The position numbers and the translations under genes were made by a program. 64,000 bases of DNA from positions 9,168 to 73,167 of the forward strand of contig DATFGQ010000034.1 in NCBI GenBank assembly GCA_035249305.1. The letters are read 5' to 3'. The DNA comes from Blastocatellia bacterium. Lineage in GTDB: Bacteria; Acidobacteriota; Blastocatellia; UBA7656. Each line of letters starts with the position of its first letter. Positions within the stretch are counted from its first letter, which is position 1. A model generated the notes under the pieces. That model saw only the letters and a program-made list of their open reading frames with translations, did no database searches and was not told where the DNA came from. Positions 1-64,000 of the stretch are shown piece after piece.

Positions 1-255
1 GTACGCGTTGCTTGCTGACGTGAGATACTTCCCGTTGGCCGCCAAGGATACTAATCCGAGGGAGCGTTTGTTGCAAGCAGTTCGACGATAATCTAATAAT
101 ACTTACCGCACTCGACAACGGGCGCTTGTTTACGACCGCGCGGACGTGGTAGATAGCCGGTTGGCCGTTGAAGCATTGCGGGCTAAAGTATATTCTATGC
201 AGGGTCAGTTCATTATATAAGACGGGTGATTCAGTTGTTGAAATCGAGAGTAAAA

Positions 256-1269
256 ATGAATGCGCGCGTGGCTGTGTTGATTGCGGCCGCTTTCGCGAGC
301 TGGGTCGCGGCGGCCCCCGCGCTCGCGCAAGAGGGCTCGAAGCCTCAAGCGGCGCCGCCGCGGTTGATTTCGGATCTGAAGAGCAAGAAGGCCGACACGC
401 GCCGCGCGGCCGCAACCCAGCTCGGGCAGATTCGAGCGCGCGAATCGGTCCGCCCGCTGATCGCCGCGCTGGCGGACGCCGACGTAACGGTGCGCGAAGC
501 GGCGGCCTTCGCCCTTGGGCAGATAGCCGACGCCACGGCCTCGCTCCCCCTGACGCGCGCGCTGGCCGATAAGGACACGGAGGTGCGCGCGTCGGCGGCC
601 TTCGCCTTAGGCATGATCGGCGAGCGCAAATCGCTCCAGGCGCTTTCGGACGCTCTGGCCGACGAAGAGCCGGCCGTGCGCGCGGCGGCGGCCACTGCGC
701 TCGGGCTGATGCAAGACCCCCAGGCCGTGGACGAGCTGGTGGCGATGCTCAACGACCCGTCTTTCGACGTGAGGTATGACGCCGTCTGGGCGCTCGGTTA
801 CATAGGCGAGCCCGACGCGGTCGAACCGCTGAACACAGCGCTGTTGAACTTAAGCTCGCTTCAGGTGAGCGACACGTTGCGCGAAGCATTTCGTCAGAAC
901 GCCCAGAACGCGCTCGAAAGTTTGAGGACGACCGAATACGTCGAGCGCACGCGCCAGCGCATAGTCGAGCCGCCCGACCGCCCGAATGAGCCTAAGACGT
1001 ACTCGATGGCGATCACCCCCGCGACGATTCAGGAATCGGTCCAGCCTGCCCCGACCGAGCGGGCGGACCGCGCGAAGGTCCAGGGCGCGGTCACCCTCAA
1101 AGTTCTTGTGGGGGCCGACGGGCGGGCGGTCCGGGCTTACGTTACGCGCCGCCTGGGCCACGGGCTCGACCACAGGGCCGCAGAAGCTATCTTGCAGTAT
1201 CGATTCATCCCGGCCAAGCAGGGCGGACTGCCGCAGACGACATGGATGAATATCGATGTGAAGTTTTAG
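256..1269 (+). CDS. Secreted HEAT-repeat protein with C-terminal TonB-like domain
   Basis: ORF 226..1269. The internal ATG at 256 gives a classic signal peptide (MNARVAVLIAAAFASWVAAAPALAQ). At least five tandem HEAT/PBS-lyase-like units follow (D.D..VR..AA.ALGQIG pattern), then a Pro-rich linker. The C-terminal VQGAVTLKVLVGADGRA...AEAILQYRFIPAKQGG resembles a TonB C-terminal domain. Confidence 0.7.
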   Translation: MNARVAVLIAAAFASWVAAAPALAQEGSKPQAAPPRLISDLKSKKADTRRAAATQLGQIRARESVRPLIAALADADVTVREAAAFALGQIADATASLPLTRALADKDTEVRASAAFALGMIGERKSLQALSDALADEEPAVRAAAATALGLMQDPQAVDELVAMLNDPSFDVRYDAVWALGYIGEPDAVEPLNTALLNLSSLQVSDTLREAFRQNAQNALESLRTTEYVERTRQRIVEPPDRPNEPKTYSMAITPATIQESVQPAPTERADRAKVQGAVTLKVLVGADGRAVRAYVTRRLGHGLDHRAAEAILQYRFIPAKQGGLPQTTWMNIDVKF

Positions 1270-1313
1270 TAGTCAGTAGCCAGTAGCTTAGATTCTACTG
1301 GCTACTGACCACT
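1268..1313. repeat. Heptamer-built intergenic hairpin (AGTAGYC variant)
   Basis: AGTAGTCAGTAGCCAGTAG / CTACTGGCTACTGACCACT form a 19-bp stem with one mismatch and an 8-nt loop. The arms are tandem heptamers. The element overlaps the stop codon at 1267-1269. Confidence 0.7.
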
Positions 1314-1332
1314 GAGGATTGGAGTAGAAATC

Positions 1333-2202
1333 ATGCCAAGGACAGTGAAGTGCGGATTGATCCAGGCGTCGAACGCCTGTTCGATCGACGAGCCTATCGA
1401 GAAGATCAAGCAGGCCAACATAGAGAAGAATATTCGATTCATCGAAGAGGCGGCCCGGCAGGGCGTCCAGATCATCTGCATGCAGGAGGTCTTCACCACG
1501 CCTTACTTCTGCGCGGAGCAGGACAAGCGGTGGTACGAGGCCGTCGAGCCGATACCCGACGGCCCGACCGTGCGCCTGATGCAAGAGGTCGCGCGCCAGC
1601 ACGGGATGGTCATCATCGTGCCCATCTACGAAGAAGAGATCACGGGCGTCTATTACAACACGGCCGCCGTCATCGACGCCGACGGCAAATACCTCGGCAA
1701 GTACCGCAAGAACCACATACCGCACACTGCGCCGGGCTTCTGGGAGAAGTTCTACTTCAAGCCGGGGAACCTCGGCTACCCCGCCTTCGACACGGCCTTC
1801 GCGCGCATAGGCGTCTACATCTGCTACGACCGCCACTTCCCGGAAGGCGCGCGCGCTCTCGGGCTGGCCGGCGCAGAGATAGTCTTCAACCCTTCGGCGA
1901 CGGTGGCGGGGCTGAGCGAATACCTCTGGGAGCTTGAGCAGCCCGCGCACGCCGTAGCCAACGGGTATTTCGTCGGCGCGATAAACCGCGTGGGCCACGA
2001 ACAGCCGTGGGACATAGGCGAGTTTTACGGGAAGAGTTATTTCTGCAACCCGCGCGGCAAGATCATCTCTCAGGCGTCGCGCGACTCGGACGAGCTGGTC
2101 GTGGCCGACCTCGACCTGGAGCAGATACGCGAGGTGCGCAACGTCTGGCAATTCTTCCGCGACCGCAGGCCCGAAACTTACGAACCGCTTGTAAAGGAAT
2201 AG
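1333..2202 (+). CDS. Carbon-nitrogen hydrolase (nitrilase superfamily; beta-ureidopropionase / N-carbamoyl-amine amidase-like)
   Basis: 289 aa. The Glu-Lys-Cys triad contexts are visible (IICMQE, YRKNHIP, VYICYDRHFPE). GGAG lies 8 nt upstream of the ATG. Confidence 0.85.
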   Translation: MPRTVKCGLIQASNACSIDEPIEKIKQANIEKNIRFIEEAARQGVQIICMQEVFTTPYFCAEQDKRWYEAVEPIPDGPTVRLMQEVARQHGMVIIVPIYEEEITGVYYNTAAVIDADGKYLGKYRKNHIPHTAPGFWEKFYFKPGNLGYPAFDTAFARIGVYICYDRHFPEGARALGLAGAEIVFNPSATVAGLSEYLWELEQPAHAVANGYFVGAINRVGHEQPWDIGEFYGKSYFCNPRGKIISQASRDSDELVVADLDLEQIREVRNVWQFFRDRRPETYEPLVKE

Positions 2203-2270
2203 TGCTGAGTGCTGAGTCCTGAGTAATCGTCTTTCACTCAGGACTCAGCACTCAGCACTCAGCACTTTTT
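2201..2270 (+). terminator. Family A heptamer hairpin (copy A1) with T-tract; likely intrinsic terminator
   Basis: Left arm is AGTGCTG AGTGCTG AGTCCTG AGT, the loop is 10 nt, and the right arm is ACT CAGGACT CAGCACT CAGCACT CAGCACT followed by TTTTT. It overlaps the TAG stop at 2200-2202. Confidence 0.7.
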
Positions 2271-2281
2271 GAGGGACGCTT

Positions 2282-3283
2282 ATGCTCGAATTCGCAATCA
2301 CGTTTAAGCCCGACATGCCGCACGAGCGGATCGTATCGCTCGCCCGCCAGGCCGAGGGCGCGGGGTTCACTTACAGTTGGATATTCGATTCGCACGTCTT
2401 GTGGCAGGAGCCCTACCCGCTGATGACGCTCATCGCCGTAAACACCGAGCGCATGCGGCTGGGCACTTGCGTGACTAACCCGGCCGTGCGCGACGCGACG
2501 GTGACGGCGAGCCTGCTTGCGACGTTGAACCGCATATCCGGCGGGCGTATGGACCTAGGCATAGGCCGTGGCGACAGCTCGCGCCGCGTCATGGGCAAGA
2601 AGCCTACTACGCTTGAGCGGTTAGAAGAGACTGTCAGCGTCATTCGCGACCTGAACGCGGGCAAGAAGCTCGAATACGAAGGGCGCGAGATACAGATGCC
2701 GTGGGCTACGGGCGAAGTCCCGCCGGTCTGGGTCGCGGGCTACGGGCCGAAGGCGCTGCGCTGCGCCGGCCGCATAGGCGACGGCGTGATACTACAGTTC
2801 GCCGACCCGCACCTGATCAAGTGGTGTCTGGGGTTCGTGCGCGAGGGGGCCGAAGAGGCGGGCCGCGACTTCTCGAAGATTCGCGTGATGAGCGCCGCGC
2901 CGGTCTGGGTCTCGGACGACCTGGCTAAGGCGCGCGACCATGTGCGCTGGTTCCCCGCGCTAGTCTCCAACCACGTCGTAGACCTTGTGTCTCGTTACAA
3001 GCCTGAAGAGCTGCCTGAAGAGCTGACCAGTTTTATACGCGACCGCAAGGGCTACAACTATCTGCACCACGCCGAGGTGGGAAGCTCGAACGCGGAGTTC
3101 GTGACCGACGACATAGTCGACCGCTTCGCGATAGTCGGGCCGGCGTCAGAGCACGTGCGAAGGCTCAGCGAGCTGGCCGACGTGGGAGTGACGCAATTCA
3201 ACATCTACCTGATGAGCGGGGACGAAGAGGATACTGTCGAGCAATATGGCCGCGACGTGTTGCCGGCGCTCAATCTCGGGTGA
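2282..3283 (+). CDS. Luciferase-like (LLM) flavin/F420-dependent oxidoreductase
   Basis: 333 aa. LLM-type motifs are present (FTYSWIFDSHVLWQEPY, GGRMDLGIGRGDS, VWVAGYGPKAL). The RBS GAGGGA precedes the ATG. Confidence 0.8.
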   Translation: MLEFAITFKPDMPHERIVSLARQAEGAGFTYSWIFDSHVLWQEPYPLMTLIAVNTERMRLGTCVTNPAVRDATVTASLLATLNRISGGRMDLGIGRGDSSRRVMGKKPTTLERLEETVSVIRDLNAGKKLEYEGREIQMPWATGEVPPVWVAGYGPKALRCAGRIGDGVILQFADPHLIKWCLGFVREGAEEAGRDFSKIRVMSAAPVWVSDDLAKARDHVRWFPALVSNHVVDLVSRYKPEELPEELTSFIRDRKGYNYLHHAEVGSSNAEFVTDDIVDRFAIVGPASEHVRRLSELADVGVTQFNIYLMSGDEEDTVEQYGRDVLPALNLG

Positions 3284-3315
3284 ATGTTCTACTAGTGTAT
3301 TAGAAAAGTGAGTAA

Positions 3316-3520
3316 AAGCCCTGAAAGGGCTTCATTCAATAGCCCGGCGCAACGCGCCGGGTGACGCGTCATACGAGACGAAGCCCTGAAAGGGCGCGAT
3401 AAGAGTATCGCCCTTTCAGGGCTTCTCATTATTAACAACTCGGTTCCAGGGGCGTTGCCCCTGGCTATTAAATTTCGCCTCTTCGAGGCTTCTTATAGAA
3501 TCGCCGCCCCTCCGGAGCTT
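3316..3520. repeat. Family B composite tetraloop-hairpin repeat (copy B1, inverted orientation)
   Basis: A string of near-perfect hairpins: AAGCCC-TGAAA-GGGCTT, CCCGGCGC-AAC-GCGCCGGG, a 16-bp stem AAGCCCTGAAAGGGCG/CGCCCTTTCAGGGCTT, CCAGGGGC-GTT-GCCCCTGG and GCCTC-TTCG-GAGGC. It is the reverse complement of the cores at about 15740-15880 and 37335-37470. It sits between convergent genes. Confidence 0.85.
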
Positions 3521-3546
3521 GCCTTTGCAGACTTTTCAGTGACCCT

Positions 3547-4089
3547 CTAACAACGCAGCTCCTCGTCGGCGGAGATGGTCGTAGAGTACTTCTCCTGTTT
3601 GAACGGCTTGAACCCGCGCTTGAGGTAATTAGGCATCGCCGCCGGATCGTCGAGCGTGCAGGTGTGTAGCCAAACCCTGTTGGCTCCCTCCGACCACGCG
3701 CGCTCGACCGCCGCGCTCAACAGGTGCTTGCCCAACCCGCGGCCCAAGAACTCCGGCAGCAGTCCGAAGTAGGCGATCTCGGTCGAGCCGTCTTCGTACC
3801 TCAAAAGCTCGAAATACCCGGCAGGCGCTCCGTCATAATACATCACCCAGAGCGTGATCGATTCATTAGCCAGATGCGCGCGGATCTCTTCGTCGGTCCA
3901 CGCGAGTCGGTCTACCCAGTGGTAAAACCGCCCGACCTCTCTGTAGAGGTAGCGGTAAAACGAGGCCGGGCACTCGCGCACCTGCTCGATCCGCAGCCGG
4001 CTGTCGTTCAGGCGCGCGGGCTCAAGCTCTTCGGGCGCGCGCATCTCTAAGTAGGTCCGCGTCACTTCTACGCTCTTGTCGTCACTCAT
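3547..4089 (-). CDS. GNAT family N-acetyltransferase
   Basis: The ORF runs to 4194, but the ATG at 4089 (MSDDKSV) abuts the stop of the upstream gene at 4092. The acetyl-CoA motif RGLGKHLL is present and the C-terminal MPNYLKRGF is typical of GNAT. Confidence 0.75.
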   Translation of the reverse strand: MSDDKSVEVTRTYLEMRAPEELEPARLNDSRLRIEQVRECPASFYRYLYREVGRFYHWVDRLAWTDEEIRAHLANESITLWVMYYDGAPAGYFELLRYEDGSTEIAYFGLLPEFLGRGLGKHLLSAAVERAWSEGANRVWLHTCTLDDPAAMPNYLKRGFKPFKQEKYSTTISADEELRC

Positions 4090-4091
4090 CG

Positions 4092-5060
4092 CTATAGCCT
4101 TCTCGCCGCGGCCAGGAATCGCTCTGCTTCGGCTTTCATGAATGGACCGAAATTCGGGCGGTTCTCTTTCGCGCGCGCAAGCACGCGGCGGCAAGTCTCG
4201 TTCAGCTTCGCGCGGTTCTTGAGCCCCTGGTATATCCTCATCATGTAACGCGCGAAAGTCTGATTGTCGGGATACCTTTCGTAAAGCTTGCGCGCGACGG
4301 GCTCGGCCAGATCGAAAAGATTCTCTTTGAACGTGTATATCTCGACTAAGGCGAGCTGCGCGTCGACGCGCGTGAGCGGCGCGCGCTCGGCGGCCGTCTT
4401 CAAATACTGCAAGCCCTTTTCGCGGTCGCCGATCGGGAGCGATTTCGCCCCGAGCACGGCCGTTGCGAGCCGGCCCAGCGAAGTGTCTGTCAGCAACCCG
4501 ACCTGGTAATAAATATTCCCCGCCGCGAAATAGGCGTCCGCGTAATCCGGGGTGAGCTTCATAAGCTCGTCAAAGTTGTTCTGCGCCGCGCGCGCCGCCC
4601 GCGCCGCCGGTATGGCGTGATTCTGGTACAGGCTCAAGCGCGACCTCAGAGCGTAGGCCGAGCCGAGATAGTAGAACGCCTCTATCTCGTCGGCCTTAGA
4701 TTTCGCCGCGCGCGCGCGAATCAATTCTGCTTTCTTGATCGCCGACGCGAGGAACGCTTCAATCGCGCTGTCGTGATCGCGAACGCCCTGGTCGAGCTTC
4801 GCCGCGTCGACGTAGGACTTCCACACGAGCGCCACCGCGTTGTAAAAATCGCCCGCGGGCGAAGTCGCGTGATCCTGCGAGAGCTTATCGAAACGGCGCG
4901 CGGCTTCCGCGTAGTTGCCCTGGAAGACCAACTCCAACCCTTCGCTGATCTCTTTGGTTTGAGCCTGCGCCGACGGGCCAGACGCGGCGATGAGAAAAAT
5001 GGCGGCGCAAAAAACTGCATATTTGCTTGGCCGTTGCGCGTACTTGATTATGAGCTTCAT
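4092..5060 (-). CDS. Hypothetical secreted all-helical (TPR-like) protein
   Basis: 322 aa. Signal peptide AVFCAAIFLIAASGPSAQAQ. The sequence is helical and Ala/Leu/Tyr-rich (YYLGSAYA, YFAAGNIYYQ). No catalytic motif recognised. Confidence 0.55.
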   Translation of the reverse strand: MKLIIKYAQRPSKYAVFCAAIFLIAASGPSAQAQTKEISEGLELVFQGNYAEAARRFDKLSQDHATSPAGDFYNAVALVWKSYVDAAKLDQGVRDHDSAIEAFLASAIKKAELIRARAAKSKADEIEAFYYLGSAYALRSRLSLYQNHAIPAARAARAAQNNFDELMKLTPDYADAYFAAGNIYYQVGLLTDTSLGRLATAVLGAKSLPIGDREKGLQYLKTAAERAPLTRVDAQLALVEIYTFKENLFDLAEPVARKLYERYPDNQTFARYMMRIYQGLKNRAKLNETCRRVLARAKENRPNFGPFMKAEAERFLAAARRL

Positions 5061-5094
5061 AATAACAACTCACAGCCCGCGAATAAGAGGATTT

Positions 5095-6627
5095 ATGAAA
5101 AGATTCATCACGCCCTTGATATTACTTATCGTTGCCATCCTGGCGCAAACGTCATTCGCCGCCGACAGCGCTAACAAGATCATAGACCGCTACAAGAAGG
5201 CTTCGGGCGGGGGCGCGATCAAGCGCGTCAAAAGCACTTCGATGTCCGGGACGGTGAAGGGGGCCGACGGCGCAGAGGGCCGCTTCGTCTACAGAGTGGC
5301 CGGGCCGGATCGCTTGAGAACCGACATCGACGTGGAAGGCTTCAAGGTGAGCGAGTGTTACAACGGCAAGTCCGCCTGGCGTATGGACGGGCGTGGCCTC
5401 AGGACCCTGCTCGGCGCGGAAGCTAAACGGCTGCGCCTGGAAGCCCTCGTCGCGAACAGCCGCCTGCAAGAGCTCTCGCGCAACCGCATAATCGCCGAGC
5501 CTCCCTCGAAGGCGACGGTCGAAGGGCGCGAGGCGAACGCCATCGAGCTGTCGAAAGACGACGCGCGCGTGAAGATATTCTTCGACGCAAAGACCAACCT
5601 GCCCGTCAAGCAGGAGCGGGAGAGGGCCGAGGGGCTGGAAGAGATTTTTTATGGCGATTACCGCGCCGTCGACGGCGTGATGGAGCCCTTCTCTATCAGG
5701 ATCAAGAACGGCGCGGGAGAACTGACCGTCGCGCTGGATCGCGTCGCGCACAACGCTTCGGTCGACGATACGGCGTTCCGCCACCCGCAGGTGGAAGGCG
5801 CGCGCCCGCTGCCCGACCTCGAAACATTATTCAAAGCCGTGATCGCGAATCAGGAAAAGGTGGAAGAGATGCGCGAGCGGTACAGTTTCCGCGCCTCTGA
5901 GACCGAGCGCAAGCTCGAAAAAGACGGCCGCGTCAAAGAGACAGAGACTAAGGTCTACGACGTGACGCCGGTCGCGGGCTCGTTCGTCGAGCGGCTGATC
6001 AGCGTCAACGGCAAAGAGCTTACGCCGGCCGAGCGCGAGAAGGAGGACCGCCGCGTCGAGAAAGATGTCGAAGAGGCGCTCAAGCGGCGCGAGAAGCGGT
6101 TGAAGAAAGAGGCGCAGGCGCGCGAGCGCGGCAAGAAAGAAGAGGAGGAGGACGACGACATCACCATCCTCGATTTCCTGCGCATCAGCGAAGTGACTTC
6201 CGTGAGGCGCGAGATCTTTCGCGGCCATGAAGTGATCGCTTTCGACTTCGAGCCGCGCAAGGGATTCAAGCCTAAGAACCGCGCCGAGACGATCGTCAGC
6301 AAGCTCGCCGGCACGACATGGGTCGACGAAAACGCCCGCCAGATCGTTCGGCTCGAAGCGCGCCTTACGAACTCTTTCAAGATGGGCGGCGGGCTGCTGG
6401 CGTCTATATCGCCGTCGTCGGCGTTTGCCTTCGAGCAGGAGAAGGTCGGCGACGAATTGTGGCTCCCTTCTTACGGCGAAGCGAACATATCGGCCAGGAT
6501 AATGTTGTTCGCGAAATTCAACCGGAGCATGGAGCGCCGCTACAGCGACTATAAGAAATACCAGATCGACAGCGACTACGAGTTGGCGAAGCCTAAAGAG
6601 AATACGAAGCCCGACAGCCAGCCTTAA
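5095..6627 (+). CDS. Hypothetical secreted protein with a central highly charged K/E/R-rich segment
   Basis: ORF from 4990. The ATG at 5095 is preceded by AAGAGG and gives the signal peptide MKRFITPLILLIVAILAQTSFA. A charged block is present (EKEDRRVEKDVEEALKRREKRLKKEAQARERGKKEEEEDDD). It is divergent from 4092..5060. Confidence 0.6.
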   Translation: MKRFITPLILLIVAILAQTSFAADSANKIIDRYKKASGGGAIKRVKSTSMSGTVKGADGAEGRFVYRVAGPDRLRTDIDVEGFKVSECYNGKSAWRMDGRGLRTLLGAEAKRLRLEALVANSRLQELSRNRIIAEPPSKATVEGREANAIELSKDDARVKIFFDAKTNLPVKQERERAEGLEEIFYGDYRAVDGVMEPFSIRIKNGAGELTVALDRVAHNASVDDTAFRHPQVEGARPLPDLETLFKAVIANQEKVEEMRERYSFRASETERKLEKDGRVKETETKVYDVTPVAGSFVERLISVNGKELTPAEREKEDRRVEKDVEEALKRREKRLKKEAQARERGKKEEEEDDDITILDFLRISEVTSVRREIFRGHEVIAFDFEPRKGFKPKNRAETIVSKLAGTTWVDENARQIVRLEARLTNSFKMGGGLLASISPSSAFAFEQEKVGDELWLPSYGEANISARIMLFAKFNRSMERRYSDYKKYQIDSDYELAKPKENTKPDSQP

Positions 6628-6649
6628 AACAGAGCGGGTGCAAAGTGAA

Positions 6650-6744
6650 TGTAGGGGCAGGGCTTGTCCCTGCCCGGCGGCGCGTAAGCGCCGTACGTCA
6701 TCGAGCTTCGCTCGATCCGGGCAGCCACAAGGGCTGCCCCTACA
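6650..6744. repeat. Family C MITE-like element (copy C1)
   Basis: The imperfect termini TGTAGGGGCAGGGCTTGTCCCTGCCCGG ... CCGGGCAGCCACAAGGGCTGCCCCTACA are about 28 nt each. Each arm is itself an 8-bp hairpin, and there is an internal ATCGAGC-TTC-GCTCGAT hairpin. Confidence 0.75.
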
Positions 6745-6827
6745 GATGATTTGCAATAGGCTCTGAGCCTTTAAAATCCCTTGCTGGACAACCGCGCGAA
6801 CGCGCTGATAAAATCAGCGGCTTTGAA

Positions 6828-7262
6828 ATGGGCGAAGACGGCGACCAGGAGAGTGAAGACCGTGCGGATAGTTTCACGGACCCGGCGGCGGTCGAGCGCC
6901 GCGTCTTGCGCAACATCTTTGCCGTCATAGCGTGCGCCATAGTCGCGGCGGCGTTTGCGGCGGACCTAAGCTTTATGCTCGGGCTCTTGCTCGGCGGGGC
7001 GCTGGCGCTGTTCAACTACAAGTGGCTGCACGCCTCTTTGAAGGTGGCGCTCGCCACCGGCACGGGGAAGGCAGCGCCGGGGACCGTGATGAAATTCGTC
7101 CTCCGCTGGGTCATCATAGGGGCGGCCGTCTATGTAGCAAGTCTCACCGGTTATTTCAACCCGGTGGCGATCCTGGCAGGCTTGCTCTCGCCCGCCGTGG
7201 CCGTCATGATAGAAGCAGGATACGTTACATACAAAACCATAGTTCGCAACGGAGAAGAGTAA
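6828..7262 (+). CDS. atpI: ATP synthase protein I-like small membrane protein
   Basis: 144 aa. Two to four hydrophobic helices (FAVIACAIVAAAFAADLSFMLGLLLGGALALFNYKWL, VLRWVIIGAAVYVASL). It lies immediately upstream of atpB, with a 3-nt gap. Confidence 0.5.
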   Translation: MGEDGDQESEDRADSFTDPAAVERRVLRNIFAVIACAIVAAAFAADLSFMLGLLLGGALALFNYKWLHASLKVALATGTGKAAPGTVMKFVLRWVIIGAAVYVASLTGYFNPVAILAGLLSPAVAVMIEAGYVTYKTIVRNGEE

Positions 7263-7265
7263 CGA

Positions 7266-8114
7266 ATGTTAGCCGCCGAAGCGCATCACGTCCCGTTCAT
7301 AGTCGAGCAGGTCAACCACTATCTCGGCCCGCCGGTGCTTGAGATTCAGAAGGCGATAATGCCCTCGATATACGGGCTGTTCGGCGCGCACTGGCACGAG
7401 CCCGCGCCGGGCGAGCTGATAATCCCCGCGCACGTCATCTGGGCGATCCTTTTGATGATAATCGTCACCGTAGCCGTGCTGCTTCTTCGCGGGAAGCTAT
7501 CGGTCGACAGGCCGTCGAAGGGGCAGCAGGTGCTCGAAGTGGTCGTCGAGCAGATTCGCGGCATGCTCGATCAGGTCATAGGCCCGTACGGGCGGCGCTA
7601 CGTCCCGGTCGTCGGCACATTCGCGGTCTTCATCTTGATAGGCAACCTGATGGGGCTTATCCCCGAGCTCGGAGCGCCGACCGAGAACATAAACGTCACG
7701 GGCGCGCTCGGGCTCACGTCGTTCCTCTATTACATCTCGATGGGTTTCCGCCAGCAGGGCATACGCTACTTGAAGCACTTCACGGGCGGGTTGACCGGGG
7801 TGATGCTGCCGACGCTCGGCATACTGATCTTCGTAGTCGAGATACTATCGAACACAGTGCGGCCGGTCACGCTCTCGCTCAGGCTGTTCGTAAACATGTT
7901 CGCGGACCATCAGATCGCCGGGGTCTTTTTGGATTTAGCGCCGTGGCTCGTTCCGATCTTTACGATCATGCTCGGCGTGTTCGTATCGTTCGTGCAGACG
8001 TTCATCTTCATAATGCTCTCGATGGTTTATTTGTCAGAGACCGTGCCGCACGAAGAGCACGACGACGAAGAGTCGCACGGGCACGGACACGAAGCGGTAG
8101 CAGAAGCGCACTAA
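7266..8114 (+). CDS. atpB: F0F1 ATP synthase subunit a
   Basis: 282 aa polytopic protein. It carries the signature Arg context VTLSLRLFVNMFADHQIAG. Confidence 0.9.
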   Translation: MLAAEAHHVPFIVEQVNHYLGPPVLEIQKAIMPSIYGLFGAHWHEPAPGELIIPAHVIWAILLMIIVTVAVLLLRGKLSVDRPSKGQQVLEVVVEQIRGMLDQVIGPYGRRYVPVVGTFAVFILIGNLMGLIPELGAPTENINVTGALGLTSFLYYISMGFRQQGIRYLKHFTGGLTGVMLPTLGILIFVVEILSNTVRPVTLSLRLFVNMFADHQIAGVFLDLAPWLVPIFTIMLGVFVSFVQTFIFIMLSMVYLSETVPHEEHDDEESHGHGHEAVAEAH

Positions 8115-8389
8115 TCGTTGCTTTTGATTTGGGGCGCGCGGGGTAGAGCTCTTAATAGAAGTTCGCAGCACGCATCGCTGGAGCCTTGCGACAATTAGGG
8201 GGAAGCAAGCGCATACCGGGTCCGTGGAAATAATGCCCGAGCTTTACTGTCGACGCTCCTCCGTTTGATAACCCGCGCGGCGGATGCTAAGGCCAGGCGT
8301 CGGATGCCAGCCGTATACCTTCTTTATAATCAAGCTGACATCCGGAGTCGGGCGTCTGCGACCCGCGGCGCAAAACCTGGAGGAGAGAA

Positions 8390-8725
8390 ATGATTAAAGT
8401 CAGATTGTTTGTGATGTCAGCGTTGATGATGCTGCTGGTCGTAGGGACCGCTATGGCGCAGGGTGCGCCAGGGGCCGCCGGTGAGCCGAACGCGGGCGGC
8501 GGCAGCAGTTGGGTATTCCCGGCCATCCCGGCGTTCGCGGTCGCGATAGCGGCGTTCGGCGGCGCGCTCGGCGACGGCAAGGCGATCGCCGCGGCTTGCG
8601 AAGGCACGGCCCGCAACCCCGGCGCTGGCGGCCGCATATTCACGATGCTGCTGCTGGGCCTGGCGCTCATCGAGACGCTCGTGCTCTTCACGTTCTTGAC
8701 GCTGTTCATAGTGCCCGCGAGGTAA
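8390..8725 (+). CDS. atpE: F0F1 ATP synthase subunit c with an N-terminal signal-like extension
   Basis: 111 aa. The c-ring hairpin is present: GDGKAIAAACEGTARNPGAGGRIF loop region and the carboxylate helix LGLALIETLVLF. The RBS is GGAGGAG. The N-terminal 40 aa or so (MIKVRLFVMSALMMLLVVGTAMAQGAPGAAG) looks like a cleavable leader. Confidence 0.85.
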   Translation: MIKVRLFVMSALMMLLVVGTAMAQGAPGAAGEPNAGGGSSWVFPAIPAFAVAIAAFGGALGDGKAIAAACEGTARNPGAGGRIFTMLLLGLALIETLVLFTFLTLFIVPAR

Positions 8726-8848
8726 GACGCCCGCGGCGTTGATTGAGGGGAGGCTTCGGCCTCCCTTTTTCATTTGTGCGCGGCGGCAGAAGCTATGATA
8801 ATCTGAAATCACACGCGTGATCATAACTTTCATCGGAGACAAGAAATC

Positions 8849-10375
8849 ATGCAAGCATTCAAAGAGAGCATGGTCGAGCTCATCACACAGACTTCGACCA
8901 ACCTCCCGCCCGACGTGCGCCGCGCCATGGCCGAAGCCCTCGGCGCTGAAGATCAGGGCTCGCGCTCGGGCTCGGCGCTGGCCGTCATCGCGACCAACAT
9001 CGATATGGCGACCGACGACGAAGGCCCGATCTGCCAGGACACAGGCATGCCTACGTTCGAGATAAGAACGCCTGCGGGCACAAACCAGATCGCTATGAAG
9101 CGCGAGATTCGCGAGGCCATCGCCGAGGCTACGCGGCGGGGCAAGCTGCGGCCTAACTCGGTCGATTCGATAACGGGCGAGAACTCTGGCGACAACCTCG
9201 GCCCTGGCACGCCCGTGATGCACTTCGACCAGTGGGAGAACGACGGCGAGATCGAAGTCCGACTGCTTCTCAAGGGCGGAGGCTGCGAGAACAAGAACAT
9301 TCAGTACTCGCTCCCGACAGAGCTCCCGCACCTGGGCCGCGCCGGGCGCGACCTGGACGGCGTCAGAAAGTGCATACTCCACGCCGTATGGCAGGCGCAG
9401 GGGCAAGGTTGCAGCGCGGGCGCTATCGGCGTAGCAATCGGCGGCGACCGCACTTCAGGTTATCAGCATGCCAAAGAGCAGCTCTTCCGCACGCTCGACG
9501 ACGCGAACCCGGACCCGCGCCTTCACGCGCTCGAAGAGTACGTGATGAAGGCCGCCAACACGCTCGGCATCGGCACGATGGGGTTCTCGGGCGGCGTGAC
9601 TCTGATAGGCTGCAAGGTGGGCGCGCTCAATCGCCTCCCTGCCAGCTTCTTCGTCTCGGTCGCCTACGACTGCTGGGCTTTTCGCCGCCTCGGCGTGATA
9701 CTCGACGCCGGCACGGGCGAGATAAAACGGTGGCTTTATCGCGACCAGGCCGCACCCGCCAAGCGCATGGCCGCGGGCGAAGGGTTTGCAACGACCGGGC
9801 ACGAGAAACGTCTTGTCGCGCCGCTTAATTCGGATGACGTGCGAGCGCTCAAAGTCGGCGACGTAGTGCTGATCTCCGGCGAGATGTACACGGGCCGCGA
9901 CGCGGTGCATTCGTACTTGATGAAGCACGACCCGCCCGTCGACCTGAGCGGCTCGGTGCTTTATCACTGCGGCCCGGTCGTGATGAAGGAGAACGGCAGT
10001 TATCGCATCACCGCCGCCGGCCCTACGACGAGCATACGCGAAGAGCCTTACCAGGCCGACATCATCAAGCGCTACGGCGTGCGCGCCGTGATGGGCAAGG
10101 GCGGCATGGGCAAGCGCACTCTGGAAGGGTTGAAAGAGTCTGGCGCGGTCTATTTGAACGCGATAGGCGGCGCGGCGCAGTATTACGCGCGCTGCATCGA
10201 GCAGGTCCTGGACGTAAATCTGCTGGAGTTCGGCATACCCGAAGCGATGTGGCACCTGCGCGTGCGCGATTTTCCGGCGATCGTCACTATGGACGCGCAC
10301 GGCAATTCGCTCCACGCGGATGTCGAAAAGGCTTCGGCCGTGATGCTCCAGCGGCTTGCCGACCCGGTCTTTTGA
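8849..10375 (+). CDS. Class I (Fe-S type) fumarate hydratase, fused alpha/beta form
   Basis: 508 aa. The N-terminal region has the typical GPICQDTGMPTF context. The C-terminal beta domain contains GEMYTGRDAVH and GPTTS. Confidence 0.85.
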   Translation: MQAFKESMVELITQTSTNLPPDVRRAMAEALGAEDQGSRSGSALAVIATNIDMATDDEGPICQDTGMPTFEIRTPAGTNQIAMKREIREAIAEATRRGKLRPNSVDSITGENSGDNLGPGTPVMHFDQWENDGEIEVRLLLKGGGCENKNIQYSLPTELPHLGRAGRDLDGVRKCILHAVWQAQGQGCSAGAIGVAIGGDRTSGYQHAKEQLFRTLDDANPDPRLHALEEYVMKAANTLGIGTMGFSGGVTLIGCKVGALNRLPASFFVSVAYDCWAFRRLGVILDAGTGEIKRWLYRDQAAPAKRMAAGEGFATTGHEKRLVAPLNSDDVRALKVGDVVLISGEMYTGRDAVHSYLMKHDPPVDLSGSVLYHCGPVVMKENGSYRITAAGPTTSIREEPYQADIIKRYGVRAVMGKGGMGKRTLEGLKESGAVYLNAIGGAAQYYARCIEQVLDVNLLEFGIPEAMWHLRVRDFPAIVTMDAHGNSLHADVEKASAVMLQRLADPVF

Positions 10376-10398
10376 TCGAACTCTGAGAGGGCCAAGAC

Positions 10399-11100
10399 AT
10401 GACGAAACAAGTTGAGACGACCGAGCACGCGTTCGCACGAGAGCTGTTGGCAGTCATCTCCGAGAAGCCTTATCGCGACCCGCTGCTTGACGCGATCCGC
10501 TCGGGCCGCATGAGCCGCGCGGGCATGAAGCTGTGGGTCGCGCAGGCGATGATGGTCGTGCGCGAGTTCACTCGATTCATAAGCGCGATGCACGCGAACT
10601 GCCCGCACGCGGACGCCCAGTTGCTGCTCGCGGAAAACCTCTGGGAAGAGCACGGCAAAGGCGTTGCCGGGCGCGACCATTACTCGTTGATAAGGCGGCT
10701 GGCCCGGAGCCTCGGCGCGACCGACGAGGAGCTTGATCGGACCCGCCCGCTCGCCGAGACGGCCGATTACATCGCCTATTGCTTCAAGGCCACTCGCGAA
10801 TCTTCATTCATCGAAGGGATGGCGGCGATAGGAATAGGCATAGAGTATTTCTCGCCCAGGTTTTTCGCCGCGCTCGCCAAAGCGCTCACCGCCAGCTACG
10901 GCATAAGCAGCCAGGACGTTGAGTACCTGCTGGTTCACGTCGGAGAGGATGAAGACCATGCGCGGCGGTCGCTGGAAGCAATCACCACTTACGCCGATAC
11001 GGACGAGAAGAGGGAGCGCGCCAAACAGGCGCTGCGCGACATGCTAGAGGTCAAGGGAAGATTCGCCGACGCCGTGTATGCTCACTGCATGAACGCTTGA
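10399..11100 (+). CDS. TenA/PqqC-like haem-oxygenase-fold iron-containing redox enzyme family protein
   Basis: 233 aa, all-helical. The segment LWEEHGKGVAGRDHYSLIRRL ... VHVGEDEDHARR resembles the PqqC/TenA/CADD family. Confidence 0.55.
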   Translation: MTKQVETTEHAFARELLAVISEKPYRDPLLDAIRSGRMSRAGMKLWVAQAMMVVREFTRFISAMHANCPHADAQLLLAENLWEEHGKGVAGRDHYSLIRRLARSLGATDEELDRTRPLAETADYIAYCFKATRESSFIEGMAAIGIGIEYFSPRFFAALAKALTASYGISSQDVEYLLVHVGEDEDHARRSLEAITTYADTDEKRERAKQALRDMLEVKGRFADAVYAHCMNA

Positions 11101-11132
11101 TTTGAAATTTGAAATCTGAAATTTCAAATCTG
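11101..11132. repeat. AT-rich heptamer palindrome between convergent stops (weak bidirectional terminator)
   Basis: TTTGAAA TTTGAAA TCTGAAA TTTCAAA TCTG. A 9-bp stem ATTTGAAAT/ATTTCAAAT is present. It overlaps the stop of the minus-strand gene at 11124-11126. Confidence 0.5.
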
Positions 11133-12323
11133 CTTGTCGTTGACGGCCCACACGTCTCGCTTGCCGCGTATGAAATAAAAAAGCCCCACGAGCGCGGCCG
11201 CGTTCATAACTGAAAAGATATAAGCTACGTTCAGAAGGCGGACTTTGCGGTTGCGCTTCGCAAGAACGCCGCCCGTCACGACGCCTGCATAAAACGCGAC
11301 CTGTCCCGCCAGACAGAGCGAGTAGAATACCTGCTCGCCGCCGATAATAAGGTTCGTCACAAGCAAAAGCATCAAGAAGAATGGCGCGGCCAACCGCATC
11401 AGCTTGTGAGAGAAGAACTGGAAGAAGAGCCCGTAGGTCGGCAGCAGCAATCGCGGCATCAACTGGCAGAGCTGGTAATTGCCTGTAAGCGTGCGAACCT
11501 TGCGCGAGAACTCGCGGCCGGCCGTGCCGGTCCAGATGTCGCGCGCCAGCGCACGTTCTTCAAAGACTATGCGGTGGCCGCCGAGGGCAATTCTCATAGG
11601 CGTGTAAACGTCATCGAGGATCGTGCCTTCGGGGACCGGCCGCCAGAGCTCGCGGCGTATGGCGTAGATCGCTCCCGCCGCGCCGACGACCGAATTTAAT
11701 CGGCCTTCGTTTTTTCTTATCCACTCTTCGTACTTCCAATAAAAGCCGACGCTTTCGCCTACCGAGGCGTTCGCGCCTTTGTTGAGCAGGTACGCCCCGG
11801 AGACCGCGCCGACTCGCTCGTCTGCAAAGTTCGCCACAAGCCGACGGATGGCGTCAGGCTCAAAGGTCTGGCGCGCGTCGCCAAAGAGTATGATGTCGCC
11901 CTTGGCGTTGGCCACTCCCAGGTTGAGCGCGGCAGCTTTGCCGCGACGCGCGGGGTAGGCGATCACGCGGACGCGCGGCGAGGCCAATCGGCGCGCGAGC
12001 TTTTCGGTCCGGTCGGTCGAGCCGTCCGACACGATGATGATCTCAAGCAGGTCCGGGGGGTAATCGGCTTCGACAAGATTCTTGATCCTGGCTTCGATCG
12101 TCCCGGCTTCGTTATGGCATGCGATAACGACAGACACATGCGCGTTGAGATCGGCCTTGCGGACCCTGCGGCCAGCGAACCGGGCGAGCAGCCAGACCAC
12201 CACCGGGTAGCCGATGAAGGTGTAAAAGACTGCCGCGGCGGAGATCCAAAAAAGCGTCCTTGCCATGCCAACTCTTAAAGTGCGGAAAAACCAGAACCCT
12301 CTCACCATCATGGAAATTCTCAA
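11124..12323 (-). CDS. Family 2 glycosyltransferase (membrane-bound, processive-type architecture)
   Basis: 399 aa. The motifs VSVVIACHNEAGTIE, IIIVSDGSTDRT, FGDARQ and C-terminal TM helices are present. The start is uncertain; MARTLFW at 12266 is an alternative. Confidence 0.8.
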   Translation of the reverse strand: MRISMMVRGFWFFRTLRVGMARTLFWISAAAVFYTFIGYPVVVWLLARFAGRRVRKADLNAHVSVVIACHNEAGTIEARIKNLVEADYPPDLLEIIIVSDGSTDRTEKLARRLASPRVRVIAYPARRGKAAALNLGVANAKGDIILFGDARQTFEPDAIRRLVANFADERVGAVSGAYLLNKGANASVGESVGFYWKYEEWIRKNEGRLNSVVGAAGAIYAIRRELWRPVPEGTILDDVYTPMRIALGGHRIVFEERALARDIWTGTAGREFSRKVRTLTGNYQLCQLMPRLLLPTYGLFFQFFSHKLMRLAAPFFLMLLLVTNLIIGGEQVFYSLCLAGQVAFYAGVVTGGVLAKRNRKVRLLNVAYIFSVMNAAALVGLFYFIRGKRDVWAVNDKQI

Positions 12324-12391
12324 AACAAGGCTATTTCCAGTGGAAAACTGCGGCTATTGGCGCTTTACAACCATGTGAGGAGCGACGCTTG

Positions 12392-13210
12392 ATGAAAAAC
12401 GCCATGTCCGTTGACCTTGAAGATTGGTTCTGCGTGCACAACATGGAGCGGGCCATCAACAAGAGCGACTGGGACGCCTGCGAGATGCGCGTAGTCGAAA
12501 ACACCCGCAAGATTATCGATCTGCTCGACCGACACAAGACCGAGGCTACGTTCTTCGTGCTCGGCTGGGTTGCCGAGCGCGCGCCGGATCTGGTGCGCGA
12601 CATCGCAGCCCGCGGCCACGAGATCGCCACTCACGGCTATTCGCACACGCTGCTGACGGACATGACGCCCGAGTCGTTCGAAGAAGATTTGCGGCGTGCA
12701 ATCCACGTCACGCGCGCCTGCGTCGATCAAGAGATCGTAGGTTTTCGCGCGCCGTCTTTTACGGTCACGGCGGATACGCTCTGGGCCGTAGAGGTTTTGA
12801 CGCGCAACGGCATCAAGTACGATTCGTCGGTCTTTCCCGTCGGGTTTCACCCCGATTACGGGATGCCGAACGCTTCGCTTTCGGTCTACCGCCACAACGA
12901 TTCGCTCGTGGAAGTGCCCTTGAGCTGCGCCGAGTTCGTAGGCAAGCGCATCCCTTGCAGCGGCGGCGGGTACTTTCGCATCTTCCCGTACGCGCTGACG
13001 AAACGATTGTTAAAGCGCTGCAACGCGCAGGGGCGGCCCGCGATCTTTTATCTCCACCCTTGGGAGCTTGACCCCGGCCAGCCCCGCGTGAAGCTCCCGC
13101 TGCTCAAGAAATTTCGCCATTATTACAACCTCGACAAGACGCTCGCGCGGCTCGACCGTTTGCTGGGCGACTTCGAGTTCACTTCGGTAAGGAAGGTGAT
13201 TGGTCTATGA
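12392..13210 (+). CDS. Polysaccharide deacetylase (PEP-CTERM-locus type)
   Basis: ORF from 12260. The ATG at 12392 is preceded by GAGGAG and gives MKNAMSVDLEDWF. The NodB-like motifs HEIATHGYSH and FRAPSF are present. Confidence 0.8.
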   Translation: MKNAMSVDLEDWFCVHNMERAINKSDWDACEMRVVENTRKIIDLLDRHKTEATFFVLGWVAERAPDLVRDIAARGHEIATHGYSHTLLTDMTPESFEEDLRRAIHVTRACVDQEIVGFRAPSFTVTADTLWAVEVLTRNGIKYDSSVFPVGFHPDYGMPNASLSVYRHNDSLVEVPLSCAEFVGKRIPCSGGGYFRIFPYALTKRLLKRCNAQGRPAIFYLHPWELDPGQPRVKLPLLKKFRHYYNLDKTLARLDRLLGDFEFTSVRKVIGL

Positions 13211-13860
13211 ATCAGGAGCTAGTCAGACAGAAGAATTTTTGGGACGAAGAGATAAACAATTTCGACTCGATCTACTCGCACCAGAAGAGCAAGTTCAGCA
13301 ACTTCTTAGACAGGGTCTTCCGCTGGGACATGTACGAGCGGTTCAACTACACGATAAGGAACTCCGAGCCGGTTCGCGGCAAGAGTTTTCTAGACGTGGG
13401 CTGCGGGACGGGCCGTTACTCGCTCGAATTCGCGCGCCTGGGCGCAGCACGTGTCGTCGGCCTGGACATAGCCGAGCGTATGGTCGAGGCTTGCCGCCGC
13501 CGCGCCGCCGAGCAGAAAGTCACCGACGACGTCACTTTCATTCAAAGCGATTTGACGAACTACATCCCCGACCAGAAGTTCGACGTGGCGATAGGCATAG
13601 GGCTCTTTGATTACATCAAAGACGCGCTCCCGGTCGTCAAGCGGATGAGAGAATCGGTGACCGACCGCGCGATAATGAGCTTCCCGCGCCGCTGGACCTG
13701 GCGCGCGCCCGTCCGCAAGGCGCGGCTCGGGTTGAAGCGGTGCGACGTCTACTTTTACTCCGCCAAAGAGATCGAGAATCTCTTGAGAGAAGCCGGGTTC
13801 GCCAGACACACCGTCGAGGTCGTGGGCCAGCTTTATTGCGTCACCGCGTTCGTCGAGTGA
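13207..13860 (+). CDS. Class I SAM-dependent methyltransferase
   Basis: 217 aa. Motif I is FLDVGCGTGRYS. An ATGA start/stop overlap with the deacetylase gene suggests translational coupling. Confidence 0.8.
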   Translation: MNQELVRQKNFWDEEINNFDSIYSHQKSKFSNFLDRVFRWDMYERFNYTIRNSEPVRGKSFLDVGCGTGRYSLEFARLGAARVVGLDIAERMVEACRRRAAEQKVTDDVTFIQSDLTNYIPDQKFDVAIGIGLFDYIKDALPVVKRMRESVTDRAIMSFPRRWTWRAPVRKARLGLKRCDVYFYSAKEIENLLREAGFARHTVEVVGQLYCVTAFVE

Positions 13861-13881
13861 TTAAGCCGGATTGCAGTAACC

Positions 13882-14042
13882 TGTAGGGGCCATGGCGCAT
13901 GATGCGCTTCGCGCGGCGCGGGCTTGTCCCCGCCCGGATTGCCGAAGGCAATGATGTGCGTTTCTTATCGACCACTTCGCTTGTTTTGTATCTCGTCATC
14001 GAGCTTCGCTCGATCCGGGCAGCCACAAGGGCTGCCCCTACA
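13882..14042. repeat. Family C MITE-like element (copy C2, with internal insertions)
   Basis: It has the same termini as C1 (TGTAGGGGC ... GGGCAGCCACAAGGGCTGCCCCTACA). The left arm is interrupted by a 31-nt family D unit at 13891-13921. Confidence 0.7.
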
Positions 14043-14073
14043 ATTCTTGCCTATACCCCATCTTTTTATAGTG

Positions 14074-14102
14074 TTCCTTTTTCAATCCAAAAATGGTATA
14101 AG
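14074..14102 (+). promoter_or_regulatory. Possible sigma70 promoter (TTCCTT-17-TGgTATAAG)
   Basis: Hexamers are at 14074-14079 and 14097-14102, with an extended -10 TG at 14094-14095. It lies about 270 nt upstream of the 14370 start. Confidence 0.3.
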
Positions 14103-14369
14103 AGGGCGGGAATAACGCGGACAACTCCTGCGTTAATCGATCAAGCCGGTTTCAATACGGGTTTTCTGTGGATCGGCTATTGAATGCGCCTCCGACGAGA
14201 AGGGCCTCTCAGTGGGCGCACTCGTACCTGCTCCCCGTTGCATCGATTTGCCTCTACAATTTGGAATCTTTCAGAGCACGAAGCTGGAAGAGAATAAAGC
14301 GCGGCTTATAGATCGCGTGATCTTGAGTAGGGCTGCCCCCGCGGGCGGCGCAAAGTGGGAGATTGAGCG

Positions 14370-15644
14370 ATGACCGAGATAGACTGGGCGGGTCTGCTCA
14401 CTGAAGGGGATGTCGAAGGCCTTTGGAACGGGCTTTACCAAATGGTCTCGCGCCACCCGGCCGTGCGGCCCCTGCACTTCGCCACGGACGGCGCGGCCGT
14501 GGCCTCGCAAGTGGAGATCAACGCCGACCTCACGCAAGAACTCTTTCTTGAGCTGTTTCAGAAACAACGCTTCGACCATTACTCAGATAATCGCTATTCC
14601 AGCACAGATATTGAAAACGAGATCGCGCACATAGAGGTGCCTAACCTGGTCGGCGCACGTCTGCGCAAGCGTTACCCCGAGTCTTTCCGCATGGCGCGGC
14701 GCGTAAGCTCTCTGTTGAAGTCGAGCGAGCGCTTCCGCCGCCTGGGGGCCGACGCTGCGACTGAAACGGTCGAGCAGCAAGAGAAGCCCGCGCGCCGCCG
14801 GGGGCGACCGCCCGGCTCTTCGAAGGCTAAGCTGGCCGCCGACGCGCCGGTGACGATTGCCGACAACCTCGACGACAACGATGAGGATGTCGAGTTGATC
14901 GACGACACCTACGAAGAAGAGCCGCCCGCCAAAAAGAACGGCAACGGCGTCCGCCGCCGCCGCATGGTCAATCAGGTCTTCGGCCTCAGAGAGTGGCCCG
15001 CTTCAAAACTGCTCGGCGACTCAGGCCATTTCGCGGACCTGATTAAGAGCGTCCCGATGAGAAAGCGCGACACGCGGCTGGTGGGCCGCTCGGGCTCGTC
15101 GCAGTTGATACTGTCGAACCCCGAGCTTGAGGCTTTGATAGTCGAGGTCTTCTCGGCGATTGATTCGCCCGCCGACGTGAGGACAGTCCGCCAGTTGGTC
15201 TTATCGAAGATCCCTCTACAGGATTACAACGTCGCGTCGCTCGACGAAGAGCTGAGCCCCGCAAACAACGGCGCGGGGCTGCGTCGCGACGCGCCCGACA
15301 CGCGCGAGACGCCCGAGGCGGCGCTGCTCAGGGAAGAGAAGCACGAGCGGATCGCGCTGATGGCCGACGACTTCCTGAATCGACTGCGGCGGGCCGTCAA
15401 CAACAACGAGCGGCGGTTCGCGCGGCTGCTTTCGACGCTCTACCACTGTTATTACAACCCGCAATCGCCTTCGCAGCTAGAGATCGCGCGGCTGCTCGGG
15501 GTGAGCGATTCGCTTGTGAGCGATAACCGGCGGCTGATCGAATACGAGCTTAAGAAGCTGCGGCTGACGGTCGAAGACGGCGCGGTCTTCTCAGAGTCGT
15601 TGCAGCGATTGGTCCAGAGAACGGCGAGCATACTTCCCGCTTAA
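14370..15644 (+). CDS. Hypothetical sigma-factor-like regulator with a large acidic/basic insertion and an AT-hook-like motif
   Basis: 424 aa. The N-terminal ADLTQELFLELFQKQRFDHY resembles sigma70 region 2. The C-terminal SQLEIARLLGVSDSLVSDNRRLIEYELKKLR resembles the region 4.2 HTH. About 250 aa lie between them, including PARRRGRPPGSSK (an RGRP AT-hook core). Confidence 0.45.
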   Translation: MTEIDWAGLLTEGDVEGLWNGLYQMVSRHPAVRPLHFATDGAAVASQVEINADLTQELFLELFQKQRFDHYSDNRYSSTDIENEIAHIEVPNLVGARLRKRYPESFRMARRVSSLLKSSERFRRLGADAATETVEQQEKPARRRGRPPGSSKAKLAADAPVTIADNLDDNDEDVELIDDTYEEEPPAKKNGNGVRRRRMVNQVFGLREWPASKLLGDSGHFADLIKSVPMRKRDTRLVGRSGSSQLILSNPELEALIVEVFSAIDSPADVRTVRQLVLSKIPLQDYNVASLDEELSPANNGAGLRRDAPDTRETPEAALLREEKHERIALMADDFLNRLRRAVNNNERRFARLLSTLYHCYYNPQSPSQLEIARLLGVSDSLVSDNRRLIEYELKKLRLTVEDGAVFSESLQRLVQRTASILPA

Positions 15645-15666
15645 TGAAAGCGCAGAAGAATTCATA

Positions 15667-16018
15667 AAGCCCTGATAGGGTATGATTCTATAGCCAAGCA
15701 TCGCTCCCGCTCACTTAAGCCCCGTAGGGGCGCTATTCAACAGCCAGGGGCAACGCCCCTGGAAACTGATTGTTAATAATGAGAAGCCCTGATAGGGCGC
15801 GATAAGAGTATCGCCCTTTCAGGGCTTTGTCTTGTATGCGTGCGTAACCCGGCGCGTTGCGCCGGGCTATTGAATCACGCCCCTACGGGGCTTTCGGCTA
15901 TTGAATCGTCGCCCCTACGGGGCTTATTGAATTACGCCTCTTCGAGGCTCGCGGGCAGGGCTATTGAATCGCCGCCCCCGCGGGGCTTATTAAGTCTTAT
16001 AGCTCCGGGGCTTTCAGA
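15667..16018. repeat. Family B composite tetraloop-hairpin repeat (copy B2)
   Basis: It contains the same core as B1 and B3. In addition it has four to five tandem 28-35-nt units of CTATTGAAT plus a small hairpin (GCCCC-TACG-GGGGC, GCCTC-TTCG-GAGGC, GCCCC-CGC-GGGGC). It sits between convergent genes. Confidence 0.85.
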
Positions 16019-16048
16019 CACTAATCGCGTAACCGATCAAAGCATAGA

Positions 16049-16408
16049 TTACATCACCCTGCCCGACGAATCGTGGTTGCAGTAGAACTTGCGCAGCAGC
16101 TCGTCGACATCTTTCTTCCCTATCACCTCGAACACAACGGCCGGCGGGAGGTTAAGGCCGTCGGCGAGCTTGAGCGCCGTCTCGACGTTGAGCGTGTTGA
16201 CGACCGACGAAAGAATCTTTGACAAAAGCCCCTGGTCGAATCCCGTCTGGCGGCAGAAATCGATCTGCCTCAACCCCTTTGACCGCAGTTGCCTGCTGAC
16301 CAGATCGGCCAGCGGGCTGCGGCGCTGGTCCCCTCTTGAGTTGTCGCTGTCGCCGTTTGAAGCTGTGCTCGCGCATTGCACGGAGAGTAGTGAGGTCGGC
16401 TTAGACAT
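16049..16408 (-). CDS. Small XRE-like helix-turn-helix protein, last gene of the EPS operon
   Basis: 119 aa. LRQIDFCRQTGFDQGLLSKILSS looks like a Cro/C1-type HTH. The N-terminus is Ser/Asp-rich. Confidence 0.5.
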   Translation of the reverse strand: MSKPTSLLSVQCASTASNGDSDNSRGDQRRSPLADLVSRQLRSKGLRQIDFCRQTGFDQGLLSKILSSVVNTLNVETALKLADGLNLPPAVVFEVIGKKDVDELLRKFYCNHDSSGRVM

Positions 16409-16494
16409 TACATGATCCTCTATCTTGAGTGTCGTTCCATTTATCCGCGAGAGGAGCCATCTCTTTCGAAGGTCTGTCTTCCCTATCGATCAAT

Positions 16495-17316
16495 CTAGCG
16501 CCCGCCGCTGGTCAAGAATGTGATGAAGCTAGTAACCCCTACCAACCCCGAAATCTTTCCGATCTTTTTGTACAGGTTCCCGTGAACTATGATCGTATCG
16601 CCGGCCCGCAGGTAAGCGTTCTCCTCGGGGTCGGCCTTGCCTTTCAGTATCTTCTTCACGTTGCTAGTCACCATCTCGACCCTGCCGTCTTCGTACTGGC
16701 GCAAGATCGACACGCTCGAAGCGTTGCCCAGGTCCGTTATGCCGCCCGAGGCTGTGATAGCGTCGAGCACCCGCATGGGGCGGTTCATGATTATCACGCC
16801 GGGCGTGCGGACTTCGCCCAGCACGCCTATCTTCGCGCTGTTGACTTCGAGCAGCGCGACCGTGACGCGCGGCTCTTTGATGAATTCTGAAATCGACGTT
16901 GTGAAATAGGTTTGAAGCTGCGGCAGCGTCTTGCCCACGACGGTGACGTTGCCCATGAGCGGGTAATATACCTGACCCACGGGCGAGACTATGGCCTTGG
17001 CCAGCGTGTCCTCCGGGTGCTTGTCGACGTAGATGGCTATCACGTCGCCTGGGCCGAGGCGATAACTGCTCTGGAAGCTCAGATACACAGAGTTTATTTG
17101 ACTCTGTATCGCCGACTCGTCGGACACGCTCGCGCCCGTCGCGCCGAGGTGCTCACTGTTTGTAGTCGTGACGGCGCTTATCGTCTGCGAGACTGTGCGC
17201 GGGCGGCCGTTGTCGCCTTTCGATTTCTGCGCGTTTGCGGTTGAAGCGAAAGCGGCTATAGTAAACATCGCGGCCAACGTGAGGCTTAACATCTTCATTG
17301 TGATTCTCATAATCAT
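16495..17316 (-). CDS. Polysaccharide export protein (Wza-like; Poly_export plus SLBB)
   Basis: 273 aa. A signal peptide is present. The motifs YRLGPGDVIAIYV, GQVYYPLMGNVTVVGKTLPQL and the SLBB-like IGVLGEVRTPGVI are present. Confidence 0.85.
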   Translation of the reverse strand: MIMRITMKMLSLTLAAMFTIAAFASTANAQKSKGDNGRPRTVSQTISAVTTTNSEHLGATGASVSDESAIQSQINSVYLSFQSSYRLGPGDVIAIYVDKHPEDTLAKAIVSPVGQVYYPLMGNVTVVGKTLPQLQTYFTTSISEFIKEPRVTVALLEVNSAKIGVLGEVRTPGVIIMNRPMRVLDAITASGGITDLGNASSVSILRQYEDGRVEMVTSNVKKILKGKADPEENAYLRAGDTIIVHGNLYKKIGKISGLVGVTSFITFLTSGGR

Positions 17317-17343
17317 CCTTACTCCCGAAAATCCTGCTGCGTG

Positions 17344-18717
17344 CTATCTCCCTCCGCGACCGAAGAGGACTATCTTGATCGTCTCAAAGATTATCCCGAG
17401 GTCTAGCAAGAAGGTCTGGTTCTTGATGTAGTAGAGATCGTATCTGAGCTTCTCTATCGCGTCCTCGACGGTCGAGCCGTAGGGGAACTTGATCTGCGCC
17501 CAGCCCGTGAGGCCCGGCTTTACCAGGTGGCGCTGCGAGTAATAAGGGATGAGCTCGCCGAGACGGTCGACGAACACGGGGCGCTCGGGGCGCGGGCCAA
17601 CGAAGTTCATGTCCCCGCGGATCACGTTGACGAACTGAGGCAGCTCGTCGAGCCTGAGCTTGCGAATGATCCGTCCGACGCGAGTCACGCGCGGGTCCGC
17701 CTCTTCGGCCCAGACCGGCCCCGACGCATCTTCGGCGTCCGTGCGCATCGAGCGGAACTTGATTATCTTGAACCGCCGCCCGTTCTTGCCCACGCGCTCT
17801 TGCGTGTAAAAGATAGGCCCCGGCGAATCTATATTCACGGCTATCGCCACAATTACCATCACCGGCAGCGACACGACGAAGCCTAAGGCGGCCAGCAGCG
17901 CGTTGACGATCCTGCGCGTGTGGTGGGCCACGTCCGAGTAGCGGCTGCCGCGCGCGAAGATCAGCCACGAAGGTCTGAGGAGCTCGGTCGCGATCTTGCC
18001 GGTCAGCCGCTCGTAGTAGCAGGCCGACTCTTCGACGGCGACGCGCCCGCTCAAGCTCAGGTTCAACAGCTCCTCGGTCGGGAACTGCCCGCGGCGGTCT
18101 TCGACGGCGACTACGATCCTGTCTACCTGATGGCTTTCGACCAGGACGGCCACGTCCGAAGTCAGGCCGATGACCGACGGGTTGATGAGGCTCTTTCCGA
18201 TCAGCTCGGGCTTGTTGTCTGCGAAGCCTACGATATGGAAGCCCGCGTTGCGGCGTTCGAGCGTCGCCTGCGCGACCTCTATCGCCTGCTTGCCGGACCC
18301 GAGTATCAGAACTCGCTCGCGGACGCCGAGCTGCGGGTGGCCGGTGCTCCAGGCCACCACCTTGCGCCACGCCGATATAACTACGAACGTGAGCGCCAGG
18401 TTGACGATAAAGACCCCGCGGCCGAGCTCAAGCATGGGCAGCGCGAAGAACAGTATCGCCAGCAGAACGGTAGCCGCGCCCAGCGCTTTGACGAGGTTGA
18501 CGACGACCTTACGATAAACGCGCGTCGCGTGGAGCGAATAGAGATCGAAAAGATAGAATGACAGTTGAATGACAAGCGTCGTCAATATCAGCTTCAGCCA
18601 TCCTTGCCGCTCCGAGAGCTCGTAAGAGAGGTCGTGCGCGAGCCGAAGGTAAGCGGCCGTCAGTCCCACAACCAACAGCAGCGTCGTTTCGGCCATGACC
18701 AAGGATAAACGTCTCAT
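17344..18717 (-). CDS. Exopolysaccharide priming polyprenyl glycosylphosphotransferase (bacterial sugar transferase)
   Basis: 457 aa. There are N-terminal TM helices and a central Rossmann-like domain. The C-terminal catalytic block is KFRSMRTDAE...LDELPQFVNVIRGDMNFVGPRPE...KPGLTGWAQI. Confidence 0.9.
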   Translation of the reverse strand: MRRLSLVMAETTLLLVVGLTAAYLRLAHDLSYELSERQGWLKLILTTLVIQLSFYLFDLYSLHATRVYRKVVVNLVKALGAATVLLAILFFALPMLELGRGVFIVNLALTFVVISAWRKVVAWSTGHPQLGVRERVLILGSGKQAIEVAQATLERRNAGFHIVGFADNKPELIGKSLINPSVIGLTSDVAVLVESHQVDRIVVAVEDRRGQFPTEELLNLSLSGRVAVEESACYYERLTGKIATELLRPSWLIFARGSRYSDVAHHTRRIVNALLAALGFVVSLPVMVIVAIAVNIDSPGPIFYTQERVGKNGRRFKIIKFRSMRTDAEDASGPVWAEEADPRVTRVGRIIRKLRLDELPQFVNVIRGDMNFVGPRPERPVFVDRLGELIPYYSQRHLVKPGLTGWAQIKFPYGSTVEDAIEKLRYDLYYIKNQTFLLDLGIIFETIKIVLFGRGGR

Positions 18718-18826
18718 AAGCGTTCCTCCTCAGTTGCCCCTCTCAAACAACTGTGCGGGGTATTTTCCGGGGTGAGGCTTTTATCGATTATTAACTTCAT
18801 TATTTTTACTTCCTGTTCTCGATCAA

Positions 18827-19927
18827 TCACGCCCGGCGACTGAATAGCCTCGCCAGCAGCGTCTTTCGGTCTTTACGGGTGAACGGTTCCTTCGTGTCCG
18901 ACTCGTTAAGCACTACGCCCGCGCAAGCGTCGCGCGGCACGAGCTTAAGAGCCTCTGTCACCTCGTCGTGAGGGGTACGACCGGCGCGGACTACCATGAC
19001 CGTCCCATCGGCTATCGATGCTAGCCTCTGGGCGCCCACGCTCTTGATAGCCGGCGCGTCTATGATCACAAAATCGAAATGGCGTTCGAGGTCCGCTATG
19101 AGCTTTTCGAGGCGAGGCGAGGAGATCACATCGCTACGATCAAAGCCGCGGCCCGCGTTCGCCGCAAGAACGCAAAGCCCGCTGGGGTCTATGCGGGCAA
19201 TCGCGTCTGAAATCTGCGCGCCGCCTTCTATGACGTCGGCCCAGCCTCGCTGCGGGTTGACCCCGAGCATGCGGCAGACGGACGGCTGGTCGGGGTTTGC
19301 GTCTATCAGCAGGACGCGGCGCTCGCCGGGCTTCGACATAGCCCATGCGAGGTTGGTCGCGACGGTGCTTTTCCCTTCTTCGGCGCGCGCGCTCGTGACG
19401 ACTACGGTCTTGAGCTTGCGTTTCGCCGCCTGGTTCAACAGCCGCACGGCGAGCGTGCGGTATCGCTCACCCGCGTCGGCGTCATCGCCGGTCACGGCGG
19501 TGAGGCAAGGCGCTACCGCCTCCTTTGAAATCGTGAACTGATGGCGCGGCTCGACGAAATCAGGAGCAGGAGCAGGCGCGGTCGCAGCCGCGACACGCAG
19601 ATCATTAGAAGCCCTTGTCGTGCGGGGGCGCGTCTGAGCCCTTAGCTCGCGGCGAGGCGCGGCGGCGATCATCTCGCTGAGCGCGATGAGCTCGCTGAAA
19701 TCCAACGGCGCTGGAAGCTCGGCTTCAACTTTAGGCAGTTCAACAACCACCTTTTCGGGCTGAGCATGAATCAATTCTGCTCCAGGTATGGCGACGGGCG
19801 ACGGGCGAGCTTGTGGCTGTTTAATCTCGCGCGCGGGCGGAGTCTGTACGCGGGCGGGGCGAGAGATGGGGCGGTCGCCCTCCTTCATTTGCTCCGACCT
19901 CAGTAGTGCGTTGTAGACTCTGCCCAT
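18827..19927 (-). CDS. CpsD/CapB-like P-loop ATPase (BY-kinase-like, no C-terminal Tyr cluster)
   Basis: 366 aa. Walker A is TSARAEEGKST, A' is VLLIDAN and Walker B is FDFVIIDAPA. The N-terminus is low-complexity and Pro/Ala-rich. The C-terminus (KDRKTLLARLFSRRA) has no tyrosines. Confidence 0.75.
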   Translation of the reverse strand: MGRVYNALLRSEQMKEGDRPISRPARVQTPPAREIKQPQARPSPVAIPGAELIHAQPEKVVVELPKVEAELPAPLDFSELIALSEMIAAAPRRELRAQTRPRTTRASNDLRVAAATAPAPAPDFVEPRHQFTISKEAVAPCLTAVTGDDADAGERYRTLAVRLLNQAAKRKLKTVVVTSARAEEGKSTVATNLAWAMSKPGERRVLLIDANPDQPSVCRMLGVNPQRGWADVIEGGAQISDAIARIDPSGLCVLAANAGRGFDRSDVISSPRLEKLIADLERHFDFVIIDAPAIKSVGAQRLASIADGTVMVVRAGRTPHDEVTEALKLVPRDACAGVVLNESDTKEPFTRKDRKTLLARLFSRRA

Positions 19928-19944
19928 AAAACTAGCCTTCGCCG

Positions 19945-20931
19945 TCAGCCTCTTGTCACGCGCACGCGGGAGAAGAATTTAAGCGGCGCGAAATTGTCAT
20001 CATCACTTTCAGTCTCGATTGCAAAGCCCGATTTGTCGGCGGGCGACTGGCGGTTGATGTAACGGACGTTGGTCGCCGCGGGCTCTTTCACATGCTCGCC
20101 CACGGTCTGCATAGACGCGGCCTCGATTGGCGAGAGGTCGAGCGCCTCGGCTACTTCGCCGATGATCGAAGCCGTGATGCGAGGGCTGGCTGCGCCGAAC
20201 CCCGTCAGCAGCGCGTTGTCGCAAATGTTATTTATGATACGCGGTATGCCGCCCGAAAAACTGTGGATCATGCGGACGGCGTCGGGCTCAAAGAGGTTTT
20301 CGTTCTTCGCGCCCGCCACGCGCAGCCGCCAGAGGATGTACTGGGCAGTCTCGTGCGCGGCCAGGGGCTTGAGCGAACATTTGAGGCTCACGCGCTGTTT
20401 GAGCTGCCGCAGCTCGGGCTGCGCCAGAAGGTCGTGCAGTTCCGGCTGGCCGCAGAGGATTATCTGCAAGAGCTTTTCGCGGTTCGTCTCGAAGTTCGAA
20501 AGCAGTCGTATCTCTTCGAGCAGGTGAGGGGGCAACAGGTGCGCCTCATCCACTACGAGCACCGTCCGCAGCCCTTGCGAATGTCGCGTCATCAGCATGT
20601 AGCCGAGCATACGCAGCATCGCCGCTTTCGAAGACTGCGCGCGCAATCGGAACTCACCCGTCAACAGGTCGAAGAACTCTCCGGTCGCGAGCAGCGGGTT
20701 GAAGATGTAGGCCGCCAGCACCGAGCGGTCGAGCGATTGGAGCATCGAGCGCAGGATAGTCGTCTTCCCGTTGCCGACCTCTCCGGTGACTACCACGAGG
20801 CCCTTGCCGTTCTCTATGCCGTACTGAAGGTTGGCGAAGACTTCGAGCAGGCTTTCGGTGCGGAACAGATAGCCGGGGTCCGGCGCGAGGCTAAATGGTA
20901 TGTCGCGGAGTCCGTAGAATTGCTGGTACAT
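19945..20931 (-). CDS. ExeA-like AAA ATPase (PEP-CTERM-locus secretion ATPase type)
   Basis: 328 aa. Walker A is VVTGEVGNGKTT and Walker B is VLVVDEAHLL. The N-terminal YQQFYGLRDIPFSLAPDPGYLF is typical of the ExeA/GspA family. Confidence 0.8.
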   Translation of the reverse strand: MYQQFYGLRDIPFSLAPDPGYLFRTESLLEVFANLQYGIENGKGLVVVTGEVGNGKTTILRSMLQSLDRSVLAAYIFNPLLATGEFFDLLTGEFRLRAQSSKAAMLRMLGYMLMTRHSQGLRTVLVVDEAHLLPPHLLEEIRLLSNFETNREKLLQIILCGQPELHDLLAQPELRQLKQRVSLKCSLKPLAAHETAQYILWRLRVAGAKNENLFEPDAVRMIHSFSGGIPRIINNICDNALLTGFGAASPRITASIIGEVAEALDLSPIEAASMQTVGEHVKEPAATNVRYINRQSPADKSGFAIETESDDDNFAPLKFFSRVRVTRG

Positions 20932-20994
20932 TACTTTCTTCTCAACCTCTACTGAGAGAAATGCTTAATGGCCTGCACTTTTTACCTTTAGCTA

Positions 20995-22617
20995 CTACCT
21001 TTCGCCGATGAGCGCGAACAGGTTAGAGACGACAAGAAACTTTGTCAGCGCGAATATCGCTACGCCTACCGCCGCCGTGCCTATCGCGAAACGAAGCCGC
21101 GCGCGGCCCGCCGCACGCTTGCGGTCGTAGTCGGTCATGCTCTTCGGGATCGCGACGAGCATCGGCAGATTCGTGTAGCGCTCTACGTCCGCCGGGTCGT
21201 GAAGCGTGCGCGAGCGCCGCCGCTCGGCCAGTGCCGCGAAACAGGCTCCTAGAGCCAATCCTGCGGCCAGGGCGATCAGATGAAGCAATCCCCGGTCGGG
21301 CTGACTGGGGCTGCCGGGCAGACTCGCCTGCTCAAGCAGTCGTACGGCTTCGGGCTTCGAACCCGTCGGCTGTCGCTTTGCTTCCGCCCGCTCAAGCGCC
21401 GCGACCGCCTCTTTGTGCGCGCGCTTTACGGAGAAGTATTCCTGGGCCAGTCGCGCGTAGACGCCTTCGCGCTGGCCGGAATCATGCGCGGCCGTTTGAG
21501 CGGGGCGCGCTGCCGGTTGCGGGCTCGCGGCCTGGCGCGCTATGGCGCGGTTAGTGACCTCAAGCTCGATCCTAATGCGATTGCGCTCACTTTCGAGTGC
21601 GCGCAGCTCTCTGGCTTCGGGCGACTGCGTGCTCGTTCCGGCCTCTTGCTGGCGCAGGTCCGCCAGTTGGCGATCGACGGCCGCGATCTGGTCTGTGATC
21701 AACAGGACGCGCGGGTGTTTTTCGGTCAGCTCCTGCCGGTTGATGAGATTGTCGCGCTGTCCCTGAAGCTCGGCGCGCTTTCCGAGCAGTATCGCGTAGG
21801 TAGGGTTGGACGCGACGCCTCCGGTTCTCTTCTGCTGCTCGACTATGCGGCGCTGCTCGACTATGCGCTGGTCTACGTCGGCCATCTGTTGCTGGAGCGC
21901 GTAGAGCTTGTCTCGGTAGCCTTCGACTAAGAGTTGTTGCGCGCGTGACGTGTCGGCTTGCACAGGCGCGGGCGCTCGAGCGGGCGCGGCCGGCGGGGCG
22001 ACAAAAGCGGACCCCGCGAAAGCCTCTTCCTTGAGGTCGAGCAGCCAGGGGCGCGCCGTCTCCTGCTCGCGCAGTTGCGCCGCAAGCTCGGAGGCGCGCT
22101 GGCGAAGCGTCGCAGTCTCGTCGGAAGATTGCGACTGGCTCGATTTTGCGCCGCCGTCGACTAGGAGCGAGCCGGCAAGCTCGGCCGTTATCTTTTGCGC
22201 CGTCGCGGCATCCTTAGCGCGATAGGAGATTGTGAAACCGTAGGGCGGGCTTGCGTCTTTTGAATCCGGCTCAACGCGTATGTCAGAACGCATGCGGTTC
22301 ACGATCTCGTCGGCGGTTGCGCCTGAGCTCTTCAAATCCTGATAGAGACCGTGCTCGGAGATCAGCTCTTCAATACTGGCGCGGTTTGTGATCTGCTGCC
22401 GGAGCGCGCCGAGCCTTCGCGAAGGCTCGGCCTGCGGGGTGCTGCCCGAAGCAGGCTCGATCGTCAGGCGGGCCGACGATTCGTACAGGTCGGGGAGTTG
22501 CTTGATGGCGATGGCCGAAGAGGTGATGACGATGATTGCGGGGATGAGGATCAGCAACGCGTGGCGGCGCGCTATGTGTATAAACTTAAAGGGGCTGTGA
22601 GGTCTGGGCGAAGTCAT
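20995..22617 (-). CDS. Wzz/GumC-like polysaccharide chain-length determinant
   Basis: 540 aa. It has an N-terminal TM helix, a long coiled-coil periplasmic region and a C-terminal TM helix pair, the typical PCP topology. Confidence 0.75.
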   Translation of the reverse strand: MTSPRPHSPFKFIHIARRHALLILIPAIIVITSSAIAIKQLPDLYESSARLTIEPASGSTPQAEPSRRLGALRQQITNRASIEELISEHGLYQDLKSSGATADEIVNRMRSDIRVEPDSKDASPPYGFTISYRAKDAATAQKITAELAGSLLVDGGAKSSQSQSSDETATLRQRASELAAQLREQETARPWLLDLKEEAFAGSAFVAPPAAPARAPAPVQADTSRAQQLLVEGYRDKLYALQQQMADVDQRIVEQRRIVEQQKRTGGVASNPTYAILLGKRAELQGQRDNLINRQELTEKHPRVLLITDQIAAVDRQLADLRQQEAGTSTQSPEARELRALESERNRIRIELEVTNRAIARQAASPQPAARPAQTAAHDSGQREGVYARLAQEYFSVKRAHKEAVAALERAEAKRQPTGSKPEAVRLLEQASLPGSPSQPDRGLLHLIALAAGLALGACFAALAERRRSRTLHDPADVERYTNLPMLVAIPKSMTDYDRKRAAGRARLRFAIGTAAVGVAIFALTKFLVVSNLFALIGER

Positions 22618-22813
22618 CGTCGTTTTATTCGGGGCCCGGCCTATTAAGCTCGTCCATTAAACTGCCGCAAGCATTGGCCTTCGTTATTAATGAAAGGGTG
22701 AATTACGCGCGCTTTCCAGAAGGCGCTTTGCCGGATATGAAGGGTTCATTTTATGGCCGTCGGCGGGCCTGTCATGACGGAAGAAGCGTCCTAAAGTTTG
22801 AGAATTAAAACTG

Positions 22814-22842
22814 TTGACAACCCATAGGTGTTGTTTTATAAC
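22814..22842 (+). promoter_or_regulatory. Near-consensus sigma70 promoter TTGACA-17-TATAAC for the LuxR-family gene
   Basis: TTGACA is at 22814-22819 and TATAAC at 22837-22842, with exactly 17 nt between them. This implies a 5' leader of about 205 nt before the ATG at 23054. Confidence 0.6.
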
Positions 22843-23053
22843 GTGCCCGAAGCTGCCTTACCCTGATAGGTCCTGCTGATGAACGGACCTGGGTAATTCA
22901 TGCGGGTCGGGTCAGGCAAATAATTGCTCTCACCGCGACCGGCCCTCATGCCCCTGAAACGAGAATCGTGCTGCCGAATCGAAAGATCGATTTGCCTCAC
23001 CGCTTTATCCGTCTCGGCTCCCTCCGGCAAGCACTGTAACGAGGAATTCTTCT

Positions 23054-23686
23054 ATGCTCGCTCAAGGGTCTTACACATCTGCGTCCGTCGAAATGCCCGT
23101 GTCCCAGGGTACTGACAGGCTTTACAACCTTGCCACCGCACTTGATGAAATAAACGAAGGCGCAGTCTTCATGAACTGCGAAGGACAGCTCGTCTGGCAC
23201 AACCGCGCATTCGACCGGCTGCTGGTCGAGAACCGCGAGGGCCACCATCTGGTCGCCGCAGTCATAGAGCTCGCGGGCGACTTCTACCAGGAACTCTACA
23301 CGGCATCGGACCGCGCGGCGGGCGACGAGCAGGGCCTTGTTTCGCTCGCTCGCGACGTTACCGTAGGCCGGATCGACCACGAGATTCATTGCACGTTGAT
23401 GCCCAAGGGGATGCTGGGGCTTGACAGCTACGTGCTCTGCCTCATAAAGCGCTCGGCGTCGCGGTGGTCGAGCTACGAAGAACACTTGCGCCAGACCTGG
23501 GGGCTTACGGAGCGCGAGGCGCAGGTGGCCGTCGAGTGCCTGCGCGGCAAAAAGAACCTCGAGATAGCCGAGCGGCTCAGGATAAGCGTAGAGACGGTCA
23601 ATAAGCACCTGGACAAGGTCTATCAAAAGGCCGGGGTGCGGGGGCGGTCCGAGCTGGCAAGCCGCCTGCTCGACAGCGGCATCTGA
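23054..23686 (+). CDS. LuxR-family transcriptional regulator with an N-terminal PAS-like sensor (EpsA-like)
   Basis: 210 aa. The C-terminal HTH is LTEREAQVAVECLRGKKNLEIAERLRISVETVNKHLDKVYQKAGV. The N-terminal GAVFMNCEGQLVWHNRAFDRLL is PAS-like. Confidence 0.8.
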   Translation: MLAQGSYTSASVEMPVSQGTDRLYNLATALDEINEGAVFMNCEGQLVWHNRAFDRLLVENREGHHLVAAVIELAGDFYQELYTASDRAAGDEQGLVSLARDVTVGRIDHEIHCTLMPKGMLGLDSYVLCLIKRSASRWSSYEEHLRQTWGLTEREAQVAVECLRGKKNLEIAERLRISVETVNKHLDKVYQKAGVRGRSELASRLLDSGI

Positions 23687-23727
23687 AGGCTTGCGCTGGC
23701 CGCAACCAAGAGCTTATTTTAACTGTA

Positions 23728-23997
23728 ATGCGAATCGAGAAAAGTTCATCAACAGTCTTCACGCCTCTCGACGATGGGAGGGCCGTCTTGTTGAACCTCG
23801 ACACACTCTTCTACTACAGGTTGAATCGCACGGGCGCGGCGCTGTGGAAGCAGATCGAAGAGAGCAAAACGATCATGCTCGACGACCTTGTGCGCGGCGC
23901 CTGCGAGCGGTTCGACGTCGACGAAGAGGGCGCTCGCCGCAGCGTCAGCTCTTTTGTGGAGCGGCTCGAAGAGTACAAGATGGTTCACATCGTTTGA
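23728..23997 (+). CDS. PqqD-family (RiPP-recognition-element-like) small protein
   Basis: 89 aa. The segment VLLNLDTLFYYRLNRTGAALWKQIEESKTIMLDDLVRGACERFDVDEEGARRSVSSFVERLEEYKMV matches the PqqD/RRE pattern (beta-strands then LN.T...W, then a three-helix bundle). Confidence 0.7.
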   Translation: MRIEKSSSTVFTPLDDGRAVLLNLDTLFYYRLNRTGAALWKQIEESKTIMLDDLVRGACERFDVDEEGARRSVSSFVERLEEYKMVHIV

Positions 23998-24110
23998 GCG
24001 CGGGCAGACCATCTGGTCGCCTGAAGCCGCCGAGGCGGCCTTCGGCTTTGTAGTCTTCAGCCTCGGGCTATGCAGCTTTCAAATCTCGCCATCTAACTTC
24101 CGCTGTTTGA

Positions 24111-24125
24111 GTGACACCGTTTGTC
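24111..24125. promoter_or_regulatory. Inverted repeat TGACA-N5-TGTCA, candidate enhancer-binding-protein site
   Basis: It lies about 100 bp upstream of the sigma54 -24 element, the usual distance for a bEBP UAS. There is no other support. Confidence 0.2.
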
Positions 24126-24220
24126 ATCGCGATTTCCGATATTTGTTAACCCTCTTGGGTAGCGCCGCGCGCGGCTTACGGATTTTAAGGAGTTAAGACT
24201 ACCCGAAAGGGCTATGGTAG

Positions 24221-24236
24221 CTGGCACGCACGTTGC
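24221..24236 (+). promoter_or_regulatory. Sigma54 (RpoN) -24/-12 promoter
   Basis: TGGCACGCACGTTGCT is a perfect match to the consensus TGGCACG-N4-TTGCW. Confidence 0.65.
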
Positions 24237-24498
24237 TCAAGTGAAGAAACGCAGCCTGAGAAGGCTGTCTGGCGGAAGGGGTCAAGGGGGCGATGCCTTC
24301 TGCTTCTTAACTGAGAGAAGCGACAGAACTAAATTGGAAATGCCACAAAGGTCGAGGTCATGGGGGCGACGTCGACTTTTGTGGCTCGCTTCATTGCGCA
24401 GTATTTTCATAGAAAGTTCACCCTCTATTAAGGCAGTTGCAACGGATCGCGTTTATCATTCTTCTAACAGAGTGGTTGCAAAGGAGGGATTGGTAAGA

Positions 24499-24705
24499 AT
24501 GTCAGCAGTACTTCCAAGCGTGGAATCATTCGTCACAGGGCAAAAGGTATTAACGGGGTTCGGGCCGGGGGTGGTATCGGCCATCAGCCGAGTAGATTCG
24601 ATAATCTACGTGACGCTCTCAAACGAGCCCACGGGGCTCTACATCATGCGCCCCGAGCAAGTCGAGCCTTTTGACGGCGAGCAGGCGTCTGACGATAACC
24701 CGTAA
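24499..24705 (+). CDS. Hypothetical 68-aa protein
   Basis: A strong RBS, AAGGAGGG, lies 10 nt upstream of the ATG at 24499. This is the C-terminal part of track ORF 24214..24705. The product is MSAVLPSVESFVTGQKVLTGFGPGVVSAISRVDSIIYVTLSNEPTGLYIMRPEQVEPFDGEQASDDNP. Confidence 0.45.
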   Translation: MSAVLPSVESFVTGQKVLTGFGPGVVSAISRVDSIIYVTLSNEPTGLYIMRPEQVEPFDGEQASDDNP

Positions 24706-24744
24706 ATTGCTCCCGACAGATTAGCCCTCCCGGCGGAGGCTGTT

Positions 24745-24876
24745 ATGGAGTTTATGACTATCACGACAATGTCGGAAGGTCGTCGCTACATTGCGATCTA
24801 CCGTAAATGGTTCAACGAAAAGCTGGGCGCGTGGGAGCTTGAGATGGTGCCCGGCACGCTACGCTGGATCAATTGA
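24745..24876 (+). CDS. Hypothetical 43-aa small ORF (below the ORF-track cutoff)
   Basis: GGAGG lies 5 nt upstream of the ATG. My own translation is MEFMTITTMSEGRRYIAIYRKWFNEKLGAWELEMVPGTLRWIN. Confidence 0.3.
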   Translation: MEFMTITTMSEGRRYIAIYRKWFNEKLGAWELEMVPGTLRWIN

Positions 24877-24972
24877 CGGCCCCGTTTGAAAAGCTAATGA
24901 AATAAAACGAAGCACTATCGGCCCGCCGGTCTTCTTTTATCGCCGCAAGCCTTGCCGCACTAAAACTGCCTT

Positions 24973-25167
24973 TTACTCGTATATCTCGAAAAAAGCATCA
25001 ATGCTTTCAAGCAGTTGCCGCTTTATCTGTTCCGGCGTGCCTTCAATAGTGTGCAGAGTCACCTGGCGCGTCTGCCCGTCTTCCATCAGGATCTGCCCAT
25101 GTTCGACCGCTGCAAGCTCTTCGCCCGAAACCAGCCTCAGGCCATAAACCAACGTCTTCTTGTCCAT
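24973..25167 (-). CDS. Hypothetical 64-aa protein
   Basis: A track ORF with plausible codon usage and only a weak RBS (AAGAAG). No recognisable motif. Confidence 0.35.
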   Translation of the reverse strand: MDKKTLVYGLRLVSGEELAAVEHGQILMEDGQTRQVTLHTIEGTPEQIKRQLLESIDAFFEIYE

Positions 25168-25240
25168 ACTTCTTAGTGTAATAGCTGGTGCATTTGGAGA
25201 AAATAGTTAAAGTAAAGAAAAAAAGATCAAAATATTCGAG

Positions 25241-25260
25241 GTCTGTAAACACAGACTTTT
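25241..25260 (+). terminator. Small plus-strand hairpin plus T-tract
   Basis: GTCTGT-AAAC-ACAGAC followed by TTTT. The stem is short (6 bp). Confidence 0.3.
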
Positions 25261-25324
25261 GAAGAGTTTATCGTGATTGGTTGGAATTATTGCGGAGTCT
25301 TAATAATTTACTTTAACTTTTTGC

Positions 25325-25353
25325 TTGCATCCCATTGAGAGGTATGGTATAAA
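25325..25353 (+). promoter_or_regulatory. Near-consensus sigma70 promoter TTGCAT-17-TGgTATAAA
   Basis: TTGCAT is at 25325-25330 and TATAAA at 25348-25353, with a 17-nt spacer and an extended -10 TG at 25345-25346. Confidence 0.55.
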
Positions 25354-25361
25354 CCACGCCC

Positions 25362-25493
25362 GTAAACAACACCGCTTTATGTTCCTGCCATAAAGCGGTT
25401 CTGTTTTGGCGGTGCGCTGGGGGAAGGAACATTCAGAAAGGGGGCTACTGAATGTTCAAGGGGGCTTGTCGATTAGACGACCTAGCGCACCGC
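25362..25493 (-). ncRNA. Candidate about 130-nt sRNA with three single-stranded CCCCC motifs
   Basis: It is bounded by a minus-strand promoter (25497-25525) and an intrinsic terminator (25371-25399 plus GUUGUUU). The hand fold gives a closing stem 25484-25493 / 25409-25418, a 10-bp hairpin GAACAUUCAG/CUGAAUGUUC and a small GUCG/CGAC hairpin. There is no ORF with an RBS. Confidence 0.5.
25371..25407. terminator. Bidirectional intrinsic terminator hairpin
   Basis: ACCGCTTTAT - 9-nt loop - ATAAAGCGGT (10-bp stem). The plus-strand tail is TCTGTTTT and the minus-strand tail is GTTGTTT. Confidence 0.6.
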
Positions 25494-25496
25494 AAC

Positions 25497-25525
25497 ATCA
25501 TACGCATTTCACCCTTCCAAGTCAA
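25497..25525 (-). promoter_or_regulatory. Near-consensus sigma70 promoter TTGACT-17-TATGAT (minus strand)
   Basis: On the minus strand TTGACT is at 25525-25520 and TATGAT at 25502-25497, with exactly 17 nt between them. Confidence 0.6.
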
Positions 25526-25786
25526 GAACTTCTTTTATTCGTGCGTTTACCTCCACAAGCGATCTTTTTCAGGCATATCTTTGGGATAATCAACAGTTTG
25601 CGGCCATGATTTAAATATCTGGCCTCAGATTGACAACGCTTTCGGCCGTGTGCTAAAAGCATCTGCGACAAGTGCAAATTGTGTTTAACCGGCAGCATTC
25701 TTTTCTCTTTAAGAAGTCAGTATTGATCCGAGCAGTCTTAGCGCGCGCTATAATTATATTCATGCGCGCCTCGTTTGGGGTTTACA

Positions 25787-26806
25787 ATGGCAGACGAAAG
25801 CAATGATAAAGTAGACAAGCCGACGACCGAGAGCACTGAAGAGTCGAAAGAGAGTCCGAAGACTACCGGGGCCGACGTTCCTGAAAAAGCTCAGCCGCTT
25901 CCGCCCGAAGCCGGCTCCGTCGACCCTGCCGCCGAGATCGCGGCCAAGACCAAGGATACGCTGCCCGCCGGAGAGAAACCGAAGACCGAAGCCAAGGCCG
26001 AAGAGGCGCTGCCGGGCGTAGAGAAGCCGTCAAAGACTCCTGCCGTTGAAGGGGCGAGCGAAAAGGGCGAGCCTGCCACGCCTGAAAAGGTTGCGCCAAC
26101 ACCTCCGAAAGAAGGCGCCGCTTCCGTAAAGCCCGCGCCGCCGCGCGCTCCCGCCGCTGAAAAGGCGGCGGGTGAAAAGCCCGCTCCGCCGAAAGCGGCT
26201 CCGGCGGCCGGTCACAAGCCTGCGCCGCCGGCTAAGAAGGGGCCGATCGTCACCGTAGATATAACCGGCGATGCTCTGATCGATAAGATCAAACAGCGTT
26301 TCGGCGAGGCCGTCACCGAAGCCGTCGCCACGTTCGGCCAGCAGATCATCCGCGTCAAGAAAGAGTCGTTCGTCGAACTGTGCCTCTATTTGAAAGAGGA
26401 CGAGGACACGCTTTTCGATATGTGCAGCGACCTGACGGCGCTGCACTGGCCGGAGCGCTCGGGTCAGGAGTTCGATGTCGTAGTGATGCTCTACTCCGTG
26501 CCGAAGAATCGCCGCCTGCGCATCAAGGTCGCCATAGCCGACGGCGAGACCTGCCCGTCTGTTACGCACATCTGGGAAGGCGCGAATTGGATGGAGCGCG
26601 AGGCGTATGATATGTTTGGGATTCGGTTCGAAGGCCACCCCGACCTCAGGCGAATACTGCTTCCGCCCGACTGGCCGGGATACCCCTTGCGCAAAGAGTA
26701 CCCTATCGAGTATCGCGATAACGAGTGGACCGACAAGCATCTTCAGTATCGCGAAGTCGATTACGACACCAGCTTGATCGACGTGAAGTACGCGGAGAGA
26801 AGGTAG
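25787..26806 (+). CDS. nuoC: NADH-quinone oxidoreductase subunit C with an N-terminal low-complexity extension of about 150 aa
   Basis: Track ORF from 25775 (TTG); the ATG at 25787 gives MADESND. Residues 1 to about 152 are Pro/Ala/Lys/Glu-rich. The C-terminal half has NuoC motifs ([47 protein letters not shown]). Confidence 0.85.
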
Positions 26807-26808
26807 CG

Positions 26809-27942
26809 ATGCAAGACCAAGAAGTGCTGAAACCGCAAGAGACGCTCTTCGACACCGAGGAGATGGTGCTCAACATGGGGCCGCAGCACCCTTCGACCCA
26901 TGGGGTGTTGCGCGTCCTGTTGAAGCTCGACGGCGAAACGGTCGTGGACCTCGATTGCGACATTGGCTACCTGCACCGCGGCGTCGAGAAGATCGCCGAA
27001 CACGACACCTACGCGATGATAACGCCTTACTGGGACCGCCTCGATTACGTGGCCGCGGTGTCGGGCGATCTTTGTTACGTCGAAGGCGTCGAGAAGCTGT
27101 TGCAGGTCGAGGTCCCGCGCCGCGCCGAATACCTGCGCGTGATTCTCACAGAGCTTCAGCGCATCGCCTCGCACCTGTTGTGGCTGGGCACGCACGCCAT
27201 AGACATAGGCGCGGTGACGGTCCTGCTCTACTGCTTCCGCGAGCGCGAAGAGATACTGAAGATATTCGAGGATTTCATAGGCGCGCGATTGACCGCGCAT
27301 GCTTTTCGCATAGGCGGGCTTTGGTGGGACGTCTACCCCGAGTTCGAAAAGCGCGTGCGCGATTTCCTGAAGATATTCCCCGGCCGCGTAGACGAGTACG
27401 AGACGCTGCTCAACACGAACCGAATCTGGTTGAGCCGCACCGTAGGCATTGGGATTCTCCCCGCCGAAGAGGCTATCAACCTGAGCCTCACGGGGCCGGT
27501 CCTCAGAGGGTCGGGAGTCAATTATGACCTTCGTAAAGCCCAGCCTTATTCGGCTTACTCCGAATTCGATTTCGAGGTCCCGCTGGGCGAAAACGGCGAC
27601 ACGTATGACCGCTACCTGATAAGGATGGCCGAGATGCGGCAGTCGGCTTCAATCGTAGAGCAGGCGCTCGACGGCCTGCCCGAAGGCCCGGTGATGGCGA
27701 AGGTGCCGAAGGTGATCAAGCCTCCGGTCGGCGAAGTCTATCACGCGATCGAAGCGCCCAAGGGAGAGCTCGGCGTATACCTGGTGAGCGACGGCACGGG
27801 CAAGCCTTACCGCATGCGCATTCGCCCGCCGGCCTACATCAATTTGCAGTCGCTAAAACGAATGTCGATAGGCCATCTCGTGGCCGACGTGGTGGCGCTG
27901 ATCGGCACGATCGATATAGTGCTGGGCGAAGTCGATAGGTGA
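26809..27942 (+). CDS. nuoD: NADH-quinone oxidoreductase subunit D
   Basis: The ATG at 26809 is 2 nt after the nuoC stop. The motifs [35 protein letters not shown] and [12 protein letters not shown] are present. Confidence 0.9.
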
Positions 27943-27948
27943 CACTTC

Positions 27949-28021
27949 AGTGCTGAGTGCTGAGTCCTGAGTCCTGAGTTAAAGAAAAGGACTCAGGACT
28001 CAGCACTCAGCACTCAGGACT
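27949..28021. repeat. Family A heptamer hairpin (A2) between nuoD and nuoH
   Basis: Left arm AGTGCTG AGTGCTG AGTCCTG AGTCCTG AGT; right arm ACT CAGGACT CAGCACT CAGCACT CAGGACT. It ends 6 nt before the nuoH ATG. Confidence 0.85.
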
Positions 28022-28027
28022 TAAATT

Positions 28028-29356
28028 ATGCCGGCCTTCTTAATAAAGCTAATGTTCGTAGCGCCCGATTGGGTCTCGAAATACCTGACGGGCGAGCGGC
28101 GCGGGAACGCCTTCTGGGCCGAATACGTCGTGTGGCCTTTGATACAGATCCTCGTGGTGCTGTTCATAGTCCTCACGATAGTCGCTTACCTCGTCTACGT
28201 CGAACGCAAGGTGTCGGCCTTCATGCAGGCGCGGCTCGGCCCCATGCGCGTCGGCCCGTGGGGGTTGCTCCAGCCCGCGGCCGACGGCCTCAAGCTTCTG
28301 CTCAAAGAAGACATCATCCCGATCAAGGCCGATAAGCTCGTCTTCGCCATAGCCCCGATCATCTCGGTGATAGCCGCGCTCGTCGTGCTCGCCGTGATCC
28401 CGTGGGGCGCGGCGTGGGCGACGATTGCCAACATTAATATAGGGCTGCTCTTCATACTCGCCGTCTCTTCGGTTAGCGTGCTGGGGCTCGTGCTTGCGGG
28501 CTGGTCGTCGAATTCGAAGTACTCGCTTCTGGGCGCGCTGCGGTCGTCGGCCCAGATGGTGAGCTACGAAGTCGCGATGGGCCTTTCGATCATCGGCGCG
28601 CTTATGTTCGCCAGGACGCTTTCGATGTCCGGCATAATCGAGGCGCAGCGCGCCGACGGGATCTGGTACGTCTTTTTCCAGCCGCTCGGCTTTATGATCT
28701 ACCTGGTGAGCGCGCTCGGCGAGACGAACCGCGCGCCGTTCGACCTGCCCGAAGCGGAATCCGAATTGGTCGCCGGTTACCACACGGAGTATTCGGGGTT
28801 CCGCTGGGCGCTCTTCTTTATGGCCGAGTATTCGGCGATGATAATAACGGCGGCCGTCGCGGTGACGTTGTTCTTAGGCGGCTGGTCGTTTCCGGGCCTC
28901 GACCTCATAACGACCGAGTGGCTCCGCGTCGTCTTGAGCGTGCTGATATTCGCGGCCAAGGTCTTCATATTGATCTACGCCTACATGTGGTTCCGCTGGA
29001 CGTGGCCGCGCTACCGCTACGACCAGTTGATGGAGCTGGGCTGGAAGTGGATGATACCGGCGGGGCTCGCCAACATAGTGCTGACGGGCGTCTGGTACGT
29101 GCTCGCGTTGCCGAAGTCGAGAGGCGGGCTCTTCGATTTCATGCGGCAGGAAGGCGGGAGGCTCGTGCCGACGGGCGCGGGCAAGATATACTTCATAGTA
29201 ACAGGATTCGCAATCACGATACCGTTAGTCTGGGTTGTGCTGGCGACGATCAATCGGCGGTCGCGCGACTTTAACCTGCACGAGCAGCGCCAGCTTCAGA
29301 TACGCTTGCGCAGCGAGCGGATGCAAAAGGCCACCGAAGCCCAGACGGCGGAATAA
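28028..29356 (+). CDS. nuoH: NADH-quinone oxidoreductase subunit H (extended at both termini)
   Basis: 442 aa. The motifs ERKVSAFMQARLGP, ETNRAPFDLPEAESELVAGYHTEYSG and RYDQLMELGWKWMIP are present. An extra C-terminal TM helix and a charged tail follow. Confidence 0.9.
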   Translation: MPAFLIKLMFVAPDWVSKYLTGERRGNAFWAEYVVWPLIQILVVLFIVLTIVAYLVYVERKVSAFMQARLGPMRVGPWGLLQPAADGLKLLLKEDIIPIKADKLVFAIAPIISVIAALVVLAVIPWGAAWATIANINIGLLFILAVSSVSVLGLVLAGWSSNSKYSLLGALRSSAQMVSYEVAMGLSIIGALMFARTLSMSGIIEAQRADGIWYVFFQPLGFMIYLVSALGETNRAPFDLPEAESELVAGYHTEYSGFRWALFFMAEYSAMIITAAVAVTLFLGGWSFPGLDLITTEWLRVVLSVLIFAAKVFILIYAYMWFRWTWPRYRYDQLMELGWKWMIPAGLANIVLTGVWYVLALPKSRGGLFDFMRQEGGRLVPTGAGKIYFIVTGFAITIPLVWVVLATINRRSRDFNLHEQRQLQIRLRSERMQKATEAQTAE

Positions 29357-29370
29357 GTATCAGAGGGTTT

Positions 29371-29916
29371 ATGGCAGCAACAACACAAGGCAGTAATAAG
29401 CGGACCCTTGGCCAGATAATAAGGCGGCTCTTTTTGCTCGACCTCATTAAAGGCCTCGGGCTCACGTTCAAGTACAACGCGCGCGCGCTGTACGAACCGC
29501 GCGACGGCGGAAACCCCAATCAGGCGATATACACGGAGCAGTACCCGAAGGAGCGGCCTCGGGTCTCTGAAAGGTTTCGCGGAGCGCCGCGGCTGAACCT
29601 CGACCCGGAGACGGGCGGGACGCTTTGCATAGCGTGCGACCTTTGCGCGCTCGCCTGCCCCGTCGATTGTATAGAGGTGGGCTCGATACGCCGCGAGGTG
29701 CGCGACGGAGACAAGGTTAATAAAAAGAAGGTGCTCACGACGTTCATCTTCGACACGTCGCGCTGCATGTTCTGTAACCTTTGCTCAGAGGCATGCCCCA
29801 CGGATTGCCTGGAGCTAACGCAGAGCTTCGAGCTTGCGGTCTATCACCGCTCGGGCTTCCGCTGGGACCGCGAGATGCTTGAGAAGGGCATCAATTACGT
29901 TCGATACACAAAGTAG
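29371..29916 (+). CDS. nuoI: NADH-quinone oxidoreductase subunit I (2x[4Fe-4S])
   Basis: 181 aa. The two ferredoxin motifs are CIACDLCALACP and CMFCNLCSEACP. Confidence 0.9.
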   Translation: MAATTQGSNKRTLGQIIRRLFLLDLIKGLGLTFKYNARALYEPRDGGNPNQAIYTEQYPKERPRVSERFRGAPRLNLDPETGGTLCIACDLCALACPVDCIEVGSIRREVRDGDKVNKKKVLTTFIFDTSRCMFCNLCSEACPTDCLELTQSFELAVYHRSGFRWDREMLEKGINYVRYTK

Positions 29917-29931
29917 CAGACGGACAAAACC

Positions 29932-30528
29932 ATGCAACTACAGGGCTGGGAAGCGGTGCTGTTTTATGTGCTGGCGATAGGGACGCTCTTTATGGGCGTC
30001 TACGTGGTGACGGCGCGCATAGCCGTGCACTCGGCGCTCTGCCTGATCTCGACGCTCGTAAACGTGGCGCTGCTGTTCATACTGCTGCGCGCGGAGTTCG
30101 TGGCGGGCGTGCAGATTCTGGTCTACGTCGGGGGCGTGATGGTCCTGTTCCTGTTCGTCATCATGCTGGTCCAGACGCGCGCCGAGGAAGAAGAGCGGGT
30201 GAAGCTTTACACGGGGCAGATGTACCCGGCGTTTTTCATCGCGCTGTTGTTCGCCGCGGCATTCTTCTTCGCGATGAACCCAGCGCAGGCGGCGTTCCGG
30301 CCCCCGGAAAACGCCCCGAGAACCGAAAGCGCTGCTCCGGTCGTTGAAAGCGAAGTGAGCAAGGCAGGCGCCGGCCCGCTGATATCTAAAGACACTCAGA
30401 CCGTAGGCGAGGCGCTCTACACGAAGGCGGCGCTTCCGTTCGAAATCGCATCGCTGTTATTGCTCGTTGCCATAGTCGGCGCGGTGTTGCTGGCGCGCGG
30501 GGCAAAGCAAGAAAAATATTACGAATGA
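29932..30528 (+). CDS. nuoJ: NADH-quinone oxidoreductase subunit J
   Basis: 198 aa. The hydrophobic core contains VYVGGVMVLFLFVIML. A hydrophilic insertion lies before the last helix. Confidence 0.8.
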   Translation: MQLQGWEAVLFYVLAIGTLFMGVYVVTARIAVHSALCLISTLVNVALLFILLRAEFVAGVQILVYVGGVMVLFLFVIMLVQTRAEEEERVKLYTGQMYPAFFIALLFAAAFFFAMNPAQAAFRPPENAPRTESAAPVVESEVSKAGAGPLISKDTQTVGEALYTKAALPFEIASLLLLVAIVGAVLLARGAKQEKYYE

Positions 30529-30611
30529 ATCTTAATCTCAAATCTCAAATTTGCATGGCGGATGATGCGCTTACGCGCACCGCGATTTGAAATCCTGCTG
30601 GGGAGGTCGGT

Positions 30612-31064
30612 GTGGCGGAGCGCCGCAATCTTACCAACATTGTGATATGGGTCGTCGTGCTCGGAGCCCTGGGCTATGGCGGCTACGTGATGTTGAACCG
30701 CGTCGGCGTACAGCGGTTCGAGCCGACGCTGGTCCACTTTCTGATGCTGAGCTTCCTGCTGTTCGTCGTGGGCGTGGCGGGCGTGCTGAGCCGTCGCAAC
30801 ATCATCATCATCTTCATGTCGATCGAGCTGATCTTGAACGCGGTCAACATCAACCTGGTCGCCTTCTCGCGCTACCTTCAGCTCAACCAGCCGGCGCTCG
30901 CCTCGCGCGGACTGGAAGTCGACCCGCTGGCCGGGCCCGTCTTCACCATCTTCATCATCGTGGTGGCCGCGGCCGAAGCTGCCGTCGGGCTCGGGATAGT
31001 TATATCGCTGTTTCGCAACCGCGAGACCATAGCAATCGACGAGATCGATTTGCTCAAGTGGTGA
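30612..31064 (+). CDS. nuoK: NADH-quinone oxidoreductase subunit K with an N-terminal extra helix and an internal insertion
   Basis: The GTG start is preceded by GGGAGG at a 5-nt spacing. The core is [23 protein letters not shown] ... [16 protein letters not shown]. It is 150 aa, against roughly 100 aa in model organisms. Confidence 0.8.
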
Positions 31065-31068
31065 ATTA

Positions 31069-31141
31069 AAGTCCTGAGTCCTGAGTGCTGAGTCCTGAGT
31101 CAACGGCTCTCACTCAGCACTCAGGACTCAGCACTCAGGAC
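31069..31141. repeat. Family A heptamer hairpin (A3) between nuoK and nuoL
   Basis: Left arm AGTCCTG AGTCCTG AGTGCTG AGTCCTG AGT; right arm ACT CAGCACT CAGGACT CAGCACT CAGGACT. It ends 8 nt before the nuoL ATG. Confidence 0.85.
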
Positions 31142-31149
31142 TTGGAATT

Positions 31150-33453
<2,304 letters not shown>

Positions 33454-33459
33454 AGGAGA

Positions 33460-35265
33460 TTGACCATGGGTGGTCACATCGAGTTTTTCGGCATCGGGAT
33501 ACTTTCGTGGGTGACATGGCTTCCGGCCCTCGGAGCCATCTTTCTGCTATTCTTCAGCCGCACGAAGAACGACCAGATCCGCTGGTTCGCCAACCTCTGG
33601 ATCGTGTTCTGTTTTTTGATCTCGGTGCCTTTAATTACCGGCCTCGGAAGCGGCAAGCCCGGCTATGACCGAGCGCTCAGCGGGCTACAGTTCATCGAAG
33701 ACCACGAGTGGATACCGCTCATAGGCGCGCGCTACCAGCTCGGCGTAGACGGGCTATCGCTCGTGCTCGTTATTCTTACGACGCTGCTCGGCGTAGTCTC
33801 GGTCATCTGCTCCTGGTCTTACATAAGGGAGAAGGGGCGCGAGAAAGAGTACTACATCATGCTGATGCTGTTGCAGTCGGGCATGATAGGCGCGTTCGTC
33901 GCGGCGGACCTCTTTCTGTTCTTCGTCTTCTGGGAAGTGATGCTCGTGCCTATGTATTTTCTGATAGGCATCTGGGGCGGCAAGAACCGGCTCTACTCGG
34001 CCATCAAATTCTTCCTCTACACGCTGGTCGGCTCGGTCGTCATGCTGCTGGCCGTGCTCAAGCTCTTCTTCATCTTCCCCGACGTGGTCCAGGCCCAGCG
34101 GCCGGCGGTCGAGACCCGCGCTCGCGCGCTCGCGACCAGCCCCGTCACAGGGCAGGTCAACGGGCCTATGCTCAACCTGATGGAAGACGCGATAAAGCGC
34201 ACCGACCCCGCACAGATCCCCGCCGGCTACGTCAACAGCTCGTTCAACATCGCGGGGCTTACGGCCGCCGGCCCTTCGATAGGCTCGGTGATGGGGCTCG
34301 GCGTGGTCATCTGGCTCTTCATAGGGTTCGCGCTCTCGTTCGCCATCAAAGTGCCTATGTTCCCGTTCCACACGTGGCTGCCCGACGCGCACTACGACGC
34401 GCCGACGGCGGGCAGCGTGATACTTGCGGGCGTGCTGCTGAAGATGGGCACGTATGGCTTTATGAGGTTCTCGCTGCCGATCTTTCCCGAAGCGGCCAAC
34501 CACCCGACGGTCAGGCGGTGGATGATAATACTGGCGATAGTCGGGATAATTTACGGCGCGCTGGTCGCGATGGCGCAAAAGGACGTGAAGAAGCTGATAG
34601 CTTACTCTTCGGTCTCGCACCTGGGGTTTGTGATGCTCGGGCTCTTCTCGCTCAATCCGAATGGGATCAACGGCGCGGTGTTGCAGATGATAAACCACGG
34701 CATCTCGACGGGCGCGCTCTTCATGCTGGCAGGCATACTCTACGAGCGGCGGCACACTTACGAGATAGCCGAGTTCGGCGGGCTCGCCCACGTGACGCCG
34801 ACTTTCTCCACCGTCTTCTTGATCGTCACGCTGTCGTCACTCGGGCTCCCGCTGATGAACAACTTCATAGGCGAGTTCTTGACGCTCAGAGGCGCGTTCG
34901 AGGCCAACTGGGTCTGGGCGGCCTTTGCGACGACGGGCATCATCCTCGGCGCGGCCTACATGCTGTGGCTGTACCAGCGCGTCTTCTTCGGCCAGTTGAA
35001 CCGGGCCAACGAGAACCTGCCCGACTTGAACAAGCGCGAGCTGTGGCAGTTCGCGCCGCTGATCTTTTTGATCTTCTGGATAGGCATCTACCCGAAGCCG
35101 CTGTTGTCTTACATCGAGCCGCAGACAAACACAGTGGTCGCGCAGGTGAACCCTGGTTACTTCAAGCCCGCGGCGGCCGAGCCCTCGGCCGAAGAGCGGC
35201 TGTCGGGCCAGGCAGACACTACCGAAACGGCCCCGGCGGCTTCCGGCGCAGGGCAAACGAGATAA
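33460..35265 (+). CDS. nuoM: NADH-quinone oxidoreductase subunit M (601 aa)
   Basis: The motifs FWEVMLVPMYFLIGIWGG, KVPMFPFHTWLPDAHYDAPTAGSVILAGVLLKMGTYG and YSSVSHLGF are present. It also has an internal insertion of about 70 aa and an acidic/Ala-rich tail. Confidence 0.9.
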   Translation: MTMGGHIEFFGIGILSWVTWLPALGAIFLLFFSRTKNDQIRWFANLWIVFCFLISVPLITGLGSGKPGYDRALSGLQFIEDHEWIPLIGARYQLGVDGLSLVLVILTTLLGVVSVICSWSYIREKGREKEYYIMLMLLQSGMIGAFVAADLFLFFVFWEVMLVPMYFLIGIWGGKNRLYSAIKFFLYTLVGSVVMLLAVLKLFFIFPDVVQAQRPAVETRARALATSPVTGQVNGPMLNLMEDAIKRTDPAQIPAGYVNSSFNIAGLTAAGPSIGSVMGLGVVIWLFIGFALSFAIKVPMFPFHTWLPDAHYDAPTAGSVILAGVLLKMGTYGFMRFSLPIFPEAANHPTVRRWMIILAIVGIIYGALVAMAQKDVKKLIAYSSVSHLGFVMLGLFSLNPNGINGAVLQMINHGISTGALFMLAGILYERRHTYEIAEFGGLAHVTPTFSTVFLIVTLSSLGLPLMNNFIGEFLTLRGAFEANWVWAAFATTGIILGAAYMLWLYQRVFFGQLNRANENLPDLNKRELWQFAPLIFLIFWIGIYPKPLLSYIEPQTNTVVAQVNPGYFKPAAAEPSAEERLSGQADTTETAPAASGAGQTR

Positions 35266-35268
35266 TAA

Positions 35269-35347
35269 AGTCCTGAGTGCTGAGTCCTGAGTCCTGAGTT
35301 AAATCAGGTGCTCAGGACTCAGCACTCAGCACTCAGCACTCAGGACT
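35269..35347. repeat. Family A heptamer hairpin (A4) between nuoM and nuoN
   Basis: Left arm AGTCCTG AGTGCTG AGTCCTG AGTCCTG AGT; right arm CT CAGGACT CAGCACT CAGCACT CAGCACT CAGGACT. It ends 4 nt before the nuoN ATG. Confidence 0.85.
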
Positions 35348-35351
35348 AGAT

Positions 35352-37013
35352 ATGACTCCCAGCTTCCAAGAGTTAATCGATCAGGCCGTGCAGCTCATCA
35401 TGCCTGAGATGATACTGACGCTGTTTGCCTGCGCGGCCCTCGTCTTAGACGTGATGCTGCCGCGCGACCGCAAGCAAATAGTCGCCTGGGTGAGTCTGGC
35501 CGGCGTCGGGGCGTCGCTCGTCTCGCTCGACCTGCTCTATTTCAACCTCGTGCGCAAGGTCGGGTCGCAGACAGGCTTTTACGACATGATAGTCGTCGAT
35601 AATTACGCGATCGTCTTCAAGCTGATGTTCCTGATCGGCGCGGCGCTGTCGATACTGCTGTCGATAAAGTACCTCGAAGTCGAAGGCGAGCAGCGCGGCG
35701 AGTACTACTCGCTGATCCTGTTTTCGGTCATCGGCATGATGTTTATGGCTTCGGCCGTAGACCTGCTGTCGCTCTTCATATCGCTTGAGCTGATGGCGAT
35801 CGCCGTCTACATACTGGTCGGCTACCTCAAGCGGGACCGGAAGTCGAACGAAGCCTCGATGAAGTACTTTCTGCTGGGGGCCTTCTCGTCGGGCGTTCTG
35901 CTCTACGGCATCTCGATGGTTTATGGGCTGACGGGGACTACGAACCTTGCGGGCATAGCAAAGGCGCTGCCGATCGTCGCCGTGACGAACTGGGCGCCGC
36001 TGGGCGGCGAGGCGGTGGCCGACATGCGTTACTTCGCGCTGCTGGCTATGGTGCTGATGGCGGCGGGGATGTTCTTCAAAGTGGCGGCCGTCCCTTTTCA
36101 CATGTGGGCGCCGGACGCTTACGAAGGCGCGCCCACCTCGATCACCGCGTTCATGTCTGTCGCGGTGAAGGCCGCCAGCTTCGCGATGTTTGGAAGGTTG
36201 TTCCTCTATGGCCTGCCCGATCTGCGCACGGCGCTTGAGGGCGACGCGGCCGGCAACATCCCGGCCCTGCCCGGTTGGGCCGTGCTCTTGGGCTCGGTCG
36301 CCGCGATCACCATGGTGTGGGGGAATCTGGCCGCGATCACCCAGCACAACACCAAGAGGCTTTTGGCCTACTCGTCGATCTCGCACGCGGGTTACACGCT
36401 CTTAGGGTTGGTGGCCGGAAACGAGAGGGGCTACACGGGGTTCATAATCTACCTGTTCATCTACACGGTGATGAACCTTGGGGTGTTCGGCTGCATCATC
36501 GCGCTCAGGCGGCGCGGGATCGCGGGCGACCGCATGGAAGACTTCAACGGGCTGATGCGCAAAGCGCCGTGGCTGACCGTGATGATGACGATATTCCTGC
36601 TGTCGCTGGGCGGCATACCGCCGACCGCCGGGTTCATAGGCAAGCTCTATCTTTTCATGGGGCTGATAGAGAGTGGCAACCCATGGATGGTGAGGCTCGC
36701 GATACTGGCGGTCTTGATGAGCGCCGTCTCGCTCTATTATTACATCCGATTCATCCGCGCCATGTACATCGAGCCCGAGACCGAGCCGCAGCCCGTGCGC
36801 GTGGCCCGTCCGCTCCAGGCCGCGCTCGCCGTGGCCGTGCTGCTCGTCATATTCATAGGCGTCTACCCGCAACCGCTTATCCGCATAACTCAAAAAGCGG
36901 CGACCTCCGAGGGGCTCAAGACCGAAGAAGAGATGCGCCCGCCCCCGGCCGCAGCGCCCGCCGCGGGGCCGCGCACGCCGGGCGGAAGACCTTCCGGCAG
37001 CCCGCCTCAGTAA
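35352..37013 (+). CDS. nuoN: NADH-quinone oxidoreductase subunit N (553 aa, Pro-rich tail)
   Basis: The motifs KVAAVPFHMWAPDAYEGAPTSITAFMSV and LLAYSSISHAGY are present. The C-terminal tail is RPPPAAAPAAGPRTPGGRPSGSPPQ. Confidence 0.9.
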   Translation: MTPSFQELIDQAVQLIMPEMILTLFACAALVLDVMLPRDRKQIVAWVSLAGVGASLVSLDLLYFNLVRKVGSQTGFYDMIVVDNYAIVFKLMFLIGAALSILLSIKYLEVEGEQRGEYYSLILFSVIGMMFMASAVDLLSLFISLELMAIAVYILVGYLKRDRKSNEASMKYFLLGAFSSGVLLYGISMVYGLTGTTNLAGIAKALPIVAVTNWAPLGGEAVADMRYFALLAMVLMAAGMFFKVAAVPFHMWAPDAYEGAPTSITAFMSVAVKAASFAMFGRLFLYGLPDLRTALEGDAAGNIPALPGWAVLLGSVAAITMVWGNLAAITQHNTKRLLAYSSISHAGYTLLGLVAGNERGYTGFIIYLFIYTVMNLGVFGCIIALRRRGIAGDRMEDFNGLMRKAPWLTVMMTIFLLSLGGIPPTAGFIGKLYLFMGLIESGNPWMVRLAILAVLMSAVSLYYYIRFIRAMYIEPETEPQPVRVARPLQAALAVAVLLVIFIGVYPQPLIRITQKAATSEGLKTEEEMRPPPAAAPAAGPRTPGGRPSGSPPQ

Positions 37014-37035
37014 AGAGCCCTTCTTTAGTAAATCG

Positions 37036-37269
37036 ATGGCTACCGACGACGACAATAAAGGCGGGGTCAACTGGCGTCAGGCCATGACCACCGTCGGGAT
37101 GGCGCTGTCGATACCCTGGATGATAGGCGTGCCCGCGTTCTTAGGCTGGTACATAGACAAGCGCGCCGGGACGTGGCCCGTGTGGTTTCTGATAGGGCTA
37201 TTCCTCGGCCTGCTCAGCACGGCTTTCAGCATCTACAAGCTCCTCAAGAGATTCGGCCAGTTCAAGTAA
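37036..37269 (+). CDS. AtpZ / ATPase_gene1-like small membrane protein, tail gene of the nuo operon
   Basis: 77 aa with two TM helices. GVPAFLGWYIDKRAGTWPVWFLIGLFLGLLSTAFSIYKLL matches the AtpZ-type pattern (G..LD...GT.PWF...G...G). It starts 22 nt after the nuoN stop. Confidence 0.6.
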   Translation: MATDDDNKGGVNWRQAMTTVGMALSIPWMIGVPAFLGWYIDKRAGTWPVWFLIGLFLGLLSTAFSIYKLLKRFGQFK

Positions 37270-37309
37270 TCCGCTGGCAGTTATTTAGAGCGTGTCAGAG
37301 AAGTGTGAA

Positions 37310-37600
37310 AAAGCCCTGAAAGGGCTTGATTCAATAGCCAGGGGCACCGCCCCTGGAAACGGATTGATAATAATGAAAAGCCCTGAAAGGGCGATATGAC
37401 TATCGCGCCCTTTCAGGGCTTAATCTTGTATGACGCGTCACCCGGCGCGTTGCGCCGGGCTATTGAATCACGCCCCTACGGGGCTTTCGGCTATTGAATA
37501 TCGCCTCTTCGAGGCTTTCTATTGAATCATGCTCCTGCGGGGCTTATTGAATGCCGCCTCTTCGAGGCTTTCTATTGAAGCGTGTCTCCTTTGGGATTCT
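37310..37600. repeat. Family B composite tetraloop-hairpin repeat (copy B3)
   Basis: It has the same core as B2 in the same orientation. Four CTATTGAAT-hairpin units follow (GCCCC-TACG-GGGGC, GCCTC-TTCG-GAGGC twice, GCTCC-TGC-GGGGC). It sits between convergent genes. Confidence 0.85.
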
Positions 37601-37668
37601 TCAGACAACCTCTATAGCGGTTTGCGATTGGGTGACTTGCTTCGAGATTCACCGCCCGGTGTTCTGAA

Positions 37669-38673
37669 CTATCGCTTGACCGCGATCGCAAGCGCCATCG
37701 TCGCCCAGCTTGTGCCCGCCGCGGAGATCCATTGGTTCTTGCCGTGCGGGAAGCCGCTTTCGAAATATCGTTGCAGAGGTATCGCGCGCGTCTGGACGAG
37801 CCACGAGCCGTCTTCGCGCTGTGTCTTTAACAAGAATGCCACGCCGCGCCGGTAAGCCGGGTCGTCGGCGCTCACGCCGCCCGCTTCGTGCAAGGCCACG
37901 AGCGCCTGCCCCGTCGCGTAAGCGTCGCTTTCTATCCCCGGCAGTTGCGACCAGCCTCCGTCGGCGCGCTGGCTTGCCATTACACGTTTGACGGCTTTCT
38001 CGACATCTTCCTTTTTCGCCTTCGCCCAGCCCAGACCCAGGAGTTGAAAGTTTCTCTCTTCGCCCGTCGCAGGCTGCGCGCGCGCCAACCACGCCGCGGC
38101 CAGGGCTATGCGCCTTCGCGTCTCTTCGGCGCGGCCCTCCGGCGCGTACATCTGTATGACGCGGGCCGCGACGGCGGTCGTCGAGATGTCGCTGAACTCT
38201 ATCGGCGGGCGGTAGGCCACGGGCTGCCAGTGACCGTCGGAGAACTGTTTCCCCATCAGGTAATGGACTACGGCGTCTGTAGACTTGTCGGCGGGTTGTT
38301 TATCGACGCCGAGCTGCATCAAGAAGTATGCGGCCGTCGTCGCGTCGCCGGGCAGCCCGAACCCCAGCAGCATCTTCTCGCGCGAGGTGGCGACCAGCTT
38401 GTGAACGCCTTCACGGTTCTGCCCTGCGACCTTCTCGTCGACCTGAAATCCGCGCTCGCGCGCCGCGGCGACGGCCATCGCCGGCAGTACGTTGTGATGG
38501 CAAGAGGCGCATCCCGTCTGCTCCACGAACGGCGGGCCGACCTTCTGCAACAGCGGCAGACTCTTTTCGACGGCGCTTCTGGCGGCGGCCGAATCGCCGT
38601 CCTGCGTGAAGGCGCGCTCGGCGAAGAGCGCCGAAACGGCCAGTATGAAAACGAGAGCAATCGTCAATCTCAT
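37669..38673 (-). CDS. Secreted prenyltransferase/squalene-oxidase-repeat (alpha/alpha-toroid) protein with a CXXCH motif
   Basis: Track ORF to 38706 (GTG). The ATG at 38673 is preceded by GGAG and gives the signal peptide MRLTIALVFILAVSALFA. A haem-c type motif, CASCH, is present, along with repeated QxxDGGW-like units (QRADGGWSQ, QREDGSWLV, FSDGHWQ). Confidence 0.65.
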   Translation of the reverse strand: MRLTIALVFILAVSALFAERAFTQDGDSAAARSAVEKSLPLLQKVGPPFVEQTGCASCHHNVLPAMAVAAARERGFQVDEKVAGQNREGVHKLVATSREKMLLGFGLPGDATTAAYFLMQLGVDKQPADKSTDAVVHYLMGKQFSDGHWQPVAYRPPIEFSDISTTAVAARVIQMYAPEGRAEETRRRIALAAAWLARAQPATGEERNFQLLGLGWAKAKKEDVEKAVKRVMASQRADGGWSQLPGIESDAYATGQALVALHEAGGVSADDPAYRRGVAFLLKTQREDGSWLVQTRAIPLQRYFESGFPHGKNQWISAAGTSWATMALAIAVKR

Positions 38674-38702
38674 AAGATCTCCAAAAAGTCTGACTCTCGG
38701 CG

Positions 38703-39659
38703 TCACTCGGCTGCGCCGGCCTTCTTCAAGGCCGCGACGACCGCGGTGTCGCCTCTTCGTTTCGCCAGTATCAAAGCGGTAGCGCCGCTCTTGGCTTTAG
38801 CGTTCGGGTCCGCGCCGCGCGCAAGCAGCAGGTTGACCAGCTCGACGCTCCCCCTCTCGCTGAGCGCGGCCCACATCAAAGCCGTGTAGCCTTCGTCGTT
38901 CTTCGTGTTCACGTCCGTGCCGCGCTCGACCAGAAGCTTGAGCGTCTCGGCCGCGTCCACGTCGTTCGCCCACAGGAAGGCCGTGTGCCCGCCCATGTCT
39001 TTAATGTTAGGGTCCGCGCCTTTGTCGAGAAGCATGCGCACTGTCGCGGCGTCCTTGTAGGTCGCCGCCCACATCAAAGGCGTCTCGTTGGAGCTGGTCT
39101 TTGCGTTAGGGTCCGCGCCTTTCGAGAGCAGGAAGGCGACGATCTCTTTGTCGCCGCTCATCACGGCGTTGTGCAGCGGTGTGCGGCCCGCCTTGTCTTT
39201 GACGTTGAGCTCGGCCCCACGCGCGAGCATCTCTTTGAGTGTCGCGAGAGAGCCCGCGTGGCCCGCGGCTATCATTAAAGCGGTGTAGCCTGAGTTTGAT
39301 TTCGCGTTAACGTCCGCGCCCCTGGCTAAAAGCAGGCGGACTTTCGCCGCTTCGCCCGCCGCAACCATCAAGGGCGTTATCCCGTCGTTGTTCTTCTCGT
39401 TCGGGTCCGCGCCGCGATCTAACAGCAGCTTCAGGCAGTCCGCGCTCGCCGAAAGCGCCGCATGGATCAAGGCCGTGTCGCCGTCGGCGTCGCGGGCGTT
39501 CGCGCTTGCGCCGCGCGCGAGGAGCTTTCTTACAGAGCCCGCGTCGCCTTTTCTGATCGCGACGAATAGCGCGTCATTCGAGGGTTGGTTTTCGGCTCGA
39601 ACCGGACAGGCGCAGATCAAAAGGATGATCGATAAGAAGGTCTGTGAGCGTGCCATCAT
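38703..39659 (-). CDS. Secreted ankyrin-repeat protein (about 9 repeats)
   Basis: Track ORF to 39680 (TTG). The ATG at 39659 is preceded by GAGAGGTG. A signal peptide (FLSIILLICACPVRA) is followed by tandem 33-aa ankyrin units (G.TALM.AA..G....V..LL.RGADVNAK). Confidence 0.8.
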   Translation of the reverse strand: MMARSQTFLSIILLICACPVRAENQPSNDALFVAIRKGDAGSVRKLLARGASANARDADGDTALIHAALSASADCLKLLLDRGADPNEKNNDGITPLMVAAGEAAKVRLLLARGADVNAKSNSGYTALMIAAGHAGSLATLKEMLARGAELNVKDKAGRTPLHNAVMSGDKEIVAFLLSKGADPNAKTSSNETPLMWAATYKDAATVRMLLDKGADPNIKDMGGHTAFLWANDVDAAETLKLLVERGTDVNTKNDEGYTALMWAALSERGSVELVNLLLARGADPNAKAKSGATALILAKRRGDTAVVAALKKAGAAE

Positions 39660-39805
39660 AGGTTCACCTCTCAACTGCAATACGCATACTTTGCGCGAGT
39701 GGTTTTATTTCAATTCTGCGGCCAGGTCAACGATTATTTTGGAGCCCGATTGTTTAGCTGTATAATCGTTCCGGCCCAGGACGGGTTGACCCACAGGAGC
39801 GCAAA

Positions 39806-41008
39806 GTGAGTGAAGACGGACAGGTAACCATACTCTGCCTCGCCAGCTACTACAAGGGCGAAGAGTTCCTGCGCGAATCGAAACGCCAGGGCTGCCGCGT
39901 GCTGCTGGTCACGGTCGAGTCTCTGGCCGAAGCCGACTGGCCGCGCGAAGTGATAGACGACATCTTCTACTTGCCGGACCTCTACAACCGCGAAGACGTT
40001 ATCAAAGGCATAAGCTACCTTGCGCGCACGCAGGCCATCGACCGCATAGTGCCGCTCGACGACTACGACGTGGAGACGGCGGCCGTGTTGCGCGAGCACC
40101 TGCGCATACCGGGGATGGGCGACACGACCGCGCGCCACTTCCGAGACAAGCTCGCCATGCGCGTGAAGGCTAGCGACGAGCAGATACTCGTGCCGGAATT
40201 CGTCCACGTCCTGAATTACGACCGCATACGCGACTACCTCGAACGCGTCCCGCCGCCTTGGGTCTTAAAGCCGAGGGCGGAGGCGTCGGCCATAGGGATC
40301 AAGAAGGCCGAGAGCGCCGACCAGGTCTGGCGGCTGCTGGAAGAGCTCGGCGACCGGCGGTCGTTTTACCTCCTGGAACAGTTCATCGCGGGTGACATCT
40401 ATCACATAGATTCCGTGGTGAGCGAGCGCGAAGTCGTCTTCGCCATCCCTCACAAATACGGGAAGCCGCCCATGGACGTAGCGCACGGCGGCGGCATATT
40501 CACTACGCGGAGGATAGAGGCGCATTCGGCGGACGCGCAGGCGCTTGAGCTGCTCAACCGCGAGCTGATAACGACGCTGGGATTGGTGCGCGGGGTGACT
40601 CACACGGAGTTCATAAAGGGGCGCGACGGGCGGTTCTATTTCCTGGAGACGGCTTCGCGCGTGGGCGGCGCGAACATCGCCGAAGTCGTCGAGGCGGCCA
40701 CAGGTGTAAACCTCTGGCGCGAGTGGGCGAGGATAGAGATAGGCCGCGGCGAGCATAATTATGAATTGCCGCCGCACCGGGACGACTACTCCGGGATAAT
40801 CATATCGCTCGCGCGCCAGGAGTGTCCCGACACTTCCGCCTATGACGACAAGGAAGTGGTGTGGCGCTTAAACAAGCGCTACCACGCGGGGCTGATCGTC
40901 GCGTCGCCGGAGGCCGCGACGGTCGAGCGACTGCTCGAAGAGTACACGCGCCGGTTTTTGAAAGACTTCTACGCCACGGCCCCGCTGCCCGAAAAGCCGA
41001 CCTCATAG
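39806..41008 (+). CDS. ATP-grasp domain protein (carboxylate-amine ligase type)
   Basis: The GTG start is preceded by AGGAG at a 6-nt spacing. ATP-grasp elements are present ([48 protein letters not shown]). Confidence 0.7.
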
Positions 41009-41092
41009 CTCGCACAAGCCATTTATATTTTCTTTAGAGATTATTTCTAGAACCTTTAGAGTTCTCCTCTTCGTGTCGCCGTAATCCACTTT

Positions 41093-42925
41093 ATGAACGG
41101 ATTATATCTCGGCACACGCGCATTACTATTCTCGATCATGCTCTTGCTGATCCTGTCAGGCGCGGCTCACGCGCAGGGCACGGCCTTCTCGTATCAGGGC
41201 CGCTTGACCGACTCAGGCAACCCGGCCGACGGTCTGTTCGACATGCAGTTCAAGCTGTTCGACACGGCGACTGTGGGGGCGGGCTCTCAGCAAGGCGCTA
41301 CGGTCACAAACTCCACGGTCCAGGTGACGAACGGAGTCTTTACGATCGAGCTCGATTTCGGGGCGGCGATCTTTACGGGCGCGGCCCGCTTCCTTGAGAT
41401 AGGCATACGGCCCGCGGGCAGCCCCGCGCCTTACACTCTGCTCAGCCCGCGCCAGCCGCTGACGAGCGCGCCGTATGCTATCAGGAGCAACGCGGCCGCG
41501 ACGGCCGACGCCTTGAGCGTTGCGTGCGTTGGCTGCGTGACGAGCGGCCAGATACAGAGCGTGGCGGGCGGTGCGGTGACGGGCGCGATACCTGTCGCGA
41601 GCATCCCCGCGGGGAGCGCGAACTACATTCAAAACTCTACGGCGCAGCAGGCCGCGGCGAATTTCAACATAAGCGGAGATGGCGCGGTCGGCGGGGCGCT
41701 GTCAGGTGGTGTCGTCAACGCTGGGACGCAGTACAACATAGCGGGGCAGCGCGTATTAAGCGTGTCAGGGCCGTTTTCCATCGGCCCGACTGTCTTTGCA
41801 TCGTCGAACACATTTCTGGGAGACCGCGCGGGTATTAATACAACGCCGGGCGATACGCTCGACTCGAACGACGGTAAGTTCAACACGTTTGTGGGAGCAG
41901 GCGCCGGCGCGGCTAACGTATCGGGCCGCGACAACTCATTCTTTGGCGAGCGGGCGGGCGCGGCTAACATCTTCGGCTCCCGTAACACATTCTTCGGAAG
42001 GCTTGCCGGTCAGTCTAATACAACGGCCAGCGATAATTCCTTGTTTGGTGCTAGCGCCGGCTCAAGTAACACCGGAAACCTCAACTCATTCTTTGGCAGC
42101 GATGCCGGCGCAAGTAACACAACCGGCAACAGCAATTCGTTCTTTGGCGCTGGCGCCGGCTCGGCAAGTACGACTGGCTTCGGGAACTCGTTTTTTGGGA
42201 AGGAAGCGGGCGTGGCGAACCTGACGGGCAGCGCCAACGCGTTTTTCGGGAGATTGGCCGGCGATAACAACATCACCGGCAGCAACAACACGATCATAGG
42301 CTTCAGTGCGGATGTGGGGGCAAACAATCTGAACAACGCCGCCGCCATAGGCTCAGGCGCTCTTGTGGCGCAAAGCAACGCGATGGTGCTCGGCTCCATA
42401 AACGGAGTCAACGGCGCTACGGCCACGGTCAGCGTAGGCATAGGGACTACGACGCCGTCGGACCGGCTGCACGTGGTAGGAGACATACGAATAGGCACGG
42501 GGACTACGGGGTGCGTCAAGGACGCCGACGGCACGATACTGACTGGCAGTTGCTCTTCGGACGCGAGGCTAAAGCATGCGATCACGCCTTTCCCGGCGTT
42601 GCTCGACAGGTTGGTGCAGTTGCGCCCCGTCCATTTCTTCTGGAGGGCGAAGGAGTTTCCGGAAAGGGTCTTCGGCGACAGGCAGTCATACGGGCTGATC
42701 GCGCAGGAGGTCGAGCGGGTAATGCCGGAGCTTGTGACGGACGACGAGCATGGGTACAAGGTTGTGAACTACTCGAAGCTGCCGCTGATGAGCGTGCAGG
42801 CCATCAAGGAGCTTAAGATTGAGAACGACAACCTGAAAGAGTCGCTGCGCCGACAGCAGGAAGAGATCGCGGCATTGAAAAGAGTCGTCTGTCAGATGCG
42901 GCCTGACGCCGAGATGTGCAGATAA
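41093..42925 (+). CDS. Secreted tail-fibre-like repeat protein with a C-terminal S74 intramolecular-chaperone autoprocessing domain
   Basis: 610 aa with a signal peptide. About 11 tandem 14-15-aa units of the NSFFG..AG..NTTG type are present. The C-terminal SSDARLKHAITPF...GLIAQEVERVMPELV...YSKL plus a coiled coil matches the endosialidase-chaperone (Peptidase_S74) pattern. Confidence 0.7.
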   Translation: MNGLYLGTRALLFSIMLLLILSGAAHAQGTAFSYQGRLTDSGNPADGLFDMQFKLFDTATVGAGSQQGATVTNSTVQVTNGVFTIELDFGAAIFTGAARFLEIGIRPAGSPAPYTLLSPRQPLTSAPYAIRSNAAATADALSVACVGCVTSGQIQSVAGGAVTGAIPVASIPAGSANYIQNSTAQQAAANFNISGDGAVGGALSGGVVNAGTQYNIAGQRVLSVSGPFSIGPTVFASSNTFLGDRAGINTTPGDTLDSNDGKFNTFVGAGAGAANVSGRDNSFFGERAGAANIFGSRNTFFGRLAGQSNTTASDNSLFGASAGSSNTGNLNSFFGSDAGASNTTGNSNSFFGAGAGSASTTGFGNSFFGKEAGVANLTGSANAFFGRLAGDNNITGSNNTIIGFSADVGANNLNNAAAIGSGALVAQSNAMVLGSINGVNGATATVSVGIGTTTPSDRLHVVGDIRIGTGTTGCVKDADGTILTGSCSSDARLKHAITPFPALLDRLVQLRPVHFFWRAKEFPERVFGDRQSYGLIAQEVERVMPELVTDDEHGYKVVNYSKLPLMSVQAIKELKIENDNLKESLRRQQEEIAALKRVVCQMRPDAEMCR

Positions 42926-42983
42926 ACAAAGTCTCCTTCGGAGTGCGGTGACTTGTCGGCGCACTCCGAAGGAGGTGCTGGCA

Positions 42984-43985
42984 TTACGGAGCCTTTAAAG
43001 TCTTTGTTGTGCTCAACCCGTTGATGATGGCTTGAGCATAGGCGTTCACAGTCATGGGATCACCGCTACACTGGCCGGAGTTTTCACAACTGATCAGGTC
43101 GCCGTAGTTCCAGATAAACCCGCCGTTTATTCCGGCGTCGGTCGTCATAAGGTTGGAAAAAGTATCTTCAATCCCGCTCGGGCACATAACCCCTTGATAA
43201 GTCTCGGGCTGACAGCTCGTGCCGGGGTTCGCGCACCAGTAGCCCGGAACGATGAAGGCAGCCGGATCACTGACGCCCGTCGGTGACGAATAGTCCTTCA
43301 TCTGCTGAACCCAACTGCTCGGATCATTAGACGAGCCGCCAGCATAGCACTGCAAATTCCACCAGCTTACGATCTGCTGATTGTTGTTCTGCGAGTAGAC
43401 CTCCGCCATGCAGTTGAGCCAGAAGTCCTCATCCATGTACGGGCAATACGTCGTCTCCATGCCGATACTGTTTAGCATTTGCGTCAACTGCACCACCGTA
43501 TCCGTGTAGTAAGAGTACGAGTGGCCGTAAGGAGGGGGAGACGAATTGGCTTCAAGATCAAGGTCAATCCCGTCGATGTAGAGGGCGCTTTGCAACGCCT
43601 GGAAGTTCGCGTAAAGCGGGTTCTGGGAGCCTATGCCGTACTGGGTAATCAAGTTGCCTATGTTTACGAAGTCGCTTTCACAGGTCCAGCCGCCTATAGA
43701 AAAGAGCAGCTTATTAACCGTTCCTCCTGATTGCTTTACTGTCGAAAGCAATCCCGGTAAATCGCTCAGGCCGCTCTGGAGCTGGCCACCGACAATCATA
43801 GGGGGGCCGTCGTTGTATATGAAATCGCCGCTCGCATCAACGTGGAGCGCCCACAGAATACCTGTGGTGAAGCCCGACGTGTTGAGCGCCGAGGCGTAAC
43901 CTTGCAGCTCCGCGAGTTGTTGTGAGGTGGGGTTTTGCTGGCCGAAATTGTTAACGTAAATCGCGATGTTTTGTGCTGTGCTCAT
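42984..43985 (-). CDS. GH18-like (chitinase/hevamine-like TIM barrel) protein without a signal peptide
   Basis: 333 aa. The catalytic-type motif is YIDGIDLDLE (DxxDxDxE). The protein is Gln/Asn/Ser/Cys-rich. The strong RBS AAAGGAGAAG is present. GC is visibly lower than in the neighbouring genes. Confidence 0.6.
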   Translation of the reverse strand: MSTAQNIAIYVNNFGQQNPTSQQLAELQGYASALNTSGFTTGILWALHVDASGDFIYNDGPPMIVGGQLQSGLSDLPGLLSTVKQSGGTVNKLLFSIGGWTCESDFVNIGNLITQYGIGSQNPLYANFQALQSALYIDGIDLDLEANSSPPPYGHSYSYYTDTVVQLTQMLNSIGMETTYCPYMDEDFWLNCMAEVYSQNNNQQIVSWWNLQCYAGGSSNDPSSWVQQMKDYSSPTGVSDPAAFIVPGYWCANPGTSCQPETYQGVMCPSGIEDTFSNLMTTDAGINGGFIWNYGDLISCENSGQCSGDPMTVNAYAQAIINGLSTTKTLKAP

Positions 43986-44211
43986 CAGAAGCTTCTCCTT
44001 TCAATGTTAATGATAGACCGGGGATCCCACTTAGGCCCCGGCCTGCGGTCCGCTGAGTTTAACTACCTTGTGATTCCTCGATGCAGGCCTTATTGTTCGT
44101 AATGACCGCGATAATACGCCATTAATGTAACTAATACAACAAATTTGGGTTGGGTAATTTTAGGATTGGACCGTTTTTGCAACTTAACGAAGAGATGCTA
44201 GAGCCGCCAGG

Positions 44212-45441
44212 TCACTTCCTGCCTCCGGCCACCCACATCGCGGCCACGCGCACGCGCGGCGACGACCCGGCTTCGGTCCAGGCGAAGAAGACTTCATCGC
44301 CTGAGGAGACTACTTGCGGAAAACCGCTCGCCCGCGCGGCGCTCGTATCGGTCACCACTACGGCCTCGTCGCGCGAGCCGTCCGCACGAATGCGACGCGC
44401 GCGAACCTCCGCGCCCTTCTCCGTGCGCTCAAGCCATATGACGAGCGCCGCTTCGTCTCGCAACAACACGACTTCGACTCGGCCCAACGGCGAGCCGTCG
44501 TCGACTCGAATCGCGTTACCGAAAGTCGCCCCGGCGTCGTCTGAAAAAACCAGGTTCACGCGCGGAGCGTCATTGACACCCGTGAACCACGCGACGGCCA
44601 CACGCCGAGAGTTGGCCGCTATCGACGGGCCGTTGACCGGGCAGCCATCGATCTTCCAGTCGTCCGCGTGAAGAGTGCGCGGCTCTGTCCAGCGACCTTT
44701 GTGAAGCCGGACGATAGAGATGTCTCTGACCTCTTTATCCGATCGATCGCGATAGGCGGCGACAGGGCCTTCGCTCGTCATAGCCGCTGATGTCTGACAG
44801 CATTCGCATACGCGGCCGTCAAGCAGCGCCTCGCCCGAGATGCGCCCCCACGCGTCTACAGTCGCAAAGCGCAGCGTCATCTCTCCGCCGTGCGAATCGT
44901 GACCGTCGTGGCCGCCTTCTTTCATGTTCCTCCCGTCGAGCCAGACAGCCCCGACCCGGCCGCCGGCCATCCCGACGAGCGACACGAACCCGTGCTCCGT
45001 CTTCGTGCCGTCGCGGTGAGGGACCAGCGGCTTTGACCACGACCTGCCGCCGTCGGTCGAGCGCGAGATGTTAACGTCGTAGGCGTATGTGTCGGGCGCG
45101 CTTTTCACGAGCCAGTGCGCGACCATCGTCTGGTCCGCGAGCATGACGACCGACGGGAAATCGGCCCAGTTGACGAACCAGTTGTCGCCTTCGGCTATGG
45201 TCCGAGGCTCGCCCCATCGCGCGCGGCGGTACTCGGCGAAGCGGAGACGGTGGCGCTTCTCTCCGACCTTCTCCACCCAGCTAAGAAAGACCCGCCCGTG
45301 CGTGTTGCGGAACAGGTTCGGCTGTCCGCTGCCTTCGCGTGCCGGCGTGTCGATCAGGGCCGGCCGTGATTGGCCCGAGACGTTAGCCGTCACGATCGAC
45401 AGAAGAAGCATGAAAAGAATTGCCCTGAAGATTCTCGACAT
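44212..45441 (-). CDS. BNR/Asp-box beta-propeller protein (sialidase-like), secreted
   Basis: Track ORF to 45516. The start at 45441 (MSRIFRAILFMLLLSIVTANVSGQ) is preceded by AAGGGA. An Asp-box SRSTDGGRSWSKP is present. Confidence 0.65.
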   Translation of the reverse strand: MSRIFRAILFMLLLSIVTANVSGQSRPALIDTPAREGSGQPNLFRNTHGRVFLSWVEKVGEKRHRLRFAEYRRARWGEPRTIAEGDNWFVNWADFPSVVMLADQTMVAHWLVKSAPDTYAYDVNISRSTDGGRSWSKPLVPHRDGTKTEHGFVSLVGMAGGRVGAVWLDGRNMKEGGHDGHDSHGGEMTLRFATVDAWGRISGEALLDGRVCECCQTSAAMTSEGPVAAYRDRSDKEVRDISIVRLHKGRWTEPRTLHADDWKIDGCPVNGPSIAANSRRVAVAWFTGVNDAPRVNLVFSDDAGATFGNAIRVDDGSPLGRVEVVLLRDEAALVIWLERTEKGAEVRARRIRADGSRDEAVVVTDTSAARASGFPQVVSSGDEVFFAWTEAGSSPRVRVAAMWVAGGRK

Positions 45442-45460
45442 CGTCATCCCTTCGATTATC

Positions 45461-46303
45461 TTACCCCAGCTTGAAGACGCGGCGCGCGTTCTCGCGCAAA
45501 AAGTTGGCGCGAACATCTTCGGCCAGGTCCAGCGCGCGCACCTGCTCCATGCATTTTTCGAAAGGCAGTTGCGGGAAGTTCGTCCCGAAGATCACCTTCT
45601 GTTTGCCGTAGGTCTTCAGGTAGTGCAAGAGTTGCGGCGGGTAGTAGCGAGGCAGATACGCGGAAGTGTCTATGAAAACATTTTCATGCTTCCAGGCGAC
45701 TCCGATCATCTCGTCGGTCCAGGGGTGGCCTATGTGTCCCGCGACGATTCTAAGCTCGGGGAAAGTGAGCGCGACTTCGTCGAGGTAAGGGACGGGCCGC
45801 CCTGTCTCGGAAGGCATCAGCGGCCCCGTGTGGCCCACCTGCGTGCAGAAGGGTATGTCGAGCTCTATGCACTTGACGTAGAGCGGGAAATAGAACTTGT
45901 CGTTGGGCGGACGATTCCACAGCCACGGCACTACGCGCAACGCCTTAAAGCCCAACTCGCGGACGGCGCGGTCAAGCTCGCGCACGGCTTCGACGGGCTT
46001 CTCTAAATCGACCGCCGCGACGCCGGCAAAGCGGTCGGGGAAAAGCCTGACGAACTCCGCTATCTTGTCGTTGCTGACGATGACGCGCTCGCGTCTGTGC
46101 CATGCGGAAAGCATCACGGTCTGTATCCCTGCGCGGTCCATCGCATCGACCATCGCTTCGGCCGTCACGCCTTCGGCCAGAAGCTGGGAGGCGCCTGACC
46201 GCTCGAACAGAGGCAGGACCTCGGGCATGTGGTCGCGCATCTCTTTGATGGCGGGCTGCGCCCACGCGTCGATTGCGCCTTCGTTAAGATCGGTTGGCGT
46301 CAT
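45461..46303 (-). CDS. Amidohydrolase-2 family metal-dependent hydrolase
   Basis: 280 aa. The motifs VMLSAW, RIVAGHIGHPWTDE and VIFGTNFPQ are typical of the ACMSD-like amidohydrolase_2 fold. Confidence 0.7.
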   Translation of the reverse strand: MTPTDLNEGAIDAWAQPAIKEMRDHMPEVLPLFERSGASQLLAEGVTAEAMVDAMDRAGIQTVMLSAWHRRERVIVSNDKIAEFVRLFPDRFAGVAAVDLEKPVEAVRELDRAVRELGFKALRVVPWLWNRPPNDKFYFPLYVKCIELDIPFCTQVGHTGPLMPSETGRPVPYLDEVALTFPELRIVAGHIGHPWTDEMIGVAWKHENVFIDTSAYLPRYYPPQLLHYLKTYGKQKVIFGTNFPQLPFEKCMEQVRALDLAEDVRANFLRENARRVFKLG

Positions 46304-46320
46304 GATTTACCTTATAATCA

Positions 46321-46387
46321 AGCCACAGAGGCACAGAGCCCTCAGAGGTTAATTAATAATTCTCTGTGTCTCAGTGTCTCTGTGGCT
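46321..46387. repeat. CACAGAG-type octamer/heptamer-built hairpin
   Basis: AGCCACAGAGGCACAGAGCCCTCAGAG - AT-rich loop - CTCTGTGTCTCAGTGTCTCTGTGGCT. The outer 10 bp are perfect and the inner part is imperfect. It lies between two co-directional minus-strand genes. Confidence 0.65.
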
Positions 46388-46406
46388 AATCATTATCCCT
46401 CTAAGC

Positions 46407-47711
<1,305 letters not shown>

Positions 47712-47745
47712 AATGGTCTCCGGTCTTGAGCGGGCGGCCCATATC

Positions 47746-47837
47746 AGTGCTGAGTGCTGAGTCCTGAGTGCTGAGTAAGGAACCAGAACTGTGCGCTTCT
47801 GTTTTTACTCAGGACTCAGCACTCAGCACTCAGGACT
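47746..47837. repeat. Family A heptamer hairpin (A5) in a divergent intergenic region
   Basis: Left arm AGTGCTG AGTGCTG AGTCCTG AGTGCTG AGT. The 30-nt loop holds a nested CAGAA/TTCTG hairpin plus TTTTT. Right arm ACT CAGGACT CAGCACT CAGCACT CAGGACT. Confidence 0.85.
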
Positions 47838-47887
47838 TCTTATATGACACATCGGGGCCGCATACTTCAAGAAGATGTGCGCGCGCG

Positions 47888-47916
47888 TTTACTTCGTTAT
47901 AGAAATGCTGTATGCT
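47888..47916 (+). promoter_or_regulatory. Possible sigma70 promoter TTTACT-17-TATGCT for the giant BNR/HYR gene
   Basis: Hexamers are at 47888-47893 and 47911-47916 with a 17-nt spacer. It lies about 180 nt upstream of the ATG at 48098. Confidence 0.3.
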
Positions 47917-48097
47917 CGTCGCTGCATTAACGCCCGAAATCAATCGATAAAATAACTCTAACCCCGGTAGGGATACTCCTCGAAGTCAAGTGCCTAGAGT
48001 TTCAGCCGGTCAGAGATCCAGTGGATAGCATTACCCTTCTCAGGACTGTTTAGCAGTGTCACCGTTGAAAAGATATTTAGAAGTAAGGGAGATCGTG

Positions 48098-51000
48098 ATG
48101 AAGAATAATCAGAGGTACGCGGTGTTTTTCGCGACGTTCACTATCTTGGCCTTTCTTGTACTGAGTTTTTCGTCCAGCGCGTCGACTCAAGTAAAGAAAA
48201 GCTCAACCGCTGCAAAAAAGAGAACCGGTGACCCGCGCCAGGCCGTCGAGCGCACGGTCAACCGCATGAAAAAGAGGAGCGCCGACCCGAAGGCGAAGTC
48301 TTCGATACTGATTGTCGAGGACCAAGAGGTCGGCGAGGACGAAGACCCGGACCTGCCCCCGTGGATGGCGGGCAAGATCGATAAAGAGGCGTACCTGCGG
48401 TTGCGGGGCGACTACATAGACATGCTCCGCGGCCGCCCCGTAAACGCACCCGGCGACCCGCGCGAGAAAGCGATCGAGCAGATGGAGAGGCAGGAGCTAC
48501 AGATCAGGGCGCGTGCGAAGAATGGGCTCGCCAGCCCTTTGATCACGAACTGGGTCTTCTTAGGCCCCGCGCCCATACCGCTCGGGCAGACCAGCACGAC
48601 GAGGGTGCCCGTCAGCGGCCGCACCATAGCGATCGCCGTTCACCCTACGGACCCAAACACCGTCTACGTCGGCACGGCTCAAGGCGGGCTCTATAAATCG
48701 ACGAACGGCGGAGCGAACTGGACAAAGCTGTTCGAGTTTCAGTTCGAGTCGCTCGCCATCGGCGCGATCACAATTGATCCGACCGACAGCGGCATCGTCT
48801 ACGTAGGCACGGGCGAGCCTAACCTTTCGGCCGACAGCTTCGCGGGCCGCGGCCTGTACATCATCAGGAACGCGAATTCGGCGAGCCCGTCTCTGAACGG
48901 GCCGTTCCGGCTCGACGGCGTCGGCAACGATATTTTCACGGGCCGCGCCATAGGGCGGATCGTCGTCAACCCGCTCGACAACAACGTCATATTCCTCTGC
49001 ACCGCGTCGGGCACGGGCGGCAACCCCAACACTACGCCGACGGCGCTCCCGCCGCGCGGCATCTACCGGTCGACCAACGCACAGTCGGCGACCCCGACCT
49101 TTGCGCAAGTCCAGGTGACGGGCATACCGACGCCGAACGACCGCAGCATGATCGACCTGGCGTCAGACCTCGCCAACCCTAACCTCATGATAGTGAGCGT
49201 TGTCGGCGCGACGGGCGACGGCGGCATATACCGCACGACGAACGCGCTCGACCCGACGCCGACCTTCACGCGAACGCTCACGCTGCCCGACGGGGCTACG
49301 AACGGCCGCGCTGAATTATGGCTCAACCGCAACGGCGCCAACGTGACCGTATTCGCCGCGACCGGAGAGATATCGACCGTGGCGGCGGGCGGCCCCAACT
49401 GCGCGGCGACGACCGCTGGCATGGTGCGAAGGTCTACAGACGGGGGCGTGACGTGGTCGACCCCGCTGACCGGCTCGACGGGCTTCTGCGGCGGCCAGTG
49501 TTTCTACGACATCGCCATCGCGGTGACGCCGGACAACGCGACCATACACCTGGGCGGGTCCGCGCGCGGCGCGACGGGCAACTGCGCGCCCGACGTTATG
49601 AAGCGCTCGACCAACGGCGGCACTTCCTTCGCGCGCAACGACAACACGCTGCACGCCGATTCGCACGCGCTGATGATCGCCCCGTCAGACCCGAACGTCG
49701 TTTACGCAGGCAACGACGGCGGCATCTGGCGTTCGACTAATAATGGGACGACCTGGACCACCCTCAACAACGCGGACTTCAGCGCGACGCAGTTTCAAGG
49801 CGTGGCGCAACACCCTTACGACAGGTTCTTCCTGATGGGAGGCACGCAGGACAACGGGACCAACTGCCTGGCGGCGGACGGCGTGACCTGGAGCCACTGC
49901 CGCGACGGCGACGGCGGCTACGCCATCATAGACACAAACGCACAGGACACGACCAACGTCCTGATGTATCACACCTTCTTCAACCAGACGAACTCGCAGA
50001 TAGGTTTTGAGCGCGCCCAGAACACGGCGGCCAACGCCGACGGCCAGCTTTCGGGGTGGACCTTCCGCGGCTGCTCGGGCACGGTGAGCAACAACGGCTT
50101 CCGCTGCGCCGACAACGTGCTCTTCTACGCGCCGATGGCTCAGGGGCCGGGCAACCCGAACACGATCTACTTCGGCACGGACCGGCTCTACCGCTCGACG
50201 AATCGCGGCGACACGATGACGCTGGTCAGCCAGGGGCCGCTCATCCCTTCGCCGCTCCCGACGAGCCTCTCCGGCATAGTGACGACGGCCATAGGCATCT
50301 CGCCCGAGGACGACAACGTGCGCATCGTCGGGATGAGAAACGGCCGCGTCTTTGCCACGACCACAGGCGCAACGACCATGACCGACGTGACGGGCGCGAA
50401 CTTCCCGCCGCCTAACCCCGCAGATGCTGCGAGGAACTCTATCGGCGCGGCGGTAATAGACCCGAATAACAAGTTCACTGCTTATGTGAGCTTCACGAGC
50501 TTCTCGCCGCCGCTCGGTCAGCAGATATTCAAGACCACGAACCTCAACGACCCTGTCCCGACCTGGACGGCCTCAAGCAACGGCATCCCGACCGTGCCGG
50601 TCAGCTCGCTTGCAATCGACCCGCAGGATTCGAACATCGTCTACGCGGGCACGGACATCGGCGTCTACCAGTCTACGGATGGCGGCGCGAACTGGGCTCC
50701 ATTTGGGAGCGGCCTGCCGCGCGTGGCCGTCTTCGAGGTTGAGATAAACAACGTCCAGCGCGTGCTTCGCGCGGCGACGCACGGGCGAGGCATCTGGGAG
50801 ATAGGCATACCGGGGCGTCTGCTGCCGGTGCTCAGAAACGGCGGCGCCGCCCTCACGGCCGAAGGCTGCTCGCCCGCAAACGGCGTGATCGATCCGGGCG
50901 AAGACGTTACGGTCGCCTTCAGTGTTTCAAACATAGGCCCCGGCCCGACGCTCAACCTCGTAGTGACGCTGCTGGCTACGGGCGGGGTGACCTTCCCGAC

Positions 51001-52342
51001 AGGCCCTGTGTCGTATGGCGCCGTTCAGCCGAACACGGTCGAGACGCGAAGCTTCAGCTTCTCGAATAACGGGTCGTGCGGCGACACGATCACTCTGACC
51101 TTCCGCTTGCAGGACGGCGATGATGACCTGGGGACATTCACAATCCCGTTCACACTGGGCGAGCTAGTCACTTCGCCGCCTGTCTTAACAGAGAACTTTG
51201 ACGGAGTGACGGCGCCTGCGTTGCCCGGCGGGTGGACGACGGCGCGTGCCGGCGCGGGCGCTAACCCGCCGCTGTGGGTGACCTCGACCACGTCGAACAA
51301 CACGCCGCCCAACTCCGCGTTCTCAAACGGGTCGACGACGCCGGGTGAAAACAGCCTGACCTCGCCGATCATCGCCGTGCCGAACGCTCCGGGGTTCGGG
51401 ACCAATCCGGGTGTGCGGTTGTCGTTCCAGAACAACTTCAACTTCGAAGCAGGCTTCGACGGCGGCGTTCTGGAGATCAGCATCAACGGAGGCGCATTCC
51501 AGGACATACTGGCGGCCGGCGGCAGCTTCATCGAAGGAGGCTACAGCGGCGCCATAGGCGTCACAGACAGCGTGCTGACAGGGCGTCAGGCATGGACGGG
51601 GAGCTCCGGCGGCTTTATCGTGACGACCGTCGTGCTGCCGGCGGCCTCCTACGGCCAGAACGCGCAGTTGAGGTGGCGCACGGCCTTCGACACGGGGACA
51701 AACCCCGCGGGCGGCGGCCTGCGCATAGACACCGTCTCGGTCTTCGCCGCGACGCGAGTCTGTTGCGGAGGCGCGTGCGTGCTCTCTTGCCCTGCGAACA
51801 TCACAGTGGCGAATGACCCGGGCCAGTGCGGCGCGATAGTCAACTTCCCCGCCGCGACGTTTACAGGGAACTGCGGCACGGTGACGGCCAGCCCCGCTTC
51901 GGGATCATTCTTCCCCGTAGGGACGACGACTGTGACCGTGACGGGCCAGCGGCTCGACGGCAGCTCAGACACCTGCACGTTCACCGTGACGGTCAACGAC
52001 ACCGAAGCGCCTGTCGTCAGCGCCGCGACTGTAGACAAGCCGACGCTGTGGCCGCCCAACCACCAGATGGTGCCCGTTACGGTCAACTACACGGCCACGG
52101 ACAACTGTTCGGTGACCTGTACTCTGAGCGTGACGAGCAACGAGCCGGTGAATGGGTTGGGTGACGGCGACCAGGCGCCTGACTGGACAATAATCGACGC
52201 GCATCACTTGCTCTTGCGCGCGGAACGTTCGGGCAAAGGCAGCGGCCGCATCTACACGATCACCGTCACCTGCAAGGACCCTGCCAACAACACGGTCGTA
52301 AGGACAGTGACCGTGCGAGTGCCGAAGAACCAGGGCAACTAG
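48098..52342 (+). CDS. Giant secreted multi-domain protein: BNR/Asp-box (sortilin/Ycf48-like) beta-propellers plus a C-terminal HYR domain
   Basis: The ATG at 48098 is preceded by AAGGGAG. A signal peptide is present. At least six Asp-box-like motifs are present (STNGGANWTKL, STDGGVTWSTP, STNGGTSFARN, STNNGTTWTTL, STNRGDTMTLV, STDGGANWAPF). An HYR-like block is also present (CPANITVANDPGQCGAIVNFPAATFTGNCG...TCTFTVTVNDTEAP). Confidence 0.75.
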   Translation: MKNNQRYAVFFATFTILAFLVLSFSSSASTQVKKSSTAAKKRTGDPRQAVERTVNRMKKRSADPKAKSSILIVEDQEVGEDEDPDLPPWMAGKIDKEAYLRLRGDYIDMLRGRPVNAPGDPREKAIEQMERQELQIRARAKNGLASPLITNWVFLGPAPIPLGQTSTTRVPVSGRTIAIAVHPTDPNTVYVGTAQGGLYKSTNGGANWTKLFEFQFESLAIGAITIDPTDSGIVYVGTGEPNLSADSFAGRGLYIIRNANSASPSLNGPFRLDGVGNDIFTGRAIGRIVVNPLDNNVIFLCTASGTGGNPNTTPTALPPRGIYRSTNAQSATPTFAQVQVTGIPTPNDRSMIDLASDLANPNLMIVSVVGATGDGGIYRTTNALDPTPTFTRTLTLPDGATNGRAELWLNRNGANVTVFAATGEISTVAAGGPNCAATTAGMVRRSTDGGVTWSTPLTGSTGFCGGQCFYDIAIAVTPDNATIHLGGSARGATGNCAPDVMKRSTNGGTSFARNDNTLHADSHALMIAPSDPNVVYAGNDGGIWRSTNNGTTWTTLNNADFSATQFQGVAQHPYDRFFLMGGTQDNGTNCLAADGVTWSHCRDGDGGYAIIDTNAQDTTNVLMYHTFFNQTNSQIGFERAQNTAANADGQLSGWTFRGCSGTVSNNGFRCADNVLFYAPMAQGPGNPNTIYFGTDRLYRSTNRGDTMTLVSQGPLIPSPLPTSLSGIVTTAIGISPEDDNVRIVGMRNGRVFATTTGATTMTDVTGANFPPPNPADAARNSIGAAVIDPNNKFTAYVSFTSFSPPLGQQIFKTTNLNDPVPTWTASSNGIPTVPVSSLAIDPQDSNIVYAGTDIGVYQSTDGGANWAPFGSGLPRVAVFEVEINNVQRVLRAATHGRGIWEIGIPGRLLPVLRNGGAALTAEGCSPANGVIDPGEDVTVAFSVSNIGPGPTLNLVVTLLATGGVTFPTGPVSYGAVQPNTVETRSFSFSNNGSCGDTITLTFRLQDGDDDLGTFTIPFTLGELVTSPPVLTENFDGVTAPALPGGWTTARAGAGANPPLWVTSTTSNNTPPNSAFSNGSTTPGENSLTSPIIAVPNAPGFGTNPGVRLSFQNNFNFEAGFDGGVLEISINGGAFQDILAAGGSFIEGGYSGAIGVTDSVLTGRQAWTGSSGGFIVTTVVLPAASYGQNAQLRWRTAFDTGTNPAGGGLRIDTVSVFAATRVCCGGACVLSCPANITVANDPGQCGAIVNFPAATFTGNCGTVTASPASGSFFPVGTTTVTVTGQRLDGSSDTCTFTVTVNDTEAPVVSAATVDKPTLWPPNHQMVPVTVNYTATDNCSVTCTLSVTSNEPVNGLGDGDQAPDWTIIDAHHLLLRAERSGKGSGRIYTITVTCKDPANNTVVRTVTVRVPKNQGN

Positions 52343-52365
52343 AGCAGACTGCGGTTTGCTTAAAC

Positions 52366-52398
52366 CTGTGGGGGCAACTATTGTGGTTGCCCCCACAG
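52366..52398 (+). terminator. 13-bp perfect hairpin after the giant gene (no T-tract)
   Basis: CTGTGGGGGCAAC - TATTGTG - GTTGCCCCCACAG. Confidence 0.45.
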
Positions 52399-52461
52399 CC
52401 AATCCCTGTCAAGCATACTTATGCGCAGCACCTGTATTCAAGAGGGCTAATTTAGAAATTG

Positions 52462-52470
52462 TGATAGTAT
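52462..52470 (+). promoter_or_regulatory. Extended -10 promoter element TGaTAGTAT; implies a near-leaderless mRNA
   Basis: TG is at 52462-52463 and TAGTAT at 52465-52470. The ATG at 52480 is only 9 nt downstream and has no Shine-Dalgarno. Confidence 0.35.
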
Positions 52471-52479
52471 TCGATTACT

Positions 52480-52782
52480 ATGATCGATGTTAAAGAGGCA
52501 GTGAAGATAGCTATTGGATACCTAAAGCAGTTGTATGAGCCTGCGCAGCTTCATGACATATTGCTTGAAGAGGTAGCATTGTCGGATGATGAGAAGTATT
52601 GGTATGTGACACTAGGGTTCTCTAGGCCGGTAGCTTCAACAAACCCTGTGCAGGCTCTAAAAGAAACTATTCTGAAGAGCCAGAACATAGTAGATCATAC
52701 GAAATATCAAAGAGAATATAAGGTTTTTCAGATTGATGCTGCAACAGGCCAAGTCCGCTCAATGAAGATCAGAGCTGCATGA
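52480..52782 (+). CDS. Small PepSY-like protein (putative partner of the PIN protein)
   Basis: 100 aa with no signal peptide. The pattern AVKIAIGYLKQ...LLEEVALSDDEKYWYVTLGF...REYKVFQIDAATGQVRSMKI resembles a PepSY/cystatin-like alpha+beta fold. GC is about 40% (hand count on one 60-nt line). Confidence 0.5.
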   Translation: MIDVKEAVKIAIGYLKQLYEPAQLHDILLEEVALSDDEKYWYVTLGFSRPVASTNPVQALKETILKSQNIVDHTKYQREYKVFQIDAATGQVRSMKIRAA

Positions 52783-53279
52783 ACGACGAAATCCAACGAT
52801 TGGTTGTTCGCTACGCTCGGAAGGGAATACTGATCGACACAAATATTCTCCTCCTGTATTTCATAGGCAGCTTCGATCAAAGCTTAATCTCCAGCTTCAA
52901 GCGAACAGTTCAATTCACAGTTGAAGACTACAACACCTTGTTGCTCCTATTACAGATGTTCGACAGGCTTGTTACGACACCAAACATTCTCACTGAAGTC
53001 AGTAGTCTTTCAAATCAGTTAGGCCAGCCAGCAAGAACCTCATACTTTTACACCTTTGCTAAACAACTTGCATTGATGGAAGAGCATTATGTTGCTAGTC
53101 GGGAGGTGGCGGCAGAAGACGAGTTTATTAAGATGGGCCTTACAGACGCAAGCATACTTAAGTTAACCAAGGATCATTATCTCGTCTTGACTGATGATTT
53201 TCGACTGTCACAATCTCTTCAGCATAAAGAGATAGATGTAATAAACTTCAACCATATCCGACCGCTGGGCTGGAGTTAG
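52779..53279 (+). CDS. PIN-domain nuclease-like protein
   Basis: 166 aa, with an ATGA overlap onto the upstream ORF. The four acidic positions are in the canonical order: ILIDTNILL (D), TTPNILTEV (E), GLTDASIL (D), LVLTDDFRL (D). Confidence 0.65.
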   Translation: MNDEIQRLVVRYARKGILIDTNILLLYFIGSFDQSLISSFKRTVQFTVEDYNTLLLLLQMFDRLVTTPNILTEVSSLSNQLGQPARTSYFYTFAKQLALMEEHYVASREVAAEDEFIKMGLTDASILKLTKDHYLVLTDDFRLSQSLQHKEIDVINFNHIRPLGWS

Positions 53280-53426
53280 TACGTGGCGATGCCGCACGCC
53301 CAACGAGAGCCTGCACAGGTCCGCGCGAAGTCAGTCTTGTATAAGCCAATAAATCCTGTAGGCCCGGTCGTCCCATTCGTTATCGCCTTGACCCGTCTGA
53401 CCGCGATTGATCATAGTTGAATAGCT

Positions 53427-53807
53427 ATGACTAAACTCGCCGGACTCTTTCTAATCTTCCTGCTCTTTTCCTCTGCTCAGGGCGACGGCAAGAAGTCCTC
53501 TACGGCCCGAATCAATTGTCTTCCCGAAGGCTTTCAGATGACTGACGCAGTCTCTTACGGGGTTAACACAGGCGGGAAAGAAAAACATATTACCGTCGAG
53601 CAGAAGCTCTCGGAGCTGAAGGCGCGGTGCCGTCGAGGGAAGCTCGTTGACGGCAAGGGGCGGGAGATAAAGTTCTTTAGGCCCGCCTGCTTCGGCAATC
53701 CGCCGGCCGACTACCAGGAGATAAGAGACAGAGAGAGCCAGGAGCTTGCCCGGTTGCAGAAGAGCTACAACGTCATAATCTTTGAGTGCGACCCCCGCAT
53801 ACAGTGA
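53427..53807 (+). CDS. Hypothetical secreted 4-Cys protein
   Basis: 126 aa. The signal peptide is MTKLAGLFLIFLLFSSAQG. Four Cys are present. No recognisable domain and no obvious RBS. Confidence 0.45.
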   Translation: MTKLAGLFLIFLLFSSAQGDGKKSSTARINCLPEGFQMTDAVSYGVNTGGKEKHITVEQKLSELKARCRRGKLVDGKGREIKFFRPACFGNPPADYQEIRDRESQELARLQKSYNVIIFECDPRIQ

Positions 53808-53857
53808 AGAGCCTCTCGGCGCGGCGTCGTTGACTCGGCTACCGCGATTTGATAAGA

Positions 53858-53930
53858 AGTCCTGAGTGCTGAGTCCTGAGTCCTGAGTAATTGTCTTTTA
53901 CTCAGCACTCAGCACTCAGGACTCAGCACT
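53858..53930. repeat. Family A heptamer hairpin (A6)
   Basis: Left arm AGTCCTG AGTGCTG AGTCCTG AGTCCTG AGT; right arm ACT CAGCACT CAGCACT CAGGACT CAGCACT. A separate AAGGAG RBS for the 53950 gene follows it. Confidence 0.85.
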
Positions 53931-53949
53931 TAGTAGTAAGGAGACAAAC

Positions 53950-55104
53950 ATGAAGAACTTGAGTGACCGCGTTGCGATCATCGGGATGGGCTGCACGAAA
54001 TTCGGCGAGCACTGGGAGAAGTCTTCCGAAGACTTGATCGTCGAAGCCGCTTACGAAGCTTTTGAAGACGCAGGCATAGAGCCCGCCCAGGTCGAAGCCG
54101 CGTGGGTCGGCACGCTGACTTCGGGCATCTCGGGCCAGGCGCTCTCGCGCCCGCTCAAGCTCCAGTACATTCCCGTCACGCGCGTCGAGAACATGTGCGC
54201 GACGGGCCAGGACGCCTTGCGCAACGCTGCGTTTGCGGTCGCCGCGGGGGCTTACGACGTGGTCCTCGTCGCCGGGTTCGAGAAGCTGAAAGACACGGGA
54301 TATTCCGGCTTGCCCGGCGCGGCATCGACCGTCATAGGCGCGGGCAACACCGCGCCCGGAGCTTTCGCGCTCGCCGCCAACCGCTACTTTCACCGCTACG
54401 GCATAGGCAAGGAAGAGCTGGCCAAGATCTCCGTGAAGAATCACTACAACGGCGCGCGCAACAAGAAGGCTCACTTTCAAAAGGAGATCACGTTAGAGCA
54501 GGCGATGAAAGCCCCTATGATCGCTTCGCCCTTAGGGCTTCTGGACTGCTGCCCGACTACGGACGGCGCGGCGGCCGCCATCATTACGCGCACGGAGCTC
54601 GCGCCGCGCTTCAACAAAGAGTTCGTTACGATAAAAGCGATGGGCCTCGCCGTAGGCCCCGGCACGGGCCGCATGGACCCTGACTTCGATTTCACGAGCT
54701 TTCCGGAGACTAAAGCGGCCGCCAAACAGGTCTACGACCAGCTTGGCATTCGCGACCCGCGCCGCGAAGTGAGCATGGCCGAAGTCCACGACTGCTTCTC
54801 GATAACCGAGCTGATCATCTATGAAGACCTGGGGTTTTCCGAACCCGGCAAGGCCAAGGCCGACATCGACGCGGGCGCGTTCACGCTCGCCGGCGATCTG
54901 CCGGTCAACACCGACGGCGGTTTGAAATCGTTCGGCCACCCGATCGGCGCGAGCGGGCTTCGGATGCTTTACGAGATCTACAACCAGTTGCTCGGGCGAG
55001 CGGGCGAGCGGCAGATCAAAGAGATGAAGCTGGGGCTGGCGCACAACCTTGGCGGCAACCCCGGCTCGTTCACCTGCTCGATAATTGCGCTCGGCAACGT
55101 GTAA
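53950..55104 (+). CDS. Thiolase-domain protein (SCP-x/archaeal-type acetyl-CoA C-acyltransferase)
   Basis: 384 aa. The nucleophile context is VENMCATGQDAL. The C-terminal region has NTDGGLKSFGHPIGASG. Confidence 0.85.
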   Translation: MKNLSDRVAIIGMGCTKFGEHWEKSSEDLIVEAAYEAFEDAGIEPAQVEAAWVGTLTSGISGQALSRPLKLQYIPVTRVENMCATGQDALRNAAFAVAAGAYDVVLVAGFEKLKDTGYSGLPGAASTVIGAGNTAPGAFALAANRYFHRYGIGKEELAKISVKNHYNGARNKKAHFQKEITLEQAMKAPMIASPLGLLDCCPTTDGAAAAIITRTELAPRFNKEFVTIKAMGLAVGPGTGRMDPDFDFTSFPETKAAAKQVYDQLGIRDPRREVSMAEVHDCFSITELIIYEDLGFSEPGKAKADIDAGAFTLAGDLPVNTDGGLKSFGHPIGASGLRMLYEIYNQLLGRAGERQIKEMKLGLAHNLGGNPGSFTCSIIALGNV

Positions 55105-55120
55105 TCAACGGAGGAGAGAG

Positions 55121-55525
55121 ATGGGAGAACAGGAGAACTTGAGTTTGATAAAGGAAGTCTACGCGGCTTTCGGGCGGGGCGATCTGCCCGCGATCTTAGG
55201 CGTGCTTACGGACGATGTCGAATGGATTCACCCGAGAGGCGATCAGATTCCATGGGGAGGCCAGCGGCGCGGCAGCGAAGAGGTGACAGGGTTTTTTGTC
55301 GCGCTCGGCCAGACCATAGATGTCGAGCGGTTCGAGCCCCAGCGTTTTCATGCGGACGGCGACGCGGTCATAGTCTTCGGGCGCGAGCGCATGCGCGTCA
55401 AAGCCACGGGGCGCAGCTATGAGGCCGCCTGGGCGCACGAGTTCATAATACGCGACGGCAAGATCGCAAGGTTCATTGAGTACACGGACACGGCTTCGAT
55501 AATCGACGGACTCGGCGAGGCGTAA
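55121..55525 (+). CDS. SnoaL/NTF2-like (ketosteroid-isomerase-fold) protein
   Basis: The ATG at 55121 is preceded by GGAGGAGAGAG. The sequence NLSLIKEVYAAFGRGDLPAILGVLTDDVEWIHP is typical of the SnoaL-like fold. Confidence 0.7.
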   Translation: MGEQENLSLIKEVYAAFGRGDLPAILGVLTDDVEWIHPRGDQIPWGGQRRGSEEVTGFFVALGQTIDVERFEPQRFHADGDAVIVFGRERMRVKATGRSYEAAWAHEFIIRDGKIARFIEYTDTASIIDGLGEA

Positions 55526-55533
55526 CTAAAGCG

Positions 55534-56700
55534 ATGGCTTATAAGCTAAGCGAAGAAGAAGAGCTCGTGCTTGCCACGGTGAAGCGGTTTCTCGATCGCG
55601 AGGTCGCGCCCGTGGCGAGCGAGCTGGAGCACCGCAACGAGTACCCCACAGAGATCGTCGAGCGGATGAAAGAGATAGGGCTGTTCGGCGCAAACGTGCC
55701 GGAAGCCTACGGCGGGCAGGATTTGAGCTATACGGTCTTCGCGATGATCTTCGAAGAGATCTCGCGCGTGTGGATGGGGCTTGCGGGGATACTCGGCACG
55801 CACACGGTTCTATGCGACGTGCTCGCGCGATTCGGGACCGAAGAGCAGAAGCAGAAGTTCTTGCCGATGCTCGCGCGCGGCGATAAGCGCGGGGCCATAT
55901 GTTTGACGGAAGCGCACGCGGGCACGGACCTTCAAGCCATCCACACGACGGCCGTCAGGCATGGCGATCATTACAAGATCAACGGCGCGAAGATGTGGAT
56001 AACGAATGCGCGCCGCGCCGAAGCTTTATTGATACTGGCGAAGACGGACAAGGCGGCAAGCCCCGCTTACCGTGGGATGAGCGCCTTCATCGCCGAGAAG
56101 GGCGAGCCGGGCCTTACGGTGAGCCGCGACATAGACAAGCTCGGCTACAAGAGCCTGGAAACCTGTGAGCTGTTGTTTGAAGATTTCCGCGTGCCGGCCG
56201 AGAACCTGATCGGCGGGCGCGAAGGCGAGGGCTTCAAGCAGGTGATGACGGGCCTGGAAGCCGAGCGGCTGAACGTGGCGGCGCGCGGGCTCGGGGTCGC
56301 GCGCGCGGCGTTCGAAGAGGCGATCAAGTATTCGCAGCAGCGCAAAACGTTCGGCAAGCCCATCTGTGAGCATCAAGCCATACAACTGAAGCTGGCCGAG
56401 ATGGCGACGAAGATCGAAGCTTCGCGGCTGTTGATTTATACGGCCGCGGAGAAGAAAGACCTGGGCGAGCGTTGCGACATGGAGGCGGGGATGGCGAAGC
56501 TGTTCGCGACCGAGACTGCTCAGGAGTGCTCGCTCGAAGCGATGAGGATATTGGGAGGCAACGGCTACGCCAAAGACTTCCCCGTAGAGCGGTATTACCG
56601 CGACGCGCCGCTTTTGATAATCGGCGGCGGCACAAACGAGCTTCAGCGGTTAGTTATCGCCCGCGCGCTGTTAAAGAAGTATTCGATCAACCCCTCCTGA
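55534..56700 (+). CDS. Acyl-CoA dehydrogenase
   Basis: 388 aa. The motifs are CLTEAHAGTDL, ING.KMWITN and the C-terminal catalytic-base context IIGGGTNELQ. Confidence 0.9.
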   Translation: MAYKLSEEEELVLATVKRFLDREVAPVASELEHRNEYPTEIVERMKEIGLFGANVPEAYGGQDLSYTVFAMIFEEISRVWMGLAGILGTHTVLCDVLARFGTEEQKQKFLPMLARGDKRGAICLTEAHAGTDLQAIHTTAVRHGDHYKINGAKMWITNARRAEALLILAKTDKAASPAYRGMSAFIAEKGEPGLTVSRDIDKLGYKSLETCELLFEDFRVPAENLIGGREGEGFKQVMTGLEAERLNVAARGLGVARAAFEEAIKYSQQRKTFGKPICEHQAIQLKLAEMATKIEASRLLIYTAAEKKDLGERCDMEAGMAKLFATETAQECSLEAMRILGGNGYAKDFPVERYYRDAPLLIIGGGTNELQRLVIARALLKKYSINPS

Positions 56701-56884
56701 ACCGGGTATCCTTTTTCATAAATCACTCGTCTGACCGCCCACAAAGCCGCAAGATTGCGTAGTGTTAATTCCTAACATACAATTACGCCCGCTATGGATG
56801 CGTTTTGGGAGTGGTGGAATGGCCTCTCACAGGCTTTGCCCAAAAACTGCCCATAAAGTAGGGAAGTTGCCCAGAAAGTCTGTC

Positions 56885-57136
56885 TTATCTGTCAACGCCA
56901 TATTCGGCAAACAGAGTCGAGATAGAAATCTCTAGTGCGATAGCCAGTTTTTCTACATTCTCAATCGAGACGTTTCTTATACCGCGCTCAATATCCGCAA
57001 CATAGGTCCGATGCAGACCTGACCTCTCCGCAAGCCCTTCCTGAGAGATACCAAGCTCGTGCCGCCGCTTCCTGACGGCGAGCCCTAAACGTTCTTTTAT
57101 CTTTGGTATCCCCTTGCGTTTGATGCGCTCATTCAA
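56885..57136 (-). CDS. XRE-family helix-turn-helix regulator
   Basis: 83 aa with a TTG start. The HTH region is LAVRKRRHELGISQEGLAERSGLHRTYVADIERGIRNVSIENVEKLA (Cro/C1 type). It lies in an AT-richer segment, about 44% GC on a hand-counted line. Confidence 0.75.
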   Translation of the reverse strand: MNERIKRKGIPKIKERLGLAVRKRRHELGISQEGLAERSGLHRTYVADIERGIRNVSIENVEKLAIALEISISTLFAEYGVDR

Positions 57137-57147
57137 ACGGCTTGCAG

Positions 57148-57198
57148 ATTATACGTCTACAGGAAATAAGTGACAATTTAACTGCCATGTAATATAAT
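57148..57198. promoter_or_regulatory. Back-to-back divergent sigma70 promoters with overlapping -35 boxes
   Basis: On the plus strand, GTGACA (57170-57175) and TATAAT (57193-57198) are separated by 17 nt. On the minus strand, TTGTCA (57176-57171) and TATAAT (57153-57148) are also separated by 17 nt. The minus-strand -10 lies 11 nt from the XRE TTG start. Confidence 0.55.
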
Positions 57199-57221
57199 CC
57201 ACATAAAGGTCAGGGATAGAG

Positions 57222-57446
57222 ATGGGGGAAGAGAAACCACCGCGCAAGCGGAGAAATAAGAAGCCAAAGAACAATGTTATAGATTTTCCATTAGCAGGGA
57301 TTAAATCAGTGGGCGGTGTAGATATAACGCCCTTACAGTTACTTGGCCTCTTGCTCAAATGCGTACTAAAGGACAGAATCACGGATGAGGAAGTTGATAC
57401 TATCTGCTCGACGTACTACAAAGCGGTCAATCAGTGGTGGGAATAA
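57222..57446 (+). CDS. Hypothetical 74-aa protein divergent from the XRE regulator
   Basis: Track ORF. The N-terminus is basic (KPPRKRRNKKPKNN). No recognisable domain. Confidence 0.4.
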   Translation: MGEEKPPRKRRNKKPKNNVIDFPLAGIKSVGGVDITPLQLLGLLLKCVLKDRITDEEVDTICSTYYKAVNQWWE

Positions 57447-57507
57447 CAACTTCTTGCTTGATTCAGTCCAGTTATAATTGGGCAGGCTTGCCTAAGAACA
57501 AAGTGAC

Positions 57508-57747
57508 GTGGACGAGGCGCGGCGGCTTTATAGCGAGAGCCTTGAGATCAGTAAGAAACTCGGCGACCAAAGCGCCATGGCCAGCACCTTGCACCAGTTG
57601 GGCAGATTAGCGGAAGATGCTGGGGATAAAACAGAAGCCACCCACCTGTTTCGCGAAGCACTTAGCATCCAGGACAGGCTTGGCTCGCCATATGCAGAGA
57701 TGACGCGACGGTCTTTGAAGAGAGTAGAGGGCGAATCAGGTGACTGA
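57508..57747 (+). pseudogene. Orphan TPR-repeat fragment (probable remnant of a larger TPR/STAND-type gene)
   Basis: A 79-aa ORF with a GTG start and no RBS. The sequence ARRLYSESLEISKKLGDQSAMASTLHQLGRLAEDAGDKTEATHLFREALSIQDRLG amounts to about two TPR units only. Confidence 0.4.
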
Positions 57748-57882
57748 ACTCTGACCGCAATCGGTTTGACACGGGCGAGGGCTCGGCGTAGGATGTGCCT
57801 ACTTCATACTTTATGTCTTAATTCAGTGGAATGATTCTCTAATCAACCCTTTATTACGATTGTAAAATCGGAGGTGAAGATC

Positions 57883-58644
57883 ATGACCCTGAAAGGCTTA
57901 GCCGCTAGGATGGTCGTGGCGCTCGCGTTAGTCTGCTTCTGCGCGTCCACTTATGATTGGATCGAAGCCGCGACGCCTCAAAAAGTTCGCCCGCCCAGAC
58001 CTCGCCTGGTCAGCCCGCAGAACGGTGATACCCTCATCGCCGGCGAGACGGTCTTTATCAGGTGGGAAGTCGATACTACGGGGATCAACGTCCCTTTTTG
58101 TGAACAAGAGATTTTCCTGATACTCGACAACGGCAAATCCTATGAGCTGGTGGCGCGCGAGATCGGCGAAACCGTCCGCGAGATCGGCGAAACCGTCCGC
58201 GAGATCGAATGGACCGTCCCGAACAAACCGACTACACACGCTACGCTCTCGTTCGGCGCGGGCTGCGATCAGCGACCCTTCGCTTTTTACGAGGGCCTCT
58301 TCCCACAAAGCCGCGAGGTCTTTCAGATACTCCCGCCCCGTAATTACGCGCCCGCGGTGACTCTGAAATCGTTGAAAGAGACAAACGCGCAGGCCGGCGA
58401 CCAGATAGAGCTGAGCTGGGAAAGCTCGGTCGACCAGATAGACTTCTTCGAAGTCAAAGTCTCTTACAATCGCGGCAATCACTTCCACACGGTCGGCAAG
58501 ACTTCTGACCGCAGCTTCACCTGGACCGTGCCCGAAGACATCCGAGGGACAGCCACCTTTAAAGTCATAGCGCGAAAAAAGGACGGCACGCACGTCGAAT
58601 CGGGCGCGGGCGATCAGTCTCAGATCAAAGTGCGAGACAAATAA
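57883..58644 (+). CDS. Hypothetical secreted two-domain (Ig/Kre9-like) protein with an in-frame 21-bp tandem repeat
   Basis: The ATG at 57883 follows GGAGG. A signal peptide is present. Two similar modules are seen (LVSPQNGDTLIAGETVFIRWEV..., LKETNAQAGDQIELSWES...). A REIGETV duplication is present. Confidence 0.55.
   Translation: MTLKGLAARMVVALALVCFCASTYDWIEAATPQKVRPPRPRLVSPQNGDTLIAGETVFIRWEVDTTGINVPFCEQEIFLILDNGKSYELVAREIGETVREIGETVREIEWTVPNKPTTHATLSFGAGCDQRPFAFYEGLFPQSREVFQILPPRNYAPAVTLKSLKETNAQAGDQIELSWESSVDQIDFFEVKVSYNRGNHFHTVGKTSDRSFTWTVPEDIRGTATFKVIARKKDGTHVESGAGDQSQIKVRDK
58156..58218 (+). repeat. 21-bp tandem repeat, 2 perfect copies plus 1 diverged copy, in frame
   Basis: CGCGAGATCGGCGAAACCGTC appears twice (58156-58197), followed by CGCGAGATCGAATGGACCGTC. 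It encodes REIGETV REIGETV REIEWTV. Confidence 0.9.
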
Positions 58645-58648
58645 CTAC

Positions 58649-58713
58649 AGTGCTGAGTGCTGAGTCCTGAGTAAACGCTTTCACTCAGGACTCAGCACTC
58701 AGCACTCAGGACT
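58649..58713. repeat. Family A heptamer hairpin (A7)
   Basis: Left arm AGTGCTG AGTGCTG AGTCCTG AGT; right arm ACT CAGGACT CAGCACT CAGCACT CAGGACT. The pairing is perfect over three units. Confidence 0.85.
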
Positions 58714-58730
58714 TCTAATTTGGGGGAGAT

Positions 58731-60803
58731 ATGAACGGGTACGGACGTTTCCGCGTTGCGTTTTCTTTCGCCCTTTTGCTGGCCGCGTCGGCGGTCGCGC
58801 TGGCTAATGGGTTTACGATCGAGCAAGTCTTAAGCTCTCCTTTCCCTTCAGAGTTGATCGCTTCGGAGCAAGGCGACCGCGTCGCGTGGGTCTTCCGCGC
58901 CGAGGGGCGACGAAACATCTGGATCGCCGAAGCGCCCGCTTTCAAAGGTCGCCAGTTGACGCGCTACGACAAAGACGACGGGCAGGATATTACTCAACCT
59001 GTCTTCTCGCCCGACGGCAACTGGATAGCCTACGTGCGGGGCGGGCCGCCTAACACAGAGCAGGAGATCCCTAACCCGGCGAGCGACCCGGCGGGCGTGC
59101 GCCAGGAAGTCTGGATAGTCAACACGCGCACGGGCGCCACGGTGAAGATCGGCGAAGGGAGCTCGCCGTCGTTCACGCCTCGCAGCGATCGAGTTCTCTT
59201 CGCGCGCGAAGGCGACCTCTGGTGGGGCGCGACCACGGGGGGCGCGGCGAAAAAGATGTTCGAGATACGCGGCCAGGTCAACTCGCCCGAGTGGTCACCG
59301 GACGGGTCGCGGCTCGCGTTTGTCTCCGCGCGCGGCGATCACAGCTTCATAGGCATCTTTGACCCCAAAGCATCGCGCATCAGCTTTATTCAGCCGAGCC
59401 TCGACCGCGACGTAGAGCCGCGGTGGTCTATGGACGGCAAGCGCATAGCTTTTATTCGTCTGTTCAACGTCACGGACACCTATTCGGCCGACAGAGAGCG
59501 GCTTCAGCCATGGGCCATATGGGTCGCGGACGCCAGGACAGCCTCGGCCAAAGAGATTTGGAGATCGGCCAACACCGAGATGGACGCCTTCTCGCGGCAG
59601 CTTGGCAATAACGTCTTGCAATGGGCCGCGGGAGACAGGCTCGTATTCGGCTCGGAAAAATCTGGCTGGTCGCACCTCTACTCGATACCCGCGAGCGGCG
59701 GCGAAGTGACGGCGTTGACTTCGGGCAATTACGAAGTCGAAAACGTAGCCTGGCCCGCCGACCGCTCTTACGTCGTCATAGCGGCGAACGCCGGACAGAT
59801 AGACCACCGCCACCTGTGGAAAGTCCCTGTCGCCGGCGGCGCGCCAGTCCAGATCACGCGCGGCAACACGATCGAGATGTATCCGGTCGTAGTAAGCTCG
59901 GGCAACCAGATCGCCTTCTTGCGTTCGACTGCGCGCGACCCGTTTCTCCCTCACATCGCGTCGGCCGACGGGAACAATATGAGGCCGCTCGCGCCTTCGG
60001 CCCTTCCCCAAGGGTTCCCGTCCGCACTCCTGGTCGAGCCCGAGCAGGTGATATTCAAAGCCGCCGACGGGCTTGAGATTCACGGGCAGTTGTTCAAGCC
60101 TAAGAACTCTACCGGGCGTGCGCCCGCGGTCGTCTTCATGCACGGCGGGCCCGTGCGGCAGATGCTTCTGGGATGGCATTACAGGGGCTACTACCACAGC
60201 GCCTACGCGTTCAACCAGTACCTGGCGAGCCGCGGTTACGTCGTGCTTTCGGTCAACTACCGCAGCGGCGTGGGCTACGGCCGCGCCTTCCGCGAGGCGA
60301 AGAACCGGGGGCCGCGCGGCGCTTCCGAATACCAGGACATAGTCGCGGCAGGCAAGTACCTGCGATCGAGGCCGGACGTCGACGGCAAGCGTATAGGATT
60401 GTGGGGCGGCTCTTACGGCGGCTACCTGACGGCTATGGGGCTGGCGCGCGACAGCGACCTGTTCGCGGCGGGCGTAGACATCCACGGCGTTCATGACTGG
60501 AGCGCGCGCGTGGGGCGCGACCCGTGGGCCACGGGGTCCGCGGAGATGATAAAGCTCGGGCGCGAGTCTTCGCCCATGGCTTCCGTAGATAAATGGAGAT
60601 CGCCCGTGCTCTTGATTCACGGCGACGACGACCGCAACGTGGCCTTCAGCCAGTCAGTGCAGCTCGCGCGTCGCTTGCGTGACCGCGGGGTCCACTTCGA
60701 GCAGATGGTCTTCCCGGACGAAATTCACGACTTCCTGCGCCACGAAAACTGGGTGAAGATCTATCACGCGTCGTCGGACTTTTTCGACAAGCACCTGAAG
60801 TAA
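58731..60803 (+). CDS. S9-family serine peptidase (prolyl oligopeptidase/DPP type) with an N-terminal TolB-like beta-propeller
   Basis: 690 aa with a signal peptide. PD40-like repeats are present (FSPDGNWIAYV, WSPDGSRLAFV). The catalytic Ser is in GLWGGSYGGYL, the Asp in HGDDDRNV and the His in PDEIHDF. Confidence 0.85.
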   Translation: MNGYGRFRVAFSFALLLAASAVALANGFTIEQVLSSPFPSELIASEQGDRVAWVFRAEGRRNIWIAEAPAFKGRQLTRYDKDDGQDITQPVFSPDGNWIAYVRGGPPNTEQEIPNPASDPAGVRQEVWIVNTRTGATVKIGEGSSPSFTPRSDRVLFAREGDLWWGATTGGAAKKMFEIRGQVNSPEWSPDGSRLAFVSARGDHSFIGIFDPKASRISFIQPSLDRDVEPRWSMDGKRIAFIRLFNVTDTYSADRERLQPWAIWVADARTASAKEIWRSANTEMDAFSRQLGNNVLQWAAGDRLVFGSEKSGWSHLYSIPASGGEVTALTSGNYEVENVAWPADRSYVVIAANAGQIDHRHLWKVPVAGGAPVQITRGNTIEMYPVVVSSGNQIAFLRSTARDPFLPHIASADGNNMRPLAPSALPQGFPSALLVEPEQVIFKAADGLEIHGQLFKPKNSTGRAPAVVFMHGGPVRQMLLGWHYRGYYHSAYAFNQYLASRGYVVLSVNYRSGVGYGRAFREAKNRGPRGASEYQDIVAAGKYLRSRPDVDGKRIGLWGGSYGGYLTAMGLARDSDLFAAGVDIHGVHDWSARVGRDPWATGSAEMIKLGRESSPMASVDKWRSPVLLIHGDDDRNVAFSQSVQLARRLRDRGVHFEQMVFPDEIHDFLRHENWVKIYHASSDFFDKHLK

Positions 60804-61014
60804 CAAGTCACAACCTGCTTTCGGGGCGCGAAGGACAGAAGCTAACTCGGCGCGGTATAATGTCGGGTGAAGCTTTTATCCTTTGCGCCCTTATATTTTT
60901 TTGAGATTTTTTCCGTATCGACGGAAGAAACTTGTAAAACCATGTGTCTAAAAATCATGGAAGAATCTTTCGGTCGCCGTGTGTAAAGGCGGGAAGCGCA
61001 GATTGACCGTACTC

Positions 61015-61593
61015 ATGAATTCCCAGGAAAGTTACTCGGACCTCGAAGAGCGGGAGCTTATTGTCGCGGCGCAAGCCGGCGACAGGGCTGCGTTTAAAGA
61101 GATCTACGACCGCTTTCGCGACCGGGTCTACAATCTGGCGTTTTACTCGCTCGGCGAGGCGCTCGCCGCCGAAGACGTGTTGCAAATAGTCTTCATGAAG
61201 ATACACCGCGGGCTTCCGGGCTTCCGGTTCGAGTCGCAGCTCGCGACCTGGATATACCGAATCGCGCTGAACCAGTGCCTCAATGAGAACCGCCGGCACG
61301 GCGCACATCATGTGCCGCTGGAATCGCTCTTAGGGAGCGGCGACGAGATAGACATCGACTCGTCGCCCCACGACAAGTGGGCCGTGAGCGAGAGGCGGGA
61401 GATCGTACGGCAAGCCGTCCTCGAGCTTTCGCCGAAGCTCCGCGCCGTCGTGGCCCTGAAGTATCTGGAAGGGCTTTCGTATGATGAGGTGGCCGAGGTG
61501 CTCGGATGTTCGACTGGGACTGTGGCTTCGCGGCTCAACCGCGCGCTGTCGCAGATGGAAGCGCGGCTGAGGCCGCTCAGACGACTCTTGTGA
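61015..61593 (+). CDS. ECF (group IV) sigma-70 factor
   Basis: Track ORF from 60979 (GTG); the ATG at 61015 gives MNSQESY. Region 2 is FKEIYDRFRDRVYNLAFYSLG...EDVLQIVFMKIH. Region 4 is LSYDEVAEVLGCSTGTVASRLNRA. Confidence 0.85.
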   Translation: MNSQESYSDLEERELIVAAQAGDRAAFKEIYDRFRDRVYNLAFYSLGEALAAEDVLQIVFMKIHRGLPGFRFESQLATWIYRIALNQCLNENRRHGAHHVPLESLLGSGDEIDIDSSPHDKWAVSERREIVRQAVLELSPKLRAVVALKYLEGLSYDEVAEVLGCSTGTVASRLNRALSQMEARLRPLRRLL

Positions 61594-61621
61594 GTGTAAA
61601 ACGCAAGGCAGGAGCATTACT

Positions 61622-62341
61622 ATGATTTGCTGGCGAGTCGACATAAAGAGAGACTTTTCGCGTTACCTGCACGGCGAGCTTGACCGCGCGCGGGCCGGCC
61701 GCGTCGAGGACCACGTGCTTGATTGCCTGATCTGCCGCGCGCACCTCGCGCGCATACGCGACGGGCACCGCTTCGCCGAGCAGACGCCGCGCCTCAGGCC
61801 CGAGCGCGACGTGTGGTCGGCCATCGAAGCGGCGATCCAGTCCGACGGCCTGCACGCGCAACATCCAGCCGCGGGCCGCGCCATCGCCTCGCCTTTCTGG
61901 CGCGCGCCTTCTTTCAACAGAAGGCTGGCCGCCGCGGTCGCTGTGATTGCTCTGATCGCGGTGGGCCTGATCGTCGCGTTGGACCGCAGGGAGGCCGGCG
62001 AAATGGCGTGGCCCGCCATCGCCGAGCGCTTCGACGAGAAAGAGTTTCATGAGGTGAGCATCTCGAACATAAGCACGAACACCAAGCCGCACGTCGTCGC
62101 CGAAGGCTTTGTGAGCGAAGTCCGCATAGACCGCGACGGCGACCTCACGTTCCGCCTTGTCGAAGACCTTGAGCAGGGAGAGCCCTTCATAGTCTGTGAG
62201 ATCATCGAGCCGATACGCCTGGAAGCGCCTTCCGTCGGGAGCCGCGTTCGCGTCTACGGCGTGAGCCGCTACGACGACCAGGAGAACCACCGCTGGCACG
62301 AGGTCCACCCCGTACTGAACATAGAGAACATTCCGCGTTGA
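61622..62341 (+). CDS. Anti-sigma factor (zf-HC2 type), single-pass membrane protein
   Basis: 239 aa. The zinc-finger motif is HVLDCLICRAHL. The TM helix is LAAAVAVIALIAVGLIV. AGGAG precedes the ATG. Confidence 0.75.
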   Translation: MICWRVDIKRDFSRYLHGELDRARAGRVEDHVLDCLICRAHLARIRDGHRFAEQTPRLRPERDVWSAIEAAIQSDGLHAQHPAAGRAIASPFWRAPSFNRRLAAAVAVIALIAVGLIVALDRREAGEMAWPAIAERFDEKEFHEVSISNISTNTKPHVVAEGFVSEVRIDRDGDLTFRLVEDLEQGEPFIVCEIIEPIRLEAPSVGSRVRVYGVSRYDDQENHRWHEVHPVLNIENIPR

Positions 62342-62393
62342 TCAATTGCCTTTCAGTGTTTGTACTTGTCCCTAAGAAATAAAGGAGAATCTG

Positions 62394-64000
62394 ATGTCGT
62401 TGAACAAGAAGATCACTTTCCGAAAAATGATTTGCCATTCGCTTACTGCATTGATTCTGCTCTTTTCATTCGCCCCGGTCAGCCTGGCCGCCGAGACGGC
62501 GGGCATCTCCGGAATAGTGCGCGACGAGTCGGGCGCGGTCGTGGCCGACGCGACGGTCTCGCTCCTCAACGCGCAGCGCTCCATCATAGCGGCTACTAAG
62601 ACCGACGCGCAGGGGCGCTTCTCTTTCTCGGGCGTTCCGGTGGGCAGCTATGAGCTGTTCGTGACTTCGAAAGGGTTCACAGAGCAGCGCAGGGCCGTCG
62701 CCGCGCGCGAGGCGTCCGAGAATGTCGAGGTGACGCTTCAGCCAGGGCCTATCACCGAGACCGTCACAGTCACGGCAGTGCCAGGGACCGTCGAAAGCAT
62801 CGAGTCGGTCTCTCAACAGGTCAACCTCATAAACGAGCGCGAGATCGAAGAGCGCGCCAAATCCGTCATCGCCCAGGTCGCAACCGAAGAGACGGGCATT
62901 CACCTACAGCGCACTAGCCCGACGGTCTCGGGCGTCTTCGTGCGCGGGCTCACCGGCAACAAAGTCAACGTCTTCATAGACGGCATCAGGTATTCGACCT
63001 CCACGCAAAGGGGCGGCGTCAGCTCGTTTTTCAACCTGATAGAGCCGACCAGCATCCAGGCGCTCGAAGTGTTGCGCGGCCCGAACAGCGCGCAATACGG
63101 GAGCGACTCGATAGGCGGCAGCCTCCAGTTCTTGACGCGCCTGCCGCGCTACACGCCGCAGGGAGATAACGCGCACGGGCGGCTGGGCGTCTTCGTAAAC
63201 AGCGCCGACGCGGGATTCGGCTCAAACCTGTCGACCTCTTTCGCCACGCGGAACTTCGGCCTTCTGGTCAACGTGGCGGGCCACCGGGCGAACACTCTCA
63301 GGACGGGCCACGAGAGGGATTCGCATAACGCCGTGACGCGCTTCTTCAACCTGAGCTCGGACCTGGTTATAGACGGCCGCACGCCCGACACAGCATTCAC
63401 GCAGTACGGCGGGATGATCAAGATGAACTACTCGCCGACGTTCGGCTCGCAGGTGACCGGCACTTACATACGCAGCCATATAGACGGCGGCAAGCGCTGG
63501 GACCAGCTTCTGGGCGGCGACGGCAACCTGATCGCCGATCTCAGAAACTTCATGCTCGATTTCTTTTACCTGAAGTATGACAACGTTCGCGTGGGCTGGC
63601 TCGACAGCCTCACGCTCACTTATTCGTTCAACTCGCAGCGCGAAGAGCGCGTCAACCAGGGCGGCAATGGCAACCCGCGCGCCTCGATCAATCATGAGTA
63701 TGAGCGCACAAAAGTACACGGGATTCAGGCGCAGGCTTCGAAGCTCGTAGGGACGCGCAACAGCTTTTTATTCGGGGCCGATTATTACCACGACCGGCTC
63801 CACTCGCCGTCGTTCGGCGTCAACCCGGTGACGAACGTCTCGACGATACGCCGCGGGCGCGTGCCGGGTAACGCCCGCTACGACAAGGGCGGGGCCTTCA
63901 TCCAGGATGTGTTCGACGTGATACCGGAGAGGCTGCGTCTAATCGGCAACGTTCGTTACAACGTCGCCTCCTACAAGGCGAGGACTGAAGACTCGCCGCT
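62394..64000 (+). CDS. TonB-dependent receptor with an N-terminal CarboxypepD_reg-like domain (5' partial, continues beyond the window)
   Basis: It is not in the ORF track because there is no stop before the window end. AGGAG precedes the ATG at 62394. My translation gives MSLNKKITFRKMICHSLTALILLFSFAPVSLAAETAGISGIVRDESGAVVADATVSLLNAQ.... Plug motifs follow (VFVRGLTGNKVNVFIDGIRY, IQALEVLRGPNSAQYGSDSIGG). Confidence 0.8.
   Translation, partial: MSLNKKITFRKMICHSLTALILLFSFAPVSLAAETAGISGIVRDESGAVVADATVSLLNAQRSIIAATKTDAQGRFSFSGVPVGSYELFVTSKGFTEQRRAVAAREASENVEVTLQPGPITETVTVTAVPGTVESIESVSQQVNLINEREIEERAKSVIAQVATEETGIHLQRTSPTVSGVFVRGLTGNKVNVFIDGIRYSTSTQRGGVSSFFNLIEPTSIQALEVLRGPNSAQYGSDSIGGSLQFLTRLPRYTPQGDNAHGRLGVFVNSADAGFGSNLSTSFATRNFGLLVNVAGHRANTLRTGHERDSHNAVTRFFNLSSDLVIDGRTPDTAFTQYGGMIKMNYSPTFGSQVTGTYIRSHIDGGKRWDQLLGGDGNLIADLRNFMLDFFYLKYDNVRVGWLDSLTLTYSFNSQREERVNQGGNGNPRASINHEYERTKVHGIQAQASKLVGTRNSFLFGADYYHDRLHSPSFGVNPVTNVSTIRRGRVPGNARYDKGGAFIQDVFDVIPERLRLIGNVRYNVASYKARTEDSP

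Follow-up and report, generated by a model that had tools for sequence, protein, structure and literature searches.

The 64,000-nucleotide stretch analysed here (the window) comes from a Blastocatellia acidobacterium and contains seven hairpins, mostly at gene junctions, whose arms are mosaics of two heptamers, AGTGCTG and AGTCCTG. A preliminary description of the sequence had recognised no named repeat family in them. The locus raises the question of what kind of element this is, how it arises, and what it might do between genes.

The seven hairpins of the window

We observed 42 matches to (AGTSCTG)2 with at most one mismatch in the window, compared with an expectation of 0.06 by shuffling, which bears out the earlier view of a real and dense repeat family (family A). 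All 42 two-unit matches fell inside the seven loci already described, and no further copies were seen elsewhere in the window or in the 8.3 kb past its right end. The hairpins are listed below (no strand is assigned; the order of the central base, S, is given as left arm / right arm).

2201 to 2266: hairpin A1, arms 2201-2224 and 2236-2266, S order GGC / GCCC
27949 to 28021: hairpin A2, nuoD-nuoH spacer, arms 27949-27979 and 27991-28021, S order GGCC / (G)GCCG
31070 to 31142: hairpin A3, nuoK-nuoL spacer, arms 31070-31100 and 31112-31142, S order CCGC / CGCG
35269 to 35347: hairpin A4, nuoM-nuoN spacer, arms 35269-35299 and 35313-35347, S order CGCC / GCCCG
47746 to 47837: hairpin A5, divergent spacer, arms 47746-47776 and 47807-47837, S order GGCG / GCCG
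53858 to 53930: hairpin A6, arms 53858-53888 and 53900-53930, S order CGCC / CCGC
58649 to 58713: hairpin A7, arms 58649-58672 and 58683-58713, S order GGC / GCCG

The seven loci stand as first described, except that A1 ends at 2266 (the earlier end at 2270 had counted a TTTT tail) and that the earlier coordinates of A3 were off by one. The mosaic of the two heptamers was re-read in all seven copies: left arms are (AGTSCTG)3-4 plus AGT and right arms are ACT plus (CAGSACT)4-5, with five units in the right arm of A4, and the left-arm orders GGC, GGCC, CCGC, CGCC, GGCG, CGCC and GGC were as reported. The order of G and C had been said to be unique to each copy. This is true of the two arms combined but not of the left arms alone, where A1 equals A7 and A4 equals A6. 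The number of in-register S.S mismatches, previously given as 0-3, ranges from 0 to 4, as all four S positions of A6 are mismatched. The suggestion that a register shift can restore pairing was confirmed in A3, which has a perfect 24-bp stem (31077-31100 with 31119-31142) only when shifted by one unit. A2, which has a partial inner unit from 27988, forms a perfect 27-bp stem (27949-27975 with 27988-28014).

The RNA folds ranged from -46.6 to -58.6 kcal/mol (z -7.5 to -10.9), and 0 of 200 shuffles was as stable. The individual values, in kcal/mol, were -47.9 (A1, z -7.8), -58.2 (A2, z -10.9), -53.9 (A3, z -9.4), -54.2 (A4, z -8.1), -58.6 (A5, z -8.3), -46.6 (A6, z -7.5) and -48.3 (A7, z -9.3).

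Three copies do lie within the nuo operon, in the nuoD-H, nuoK-L and nuoM-N spacers. The terminal unit is CAGGACT in each: in A2 it places AGGA 8 nt ahead of the nuoH ATG (28028), and in A3 and A4 it lies 7 nt ahead of the nuoL ATG (31150) and 4 nt ahead of the nuoN ATG (35352). A1 has a CN-hydrolase gene on one side and a luciferase-like monooxygenase gene on the other; the upstream TAG stop (2200-2202) overlaps its first arm base pair, and on its 3' side a TTTTT run is followed by an ATG at 2282 with its own GAGGG. A6 is upstream of a thiolase gene (ATG 53950, own AAGGAG). A7 is flanked by a 256-aa ORF (stop 58644) and an S9 peptidase gene (ATG 58731, own GGGGAG). The left arm was said to start usually within 0-8 nt of a stop codon, and A6 departs from this, starting 50 nt past the stop of the nearest long ORF. 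A5 is between divergent genes, as reported. It lies in a spacer of roughly 340 nt, 34 nt upstream of the start codon of a minus-strand GFO/IDH/MocA oxidoreductase gene and >200 nt from a plus-strand gene of 1428 aa, and its 30-nt loop holds a small inner stem.

The strain has also been assembled independently (ENA), and that assembly covers four of the seven hairpins. It is 99.96% identical over window positions 26028-31356, where A2 and A3 are unchanged, and shows zero mismatches over 51601-64000, where A6 and A7 are unchanged; the hairpins are not an assembly artefact. Nor is the motif confined to this region, as family A was also found in other genomes, in soil metagenomes and in phage. The seven hairpins are genuine copies of a widespread family that recurs in bacteria from soil and in one phage or more. 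The proposed variation of unit order between strains was absent: strains at 99.5-99.96% identity have identical hairpins, and a 21-nt coding repeat differs by one unit over a stretch where the hairpins of the strains are identical.

Unit architecture and gene position

We collected 146 distinct copies from the window, genomes and soil metagenomes. A typical copy measures 65-90 nt overall and combines arms of about 4 + 4 units with a loop close to 11 nt (mode 11 nt); four-unit arms form a sharp peak (left arm in 52 and right arm in 55 of 81 copies). The central S is almost exclusively G or C. In orthologous hairpins with flanks 78-93% identical, all constant bases of intact units were kept and S flipped between G and C. 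Across the arms, S paired in 48% of cases, compared with 49% for the control, and the counts fitted a binomial distribution. Since this equals chance over the 146 copies, the stem is not designed to carry S mismatches; both arms hold the six constant bases, whereas at the central position G and C are interchangeable and need not pair. Three units of the left arm give TGA in all three reading frames.

The loops of A1 (AATCGTCTTTC), A6 (AATTGTCTTTT) and A7 (AAACGCTTTC) are related, and GGGYGGG or CCCRCCC loops are common to many soil copies, in either orientation relative to the genes. These likenesses therefore point to probable copying of whole elements.

With respect to genes, 81 of the 146 copies were in a co-directional stop-hairpin-start context, 10 were between convergent genes and 3 between divergent genes. 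The distance from stop to arm was mostly -2 to +6 nt, and that from arm to start peaked at 4-7 nt. The start-proximal unit CAGGACT holds AGGA, which is Shine-Dalgarno-like. The terminal unit was of the G type in 34 of 45 copies (76%) with a start codon 2-10 nt away, compared to 108 of 226 (48%) otherwise (Fisher p = 9e-4), and the penultimate unit showed a weaker enrichment (p = 0.03). The start-adjacent unit is thus shown to be preferentially CAGGACT, giving a putative ribosome-binding AGGA at Shine-Dalgarno distance. In relatives that have no hairpin in the nuoD-H gap, a single ACTCAGGA is followed by T6 and the ATG. The two arms differ in length in a way that follows gene direction: the downstream arm is the longer one in 28 copies and the shorter one in 7 (p = 5e-4). 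As most copies fill co-directional spacers, they must be part of operon mRNAs, in which very stable stem-loops are predicted for them.

Turnover in relatives and sibling heptamer hairpins

We examined the same nuo gaps in close relatives (L121, L122 and L123), and these held other heptamer hairpins, remnants or nothing. The nuoD-H gap is filled in the window and in L123, and empty in L121 and L122. At nuoK-L the left arm has 4 units in the window and 1 in L121 and L122. The nuoJ-K gap contains four copies of GGGATGA in L121 and four of TGCGGAT in L123, and nuoM-N has AGTGATG in L121 and nothing in L122. Empty nuo spacers measure 11-23 nt. The comparison of these gaps shows that hairpins have been gained, lost, resized and replaced by hairpins of other heptamers.

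The excess of heptamers is general. In 881 kb of related DNA there were 379 tandem arrays of period 7, whereas periods 6 and 8 gave 55 and 56, and in another count over 737 kb the figures were 381 against 41 and 52. Roughly half of all arrays come with an inverted partner, and many other heptamer families in the same contigs form hairpins of about 4 + 4 units. One such sibling lies in the window:

1268 to 1313, no strand assigned: hairpin of a different heptamer family, (TAGYCAG)2 TAG, loop, CTA CTGGCTA CTGACCA

This hairpin shares bases with the TAG stop upstream, and its end is 19 nt ahead of the ATG at 1333. With the same architecture, it shows that family A belongs to a class of such elements.

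About 39 arms lie within 38 kb on the contig of a tailed phage (major head protein 2e-52, tape measure protein), and some of these have the stop-hairpin-start layout. On phage contigs, permuted control heptamers gave 1, 6 and 12 array stretches against 25 for family A, so heptamer arrays arise for many different sequences. Arrays and hairpins of the AGTGCTG unit also occur in Nostoc and Calothrix genomes.

Nature, origin and possible role of family A

No Rfam family matched the hairpin, its sequence was not found printed in a relevant context in the literature, and identity with a MITE was rejected. The preliminary statement that no named repeat family was recognised holds for this hairpin. 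Its kind, however, is a known one, the tandem heptanucleotide repeats of bacteria, called STRR (short tandemly repeated repetitive sequences) or long SSRs (PMC4679880, PMC4692102), for which Mazel 1990 and Mrazek 2007 are the primary sources. Among long SSRs the heptanucleotide class is the most abundant, and polymerase slippage has been put forward as its origin (Mrazek 2007, per PMC4679880, PMC4692102). Such repeats are known from cyanobacteria (STRR), Xanthomonas and Beggiatoaceae (PMC4679880, PMC4692102). STRR and long SSRs share with family A a tandem 7-nt unit, intergenic position, many dispersed loci and the period-7 excess, as well as the AGTGCTG arrays and hairpins of Nostoc and Calothrix. 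Family A differs from STRR in that its arrays of about four units are paired as inverted repeats and make a hairpin, in its free G/C centre and in its acidobacterial host, and its copies are stable between near-identical strains whereas STRR vary in length.

The GGGAATC repeats of Xanthomonas and GGGGAYT of Nostoc are likewise intergenic heptamers, commonly of four units, with one or two variable positions per unit; inverted heptamer arrays have been noted in Xanthomonas, and some of these repeats have stem-loop potential (PMC4692102). They are, however, G-rich with G-quadruplexes proposed, and the inverted arrangement is the exception there and the rule in family A (PMC4692102). TAACTGA (marine Beggiatoaceae, Cyanobacteria, Bacteroidetes) is also one heptamer spread across distant phyla, with arrays of 2-6 units that abut start codons, stopping a few nt ahead of them, and overlap the ribosome-binding region, and is present in operons including those of essential genes; unlike family A, it forms direct repeats (one inverted case among 170 sets), has another unit sequence and has no Shine-Dalgarno-like core (PMC4679880). 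Family A belongs to this long-known yet unexplained kind of bacterial heptamer repeat, as a new form of it.

The best reading is a dispersed intergenic palindromic repeat, STRR-like, in which each arm is a short tandem array of a single heptanucleotide. We consider the chances evenly balanced that family A is the hairpin-organised acidobacterial variant of heptanucleotide repeats and acts as an intercistronic mRNA hairpin. Such a hairpin could be a barrier to 3' exonucleases, a processing site for a double-strand RNase, or both. A ribosome ending at the adjacent stop might also open the stem base that holds or abuts the AGGA of the next gene, coupling translation. This role cannot be general, since the genes downstream of A1, A6 and A7 have their own Shine-Dalgarno sequences and A5 is not intercistronic. 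The elements may have originated by replication slippage of 7-nt units together with inverted duplication (template switching) in short spacers, plus some copying of whole elements between loci. Against free slippage are the sharp four-unit peak, in place of a decaying length distribution, and the constant unit number between strains at 99.5-99.96% identity. Slippage does not explain the mosaics either, because S of neighbouring units is not positively correlated (19 pairs same, 23 different). Template switching would leave complementary S between copied arms, in contrast to the chance pairing found. The elements would persist because, as we propose, stop and ribosome-binding signals come with them and keep the harm small.

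It is possible, though unlikely, that the whole ~73-nt hairpin is a REP/REPIN-like selfish element copied in trans by a transposase encoded elsewhere (a RAYT or other) and tolerated by the host. REP, BIME and REPIN (RAYT-mobilised) are likewise short, high-copy, imperfect intergenic palindromes, often in operons, with proposed mRNA-stabilising roles (PMC3733652, PMC3116915). High copy number, the fixed-size palindrome (4 + 4 units, 11-nt loop), the shared loop subfamilies in either orientation, presence/absence differences at orthologous sites, the many copies in one phage and the constancy between near-identical strains all fit. Family A, however, lacks the GTAG/CGTC head, conserved flank and target duplication of the REP definition (PMC3733652), and its arms are internally repetitive with period 7. 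None of the ten flanking proteins scanned was a transposase. Independent changes of arm unit number and unrelated heptamer hairpins in the same gaps look like local birth and not like insertion, and the permuted heptamers also form phage arrays.

We regard as doubtful a neutral by-product, in which each locus is an independent slippage microsatellite and neither hairpin form nor gene-proximal position has a function. The excess of period-7 arrays of many sequences and the chance pairing of S agree with it, and any insertion in a 10-25-nt spacer necessarily adjoins a stop and a start. It does not account for the full conservation of constant bases in orthologues with flanks about 80% identical, the preference for four units, the AGGA-bearing unit beside start codons, the arm asymmetry following gene direction, or the inverted partners of about half of the arrays, which slippage alone does not produce.

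An array of binding sites for a protein reading DNA or RNA heptads (nucleoid, gyrase-type or RNA-binding factor), with the hairpin secondary, appears improbable. Six of the seven positions are invariant and the seventh is free yet restricted to G/C, four units are preferred, and a similar idea was put forward for TAACTGA repeats (PMC4679880). Hairpins of this 4 + 4 kind, however, are also formed by many unrelated heptamers of these genomes, so that one sequence-specific reader cannot explain the whole class, and no candidate protein was identified. Intrinsic, possibly bidirectional, terminators or attenuators are hardly tenable despite the very stable stems, the T-run of A1 and the 10 convergent copies, as the T-run is missing at six of the seven window copies, a terminator scan flagged none of the three copies in the 14-gene nuo operon, and the 81 co-directional copies have a start codon just downstream; the family is not a set of plain intrinsic terminators, as had been anticipated.

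For the intercistronic mRNA hairpin that we favour, parallels exist in the RNase III hairpins between cistrons of phage T7 early mRNA and in REP-type mRNA stabilisers. The T7 hairpins resemble family A in being long mismatched stems between the cistrons of a polycistronic mRNA, and in occurring at many gene junctions of a phage genome; the likeness to both is offered as a functional analogy only.

The hairpins of the window

We observed that two consecutive units of the heptamer AGTSCTG (S being the central G or C), with at most one mismatch, had 42 matches in the window against 0.06 expected, and all 42 fell inside the seven hairpin loci of family A (A1-A7). All seven loci of the preliminary description were therefore real, with two small corrections to their coordinates (A1 ends at 2266 and A3 spans 31070-31142). 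Exact parsing bore out that the arms are built of this unit, the seven left arms having 3-4 units plus AGT and the right arms ACT plus 4-5 units. TRF found period 7 for 14/14 arms (3.4-5.3 copies each), and an inverted partner arm was present in every copy. The loci all lay in ORF-free gaps of the 64 kb, which has a G+C content of 59.6%.

The predicted RNA folds of the seven regions ranged from -46.6 to -58.6 kcal/mol (z -7.5 to -10.9). Five copies could form a perfect 24-27-bp stem, A1, A2 and A7 in register and A3 and A5 after a one-unit shift, as had been proposed for such shifts. Central mismatches in register were also present as described, although not limited to three, since A6 was mismatched at the central position in 4/4 in-register pairs. 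As read from the sequence, three units of the left arm put TGA at offsets 5, 12 and 19, i.e. in all three frames; the ORF criterion behind upstream ORFs ending in the left arm is too loose, open frames being common in this G+C-rich DNA. A sibling hairpin built from a different heptamer was also seen:

1268-1313: hairpin of heptamer TAGYCAG with a variable central base, overlapping the upstream TAG stop and ending 19 nt before the next ATG.

Three copies were confirmed within the nuo operon, where A2, A3 and A4 occupy the nuoD-H, nuoK-L and nuoM-N spacers, and the named-source NuoH homologues were from Blastocatellia or Acidobacteriota. The other four flank ordinary metabolic genes. Gene neighbours included a CN hydrolase with a luciferase-like oxidoreductase, a GFO/IDH/MocA oxidoreductase with a large secreted protein, a thiolase and an S9 peptidase. 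A5 was indeed found in a divergent spacer, 34 nt upstream of the start of the minus-strand gene. No transposase was found among the ten flanking proteins scanned, and a search for a tRNA or tmRNA link found none.

Anatomy, constraint and turnover of family A

We further pooled 146 distinct copies from the window, genomes and soil metagenomes. A same-strand stop-hairpin-start layout was seen in 81/146 (start codon within 60 nt past the hairpin, with a peak at 4-7 nt), while 10/146 lay between convergent genes and 3/146 between divergent genes. The position of family A is thus mostly intercistronic. The proximity of the left arm to a stop codon was borne out, the distance being mostly -2 to +6 nt, and the first arm bases often form part of the stop codon, as in A1; it did not hold for A6, which begins 50 nt past the end of the nearest long ORF. 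Among the 81 oriented copies, four units were present in 52 upstream arms and 55 downstream arms. The loop length had its mode at 11 nt, and the downstream arm was the longer one in 28 copies and the shorter one in 7 (p = 5e-4). Loop subfamilies were evident: the loops of A1, A6 and A7 are related, and GGGYGGG/CCCRCCC loops occur in either orientation. No conserved motif or duplication was found in the 12-nt flanks of the 81 oriented copies.

In a Blastocatellia MAG (L103, 2150-2458), a right arm of 20 CAGSACT units is followed by another 9-unit array, and this very long mosaic array shows that arms can exceed the usual four-unit size. Family A arms enclose a palindromic AGTTCAAGCTTTTAGCTTGCT and its complement in an Acidobacteriota MAG (L032, 733-860 and 2699-2870), and a conserved AAAGACCGCCCACAAGGGG element in Nostoc (L044/L078, about 2165-2293). 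Both arrangements look like nested repeats.

The C-type unit reads CAGGACT in the right arm and so includes AGGA. This form was the terminal unit in 34/45 copies with a start codon 2-10 nt downstream, against 108/226 otherwise (Fisher p = 9e-4), with a weaker effect at the penultimate unit (p = 0.03). A2, A3 and A4 all end in CAGGACT, at 6, 7 and 4 nt before the ATG, respectively. A1, A6 and A7, where the downstream gene has its own GGAG-type site, end in a unit of either form. The AGGA form is selected next to start codons.

Apart from the terminal unit, S followed no order rule by position or neighbour correlation. It was G or C in all but 5/276 terminal units. Arm-to-arm complementarity of S in register was seen in 169/352 pairs (48%), as compared to 49% when right arms were swapped between hairpins; none of the five registers tested gave better pairing, and the number of complementary pairs per hairpin fitted a binomial with p = 0.5. 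Adjoining units were not alike beyond chance (19 pairs same, 23 different). A pairing constraint or compensatory change at S was rejected, as it left no signal in these registers, against the swapped arms or against the binomial model.

Orthologous hairpins at 99.5% identity were identical, and at about 93% identity the arms were the same and the loop differed. At 82-87% identity the unit number was often retained and all constant bases of intact units were retained, while between a quarter and half of the units had exchanged G for C, or C for G, at S. These comparisons indicate that the six constant bases are constrained in both arms, and that the central base is free to drift in a two-letter alphabet.

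A second ENA assembly of the same strain matched window 26028-31356 at 99.96% identity, with A2 and A3 unchanged, and window 51601-64000 with zero mismatches, with A6 and A7 unchanged. The sole difference in those 12.4 kb was one 21-nt unit of a coding tandem repeat:

58156-58207: perfect 21-nt tandem repeat CGCGAGATCGGCGAAACCGTC, 2.5 copies, inside ORF 57874-58644; one unit fewer in the second assembly.

As two independent assemblies agree on the hairpins, the assembly artefact considered in the preliminary description is ruled out. The variation in unit order between strains that it envisaged was not seen at 99.5-99.96% identity, and unit number also did not change in that range; it changes at about 80-87% identity.

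We compared the nuo spacers with those of relatives (L121-L123) having 92-94% NuoH identity and about 77-87% DNA identity to the window.

Orthologous nuo spacers in the window and three relatives
Spacer: window; L121; L122; L123
nuoD-H: full hairpin; 23 nt, no hairpin; 23 nt, no hairpin; degenerate hairpin
nuoI-J: 15 nt; 13 nt; 13 nt; GGGG-type hairpin
nuoJ-K: AATCTCA x2.4 (30534-30550); GGGATGA x4 hairpin (12504-12590); short remnant; TGCGGAT x4 hairpin (12574-12659)
nuoK-L: 4 + 4 units; 1 left, 3-4 right; 1 left, about 2 right, interrupted by another palindrome; not covered
nuoM-N: 4 + 5 units; AGTGATG hairpin; 11 nt; not covered

As can be seen from the table, heptamer hairpins of different sequence repeatedly fill, resize and vacate the spacers of one operon. 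Turnover is rapid between species, while the hairpins are stable between strains. The nuoM-N hairpin of L121 reads AGTGATG/CATCACT throughout, i.e. a change at a constant position is matched in both arms. At nuoD-H, one ACTCAGGA is retained in each of the two hairpin-free relatives, ahead of a run of six T and the ATG. Either the array has grown from a native ribosome-binding region or a deletion has left one unit.

Distribution and comparison with known repeats

Family A was not confined to this region. A scan of one genome per species, with three units plus AGT as the query, gave at least 119 stretches in Acidobacteriota (Blastocatellia, Pyrinomonadaceae, Thermoanaerobaculia, Terriglobia), Nostocales, Chloroflexota, Planctomycetota, Gemmatimonadota and others. 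Strict parsing found 18 two-armed hairpins among the matches listed (12 in Acidobacteriota, 4 in Nostocales and the rest in Chloroflexota and Gemmatimonadota). A metagenome scan for the mosaic hairpin gave at least 120 stretches, from samples whose codes read as mostly soil. Family A is a real, widespread hairpin of fixed format built from a heptamer. Homogeneous arrays of 14-15 units of its heptamer, with no inverted partner, were also seen in two unrelated cultured bacteria, Pantoea coffeiphila (L018, 4653-4750) and Treponema sp. HNW (L081, 5352-5459).

At loci picked for containing family A, tandem arrays of period 7 far outnumbered those of periods 6 and 8 (379 vs 55 and 56 in 881 kb; 381 vs 41 and 52 in 737 kb). 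More than 100 of the period-7 arrays were of other heptamers, many of them with hairpins of about 4 + 4 units (GGGATGA, TGCGGAT, AGCTCTC, GGCGTCA, AATGTTG, AGGATYT, AAGGCAG, AGAGGCT, AGGGGCR). As many heptamer families share the same hairpin form, family A is one successful member of a class.

In phage contigs there were 25 stretches of family A and 11 of GGGATGA, as compared to 1, 6 and 12 for three composition-matched permuted heptamers. The permuted heptamers indicate that arrays of almost any heptamer exist, so finding AGTSCTG in several phyla does not by itself imply transfer, and cross-phylum sharing is weakened as a sign of it. One tailed-phage contig of 40.8 kb (IMGVR_UViG_3300005578_000008; L252, L258, L260, L264, L268; G+C 0.56-0.62), encoding a major head protein (phrog_29, 2e-52), a tape measure protein and a virion structural protein, carried about 39 family A arms in 38 kb. 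This is roughly 20 hairpins, at a density several times that of the window, and some had the stop-hairpin-start layout.

The class matches the heptanucleotide repeats of bacteria, recognised since 1990, no other kind of long simple repeat being as common there. Like these repeats (STRR, or heptanucleotide long SSR), family A has a head-to-tail 7-nt unit at non-coding sites in many dispersed loci, and period-7 arrays exceed those of neighbouring periods around it, at loci chosen for family A. Small dispersed repeats in heptamer arrays were reportedly described by Elhai in 2008. The work of Mazel (1990) and Mrazek (2007) on bacterial heptanucleotide repeats is summarised in PMC4679880 and PMC4692102, and for the heptamer repeats of Xanthomonas inverted arrays are noted, with a modal length of four units (PMC4692102). 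The start-proximal repeats of TAACTGA type (PMC4679880) likewise end a few nt from the start and overlap the ribosome-binding region, but they are direct repeats with no inverted partner, whereas family A is AGTSCTG with an inverted partner arm. Rfam had nothing at the hairpins at the gathering threshold, and in E-value mode gave only sub-threshold eukaryotic miRNA precursor models (25-43 bits vs cut-offs of 62-100). We found no paper describing the hairpin family or printing the repeat in a relevant context, with the older cyanobacterial work incompletely covered. Family A thus belongs to a known class and is unusually regular in anatomy, the hairpin family itself being without an Rfam entry or a description that we could find.

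Copying of the whole hairpin in trans by a Y1 transposase, as in the REP/RAYT model, would suit a short, intergenic, high-copy imperfect palindrome, a description that fits REP, BIME, REPIN and family A equally. In REP elements, however, one end bears a conserved tetranucleotide, GTAG or CGTC (PMC3733652), whereas family A arms start with AGTG or AGTC. The model failed on this one defining feature, the head motif, as judged from the 12-nt flanks of the 81 copies. Its other defining feature is a RAYT gene flanked by the repeats, for which 72 kb of this genome was covered, with no transposase among the ten flanking proteins.

An intrinsic terminator is suggested by the T-run after A1. This was the only T-run after any of the seven, and a terminator scan of 27000-37500 did not flag A2-A4. 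The position argues the same way, with three copies inside nuo and 81/146 between co-directional genes. The earlier view that the family cannot be only terminators was therefore upheld, terminator features being absent from most copies. A MITE was rejected, as neither the 81 oriented copies nor the seven of the window had a duplicated or conserved flank.

We favour an intercistronic mRNA hairpin built from an STRR-like heptamer. In the mRNA, the element would be a stem-loop between cistrons, able to stabilise the upstream message or direct its processing. It may also tie downstream initiation to upstream termination, since the stop codon lies directly against the outermost pairs of the stem, and these contain or border the AGGA. 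Such elements could be born and resized by 7-nt slippage with inverted duplication. Slippage is weakened by the preference for four units, by neighbouring units not being correlated in S, by arms that are not complementary at S, by the loop subfamilies and by the stability between strains; these points favour copying of the whole element or a constraint that sets its size. A bolder proposal, which we consider rather unlikely, sees in family A an intercistronic cassette that is self-contained and independent of orientation (three-frame TGA, a stem of about 30 bp from four heptads, AGGA). A mechanism that measures heptads would copy it whole from locus to locus and among genomes and phages; the same mechanism would lie behind the 7-nt repeat excess in many phyla, and the central G/C would be the position that it does not read.

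Family A offers a well-defined case of a heptanucleotide repeat, with its fixed 4 + 4 design, its stop-start position in essential operons, its G/C that is free and need not pair, its link to ribosome-binding sites and its heavy use by a phage. If, as mRNA elements, the hairpins shape message stability or translational coupling, they would form a widespread layer of control of operon expression in Acidobacteria, a phylum that ranks among the most abundant in soil and among the least studied. If dedicated machinery copies them instead, it would be one not yet described.

Other repeats in the window

The window also contained Acido-Lenti-1 motifs (RF01687), three of them scoring over the gathering threshold and two slightly under it:

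3317-3361, minus strand: Acido-Lenti-1 motif
3446-3490, plus strand: Acido-Lenti-1 motif
15718-15762, minus strand: Acido-Lenti-1 motif
15848-15892, plus strand: Acido-Lenti-1 motif
37310-37570: Acido-Lenti-1 inverted pair with a tandem array of about 31-nt units

The motifs form inverted pairs about 85 nt apart, and here resemble a further family of dispersed repeats more than individual sRNA genes. Three further repeats were observed:

11100-11132: A+T-rich heptamer palindrome of TTTGAAA units, GATTTGAAATTTGAAATCTGAAATTTCAAATC, exactly between two convergent ORF ends
6639-6755: 39-nt inverted repeat, 77% complementary, with a GGGGCAGGGCTTGTCCCTGCCC core, after ORF 4990-6627
42035-42160: 51-nt tandem repeat, 2.6 copies, 72% matches, inside ORF 41093-42925

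Follow-up and report, generated by a model that had tools for sequence, protein, structure and literature searches.

A 64-kb window (the whole stretch of 64,000 nt analysed here) from a Blastocatellia bacterium contains a sigma54 unit that we interpret, with a probability of about 0.7, as an activator-gated bicistronic operon for two small proteins, whose leader RNA presents twin G-rich loops to a partner and which is conserved in the class Blastocatellia. Sequence and comparison establish the promoter, its activator sites, the fold of the RNA and the coding status of both open reading frames (orf68 and orf43), and structure models indicate a fold class for both proteins; coordinates are listed in Table 1. 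Few groups of bacteria are as abundant in soil as the Acidobacteria, yet to our knowledge almost nothing is known about their gene regulation. The locus offers a complete, testable Blastocatellia sigma54 control region comprising activator sites, a possible bending site and a promoter.

Table 1 Features of the sigma54 unit and its upstream neighbours, in order of position in the window.
Feature	Position	Strand	Basis or remark
LuxR-type (GerE HTH) regulator gene, 210 aa	23054-23686	+	PF00196 GerE, E = 1.6e-13
PqqD-like (RRE-type peptide chaperone) gene, 89 aa	23728-23997	+	PF05402, E = 1.6e-16
Terminator-like hairpin and T-run	24029-24052	+	Consensus scan; stem of 7 bp, 5 of them GC, then TTTGTAGTCT
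Activator site 1 (predicted), dyad GTGAC-N4-TTTGTCAT	24111-24127	.	Includes TGACA-N5-TGTCA
Activator site 2 (predicted), TATTTGTTAACC-N5-GGGTAGC	24140-24163	.	Second dyad
A/T-rich block TTTTAAnGAnTTA(A/G), then ACCCnAAnGG	24183-24211	.	Column conservation; between activator sites and promoter
sigma54 -24/-12 promoter TGGCACGCACGTTGCT	24222-24237	+	GG 24223-24224, GC 24235-24236
Predicted transcription start	24248	+	12 nt past the -12 GC, from usual sigma54 geometry
Hairpin H0	24251-24268	+	4/6 pairs with compensatory changes; 88% of cells paired
Hairpin H1	24270-24305	+	11/11 pairs with compensatory changes; 91% of cells paired
H1 loop, 8 nt, AAGGGGGC	24284-24291	+	G-run and C invariant, 30 sequences
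Purine-rich linker ACUGAGAGAAGCGACAGAAC, near-invariant	24310-24329	+	Sequence conservation
Helix P-L, 5' strand GAAGCGA	24317-24323	+	Inside purine-rich linker
Hairpin H2	24342-24385	+	11/17 pairs with compensatory changes; 93-96% of cells paired
H2 loop, 8 nt, AUGGGGGC	24360-24367	+	
Helix P-L, 3' strand UCGCUUC	24386-24392	+	Directly 3' of H2
Core 3' leader	24406-24459	+	Invariant columns
-10-like TATCAT	24454-24459	+	End of core; TAnnnT conserved
orf68 Shine-Dalgarno AAGGAGGG	24481-24488	+	Read from sequence
orf68, 68 aa	24499-24705	+	Coding, homologues
orf43 Shine-Dalgarno GGAGG	24735-24739	+	Read from sequence
orf43, 43 aa	24745-24876	+	Arg-, Tyr- and Trp-rich
Weak terminator-like hairpin and T-run	24917-24940	+	Consensus scan; between orf43 and convergent 64-aa gene

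The promoter is the single exact match to TGGCACG-N4-TTGCW on both strands of the window, where 0.03 matches were expected from shuffles and only 2 of 100 shuffles contained any. The same site agrees with TGGCAC-N5-TTGCW, and its GG and GC are exactly one helical turn apart. A preliminary description of this DNA had placed a sigma54 promoter at 24221-24236; the promoter is real, unique as an exact consensus and conserved, and its position is corrected by 1 nt to 24222-24237. YGGCAY-N5-TTGC was kept in 42 of the 43 related loci with enough upstream DNA (46 sources scanned, 42 positive; three of the four negatives had <65 nt of upstream sequence), and L046 carries the variant CGGTAC-N5-TTGCT. 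Across loci the GG, the GC and their spacing are fixed, and the spacer is constant in length and variable in sequence. From this arrangement we infer sigma54 dependence and a transcript start at about 24248. The promoter and its activator sites persist in L023/L024 and L041, where the hairpin module of the leader was independently lost, which suggests that the promoter serves the ORFs. Literature searches on the locus itself, on Blastocatellia with sigma54 and on Chloracidobacterium with RpoN found nothing relevant.

Two dyads precede the promoter. TGACA-N5-TGTCA at 24112-24126 is the lone match in the window (0.00 expected), and the site 1 dyad that includes it is likewise unique there (0.00-0.22 expected); each locus has exactly one such dyad, 89-112 nt (in most cases 111) ahead of the -24 element. 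Its uniqueness and its conservation across loci support the earlier suggestion that this inverted repeat, about 100 nt upstream, is a possible activator site. Site 2 lies about two helical turns past site 1, is conserved in an alignment of 23 loci, and in L020 forms a near-perfect palindrome (TTGTTAACCC/GGGTAACAA). Both dyads, predicted from sequence conservation, keep a fixed distance to the promoter across all loci and agree with the expectation of enhancer-binding sites at about -80 to -150. The A/T-rich block downstream of them may be an IHF-like bending site, a reading based solely on its resemblance to WATCAA-N4-TTR.

This layout resembles that of promoters of the glnAp2/NtrC and nifH/NifA type, with tandem dyad activator sites and an IHF bend; common to both are the -24 GG and -12 GC at canonical spacing, the two dyads ~85-135 bp upstream and the A/T-rich block before the promoter. 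The glnA gene also has a partner sigma70-type promoter, and the locus here has a possible one. However, in contrast to glnAp2 and nifH, no activator is encoded near the unit, and the promoter drives a structured leader and microproteins rather than enzymes or transporters. An activator gene close to the unit was rejected because none was present in the window or in the flanks (~10 kb) examined: no GAFTGA motif was found in the 64-kb window or in 45 locus flanks, and no Sigma54_activat domain was found among the 20 large window ORFs tested. We know of no NtrC, NifA or other bEBP site that matches GTGAC-N4-TTTGTCAT or TGTTAACC-N5-GGGTA.

The leader of ~251 nt (~24248 to 24498) has a fold energy of -96.1 kcal/mol (z = -4.17 relative to dinucleotide shuffles) and comprises three hairpins, H0, H1 and H2, together with a long-range helix, P-L. 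The hairpin consensus was derived with RNAalifold from 36 leaders. In the consensus fold, 91.8% of cells were paired, compared with 34-53% when partners were slid, and compensatory changes were present in 26 of 34 pairs, compared with 9-16 in the slid controls; the observed pairing and covariation values were reached by none of 500 shuffles. The pairs of H2 fall in two runs, of 4 and 13. Helix P-L was 91% paired (35-48% when slid), with changes mostly from G-C to G-U. Fold energy and comparative covariation thus both bear out the structured leader of ~250 nt that had been described before. H1 and H2 share the loop A-N-GGGGG-C in 30 sequences. The covariance model R1 detected one copy of the hairpin module per locus (99-165 bits) and none elsewhere in 310 kb, on which ground a repeated or mobile element was rejected. 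A search of the region with the Rfam 15 covariance models gave no match at gathering score, and the only match at E <= 10 was a noise match to snoRNA sR10. The hairpin module is a new structured RNA motif with strong covariation and without an Rfam family.

The module is absent from L023/L024, L041 and L046 and degenerate in the L012 group, suggesting that its function is dispensable; at least two lineages lost it while retaining the promoter. In L023, the module deletion is flanked by a GCGCAG direct repeat. Several candidate functions of the leader were rejected. H2 does not qualify as an intrinsic terminator or attenuator, since scans found no + strand terminator between the promoter and the 24917 hairpin and the bases that follow H2 on its 3' side pair within P-L. 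A pyrimidine block upstream of the orf68 RBS pairs with it in the minimum free energy structures of 22 of 39 leaders, but no better than in shuffles (pairing probability of 0.725 compared with 0.703 in dinucleotide shuffles; Wilcoxon p = 0.40). The same block followed by UAAC bears a vague likeness to a BoxA/Nus site, but its sequence is not conserved. A CsrA/RsmA-titrating RNA was also rejected, because the A-N-GGGGG-C loops (30 sequences) lack the GGA of the CsrA rule.

Repeated identical loops are known from other regulatory RNAs. Qrr and GlmY/GlmZ are sigma54-dependent RNAs of this kind, and the leader here likewise stems from a sigma54 promoter; CsrB and RsmZ are titrating RNAs with repeated loop motifs, and the recurring loop here suggests repeated docking of one partner. 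However, unlike all of these, the RNA here belongs to the leader of an mRNA, lacks its own terminator and has no Rfam match. ANTAR targets and the guanidine-II riboswitch also place a pair of similar hairpins, with conserved loops that are identical, in a 5' leader. In ANTAR targets the loops are of 6 nt with A1 and G4, the linker is short and a terminator overlaps, and the guanidine-II riboswitch has ACGR tetraloops, whereas the module described here has 8-nt loops, a ~36-nt conserved linker and no terminator.

The two ORFs of 68 and 43 aa, with their RBSs, lie where the preliminary description had put them. A GGAGG-like site precedes the orf68 start codon in nearly all loci, and GGAGG or GGGA precedes orf43 in the other loci. 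We found 37 homologue clusters for orf68 (55-100% identity) and 78 for orf43 (all at least 72% identical). The median dN/dS was 0.17 for orf68 and 0.08 for orf43. A Chloracidobacterium MAG (L014) is among the carriers of the unit. Every element of the unit recurs in related Blastocatellia loci, and in relatives that keep the promoter neither ORF is broken by a frameshift or stop (31 orf68 and 36 orf43 orthologues), consistent with the earlier proposal that both are expressed as small proteins. Residues 1-56 of orf68 are conserved, followed by a short, variable, acidic C-terminal tail, and the net charge is about -6. Conservation of orf43 extends over all 43 residues, 17 of which are invariant, and matches that of NuoC, a subunit of the respiratory complex encoded nearby. 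From these comparisons, both small ORFs are coding and under strong purifying selection, and they represent two new microprotein families.

The AlphaFold2 model of the orf68 product (pLDDT 82.5) is a five-strand beta-barrel. The top Foldseek matches were the PHF1 Tudor domain, the UvrD C-terminal domain and the NusG KOW domain (TM 0.56-0.68, E >= 0.007, identity 15-25%), and the product models, at the fold level only, as a small Tudor/SH3/KOW-like barrel with an acidic tail. As modelled, it would share the five-strand fold class with stand-alone Tudor/SH3-like barrels (UvrD/PcrA C-terminal Tudor, CarD/Mfd RID, NusG KOW and YorP). However, it differs from them in its acidic tail and in belonging to none of their sequence families, and the Foldseek E-value is only ~0.007. 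A PDB sequence-profile search with orf68 was empty, and its sole remote sequence relatives are unannotated repeat proteins. The product of orf43 was modelled as a four-strand antiparallel beta sheet (pLDDT 96.5) with a net charge of about +1 and had no significant PDB fold match. Neither product matched Pfam or NCBIfam, in agreement with the earlier remark that neither resembles a recognised protein. A hairpin hiding the orf43 RBS and a C-rich inter-ORF target for the G loops were found only in the closest relatives of the window, and both were rejected.

The LuxR-type regulator gene upstream of the unit is 68-98% identical in related loci. Where a locus has enough sequence, the PqqD-like gene almost always lies directly upstream of the unit, and it does so in L002, L046 and L048; in L009, none was present within the 554 nt upstream examined. 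The PqqD-like gene, the promoter, orf68 and orf43 occur together in three contexts with different flanks (L002, L046 and L048). The LuxR-type gene accompanies them in L046 and L048 and is absent beside the unit in L002. Outside these three loci, shared gene order within a single class could be enough to explain the linkage. Synteny backs the previously suggested link to the adjacent PqqD-like gene, which remains with the unit when the flanks change. The hairpin at 24029-24052 is a putative terminator of the LuxR-PqqD transcript that would insulate the sigma54 unit, and the weak hairpin at 24917-24940 is the probable end of a transcript of ~690 nt. The unit usually adjoins genes of an EPS locus, encoding chain-length, tyrosine-kinase, ExeA-like ATPase and sugar-transferase proteins, and in L002 and L046 it is present without EPS neighbours. 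Of the EPS/PEP-CTERM connection drawn in the preliminary description, the EPS synteny holds as a common arrangement, but it is not universal and the products are not PEP-CTERM proteins: neither matched the PEP-CTERM models of Pfam and NCBIfam, and the models show each of these short products as a complete all-beta domain without an extra terminal segment of the PEP-CTERM type.

In the bicistronic operon that we favour, an AAA+ activator would bind the two dyad sites ~135 to 85 bp upstream and, probably assisted by a DNA bend at the A/T-rich block, would open the sigma54-RNA polymerase sitting at 24222-24237. The predicted transcript of ~690 nt would begin near 24248 with a leader in two parts, an accessory module of ~145 nt (H0, H1, H2 and the long-range helix) and a core of ~100 nt that is always retained. 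H1 and H2 would display their identical 8-nt loops, A-N-GGGGG-C, next to the invariant purine-rich strand. Two small cytoplasmic proteins would then be made from strong RBSs, an acidic 68-aa Tudor/SH3-like barrel followed by a 43-aa four-strand beta sheet. The twin loops may let a single trans-acting partner dock at two sites, whether an RNA-binding protein that acts as a dimer or an RNA rich in C and U, and this partner would tune only the sigma54-made transcript, through its stability or its translation. The encoded proteins are not favoured as autoregulators, because orf68 is acidic (about -6) and orf43 has a charge of only about +1. Both proteins may act as folded adaptors or regulators with the neighbouring LuxR-type regulator and PqqD-like chaperone in the regulatory region of an EPS locus. 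Should the activator and the partner of the loops be identified, the motif could serve as the marker of a regulon linked to exopolysaccharide production, and hence to soil aggregation and biofilm life.

It is more speculative, and in our judgment unlikely, that the sigma54 leader and both microproteins join the LuxR-type regulator and the PqqD-like chaperone in one undescribed signalling module of the Blastocatellia. If they did, the 145-nt RNA with its twin G loops would represent a novel class of riboregulator, serving as a docking platform or ligand sensor, and the beta-proteins handled by PqqD would be effectors that switch exopolysaccharide or biofilm behaviour.

The core 3' leader is retained in leaders without the hairpin module. 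Its invariant motifs recur at a period of ~11 nt, namely TTCA (24406), TT (24417), TAA (24429) and GCAAC (24439), and RNAalifold predicted no consensus RNA structure for it. The core ends in the conserved TAnnnT, which is located 39 nt ahead of the orf68 ATG and, in 34 of 39 unique leaders, 25-26 nt past the first TAA(C). TAnnnT is a possible second, proximal promoter, from which the ORFs would be expressed in part without the leader. The preliminary description had the sigma54 promoter driving only the leader and the two ORFs; the leader and the ORFs stand, and "only" may be too strong given this -10-like element.

These features bear on whether the leader has a function separate from the ORFs. 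The sigma54 promoter might mainly yield an sRNA of ~150 nt (H0-H1-H2), stand-alone or derived from the 5'-UTR, whose twin G-rich loops and purine-rich strand would act on targets in trans, and the ORFs would be expressed mostly from an activator-dependent, sigma70-type proximal promoter with TATCAT (24454-24459) as its -10. TAnnnT does keep a constant spacing after the first TAAC, its inner positions vary as in real -10 elements (TAGAAT, TATCAT, TATAAT and TACAAT), the ~11-nt recurrence of the invariant, unstructured motifs ahead of it is reminiscent of phased binding sites on DNA, and the single-stranded parts of the module are more strongly conserved than the proteins, which fits a trans-acting RNA. 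However, TATCAT has no canonical -35 and the sigma70 scan was empty on the + strand of the core leader, no intrinsic terminator follows H2, whose 3' flank is engaged in helix P-L, and a perfect sigma54 promoter with its activator sites survives in lineages that lost the module, which is hard to explain if the RNA is the main product. We therefore consider such a division of functions unlikely. A ligand-sensing riboswitch that controls the ORFs, with the two hairpins converging around a small molecule in the style of guanidine-II (mini-ykkC), would account for the tandem hairpins with identical invariant loops, for the highly conserved unpaired strand and for the position of the module in a 5' leader. 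It is quite improbable given that no expression platform was found (no terminator, and RBS pairing no better than in shuffles, p = 0.40), that the downstream genes are neither transporters nor enzymes, that the 8-nt G-rich loops are unlike any Rfam riboswitch, and that the module was repeatedly lost.

The neighbouring genes raise two further readings. Both ORF products could be RiPP precursors, which the PqqD-like protein would recognise through its RRE and pass to a modifying enzyme. This idea draws on the stand-alone PqqD/RRE gene (PF05402) directly upstream, linked even when the flanks change, and on the best NCBIfam matches of its product, which are lasso-type PqqD models, although these matches fall below the cut-offs. 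It is very improbable in view of the conservation of orf43 from end to end and the variation of orf68 in its short acidic tail only, and of the folded all-beta models (pLDDT 96.5 and 82.5), which are unlike a leader with a variable or Cys/Ser/Thr-rich core. Furthermore, no radical SAM, cyclase, protease, YcaO or ATP-grasp gene was conserved around L001, L002, L046 and L048. On the same grounds, the "regulated peptides" of the preliminary description are unlikely in the RiPP sense. The other reading bears solely on which activator is at work and can hold together with the favoured operon: the unit may belong to a regulon of the PrsR/PrsK type, with a PrsR orthologue as activator. In Proteobacteria, the PrsR/PrsK sigma54 system controls PEP-CTERM genes beside exopolysaccharide loci, where Haft et al. 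(2006) described a 17-nt motif, in some cases repeated, that ends in TTTACA and lies ~63 nt ahead of a sigma54 motif (PMC1569441). The unit here is similarly found, as a rule, beside EPS-locus genes and in a long intergenic region. It also has a candidate counterpart of the motif, a repeated 17-nt site with a T-rich 3' end ~60-70 nt before the sigma54 motif; the copies end in TTTGTCAT and TTTGTTAAC, the second ~69 nt ahead of the promoter, a likeness judged against the verbal description of the Haft motif. However, that motif was reported only for Proteobacteria, and the unit lies in another phylum, encodes products without a PEP-CTERM domain or a match to any PEP-CTERM model, and has a structured leader of ~250 nt compared with a mean of 71 nt in Haft et al. 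(PMC1569441). The unit persists in L002 and L046 although EPS genes are missing beside it, and neither the window nor the ~10-kb flanks showed a PrsR, PrsK or PrsT gene. A PrsR orthologue is accordingly a doubtful candidate, and the PrsR-type activator invoked in the preliminary description has no counterpart, PrsR-like or with another GAFTGA motif, in the window and flanks examined.

It should be noted that a 163-aa ORF at 24214-24705 spans the leader. We regard it as an artefact, since the leader contains non-triplet indels and RNA covariation and the extension is missing in most relatives. Databases carry N-terminally extended versions that read through the leader, and the unit therefore illustrates the mis-calling of small genes.

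The unit formed by the sigma54 promoter, its activator sites, a leader of ~250 nt and two small ORFs (orf68, 68 aa; orf43, 43 aa) is probably a sigma54 operon whose structured leader acts in cis; its RNA motif and both of its microprotein families are new. Related loci (L numbers) were collected from 20 species-level genomes, 23 metagenomes and six exact look-ups, giving 49 in total. Three Acido-Lenti-1 RNA hits in the window point to Acidobacteria, and the genome matches were all MAGs labelled Blastocatellia or Acidobacteriota, save one labelled Clostridia, which may be a binning error.

The promoter proposed in the preliminary description was borne out, one nucleotide to the right of the position first reported. 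TGGCACG-N4-TTGCW has a single exact match on both strands of the window, and dinucleotide shuffles averaged 0.03. YGGCAY-N5-TTGC was found upstream of orf68 in 42 of 46 sources; three of the other four have less than 65 nt of upstream sequence, and L021 is the only one truly without the motif. The promoter of L046 is a variant, CGGTACGAGTTTTGCT. Across loci the GG, the GC and their spacing are fixed and the five spacer bases are free to vary, just as a sigma54 site should behave, and the comparative evidence argues that the promoter is real. Loci with a full-length leader have 243-331 nt between promoter and orf68, and those with a shortened leader 128-195 nt.

The inverted repeat noticed earlier as a possible activator site was also recovered, unique in the window (0.00 expected). 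Every locus carries a single GTGAC-N4-WTTGTCA, placed upstream of the -24 element by 89-112 nt and in most cases by 111. Furthermore, all loci share a second upstream dyad, TTGTTAACC-N5-GGGTA (a near-perfect palindrome in L020), and an A/T-rich block, TTTTAAnGAnTTA, with ACCCnAAnGG after it. Enhancer-dependent promoters are classically laid out in this way; the A/T-rich block bears only a resemblance to an IHF site. No activator gene was found, with no GAFTGA motif in the window or 45 locus flanks and no Sigma54_activat domain among 20 large window ORFs. The control region, of ordinary sigma54 design, resembles PrsR-dependent PEP-CTERM promoters as judged from the description of their motif rather than its logo; in Proteobacteria, this motif is 17 nt long, ends in TTTACA, is sometimes repeated and precedes the sigma54 motif by ~63 nt (PMC1569441). 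The products of the unit are not PEP-CTERM proteins.

Locations of features in the window and, where a locus is named, in related loci
Feature	Location	Strand	Remark
Acido-Lenti-1 RNA	15718-15762	-	
Acido-Lenti-1 RNA	15848-15892	+	
LuxR-type regulator gene	23054-23686	+	
PqqD-like gene	23728-23997	+	
Terminator-like hairpin	24029-24052		end of LuxR-type/PqqD genes
Inverted repeat	24112-24126		TGACA-N5-TGTCA
sigma54 promoter	24222-24237		TGGCACGCACGTTGCT
Hairpin H0	24251-24268		RNAalifold, 36 leaders
Hairpin H1	24270-24305		loop 24284-24291; RNAalifold, 36 leaders
Linker	24317-24323		GAAGCGA
Hairpin H2	24342-24385		loop 24360-24367; RNAalifold, 36 leaders
Linker partner	24386-24392		UCGCUUC, directly 3' of H2
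TAnnnT of window	24454-24459		TATCAT, 39 nt before ATG
orf68 ribosome-binding site	24481-24488		AAGGAGGG
orf68	24499-24705		
orf43 ribosome-binding site	24735-24739		GGAGG
orf43	24745-24876		
Convergent 64-aa gene	24973-25167	-	after the unit; then nuo operon
11-bp hairpin	25371-25399	both	scores as terminator
NuoC homologue	25775-26806	+	343 aa
Acido-Lenti-1 RNA	37441-37485	+	
ATP-grasp-like ORF	39806-41008	+	
Peptidase_S74 protein	41093-42925	+	610 aa
L023, module missing	1095-1235		
L024, module missing	123-251		
L041, module missing	1404-1555		
L016, without H1	4806-5001		
L002, tandem H2 arm	~5850-5910		

The proposed structured leader held up as well: the stretch between the promoter and orf68 has a predicted folding energy of -96.1 kcal/mol (z = -4.17), and the consensus fold contains three hairpins (H0, H1 and H2), with compensatory changes in 25 of 34 predicted pairs. 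By an independent count, 91.8% of cells were paired, against 34-53% with partners slid by 1-3 columns. Both sides had changed in 26 pairs (9-16 after sliding), and no shuffle out of 500 came up to the observed values. The near-invariant linker GAAGCGA forms a long-range helix with UCGCUUC (91% paired versus 35-48% when slid), in which changes are mostly C to U, keeping a G-U pair. The loops of H1 and H2 are both A-N-GGGGG-C, with the G-run and C invariant in 30 sequences. On covariation the leader is a structured RNA; it had no match in Rfam. In layout, this twin-loop RNA is like CsrB/Rsm decoys, ANTAR targets and the guanidine-II riboswitch, but its loops do not follow the rule by which each of these is defined. 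R1, a covariance model of the module (the hairpins plus the helix; 145 positions, 40 pairs), detected a single copy in each locus, scoring 99-165 bits, and no further one in the 310 kb that the window and flanks add up to; the module is therefore not a repeat element. In L002, the hairpin is followed by three tandem copies of the 3' arm and tail of H2 (TTTTGTGGCTCGATTC).

H0-H2 are cleanly absent from L023 and L024 (whose proteins are 84-90% identical to those of the window) and from L041, of a different clade; the leaders of these loci are 109-132 nt long, and a perfect promoter and the activator sites are kept. The module is degenerate in the L012 group, and the leader of L046 is unrelated. 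The module is accessory: different clades have lost it independently, with promoter and activator sites left in place. Since the promoter survives this loss, it would serve the ORFs and not only the RNA. The L023 deletion is edged by the direct repeat GCGCAG, a pattern that slippage would explain, or possibly an earlier insertion that duplicated its target.

RNAalifold gave no consensus structure for the 3' third of the 36 leaders. This part carries invariant TTCA, TT, TAAC and TAAC at a period of ~11 nt, and TAnnnT (TAGAAT, TATCAT, TATAAT, TACAAT and similar) follows the first TAAC by exactly 25-26 nt in 34 of 39 unique leaders. These motifs resemble a -10 element accompanied by binding sites in phase, a candidate but unproven second promoter; scans found no canonical -35. 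The alternative, that the pyrimidine-rich block in this region hides the ribosome-binding site, did not hold up against shuffles.

Both ORFs were located as first described, and neither shows any stop or frameshift across 31-36 orthologues. Homologues formed 37 clusters for orf68 (55-100% identity) and 78 for orf43 (each at least 72% identical). Variable columns by codon position numbered 35/26/55 in orf68 and 22/13/39 in orf43, with median dN/dS of 0.17 and 0.08, respectively; orf43 is conserved at about the level of NuoC in the same loci. These patterns argue that both ORFs are protein-coding. An in-frame ATG at 24214 stretches orf68 to 163 aa (24214-24705, +) through the promoter and leader, and public protein sets include N-terminally extended calls (P0007, 103 aa; P0008, 116 aa). 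Such calls are mis-annotations, because the leader shows RNA covariation and indels.

Searches of Pfam, NCBIfam and PDB sequences with orf68 and orf43 were empty. A profile run against 1.84 billion representatives returned only 32 proteins, about half of them small and of the same kind; the others were larger, most without a Pfam domain or with unrelated domains only. The large proteins P0129 and P0132 contain at least five tandem copies of GDxVxTxFGxGxV...W.LAN..P.LYL, distantly related to orf68 and covered by no Pfam domain. The orf68 model is a small barrel of five strands that ends in an acidic, disordered tail (pLDDT 82.5), and its best PDB matches (PHF1 Tudor, UvrD C-terminal domain, NusG KOW) would indicate agreement in fold class only, given TM scores of 0.56-0.68 and E-values of at least 0.007. 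The orf43 model, a four-strand antiparallel sheet (pLDDT 96.5), had no meaningful PDB match. A RiPP reading is unlikely and fails on two defining features, as there is neither a modifying enzyme conserved nearby nor a precursor with conserved leader and variable core. The observations in the preliminary description stood, as did most of its interpretation.

Upstream on the minus strand lie exopolysaccharide (EPS) genes for a Wzz-like chain-length factor, an ExeA-like ATPase, a tyrosine-kinase-like ATPase and a sugar transferase, and the order Wzz, LuxR-PqqD, unit, 64-aa gene, nuoC is kept in most loci. PqqD stays beside the promoter, orf68 and orf43 in L002 (no EPS or LuxR-type genes nearby), as do both GerE (LuxR-type) and PqqD in L046 (MiaB-like and VWA genes upstream) and L048 (ferric reductase and molybdoenzyme genes downstream). 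The unit is therefore tied to PqqD and in most cases to the LuxR-type gene as well, with EPS and nuo genes no more than frequent neighbours.

The 64-aa ORF (MDKKTLVYGLRL...) has 59-93% identity in most related loci and no match in Pfam or NCBIfam. It adjoins nuoC in L002, ~4.5 kb from orf43, and so seems to go with the nuo genes and not with the unit. The perfect 11-bp hairpin sits in the A/T-rich spacer of ~600 nt between this gene and nuoC. The NuoC (Complex1_30kDa) homologue has an N-terminal extension of ~170 aa rich in Pro, Ala, Lys and Glu, and relatives align over its full length. The ATP-grasp-like ORF adjoins the Peptidase_S74 (endosialidase chaperone) protein ~15 kb from the unit, outside the conserved neighbourhood. 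Three Acido-Lenti-1 RNAs scored above the Rfam gathering score; the two near 15.8 kb stand back to back on opposite strands, and those at 15848 and 37441 have identical alignments despite a separation of 21.6 kb.

Follow-up and report, generated by a model that had tools for sequence, protein, structure and literature searches.

A conserved structured-RNA locus of Blastocatellia and the strands that carry its helices

Introduction

In the stretch of Blastocatellia DNA analysed here (64,000 nucleotides of contig DATFGQ010000034.1, called the window), a non-coding region ahead of the nuo operon raises the question of which of its strands selection has kept as RNA, and which motifs that RNA would expose. 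An initial annotation had described the region as a novel minus-strand small RNA of about 130 nt with three exposed CCCCC motifs. The question has some general interest, as Acidobacteria are among the most abundant soil phyla and the locus is a well-defined, conserved small-RNA candidate absent from Rfam. To our knowledge, and as far as a literature search showed, no small regulatory RNA has been characterised in this phylum.

The non-coding block of about 230 bases, conserved in Blastocatellia, is a real structured-RNA gene that represents a new family of a kind already known. Most of the anatomy given in the initial annotation holds, but it was probably mistaken about the strand, about how many motifs are exposed and about a functional tie to nuo. 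The locus illustrates how a single sequence can lead to the structured strand being misassigned, with promoter and terminator pointing one way and the record of G-U pairs the other.

Conservation and extent of the element

Searches of Blastocatellia genomes and soil metagenomes recovered 88 copies, making it conserved in roughly 90 sequences of soil Acidobacteria, with the element present in 6 Blastocatellia genomes and about 80 soil-metagenome contigs. The metagenomes were scanned with the pattern ACAAGCCCCC-N10-16-AGTAGCCCCC, which returned 87 stretches, 80 of them with the whole element; one further copy came from a look-up based on the LuxR-type protein encoded nearby, and, of 14 Blastocatellia loci with nuoC, nhmmer detected the element ahead of that gene in 6. 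The copies comprise 69 distinct core sequences, whose alignment columns are on average 89% identical. The 20 positions of the search pattern, which lie in loops, are invariant in the metagenome set by construction, and a subset free of this bias is provided by 8 sequences that were found through neighbouring proteins and synteny, with no DNA pattern; both motifs are kept in these as well. The expectation that relatives would conserve the structure was thus borne out, in that homologues were found and their helices covary. Among the nuoC-linked relatives the element is 89-98% identical at the nucleotide level, compared with 70-92% for the NuoC domain, and the closest NuoC relatives all belong to metagenome-assembled genomes of Blastocatellia (Acidobacteriota).

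Conservation stops sharply at the -35 hexamer of the minus-strand promoter, upstream of which the DNA is unrelated among loci. The other limit lies about 35 nt upstream of a TTGCAT hexamer, at approximately 25299, that is, some 70 nt past the hairpin regarded as the terminator of the minus-strand RNA. By these limits the whole block, for which a role of both strands is proposed below, extends from about 25299 to 25530.

The initial annotation could not place its RNA in an Rfam family, and a cmscan search of 25000-25900 on both strands agrees with it: there was no match in Rfam 15 up to E=10, including RsaE, 6C, CcsR/cuckoo, RsaI/RsaOG, 6S and SRP. The analogy that had been drawn with the anti-Shine-Dalgarno RNAs RsaE, CcsR and cuckoo has, accordingly, no family match behind it, and the two G-rich Shine-Dalgarno sequences of the window cited in its favour are anecdotal.

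At the gathering score, the whole window gave three Rfam hits only, all to Acido-Lenti-1 (RF01687; gathering score 37), at 15848-15892 (+), 37441-37485 (+) and 15718-15762 (-), with 41.3, 41.3 and 38.4 bits. The two plus-strand copies are identical over the matched 45 nt and lie 21.6 kb apart.

Fold of the window copy

The minus strand from 25493 to 25362 is identical to the RNA first described, and a 10-bp closing stem, a 10-bp hairpin and a hairpin at 25399..25371 are all present in its predicted fold. The minimum free energy (MFE) of this 132-nt RNA is -57.3 kcal/mol, against -29.1 +/- 3.4 for shuffled sequences (z = -8.35), and none of 200 shuffles folded as well. The fourth element, a GUCG/CGAC hairpin, proved weak: three of its base pairs are kept on the minus strand, but divergent relatives use another register. 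In the arrangement proposed here, this RNA (25362..25493, minus) becomes the antisense partner, as judged from its sequence and fold; it is complementary to the whole of the plus-strand domain and would end at the hairpin HP.

On the plus strand, the window copy reaches an MFE of -63.5 kcal/mol, and the centroid is the same structure as the MFE. Its core, supported by pairing, parsimony and MFE, is a three-way-junction domain at 25409..25493 closed by the 13-bp helix P1 (25409-25421 with 25481-25493), which in the window contains one G-U pair, 25419/25483. Within the junction stands the hairpin P3 (25427..25457), with 10 bp and an 11-nt loop, AAAGGGGGCUA (25437-25447), that carries the first exposed G-track. 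The second G-track lies in the junction strand AAGGGGGC (25458-25465), which is followed by the small hairpin P2, UUGUC/GACGA (25466-25480); both are placed by the plus-strand MFE. P2 has 3-5 bp, and divergent relatives pair GCUU/AAGC in its place.

Beside this domain lies HP (25364..25406), a hairpin of 6 + 11 bp flanked by an A-tract and a U-tract, which can form on either strand and is listed by the terminator scan as terminator-like on both. Its loop, including the closing pair, reads GGCAGGAAC on the minus strand and GUUCCUGCC on the plus strand, and is invariant in 69 of 69 sequences.

Strand of the conserved helices

A comparison of the pairing of each helix on the two strands, over the 69 sequences, was central to the question of strand. 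In P1 (69 x 13 cells), 87.2% of cells are paired when read on the minus strand and 100.0% on the plus strand; every cell that is not Watson-Crick is C-A or A-C on the minus strand and hence G-U on the plus strand. P3 behaves similarly, with 95.8% paired cells on the minus strand and 99.4% on the plus strand, and the opposite holds for HP, with 96.3% on the minus strand and 91.6% on the plus strand. The minus strand had been taken as the structured one, and for P1 and P3 these figures contradict that assignment. Paths through three pair states (of the UA, UG, CG type) are found at five pairs of P1 and one of P3, on the plus strand only: one such pair is UG in 35 sequences, UA in 22 and CG in 12, and another is GC in 40, GU in 25 and AU in 3.

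When changes were counted by parsimony on a neighbour-joining tree from a short alignment, P1 and P3 together gave 49 changes that enter or leave a plus-type wobble, against 1 of minus type. P1 accounts for 36 wobble events, all of plus type, together with compensatory changes from GC to AU at three pairs; P3 accounts for 13 plus-type events and the single one of minus type. In HP, 21 changes are minus-type, 12 plus-type and 17 double compensatory. The same division is seen in the 8 synteny-found sequences, where P1 and P3 contain 18 plus-type cells and 0 minus-type, and HP contains 9 minus-type and 3 plus-type. Folding energies agree with the pair counts: the P1-P3 domain has a mean MFE of -43.5 kcal/mol on the plus strand versus -33.7 on the minus strand and is more stable on the plus strand in every one of the 69 sequences, the minus strand gives the more stable HP in 64 of 69, and the RNAalifold consensus energy is -52.1 (plus) versus -38.6 (minus).

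A simple mutational bias as the source of the strand pattern was ruled out, because the changes span all four transition types and what is barred is a pair state and not a base change. The covariation test proposed for the minus-strand stems had a divided outcome, with compensatory changes indeed seen, but with the wobble pairs of P1 and P3 fitting the plus strand and only HP fitting the minus strand better. This comparative record shows that selection keeps the P1 and P3 helices on the plus strand. With P1 and P3 tolerating G-U pairs of the plus strand only, and HP mainly those of the minus strand, the pattern of substitutions is indirect, evolutionary evidence that both strands are used as RNA.

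The position of the minus-strand start bears on the same point. The predicted start, 6-7 nt after the -10, falls within the 5' arm of P1, and in four sequences the minus -10 abuts P1, so that a minus RNA would there be without most of this arm; P1 is nonetheless fully kept in these four.

Exposed motifs

The initial annotation held that all three CCCCC runs were unpaired. Two of them are, but the third is paired in the MFE structure, in which two of its bases pair with the GG after the closing stem. Comparison of relatives extends this pairing: CCC of the third run pairs with the GGG after the 5' arm, and the resulting 3-bp extension of the stem, conserved and covarying, gives the 13-bp P1. 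In most relatives the third run reads CCCC, UCCC or CCUC, and the window form with CCCCC occurs once among the 69 distinct sequences. On the strand proposed to be transcribed, two of three C-runs are thus unpaired, and the helices that would hold them in place contain C-A mismatches.

Because the helices that present the loops are maintained on the plus strand, the loop motifs of the folded RNA would be two copies of AGGGGGCU and not CCCCC, and the exposed motifs are, on this comparative evidence, probably GGGGG rather than CCCCC. The motif, AGGGGGCU(A/U), has one copy in the P3 loop and another in the junction strand, and AGGGGGCTW occurs in the window at these two places only. In the P3 loop, AGGGGGCUA is invariant; most of it belonged to the search pattern, and it is invariant too in the 8 synteny-found sequences.

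Promoters and transcript ends

The minus-strand promoter, TTGACT-17-TATGAT, was found as claimed at 25525..25497 (block A). It agrees with the consensus at 10 of 12 positions and was the sole promoter-like site listed in a consensus scan of 24500-26500. In relatives, TTGAC and TATGAT or TATTAT, separated by a variable spacer of 17-18 nt, are present in 69 of 71 sequences; L116 and L136 keep the domain with TTGAC absent. In type the promoter agrees with the TTGACA-16/17-GATAAT promoters that tRNA-Arg genes have on the contigs carrying the element. With a good sigma-70-type promoter and a terminator-like hairpin on that strand, a minus transcript of some 130 nt is plausible.

A second promoter-like site, recognised by its conservation, lies on the plus strand at 25325..25353 and consists of TTGCAT (25325-25330), 17 nt and TGG-TATAAA (25345-25353). 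Directly upstream of its -35-like hexamer is a nearly invariant T/A-rich block, CTTAATAATTTACTTTAACTTTTTGC (25299..25324, plus), which is a candidate UP element or regulator site. Together they form block D, which reads TTACTTTAACTTTTT(T/G)C-TTGCAT-17 nt-TATAAn on the plus strand, is almost invariant in 67 distinct sequences and is unique in the window. TTGCAT and TATGnTAnAA are 90-100% conserved, with a TG one base ahead of the -10, and the segment that follows the -10 is GC-rich and variable, with a predicted start near 25360. Compared with the consensus the site is weak: it matches 3 of 6 positions in the -35, the last base of its -10 is never T (unlike in the tRNA-Arg promoters), and the scan did not list it. 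Conservation beyond the needs of a promoter suggests a regulator site. A sigma-54 reading of CTTGCAT was rejected by eye, there being no GG at -24. Elsewhere in the window, neither the element nor block D nor AGGGGGCUW recurs.

About 140 bp separate the two promoter-like sites, which point towards each other. For the plus RNA, no terminator was found after P1 in about 20 loci; on that strand HP followed by UCUGUUUU resembles a terminator ahead of the domain. A possible hairpin between the spacer of the plus promoter and the start region was also considered. Matched partners pair slightly better than shuffled ones, and neither RNAalifold nor a mutual-information scan found a hairpin between these segments, many lineages being without it.

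Coding potential

It had been stated that the element contains no open reading frame with a ribosome-binding site. This is not so on the plus strand, where AAGGGGG, 7 nt ahead of an AUG at 25452, opens a 45-codon frame (MFKGACRL...) that starts in P3. This frame is not conserved, its length varying between 7 and 132 codons and several lineages having frameshifts after codons 2-4, and in one relative (L007) a 1-nt deletion falls within the span of a 39-codon frame on the minus strand. Exact look-ups in a protein collection aimed at short assembled transcripts returned neither the plus nor the minus product. The element has the features of a free-standing small RNA, namely its own promoter, a defined end (HP with U-rich tails), no conserved open reading frame and varying neighbours.

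Neighbouring genes

The plus-strand genes from 25787 onward are nuoC followed by nuoD, H, I, J, K and L. The position just upstream of the nuo operon is as the initial annotation gave it, but the RNA it described is oriented divergently to nuoC, and the element is missing from 8 of the 14 Blastocatellia loci with this gene. Among the 73 loci with room on the P1 side, the neighbour is tRNA-Arg(TCG) in 43, tRNA-Lys in 1, nuoC in 18 and another gene in 11. The tRNA-Arg(TCG) gene lies on the minus strand and ends a median of 92 nt before the element, with a range of 27-202 nt over the 43 loci (for example L086, L102, L082 and L100); it is preceded by pilT and a zinc-ribbon protein gene and has its own promoter. 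No tRNA gene is present in the window. The adjacency to nuo is, from this gene order, probably incidental, and the suggested link to respiration through nuo is contradicted by synteny.

The other side of the element is more constant, with a LuxR-type gene in 52 of 56 loci with room. An obligate linkage to LuxR was rejected as not absolute, as three LuxR loci (L168, L169 and L173) are without the element within about 2.5-4 kb. In the window this gene (23054-23686, plus) encodes a regulator of 210 aa with a GerE helix-turn-helix domain (E = 1.6e-13) and an N-terminal part with a weak PAS_4 match (E=0.12). It heads a conserved plus-strand cassette (23054-24876) of luxR, a PqqD-family gene (23728-23997, plus; E = 1.6e-16), a 68-aa open reading frame (24499-24705) and a 43-aa open reading frame (24745-24876) that is 60-98% identical across loci; the cassette adjoins an exopolysaccharide cluster. 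The combination of PqqD with small open reading frames suggests a peptide-modification (RiPP-like) unit.

Several further features of the flanks were observed. A 64-aa open reading frame on the minus strand (MDKKTLVYGLRLVSGEEL..., 24973-25167) is 71-92% identical in 16 related loci, where it is always found about 170 nt downstream of the element; its product has no Pfam match. A terminator-like hairpin at 24917-24930 (plus) lies between the convergent 43-aa (+) and 64-aa (-) frames. This hairpin would end the luxR-pqqD-ORF unit, and a plus RNA would therefore need a promoter of its own. On the nuo side, a GC-rich inverted repeat, GCGCGC-15 nt-GCGCGC, is located at about 25738-25766 (plus), with TATAAT in its loop, and ends some 20 nt before the nuoC start; it could be a promoter, operator or attenuator of nuo. 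NuoC itself (25787-26806, plus) has a low-complexity N-terminal extension, rich in P, A, E and K and about 160 aa long, and the operon opens with nuoC, nuoA and nuoB not being directly upstream.

Proposed model and alternative explanations

Taken together, the comparative data favour the view that about 25299-25530 is a small-RNA locus of its own in Blastocatellia, with two promoters that face each other and drive transcription of both strands, a reading to which a probability of about one half is given. The plus RNA would start near 25360 and consist of a 5' hairpin, HP, with the loop GUUCCUGCC, followed by the three-way junction closed by P1, which would expose AGGGGGCU twice, in a hairpin loop and again in the junction strand. 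The minus RNA would start near 25490 from TTGACT-17-TATGAT, run for about 130 nt as a perfect antisense of the junction domain, and end at HP acting as its terminator, a function that is assigned to HP because of the U-rich tail and the better pairing on the minus strand. HP may also end the tRNA-Arg unit where that gene is present. Block D would be the regulated promoter of the plus RNA and block A a housekeeping-type promoter of the minus RNA. The two RNAs are expected to pair and limit each other, as in SdsR/SraC; the plus RNA may act in trans through its G-tracks, its CU-rich loop or both, and the neighbouring LuxR-type regulator may activate the plus promoter by way of the invariant block ahead of it. 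With two transcribed strands, all four conserved blocks are explained. Against this arrangement stands the fact that the plus RNA would run antisense into a tRNA in 44 loci (43 of them tRNA-Arg).

The other explanations differ mainly in which part of the record they leave out. The original proposal, a trans-acting minus-strand RNA of about 130 nt whose unpaired C-runs act on G-rich ribosome-binding sites, with no role for the plus strand, has the best promoter of the locus (10/12, conserved), the better minus-strand pairing of HP with its U-rich tail, the co-directional tRNA-Arg with the element just downstream of it in 43 loci, and a canonical small-RNA layout of promoter, structure and terminator. 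It does not account for C-A mismatches that affect single pairs of P1 and P3 in up to 64% of sequences, never as G-U and with compensatory changes nonetheless, and it meets further difficulty in a third C-run that is paired and variable, a start that lies inside P1 with most of the 5' arm lost in four sequences, and a 55-nt invariant block past the terminator that is left unexplained; it is judged unlikely. All the plus-type wobble evidence, and the two sequences with the domain but without TTGAC (L116 and L136), would be accommodated by an RNA of the plus strand only, for which TTGAC...TATGAT is a conserved 3' tail or a protein site and HP pairs well on the minus strand only through its further role in terminating the upstream tRNA-Arg unit. 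A pair of housekeeping-consensus hexamers separated by a variable spacer of 17-18 nt, as found in 69 of 71 sequences, is, however, the signature of a promoter, and loci without tRNA-Arg, the window included, keep the minus-type pairing of HP, which makes this reading doubtful.

A regulatory region that acts as DNA, whether through operators or by terminating convergent units in both directions, and yields no stable RNA of its own, would be consistent with a block D conserved without covariation and with the placement of HP between convergent genes in many loci. Compensatory and wobble-mediated changes with a strand-specific tolerance point instead to selection on RNA folding, and an 85-nt three-way junction is superfluous for a terminator, leaving this explanation with little likelihood. 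It is still harder to see the element as a plus-strand 5' leader of the nuoC-L operon or as its cis-regulator. The plus RNA of the window does head towards nuoC, which begins 294 nt beyond P1, but nuoC is the next gene in only 18 of the 73 loci with room, where 44 have a convergent tRNA; 8 of the 14 Blastocatellia nuoC loci do not have the element, and the DNA between element and nuoC is not conserved. The constant co-oriented position of a leader is thus lacking, and synteny led to the rejection of this very improbable candidate. Scarcely credible, finally, is a small protein gene in either the 45-codon plus or the 39-codon minus frame: the Shine-Dalgarno-like AAGGGGG 7 nt ahead of the AUG at 25452 would suit it, but the plus frame ranges over 7-132 codons with frameshifts, the span of the minus frame is broken in L007, and neither product is on record in the protein collection.

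The two-stranded locus could be extended to a mutually antagonistic switch, although this extension is speculative and, with all its parts taken jointly, improbable. In such a switch both RNAs would be regulators that titrate each other, each with targets in trans, and growth state would be coupled to the exopolysaccharide/PqqD cluster. The C-rich minus RNA would be made from its housekeeping-type promoter, and perhaps in addition along with tRNA-Arg at loci that have this gene, and the plus RNA, with its G-tracks and CU-rich loop, from a promoter controlled by the adjacent LuxR-type sensor-regulator. If true, it would be the first description of a small-RNA circuit from Acidobacteria.

Comparison with known systems

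In RsaE/RoxS of Firmicutes, the 6C RNA of Actinobacteria and CcsR/cuckoo of Alphaproteobacteria, C-rich loops pair with G-rich sites. The minus strand of the present locus is similar in having two unpaired AGCCCCCU motifs, a length of about 130 nt, its own promoter and a terminator hairpin. It differs in that no Rfam covariance model matches it up to E=10, a hairpin loop holds just one of the C-runs, the third run is paired, and the helices are not maintained on this strand. Another parallel is 3'ETS-leuZ of E. coli, a small RNA derived from a tRNA trailer: in 43 loci the tRNA-Arg(TCG) gene, which has the orientation of the minus transcript region, ends a median of 92 nt ahead of it, with HP as the first terminator-like hairpin to follow. 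The element, however, has its own promoter, as does the tRNA, and it also occurs without a tRNA, as in the window.

For the plus strand, RsaI of Staphylococcus aureus offers a likeness, as its G-tracks bind C-rich small RNAs and its CU-rich region binds ribosome-binding sites (bioRxiv 10.1101/278127). The plus element, at about 140 nt, likewise has two conserved G-tracks on a hairpin domain and a separate unpaired pyrimidine-rich segment (the loop GUUCCUGCC). There is no Rfam or sequence match to RsaI, and the CU-rich segment is here a hairpin loop of 7-9 nt, where that of RsaI is long and interhelical. The one C-rich partner known for the putative plus RNA is its own antisense.

The pair SdsR (RyeB)/SraC (RyeA) of enterobacteria, two overlapping small RNAs for which mutual processing has been proposed (PMC3333887), resembles the proposed arrangement in having small RNAs on opposite strands of one intergenic locus, with extensive complementarity and with one partner better conserved and structured. 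It is unlike the Blastocatellia locus in that the two have no sequence relation and belong to different phyla, the present pair being predicted from sequence alone, and in that here both promoter blocks are conserved and the shared hairpin closes one RNA at its 3' end and opens the other at its 5' end. Should both strands prove functional, the locus would be a compact natural pair of sense and antisense small RNAs with one common hairpin, situated beside a one-component regulator and an exopolysaccharide cluster.
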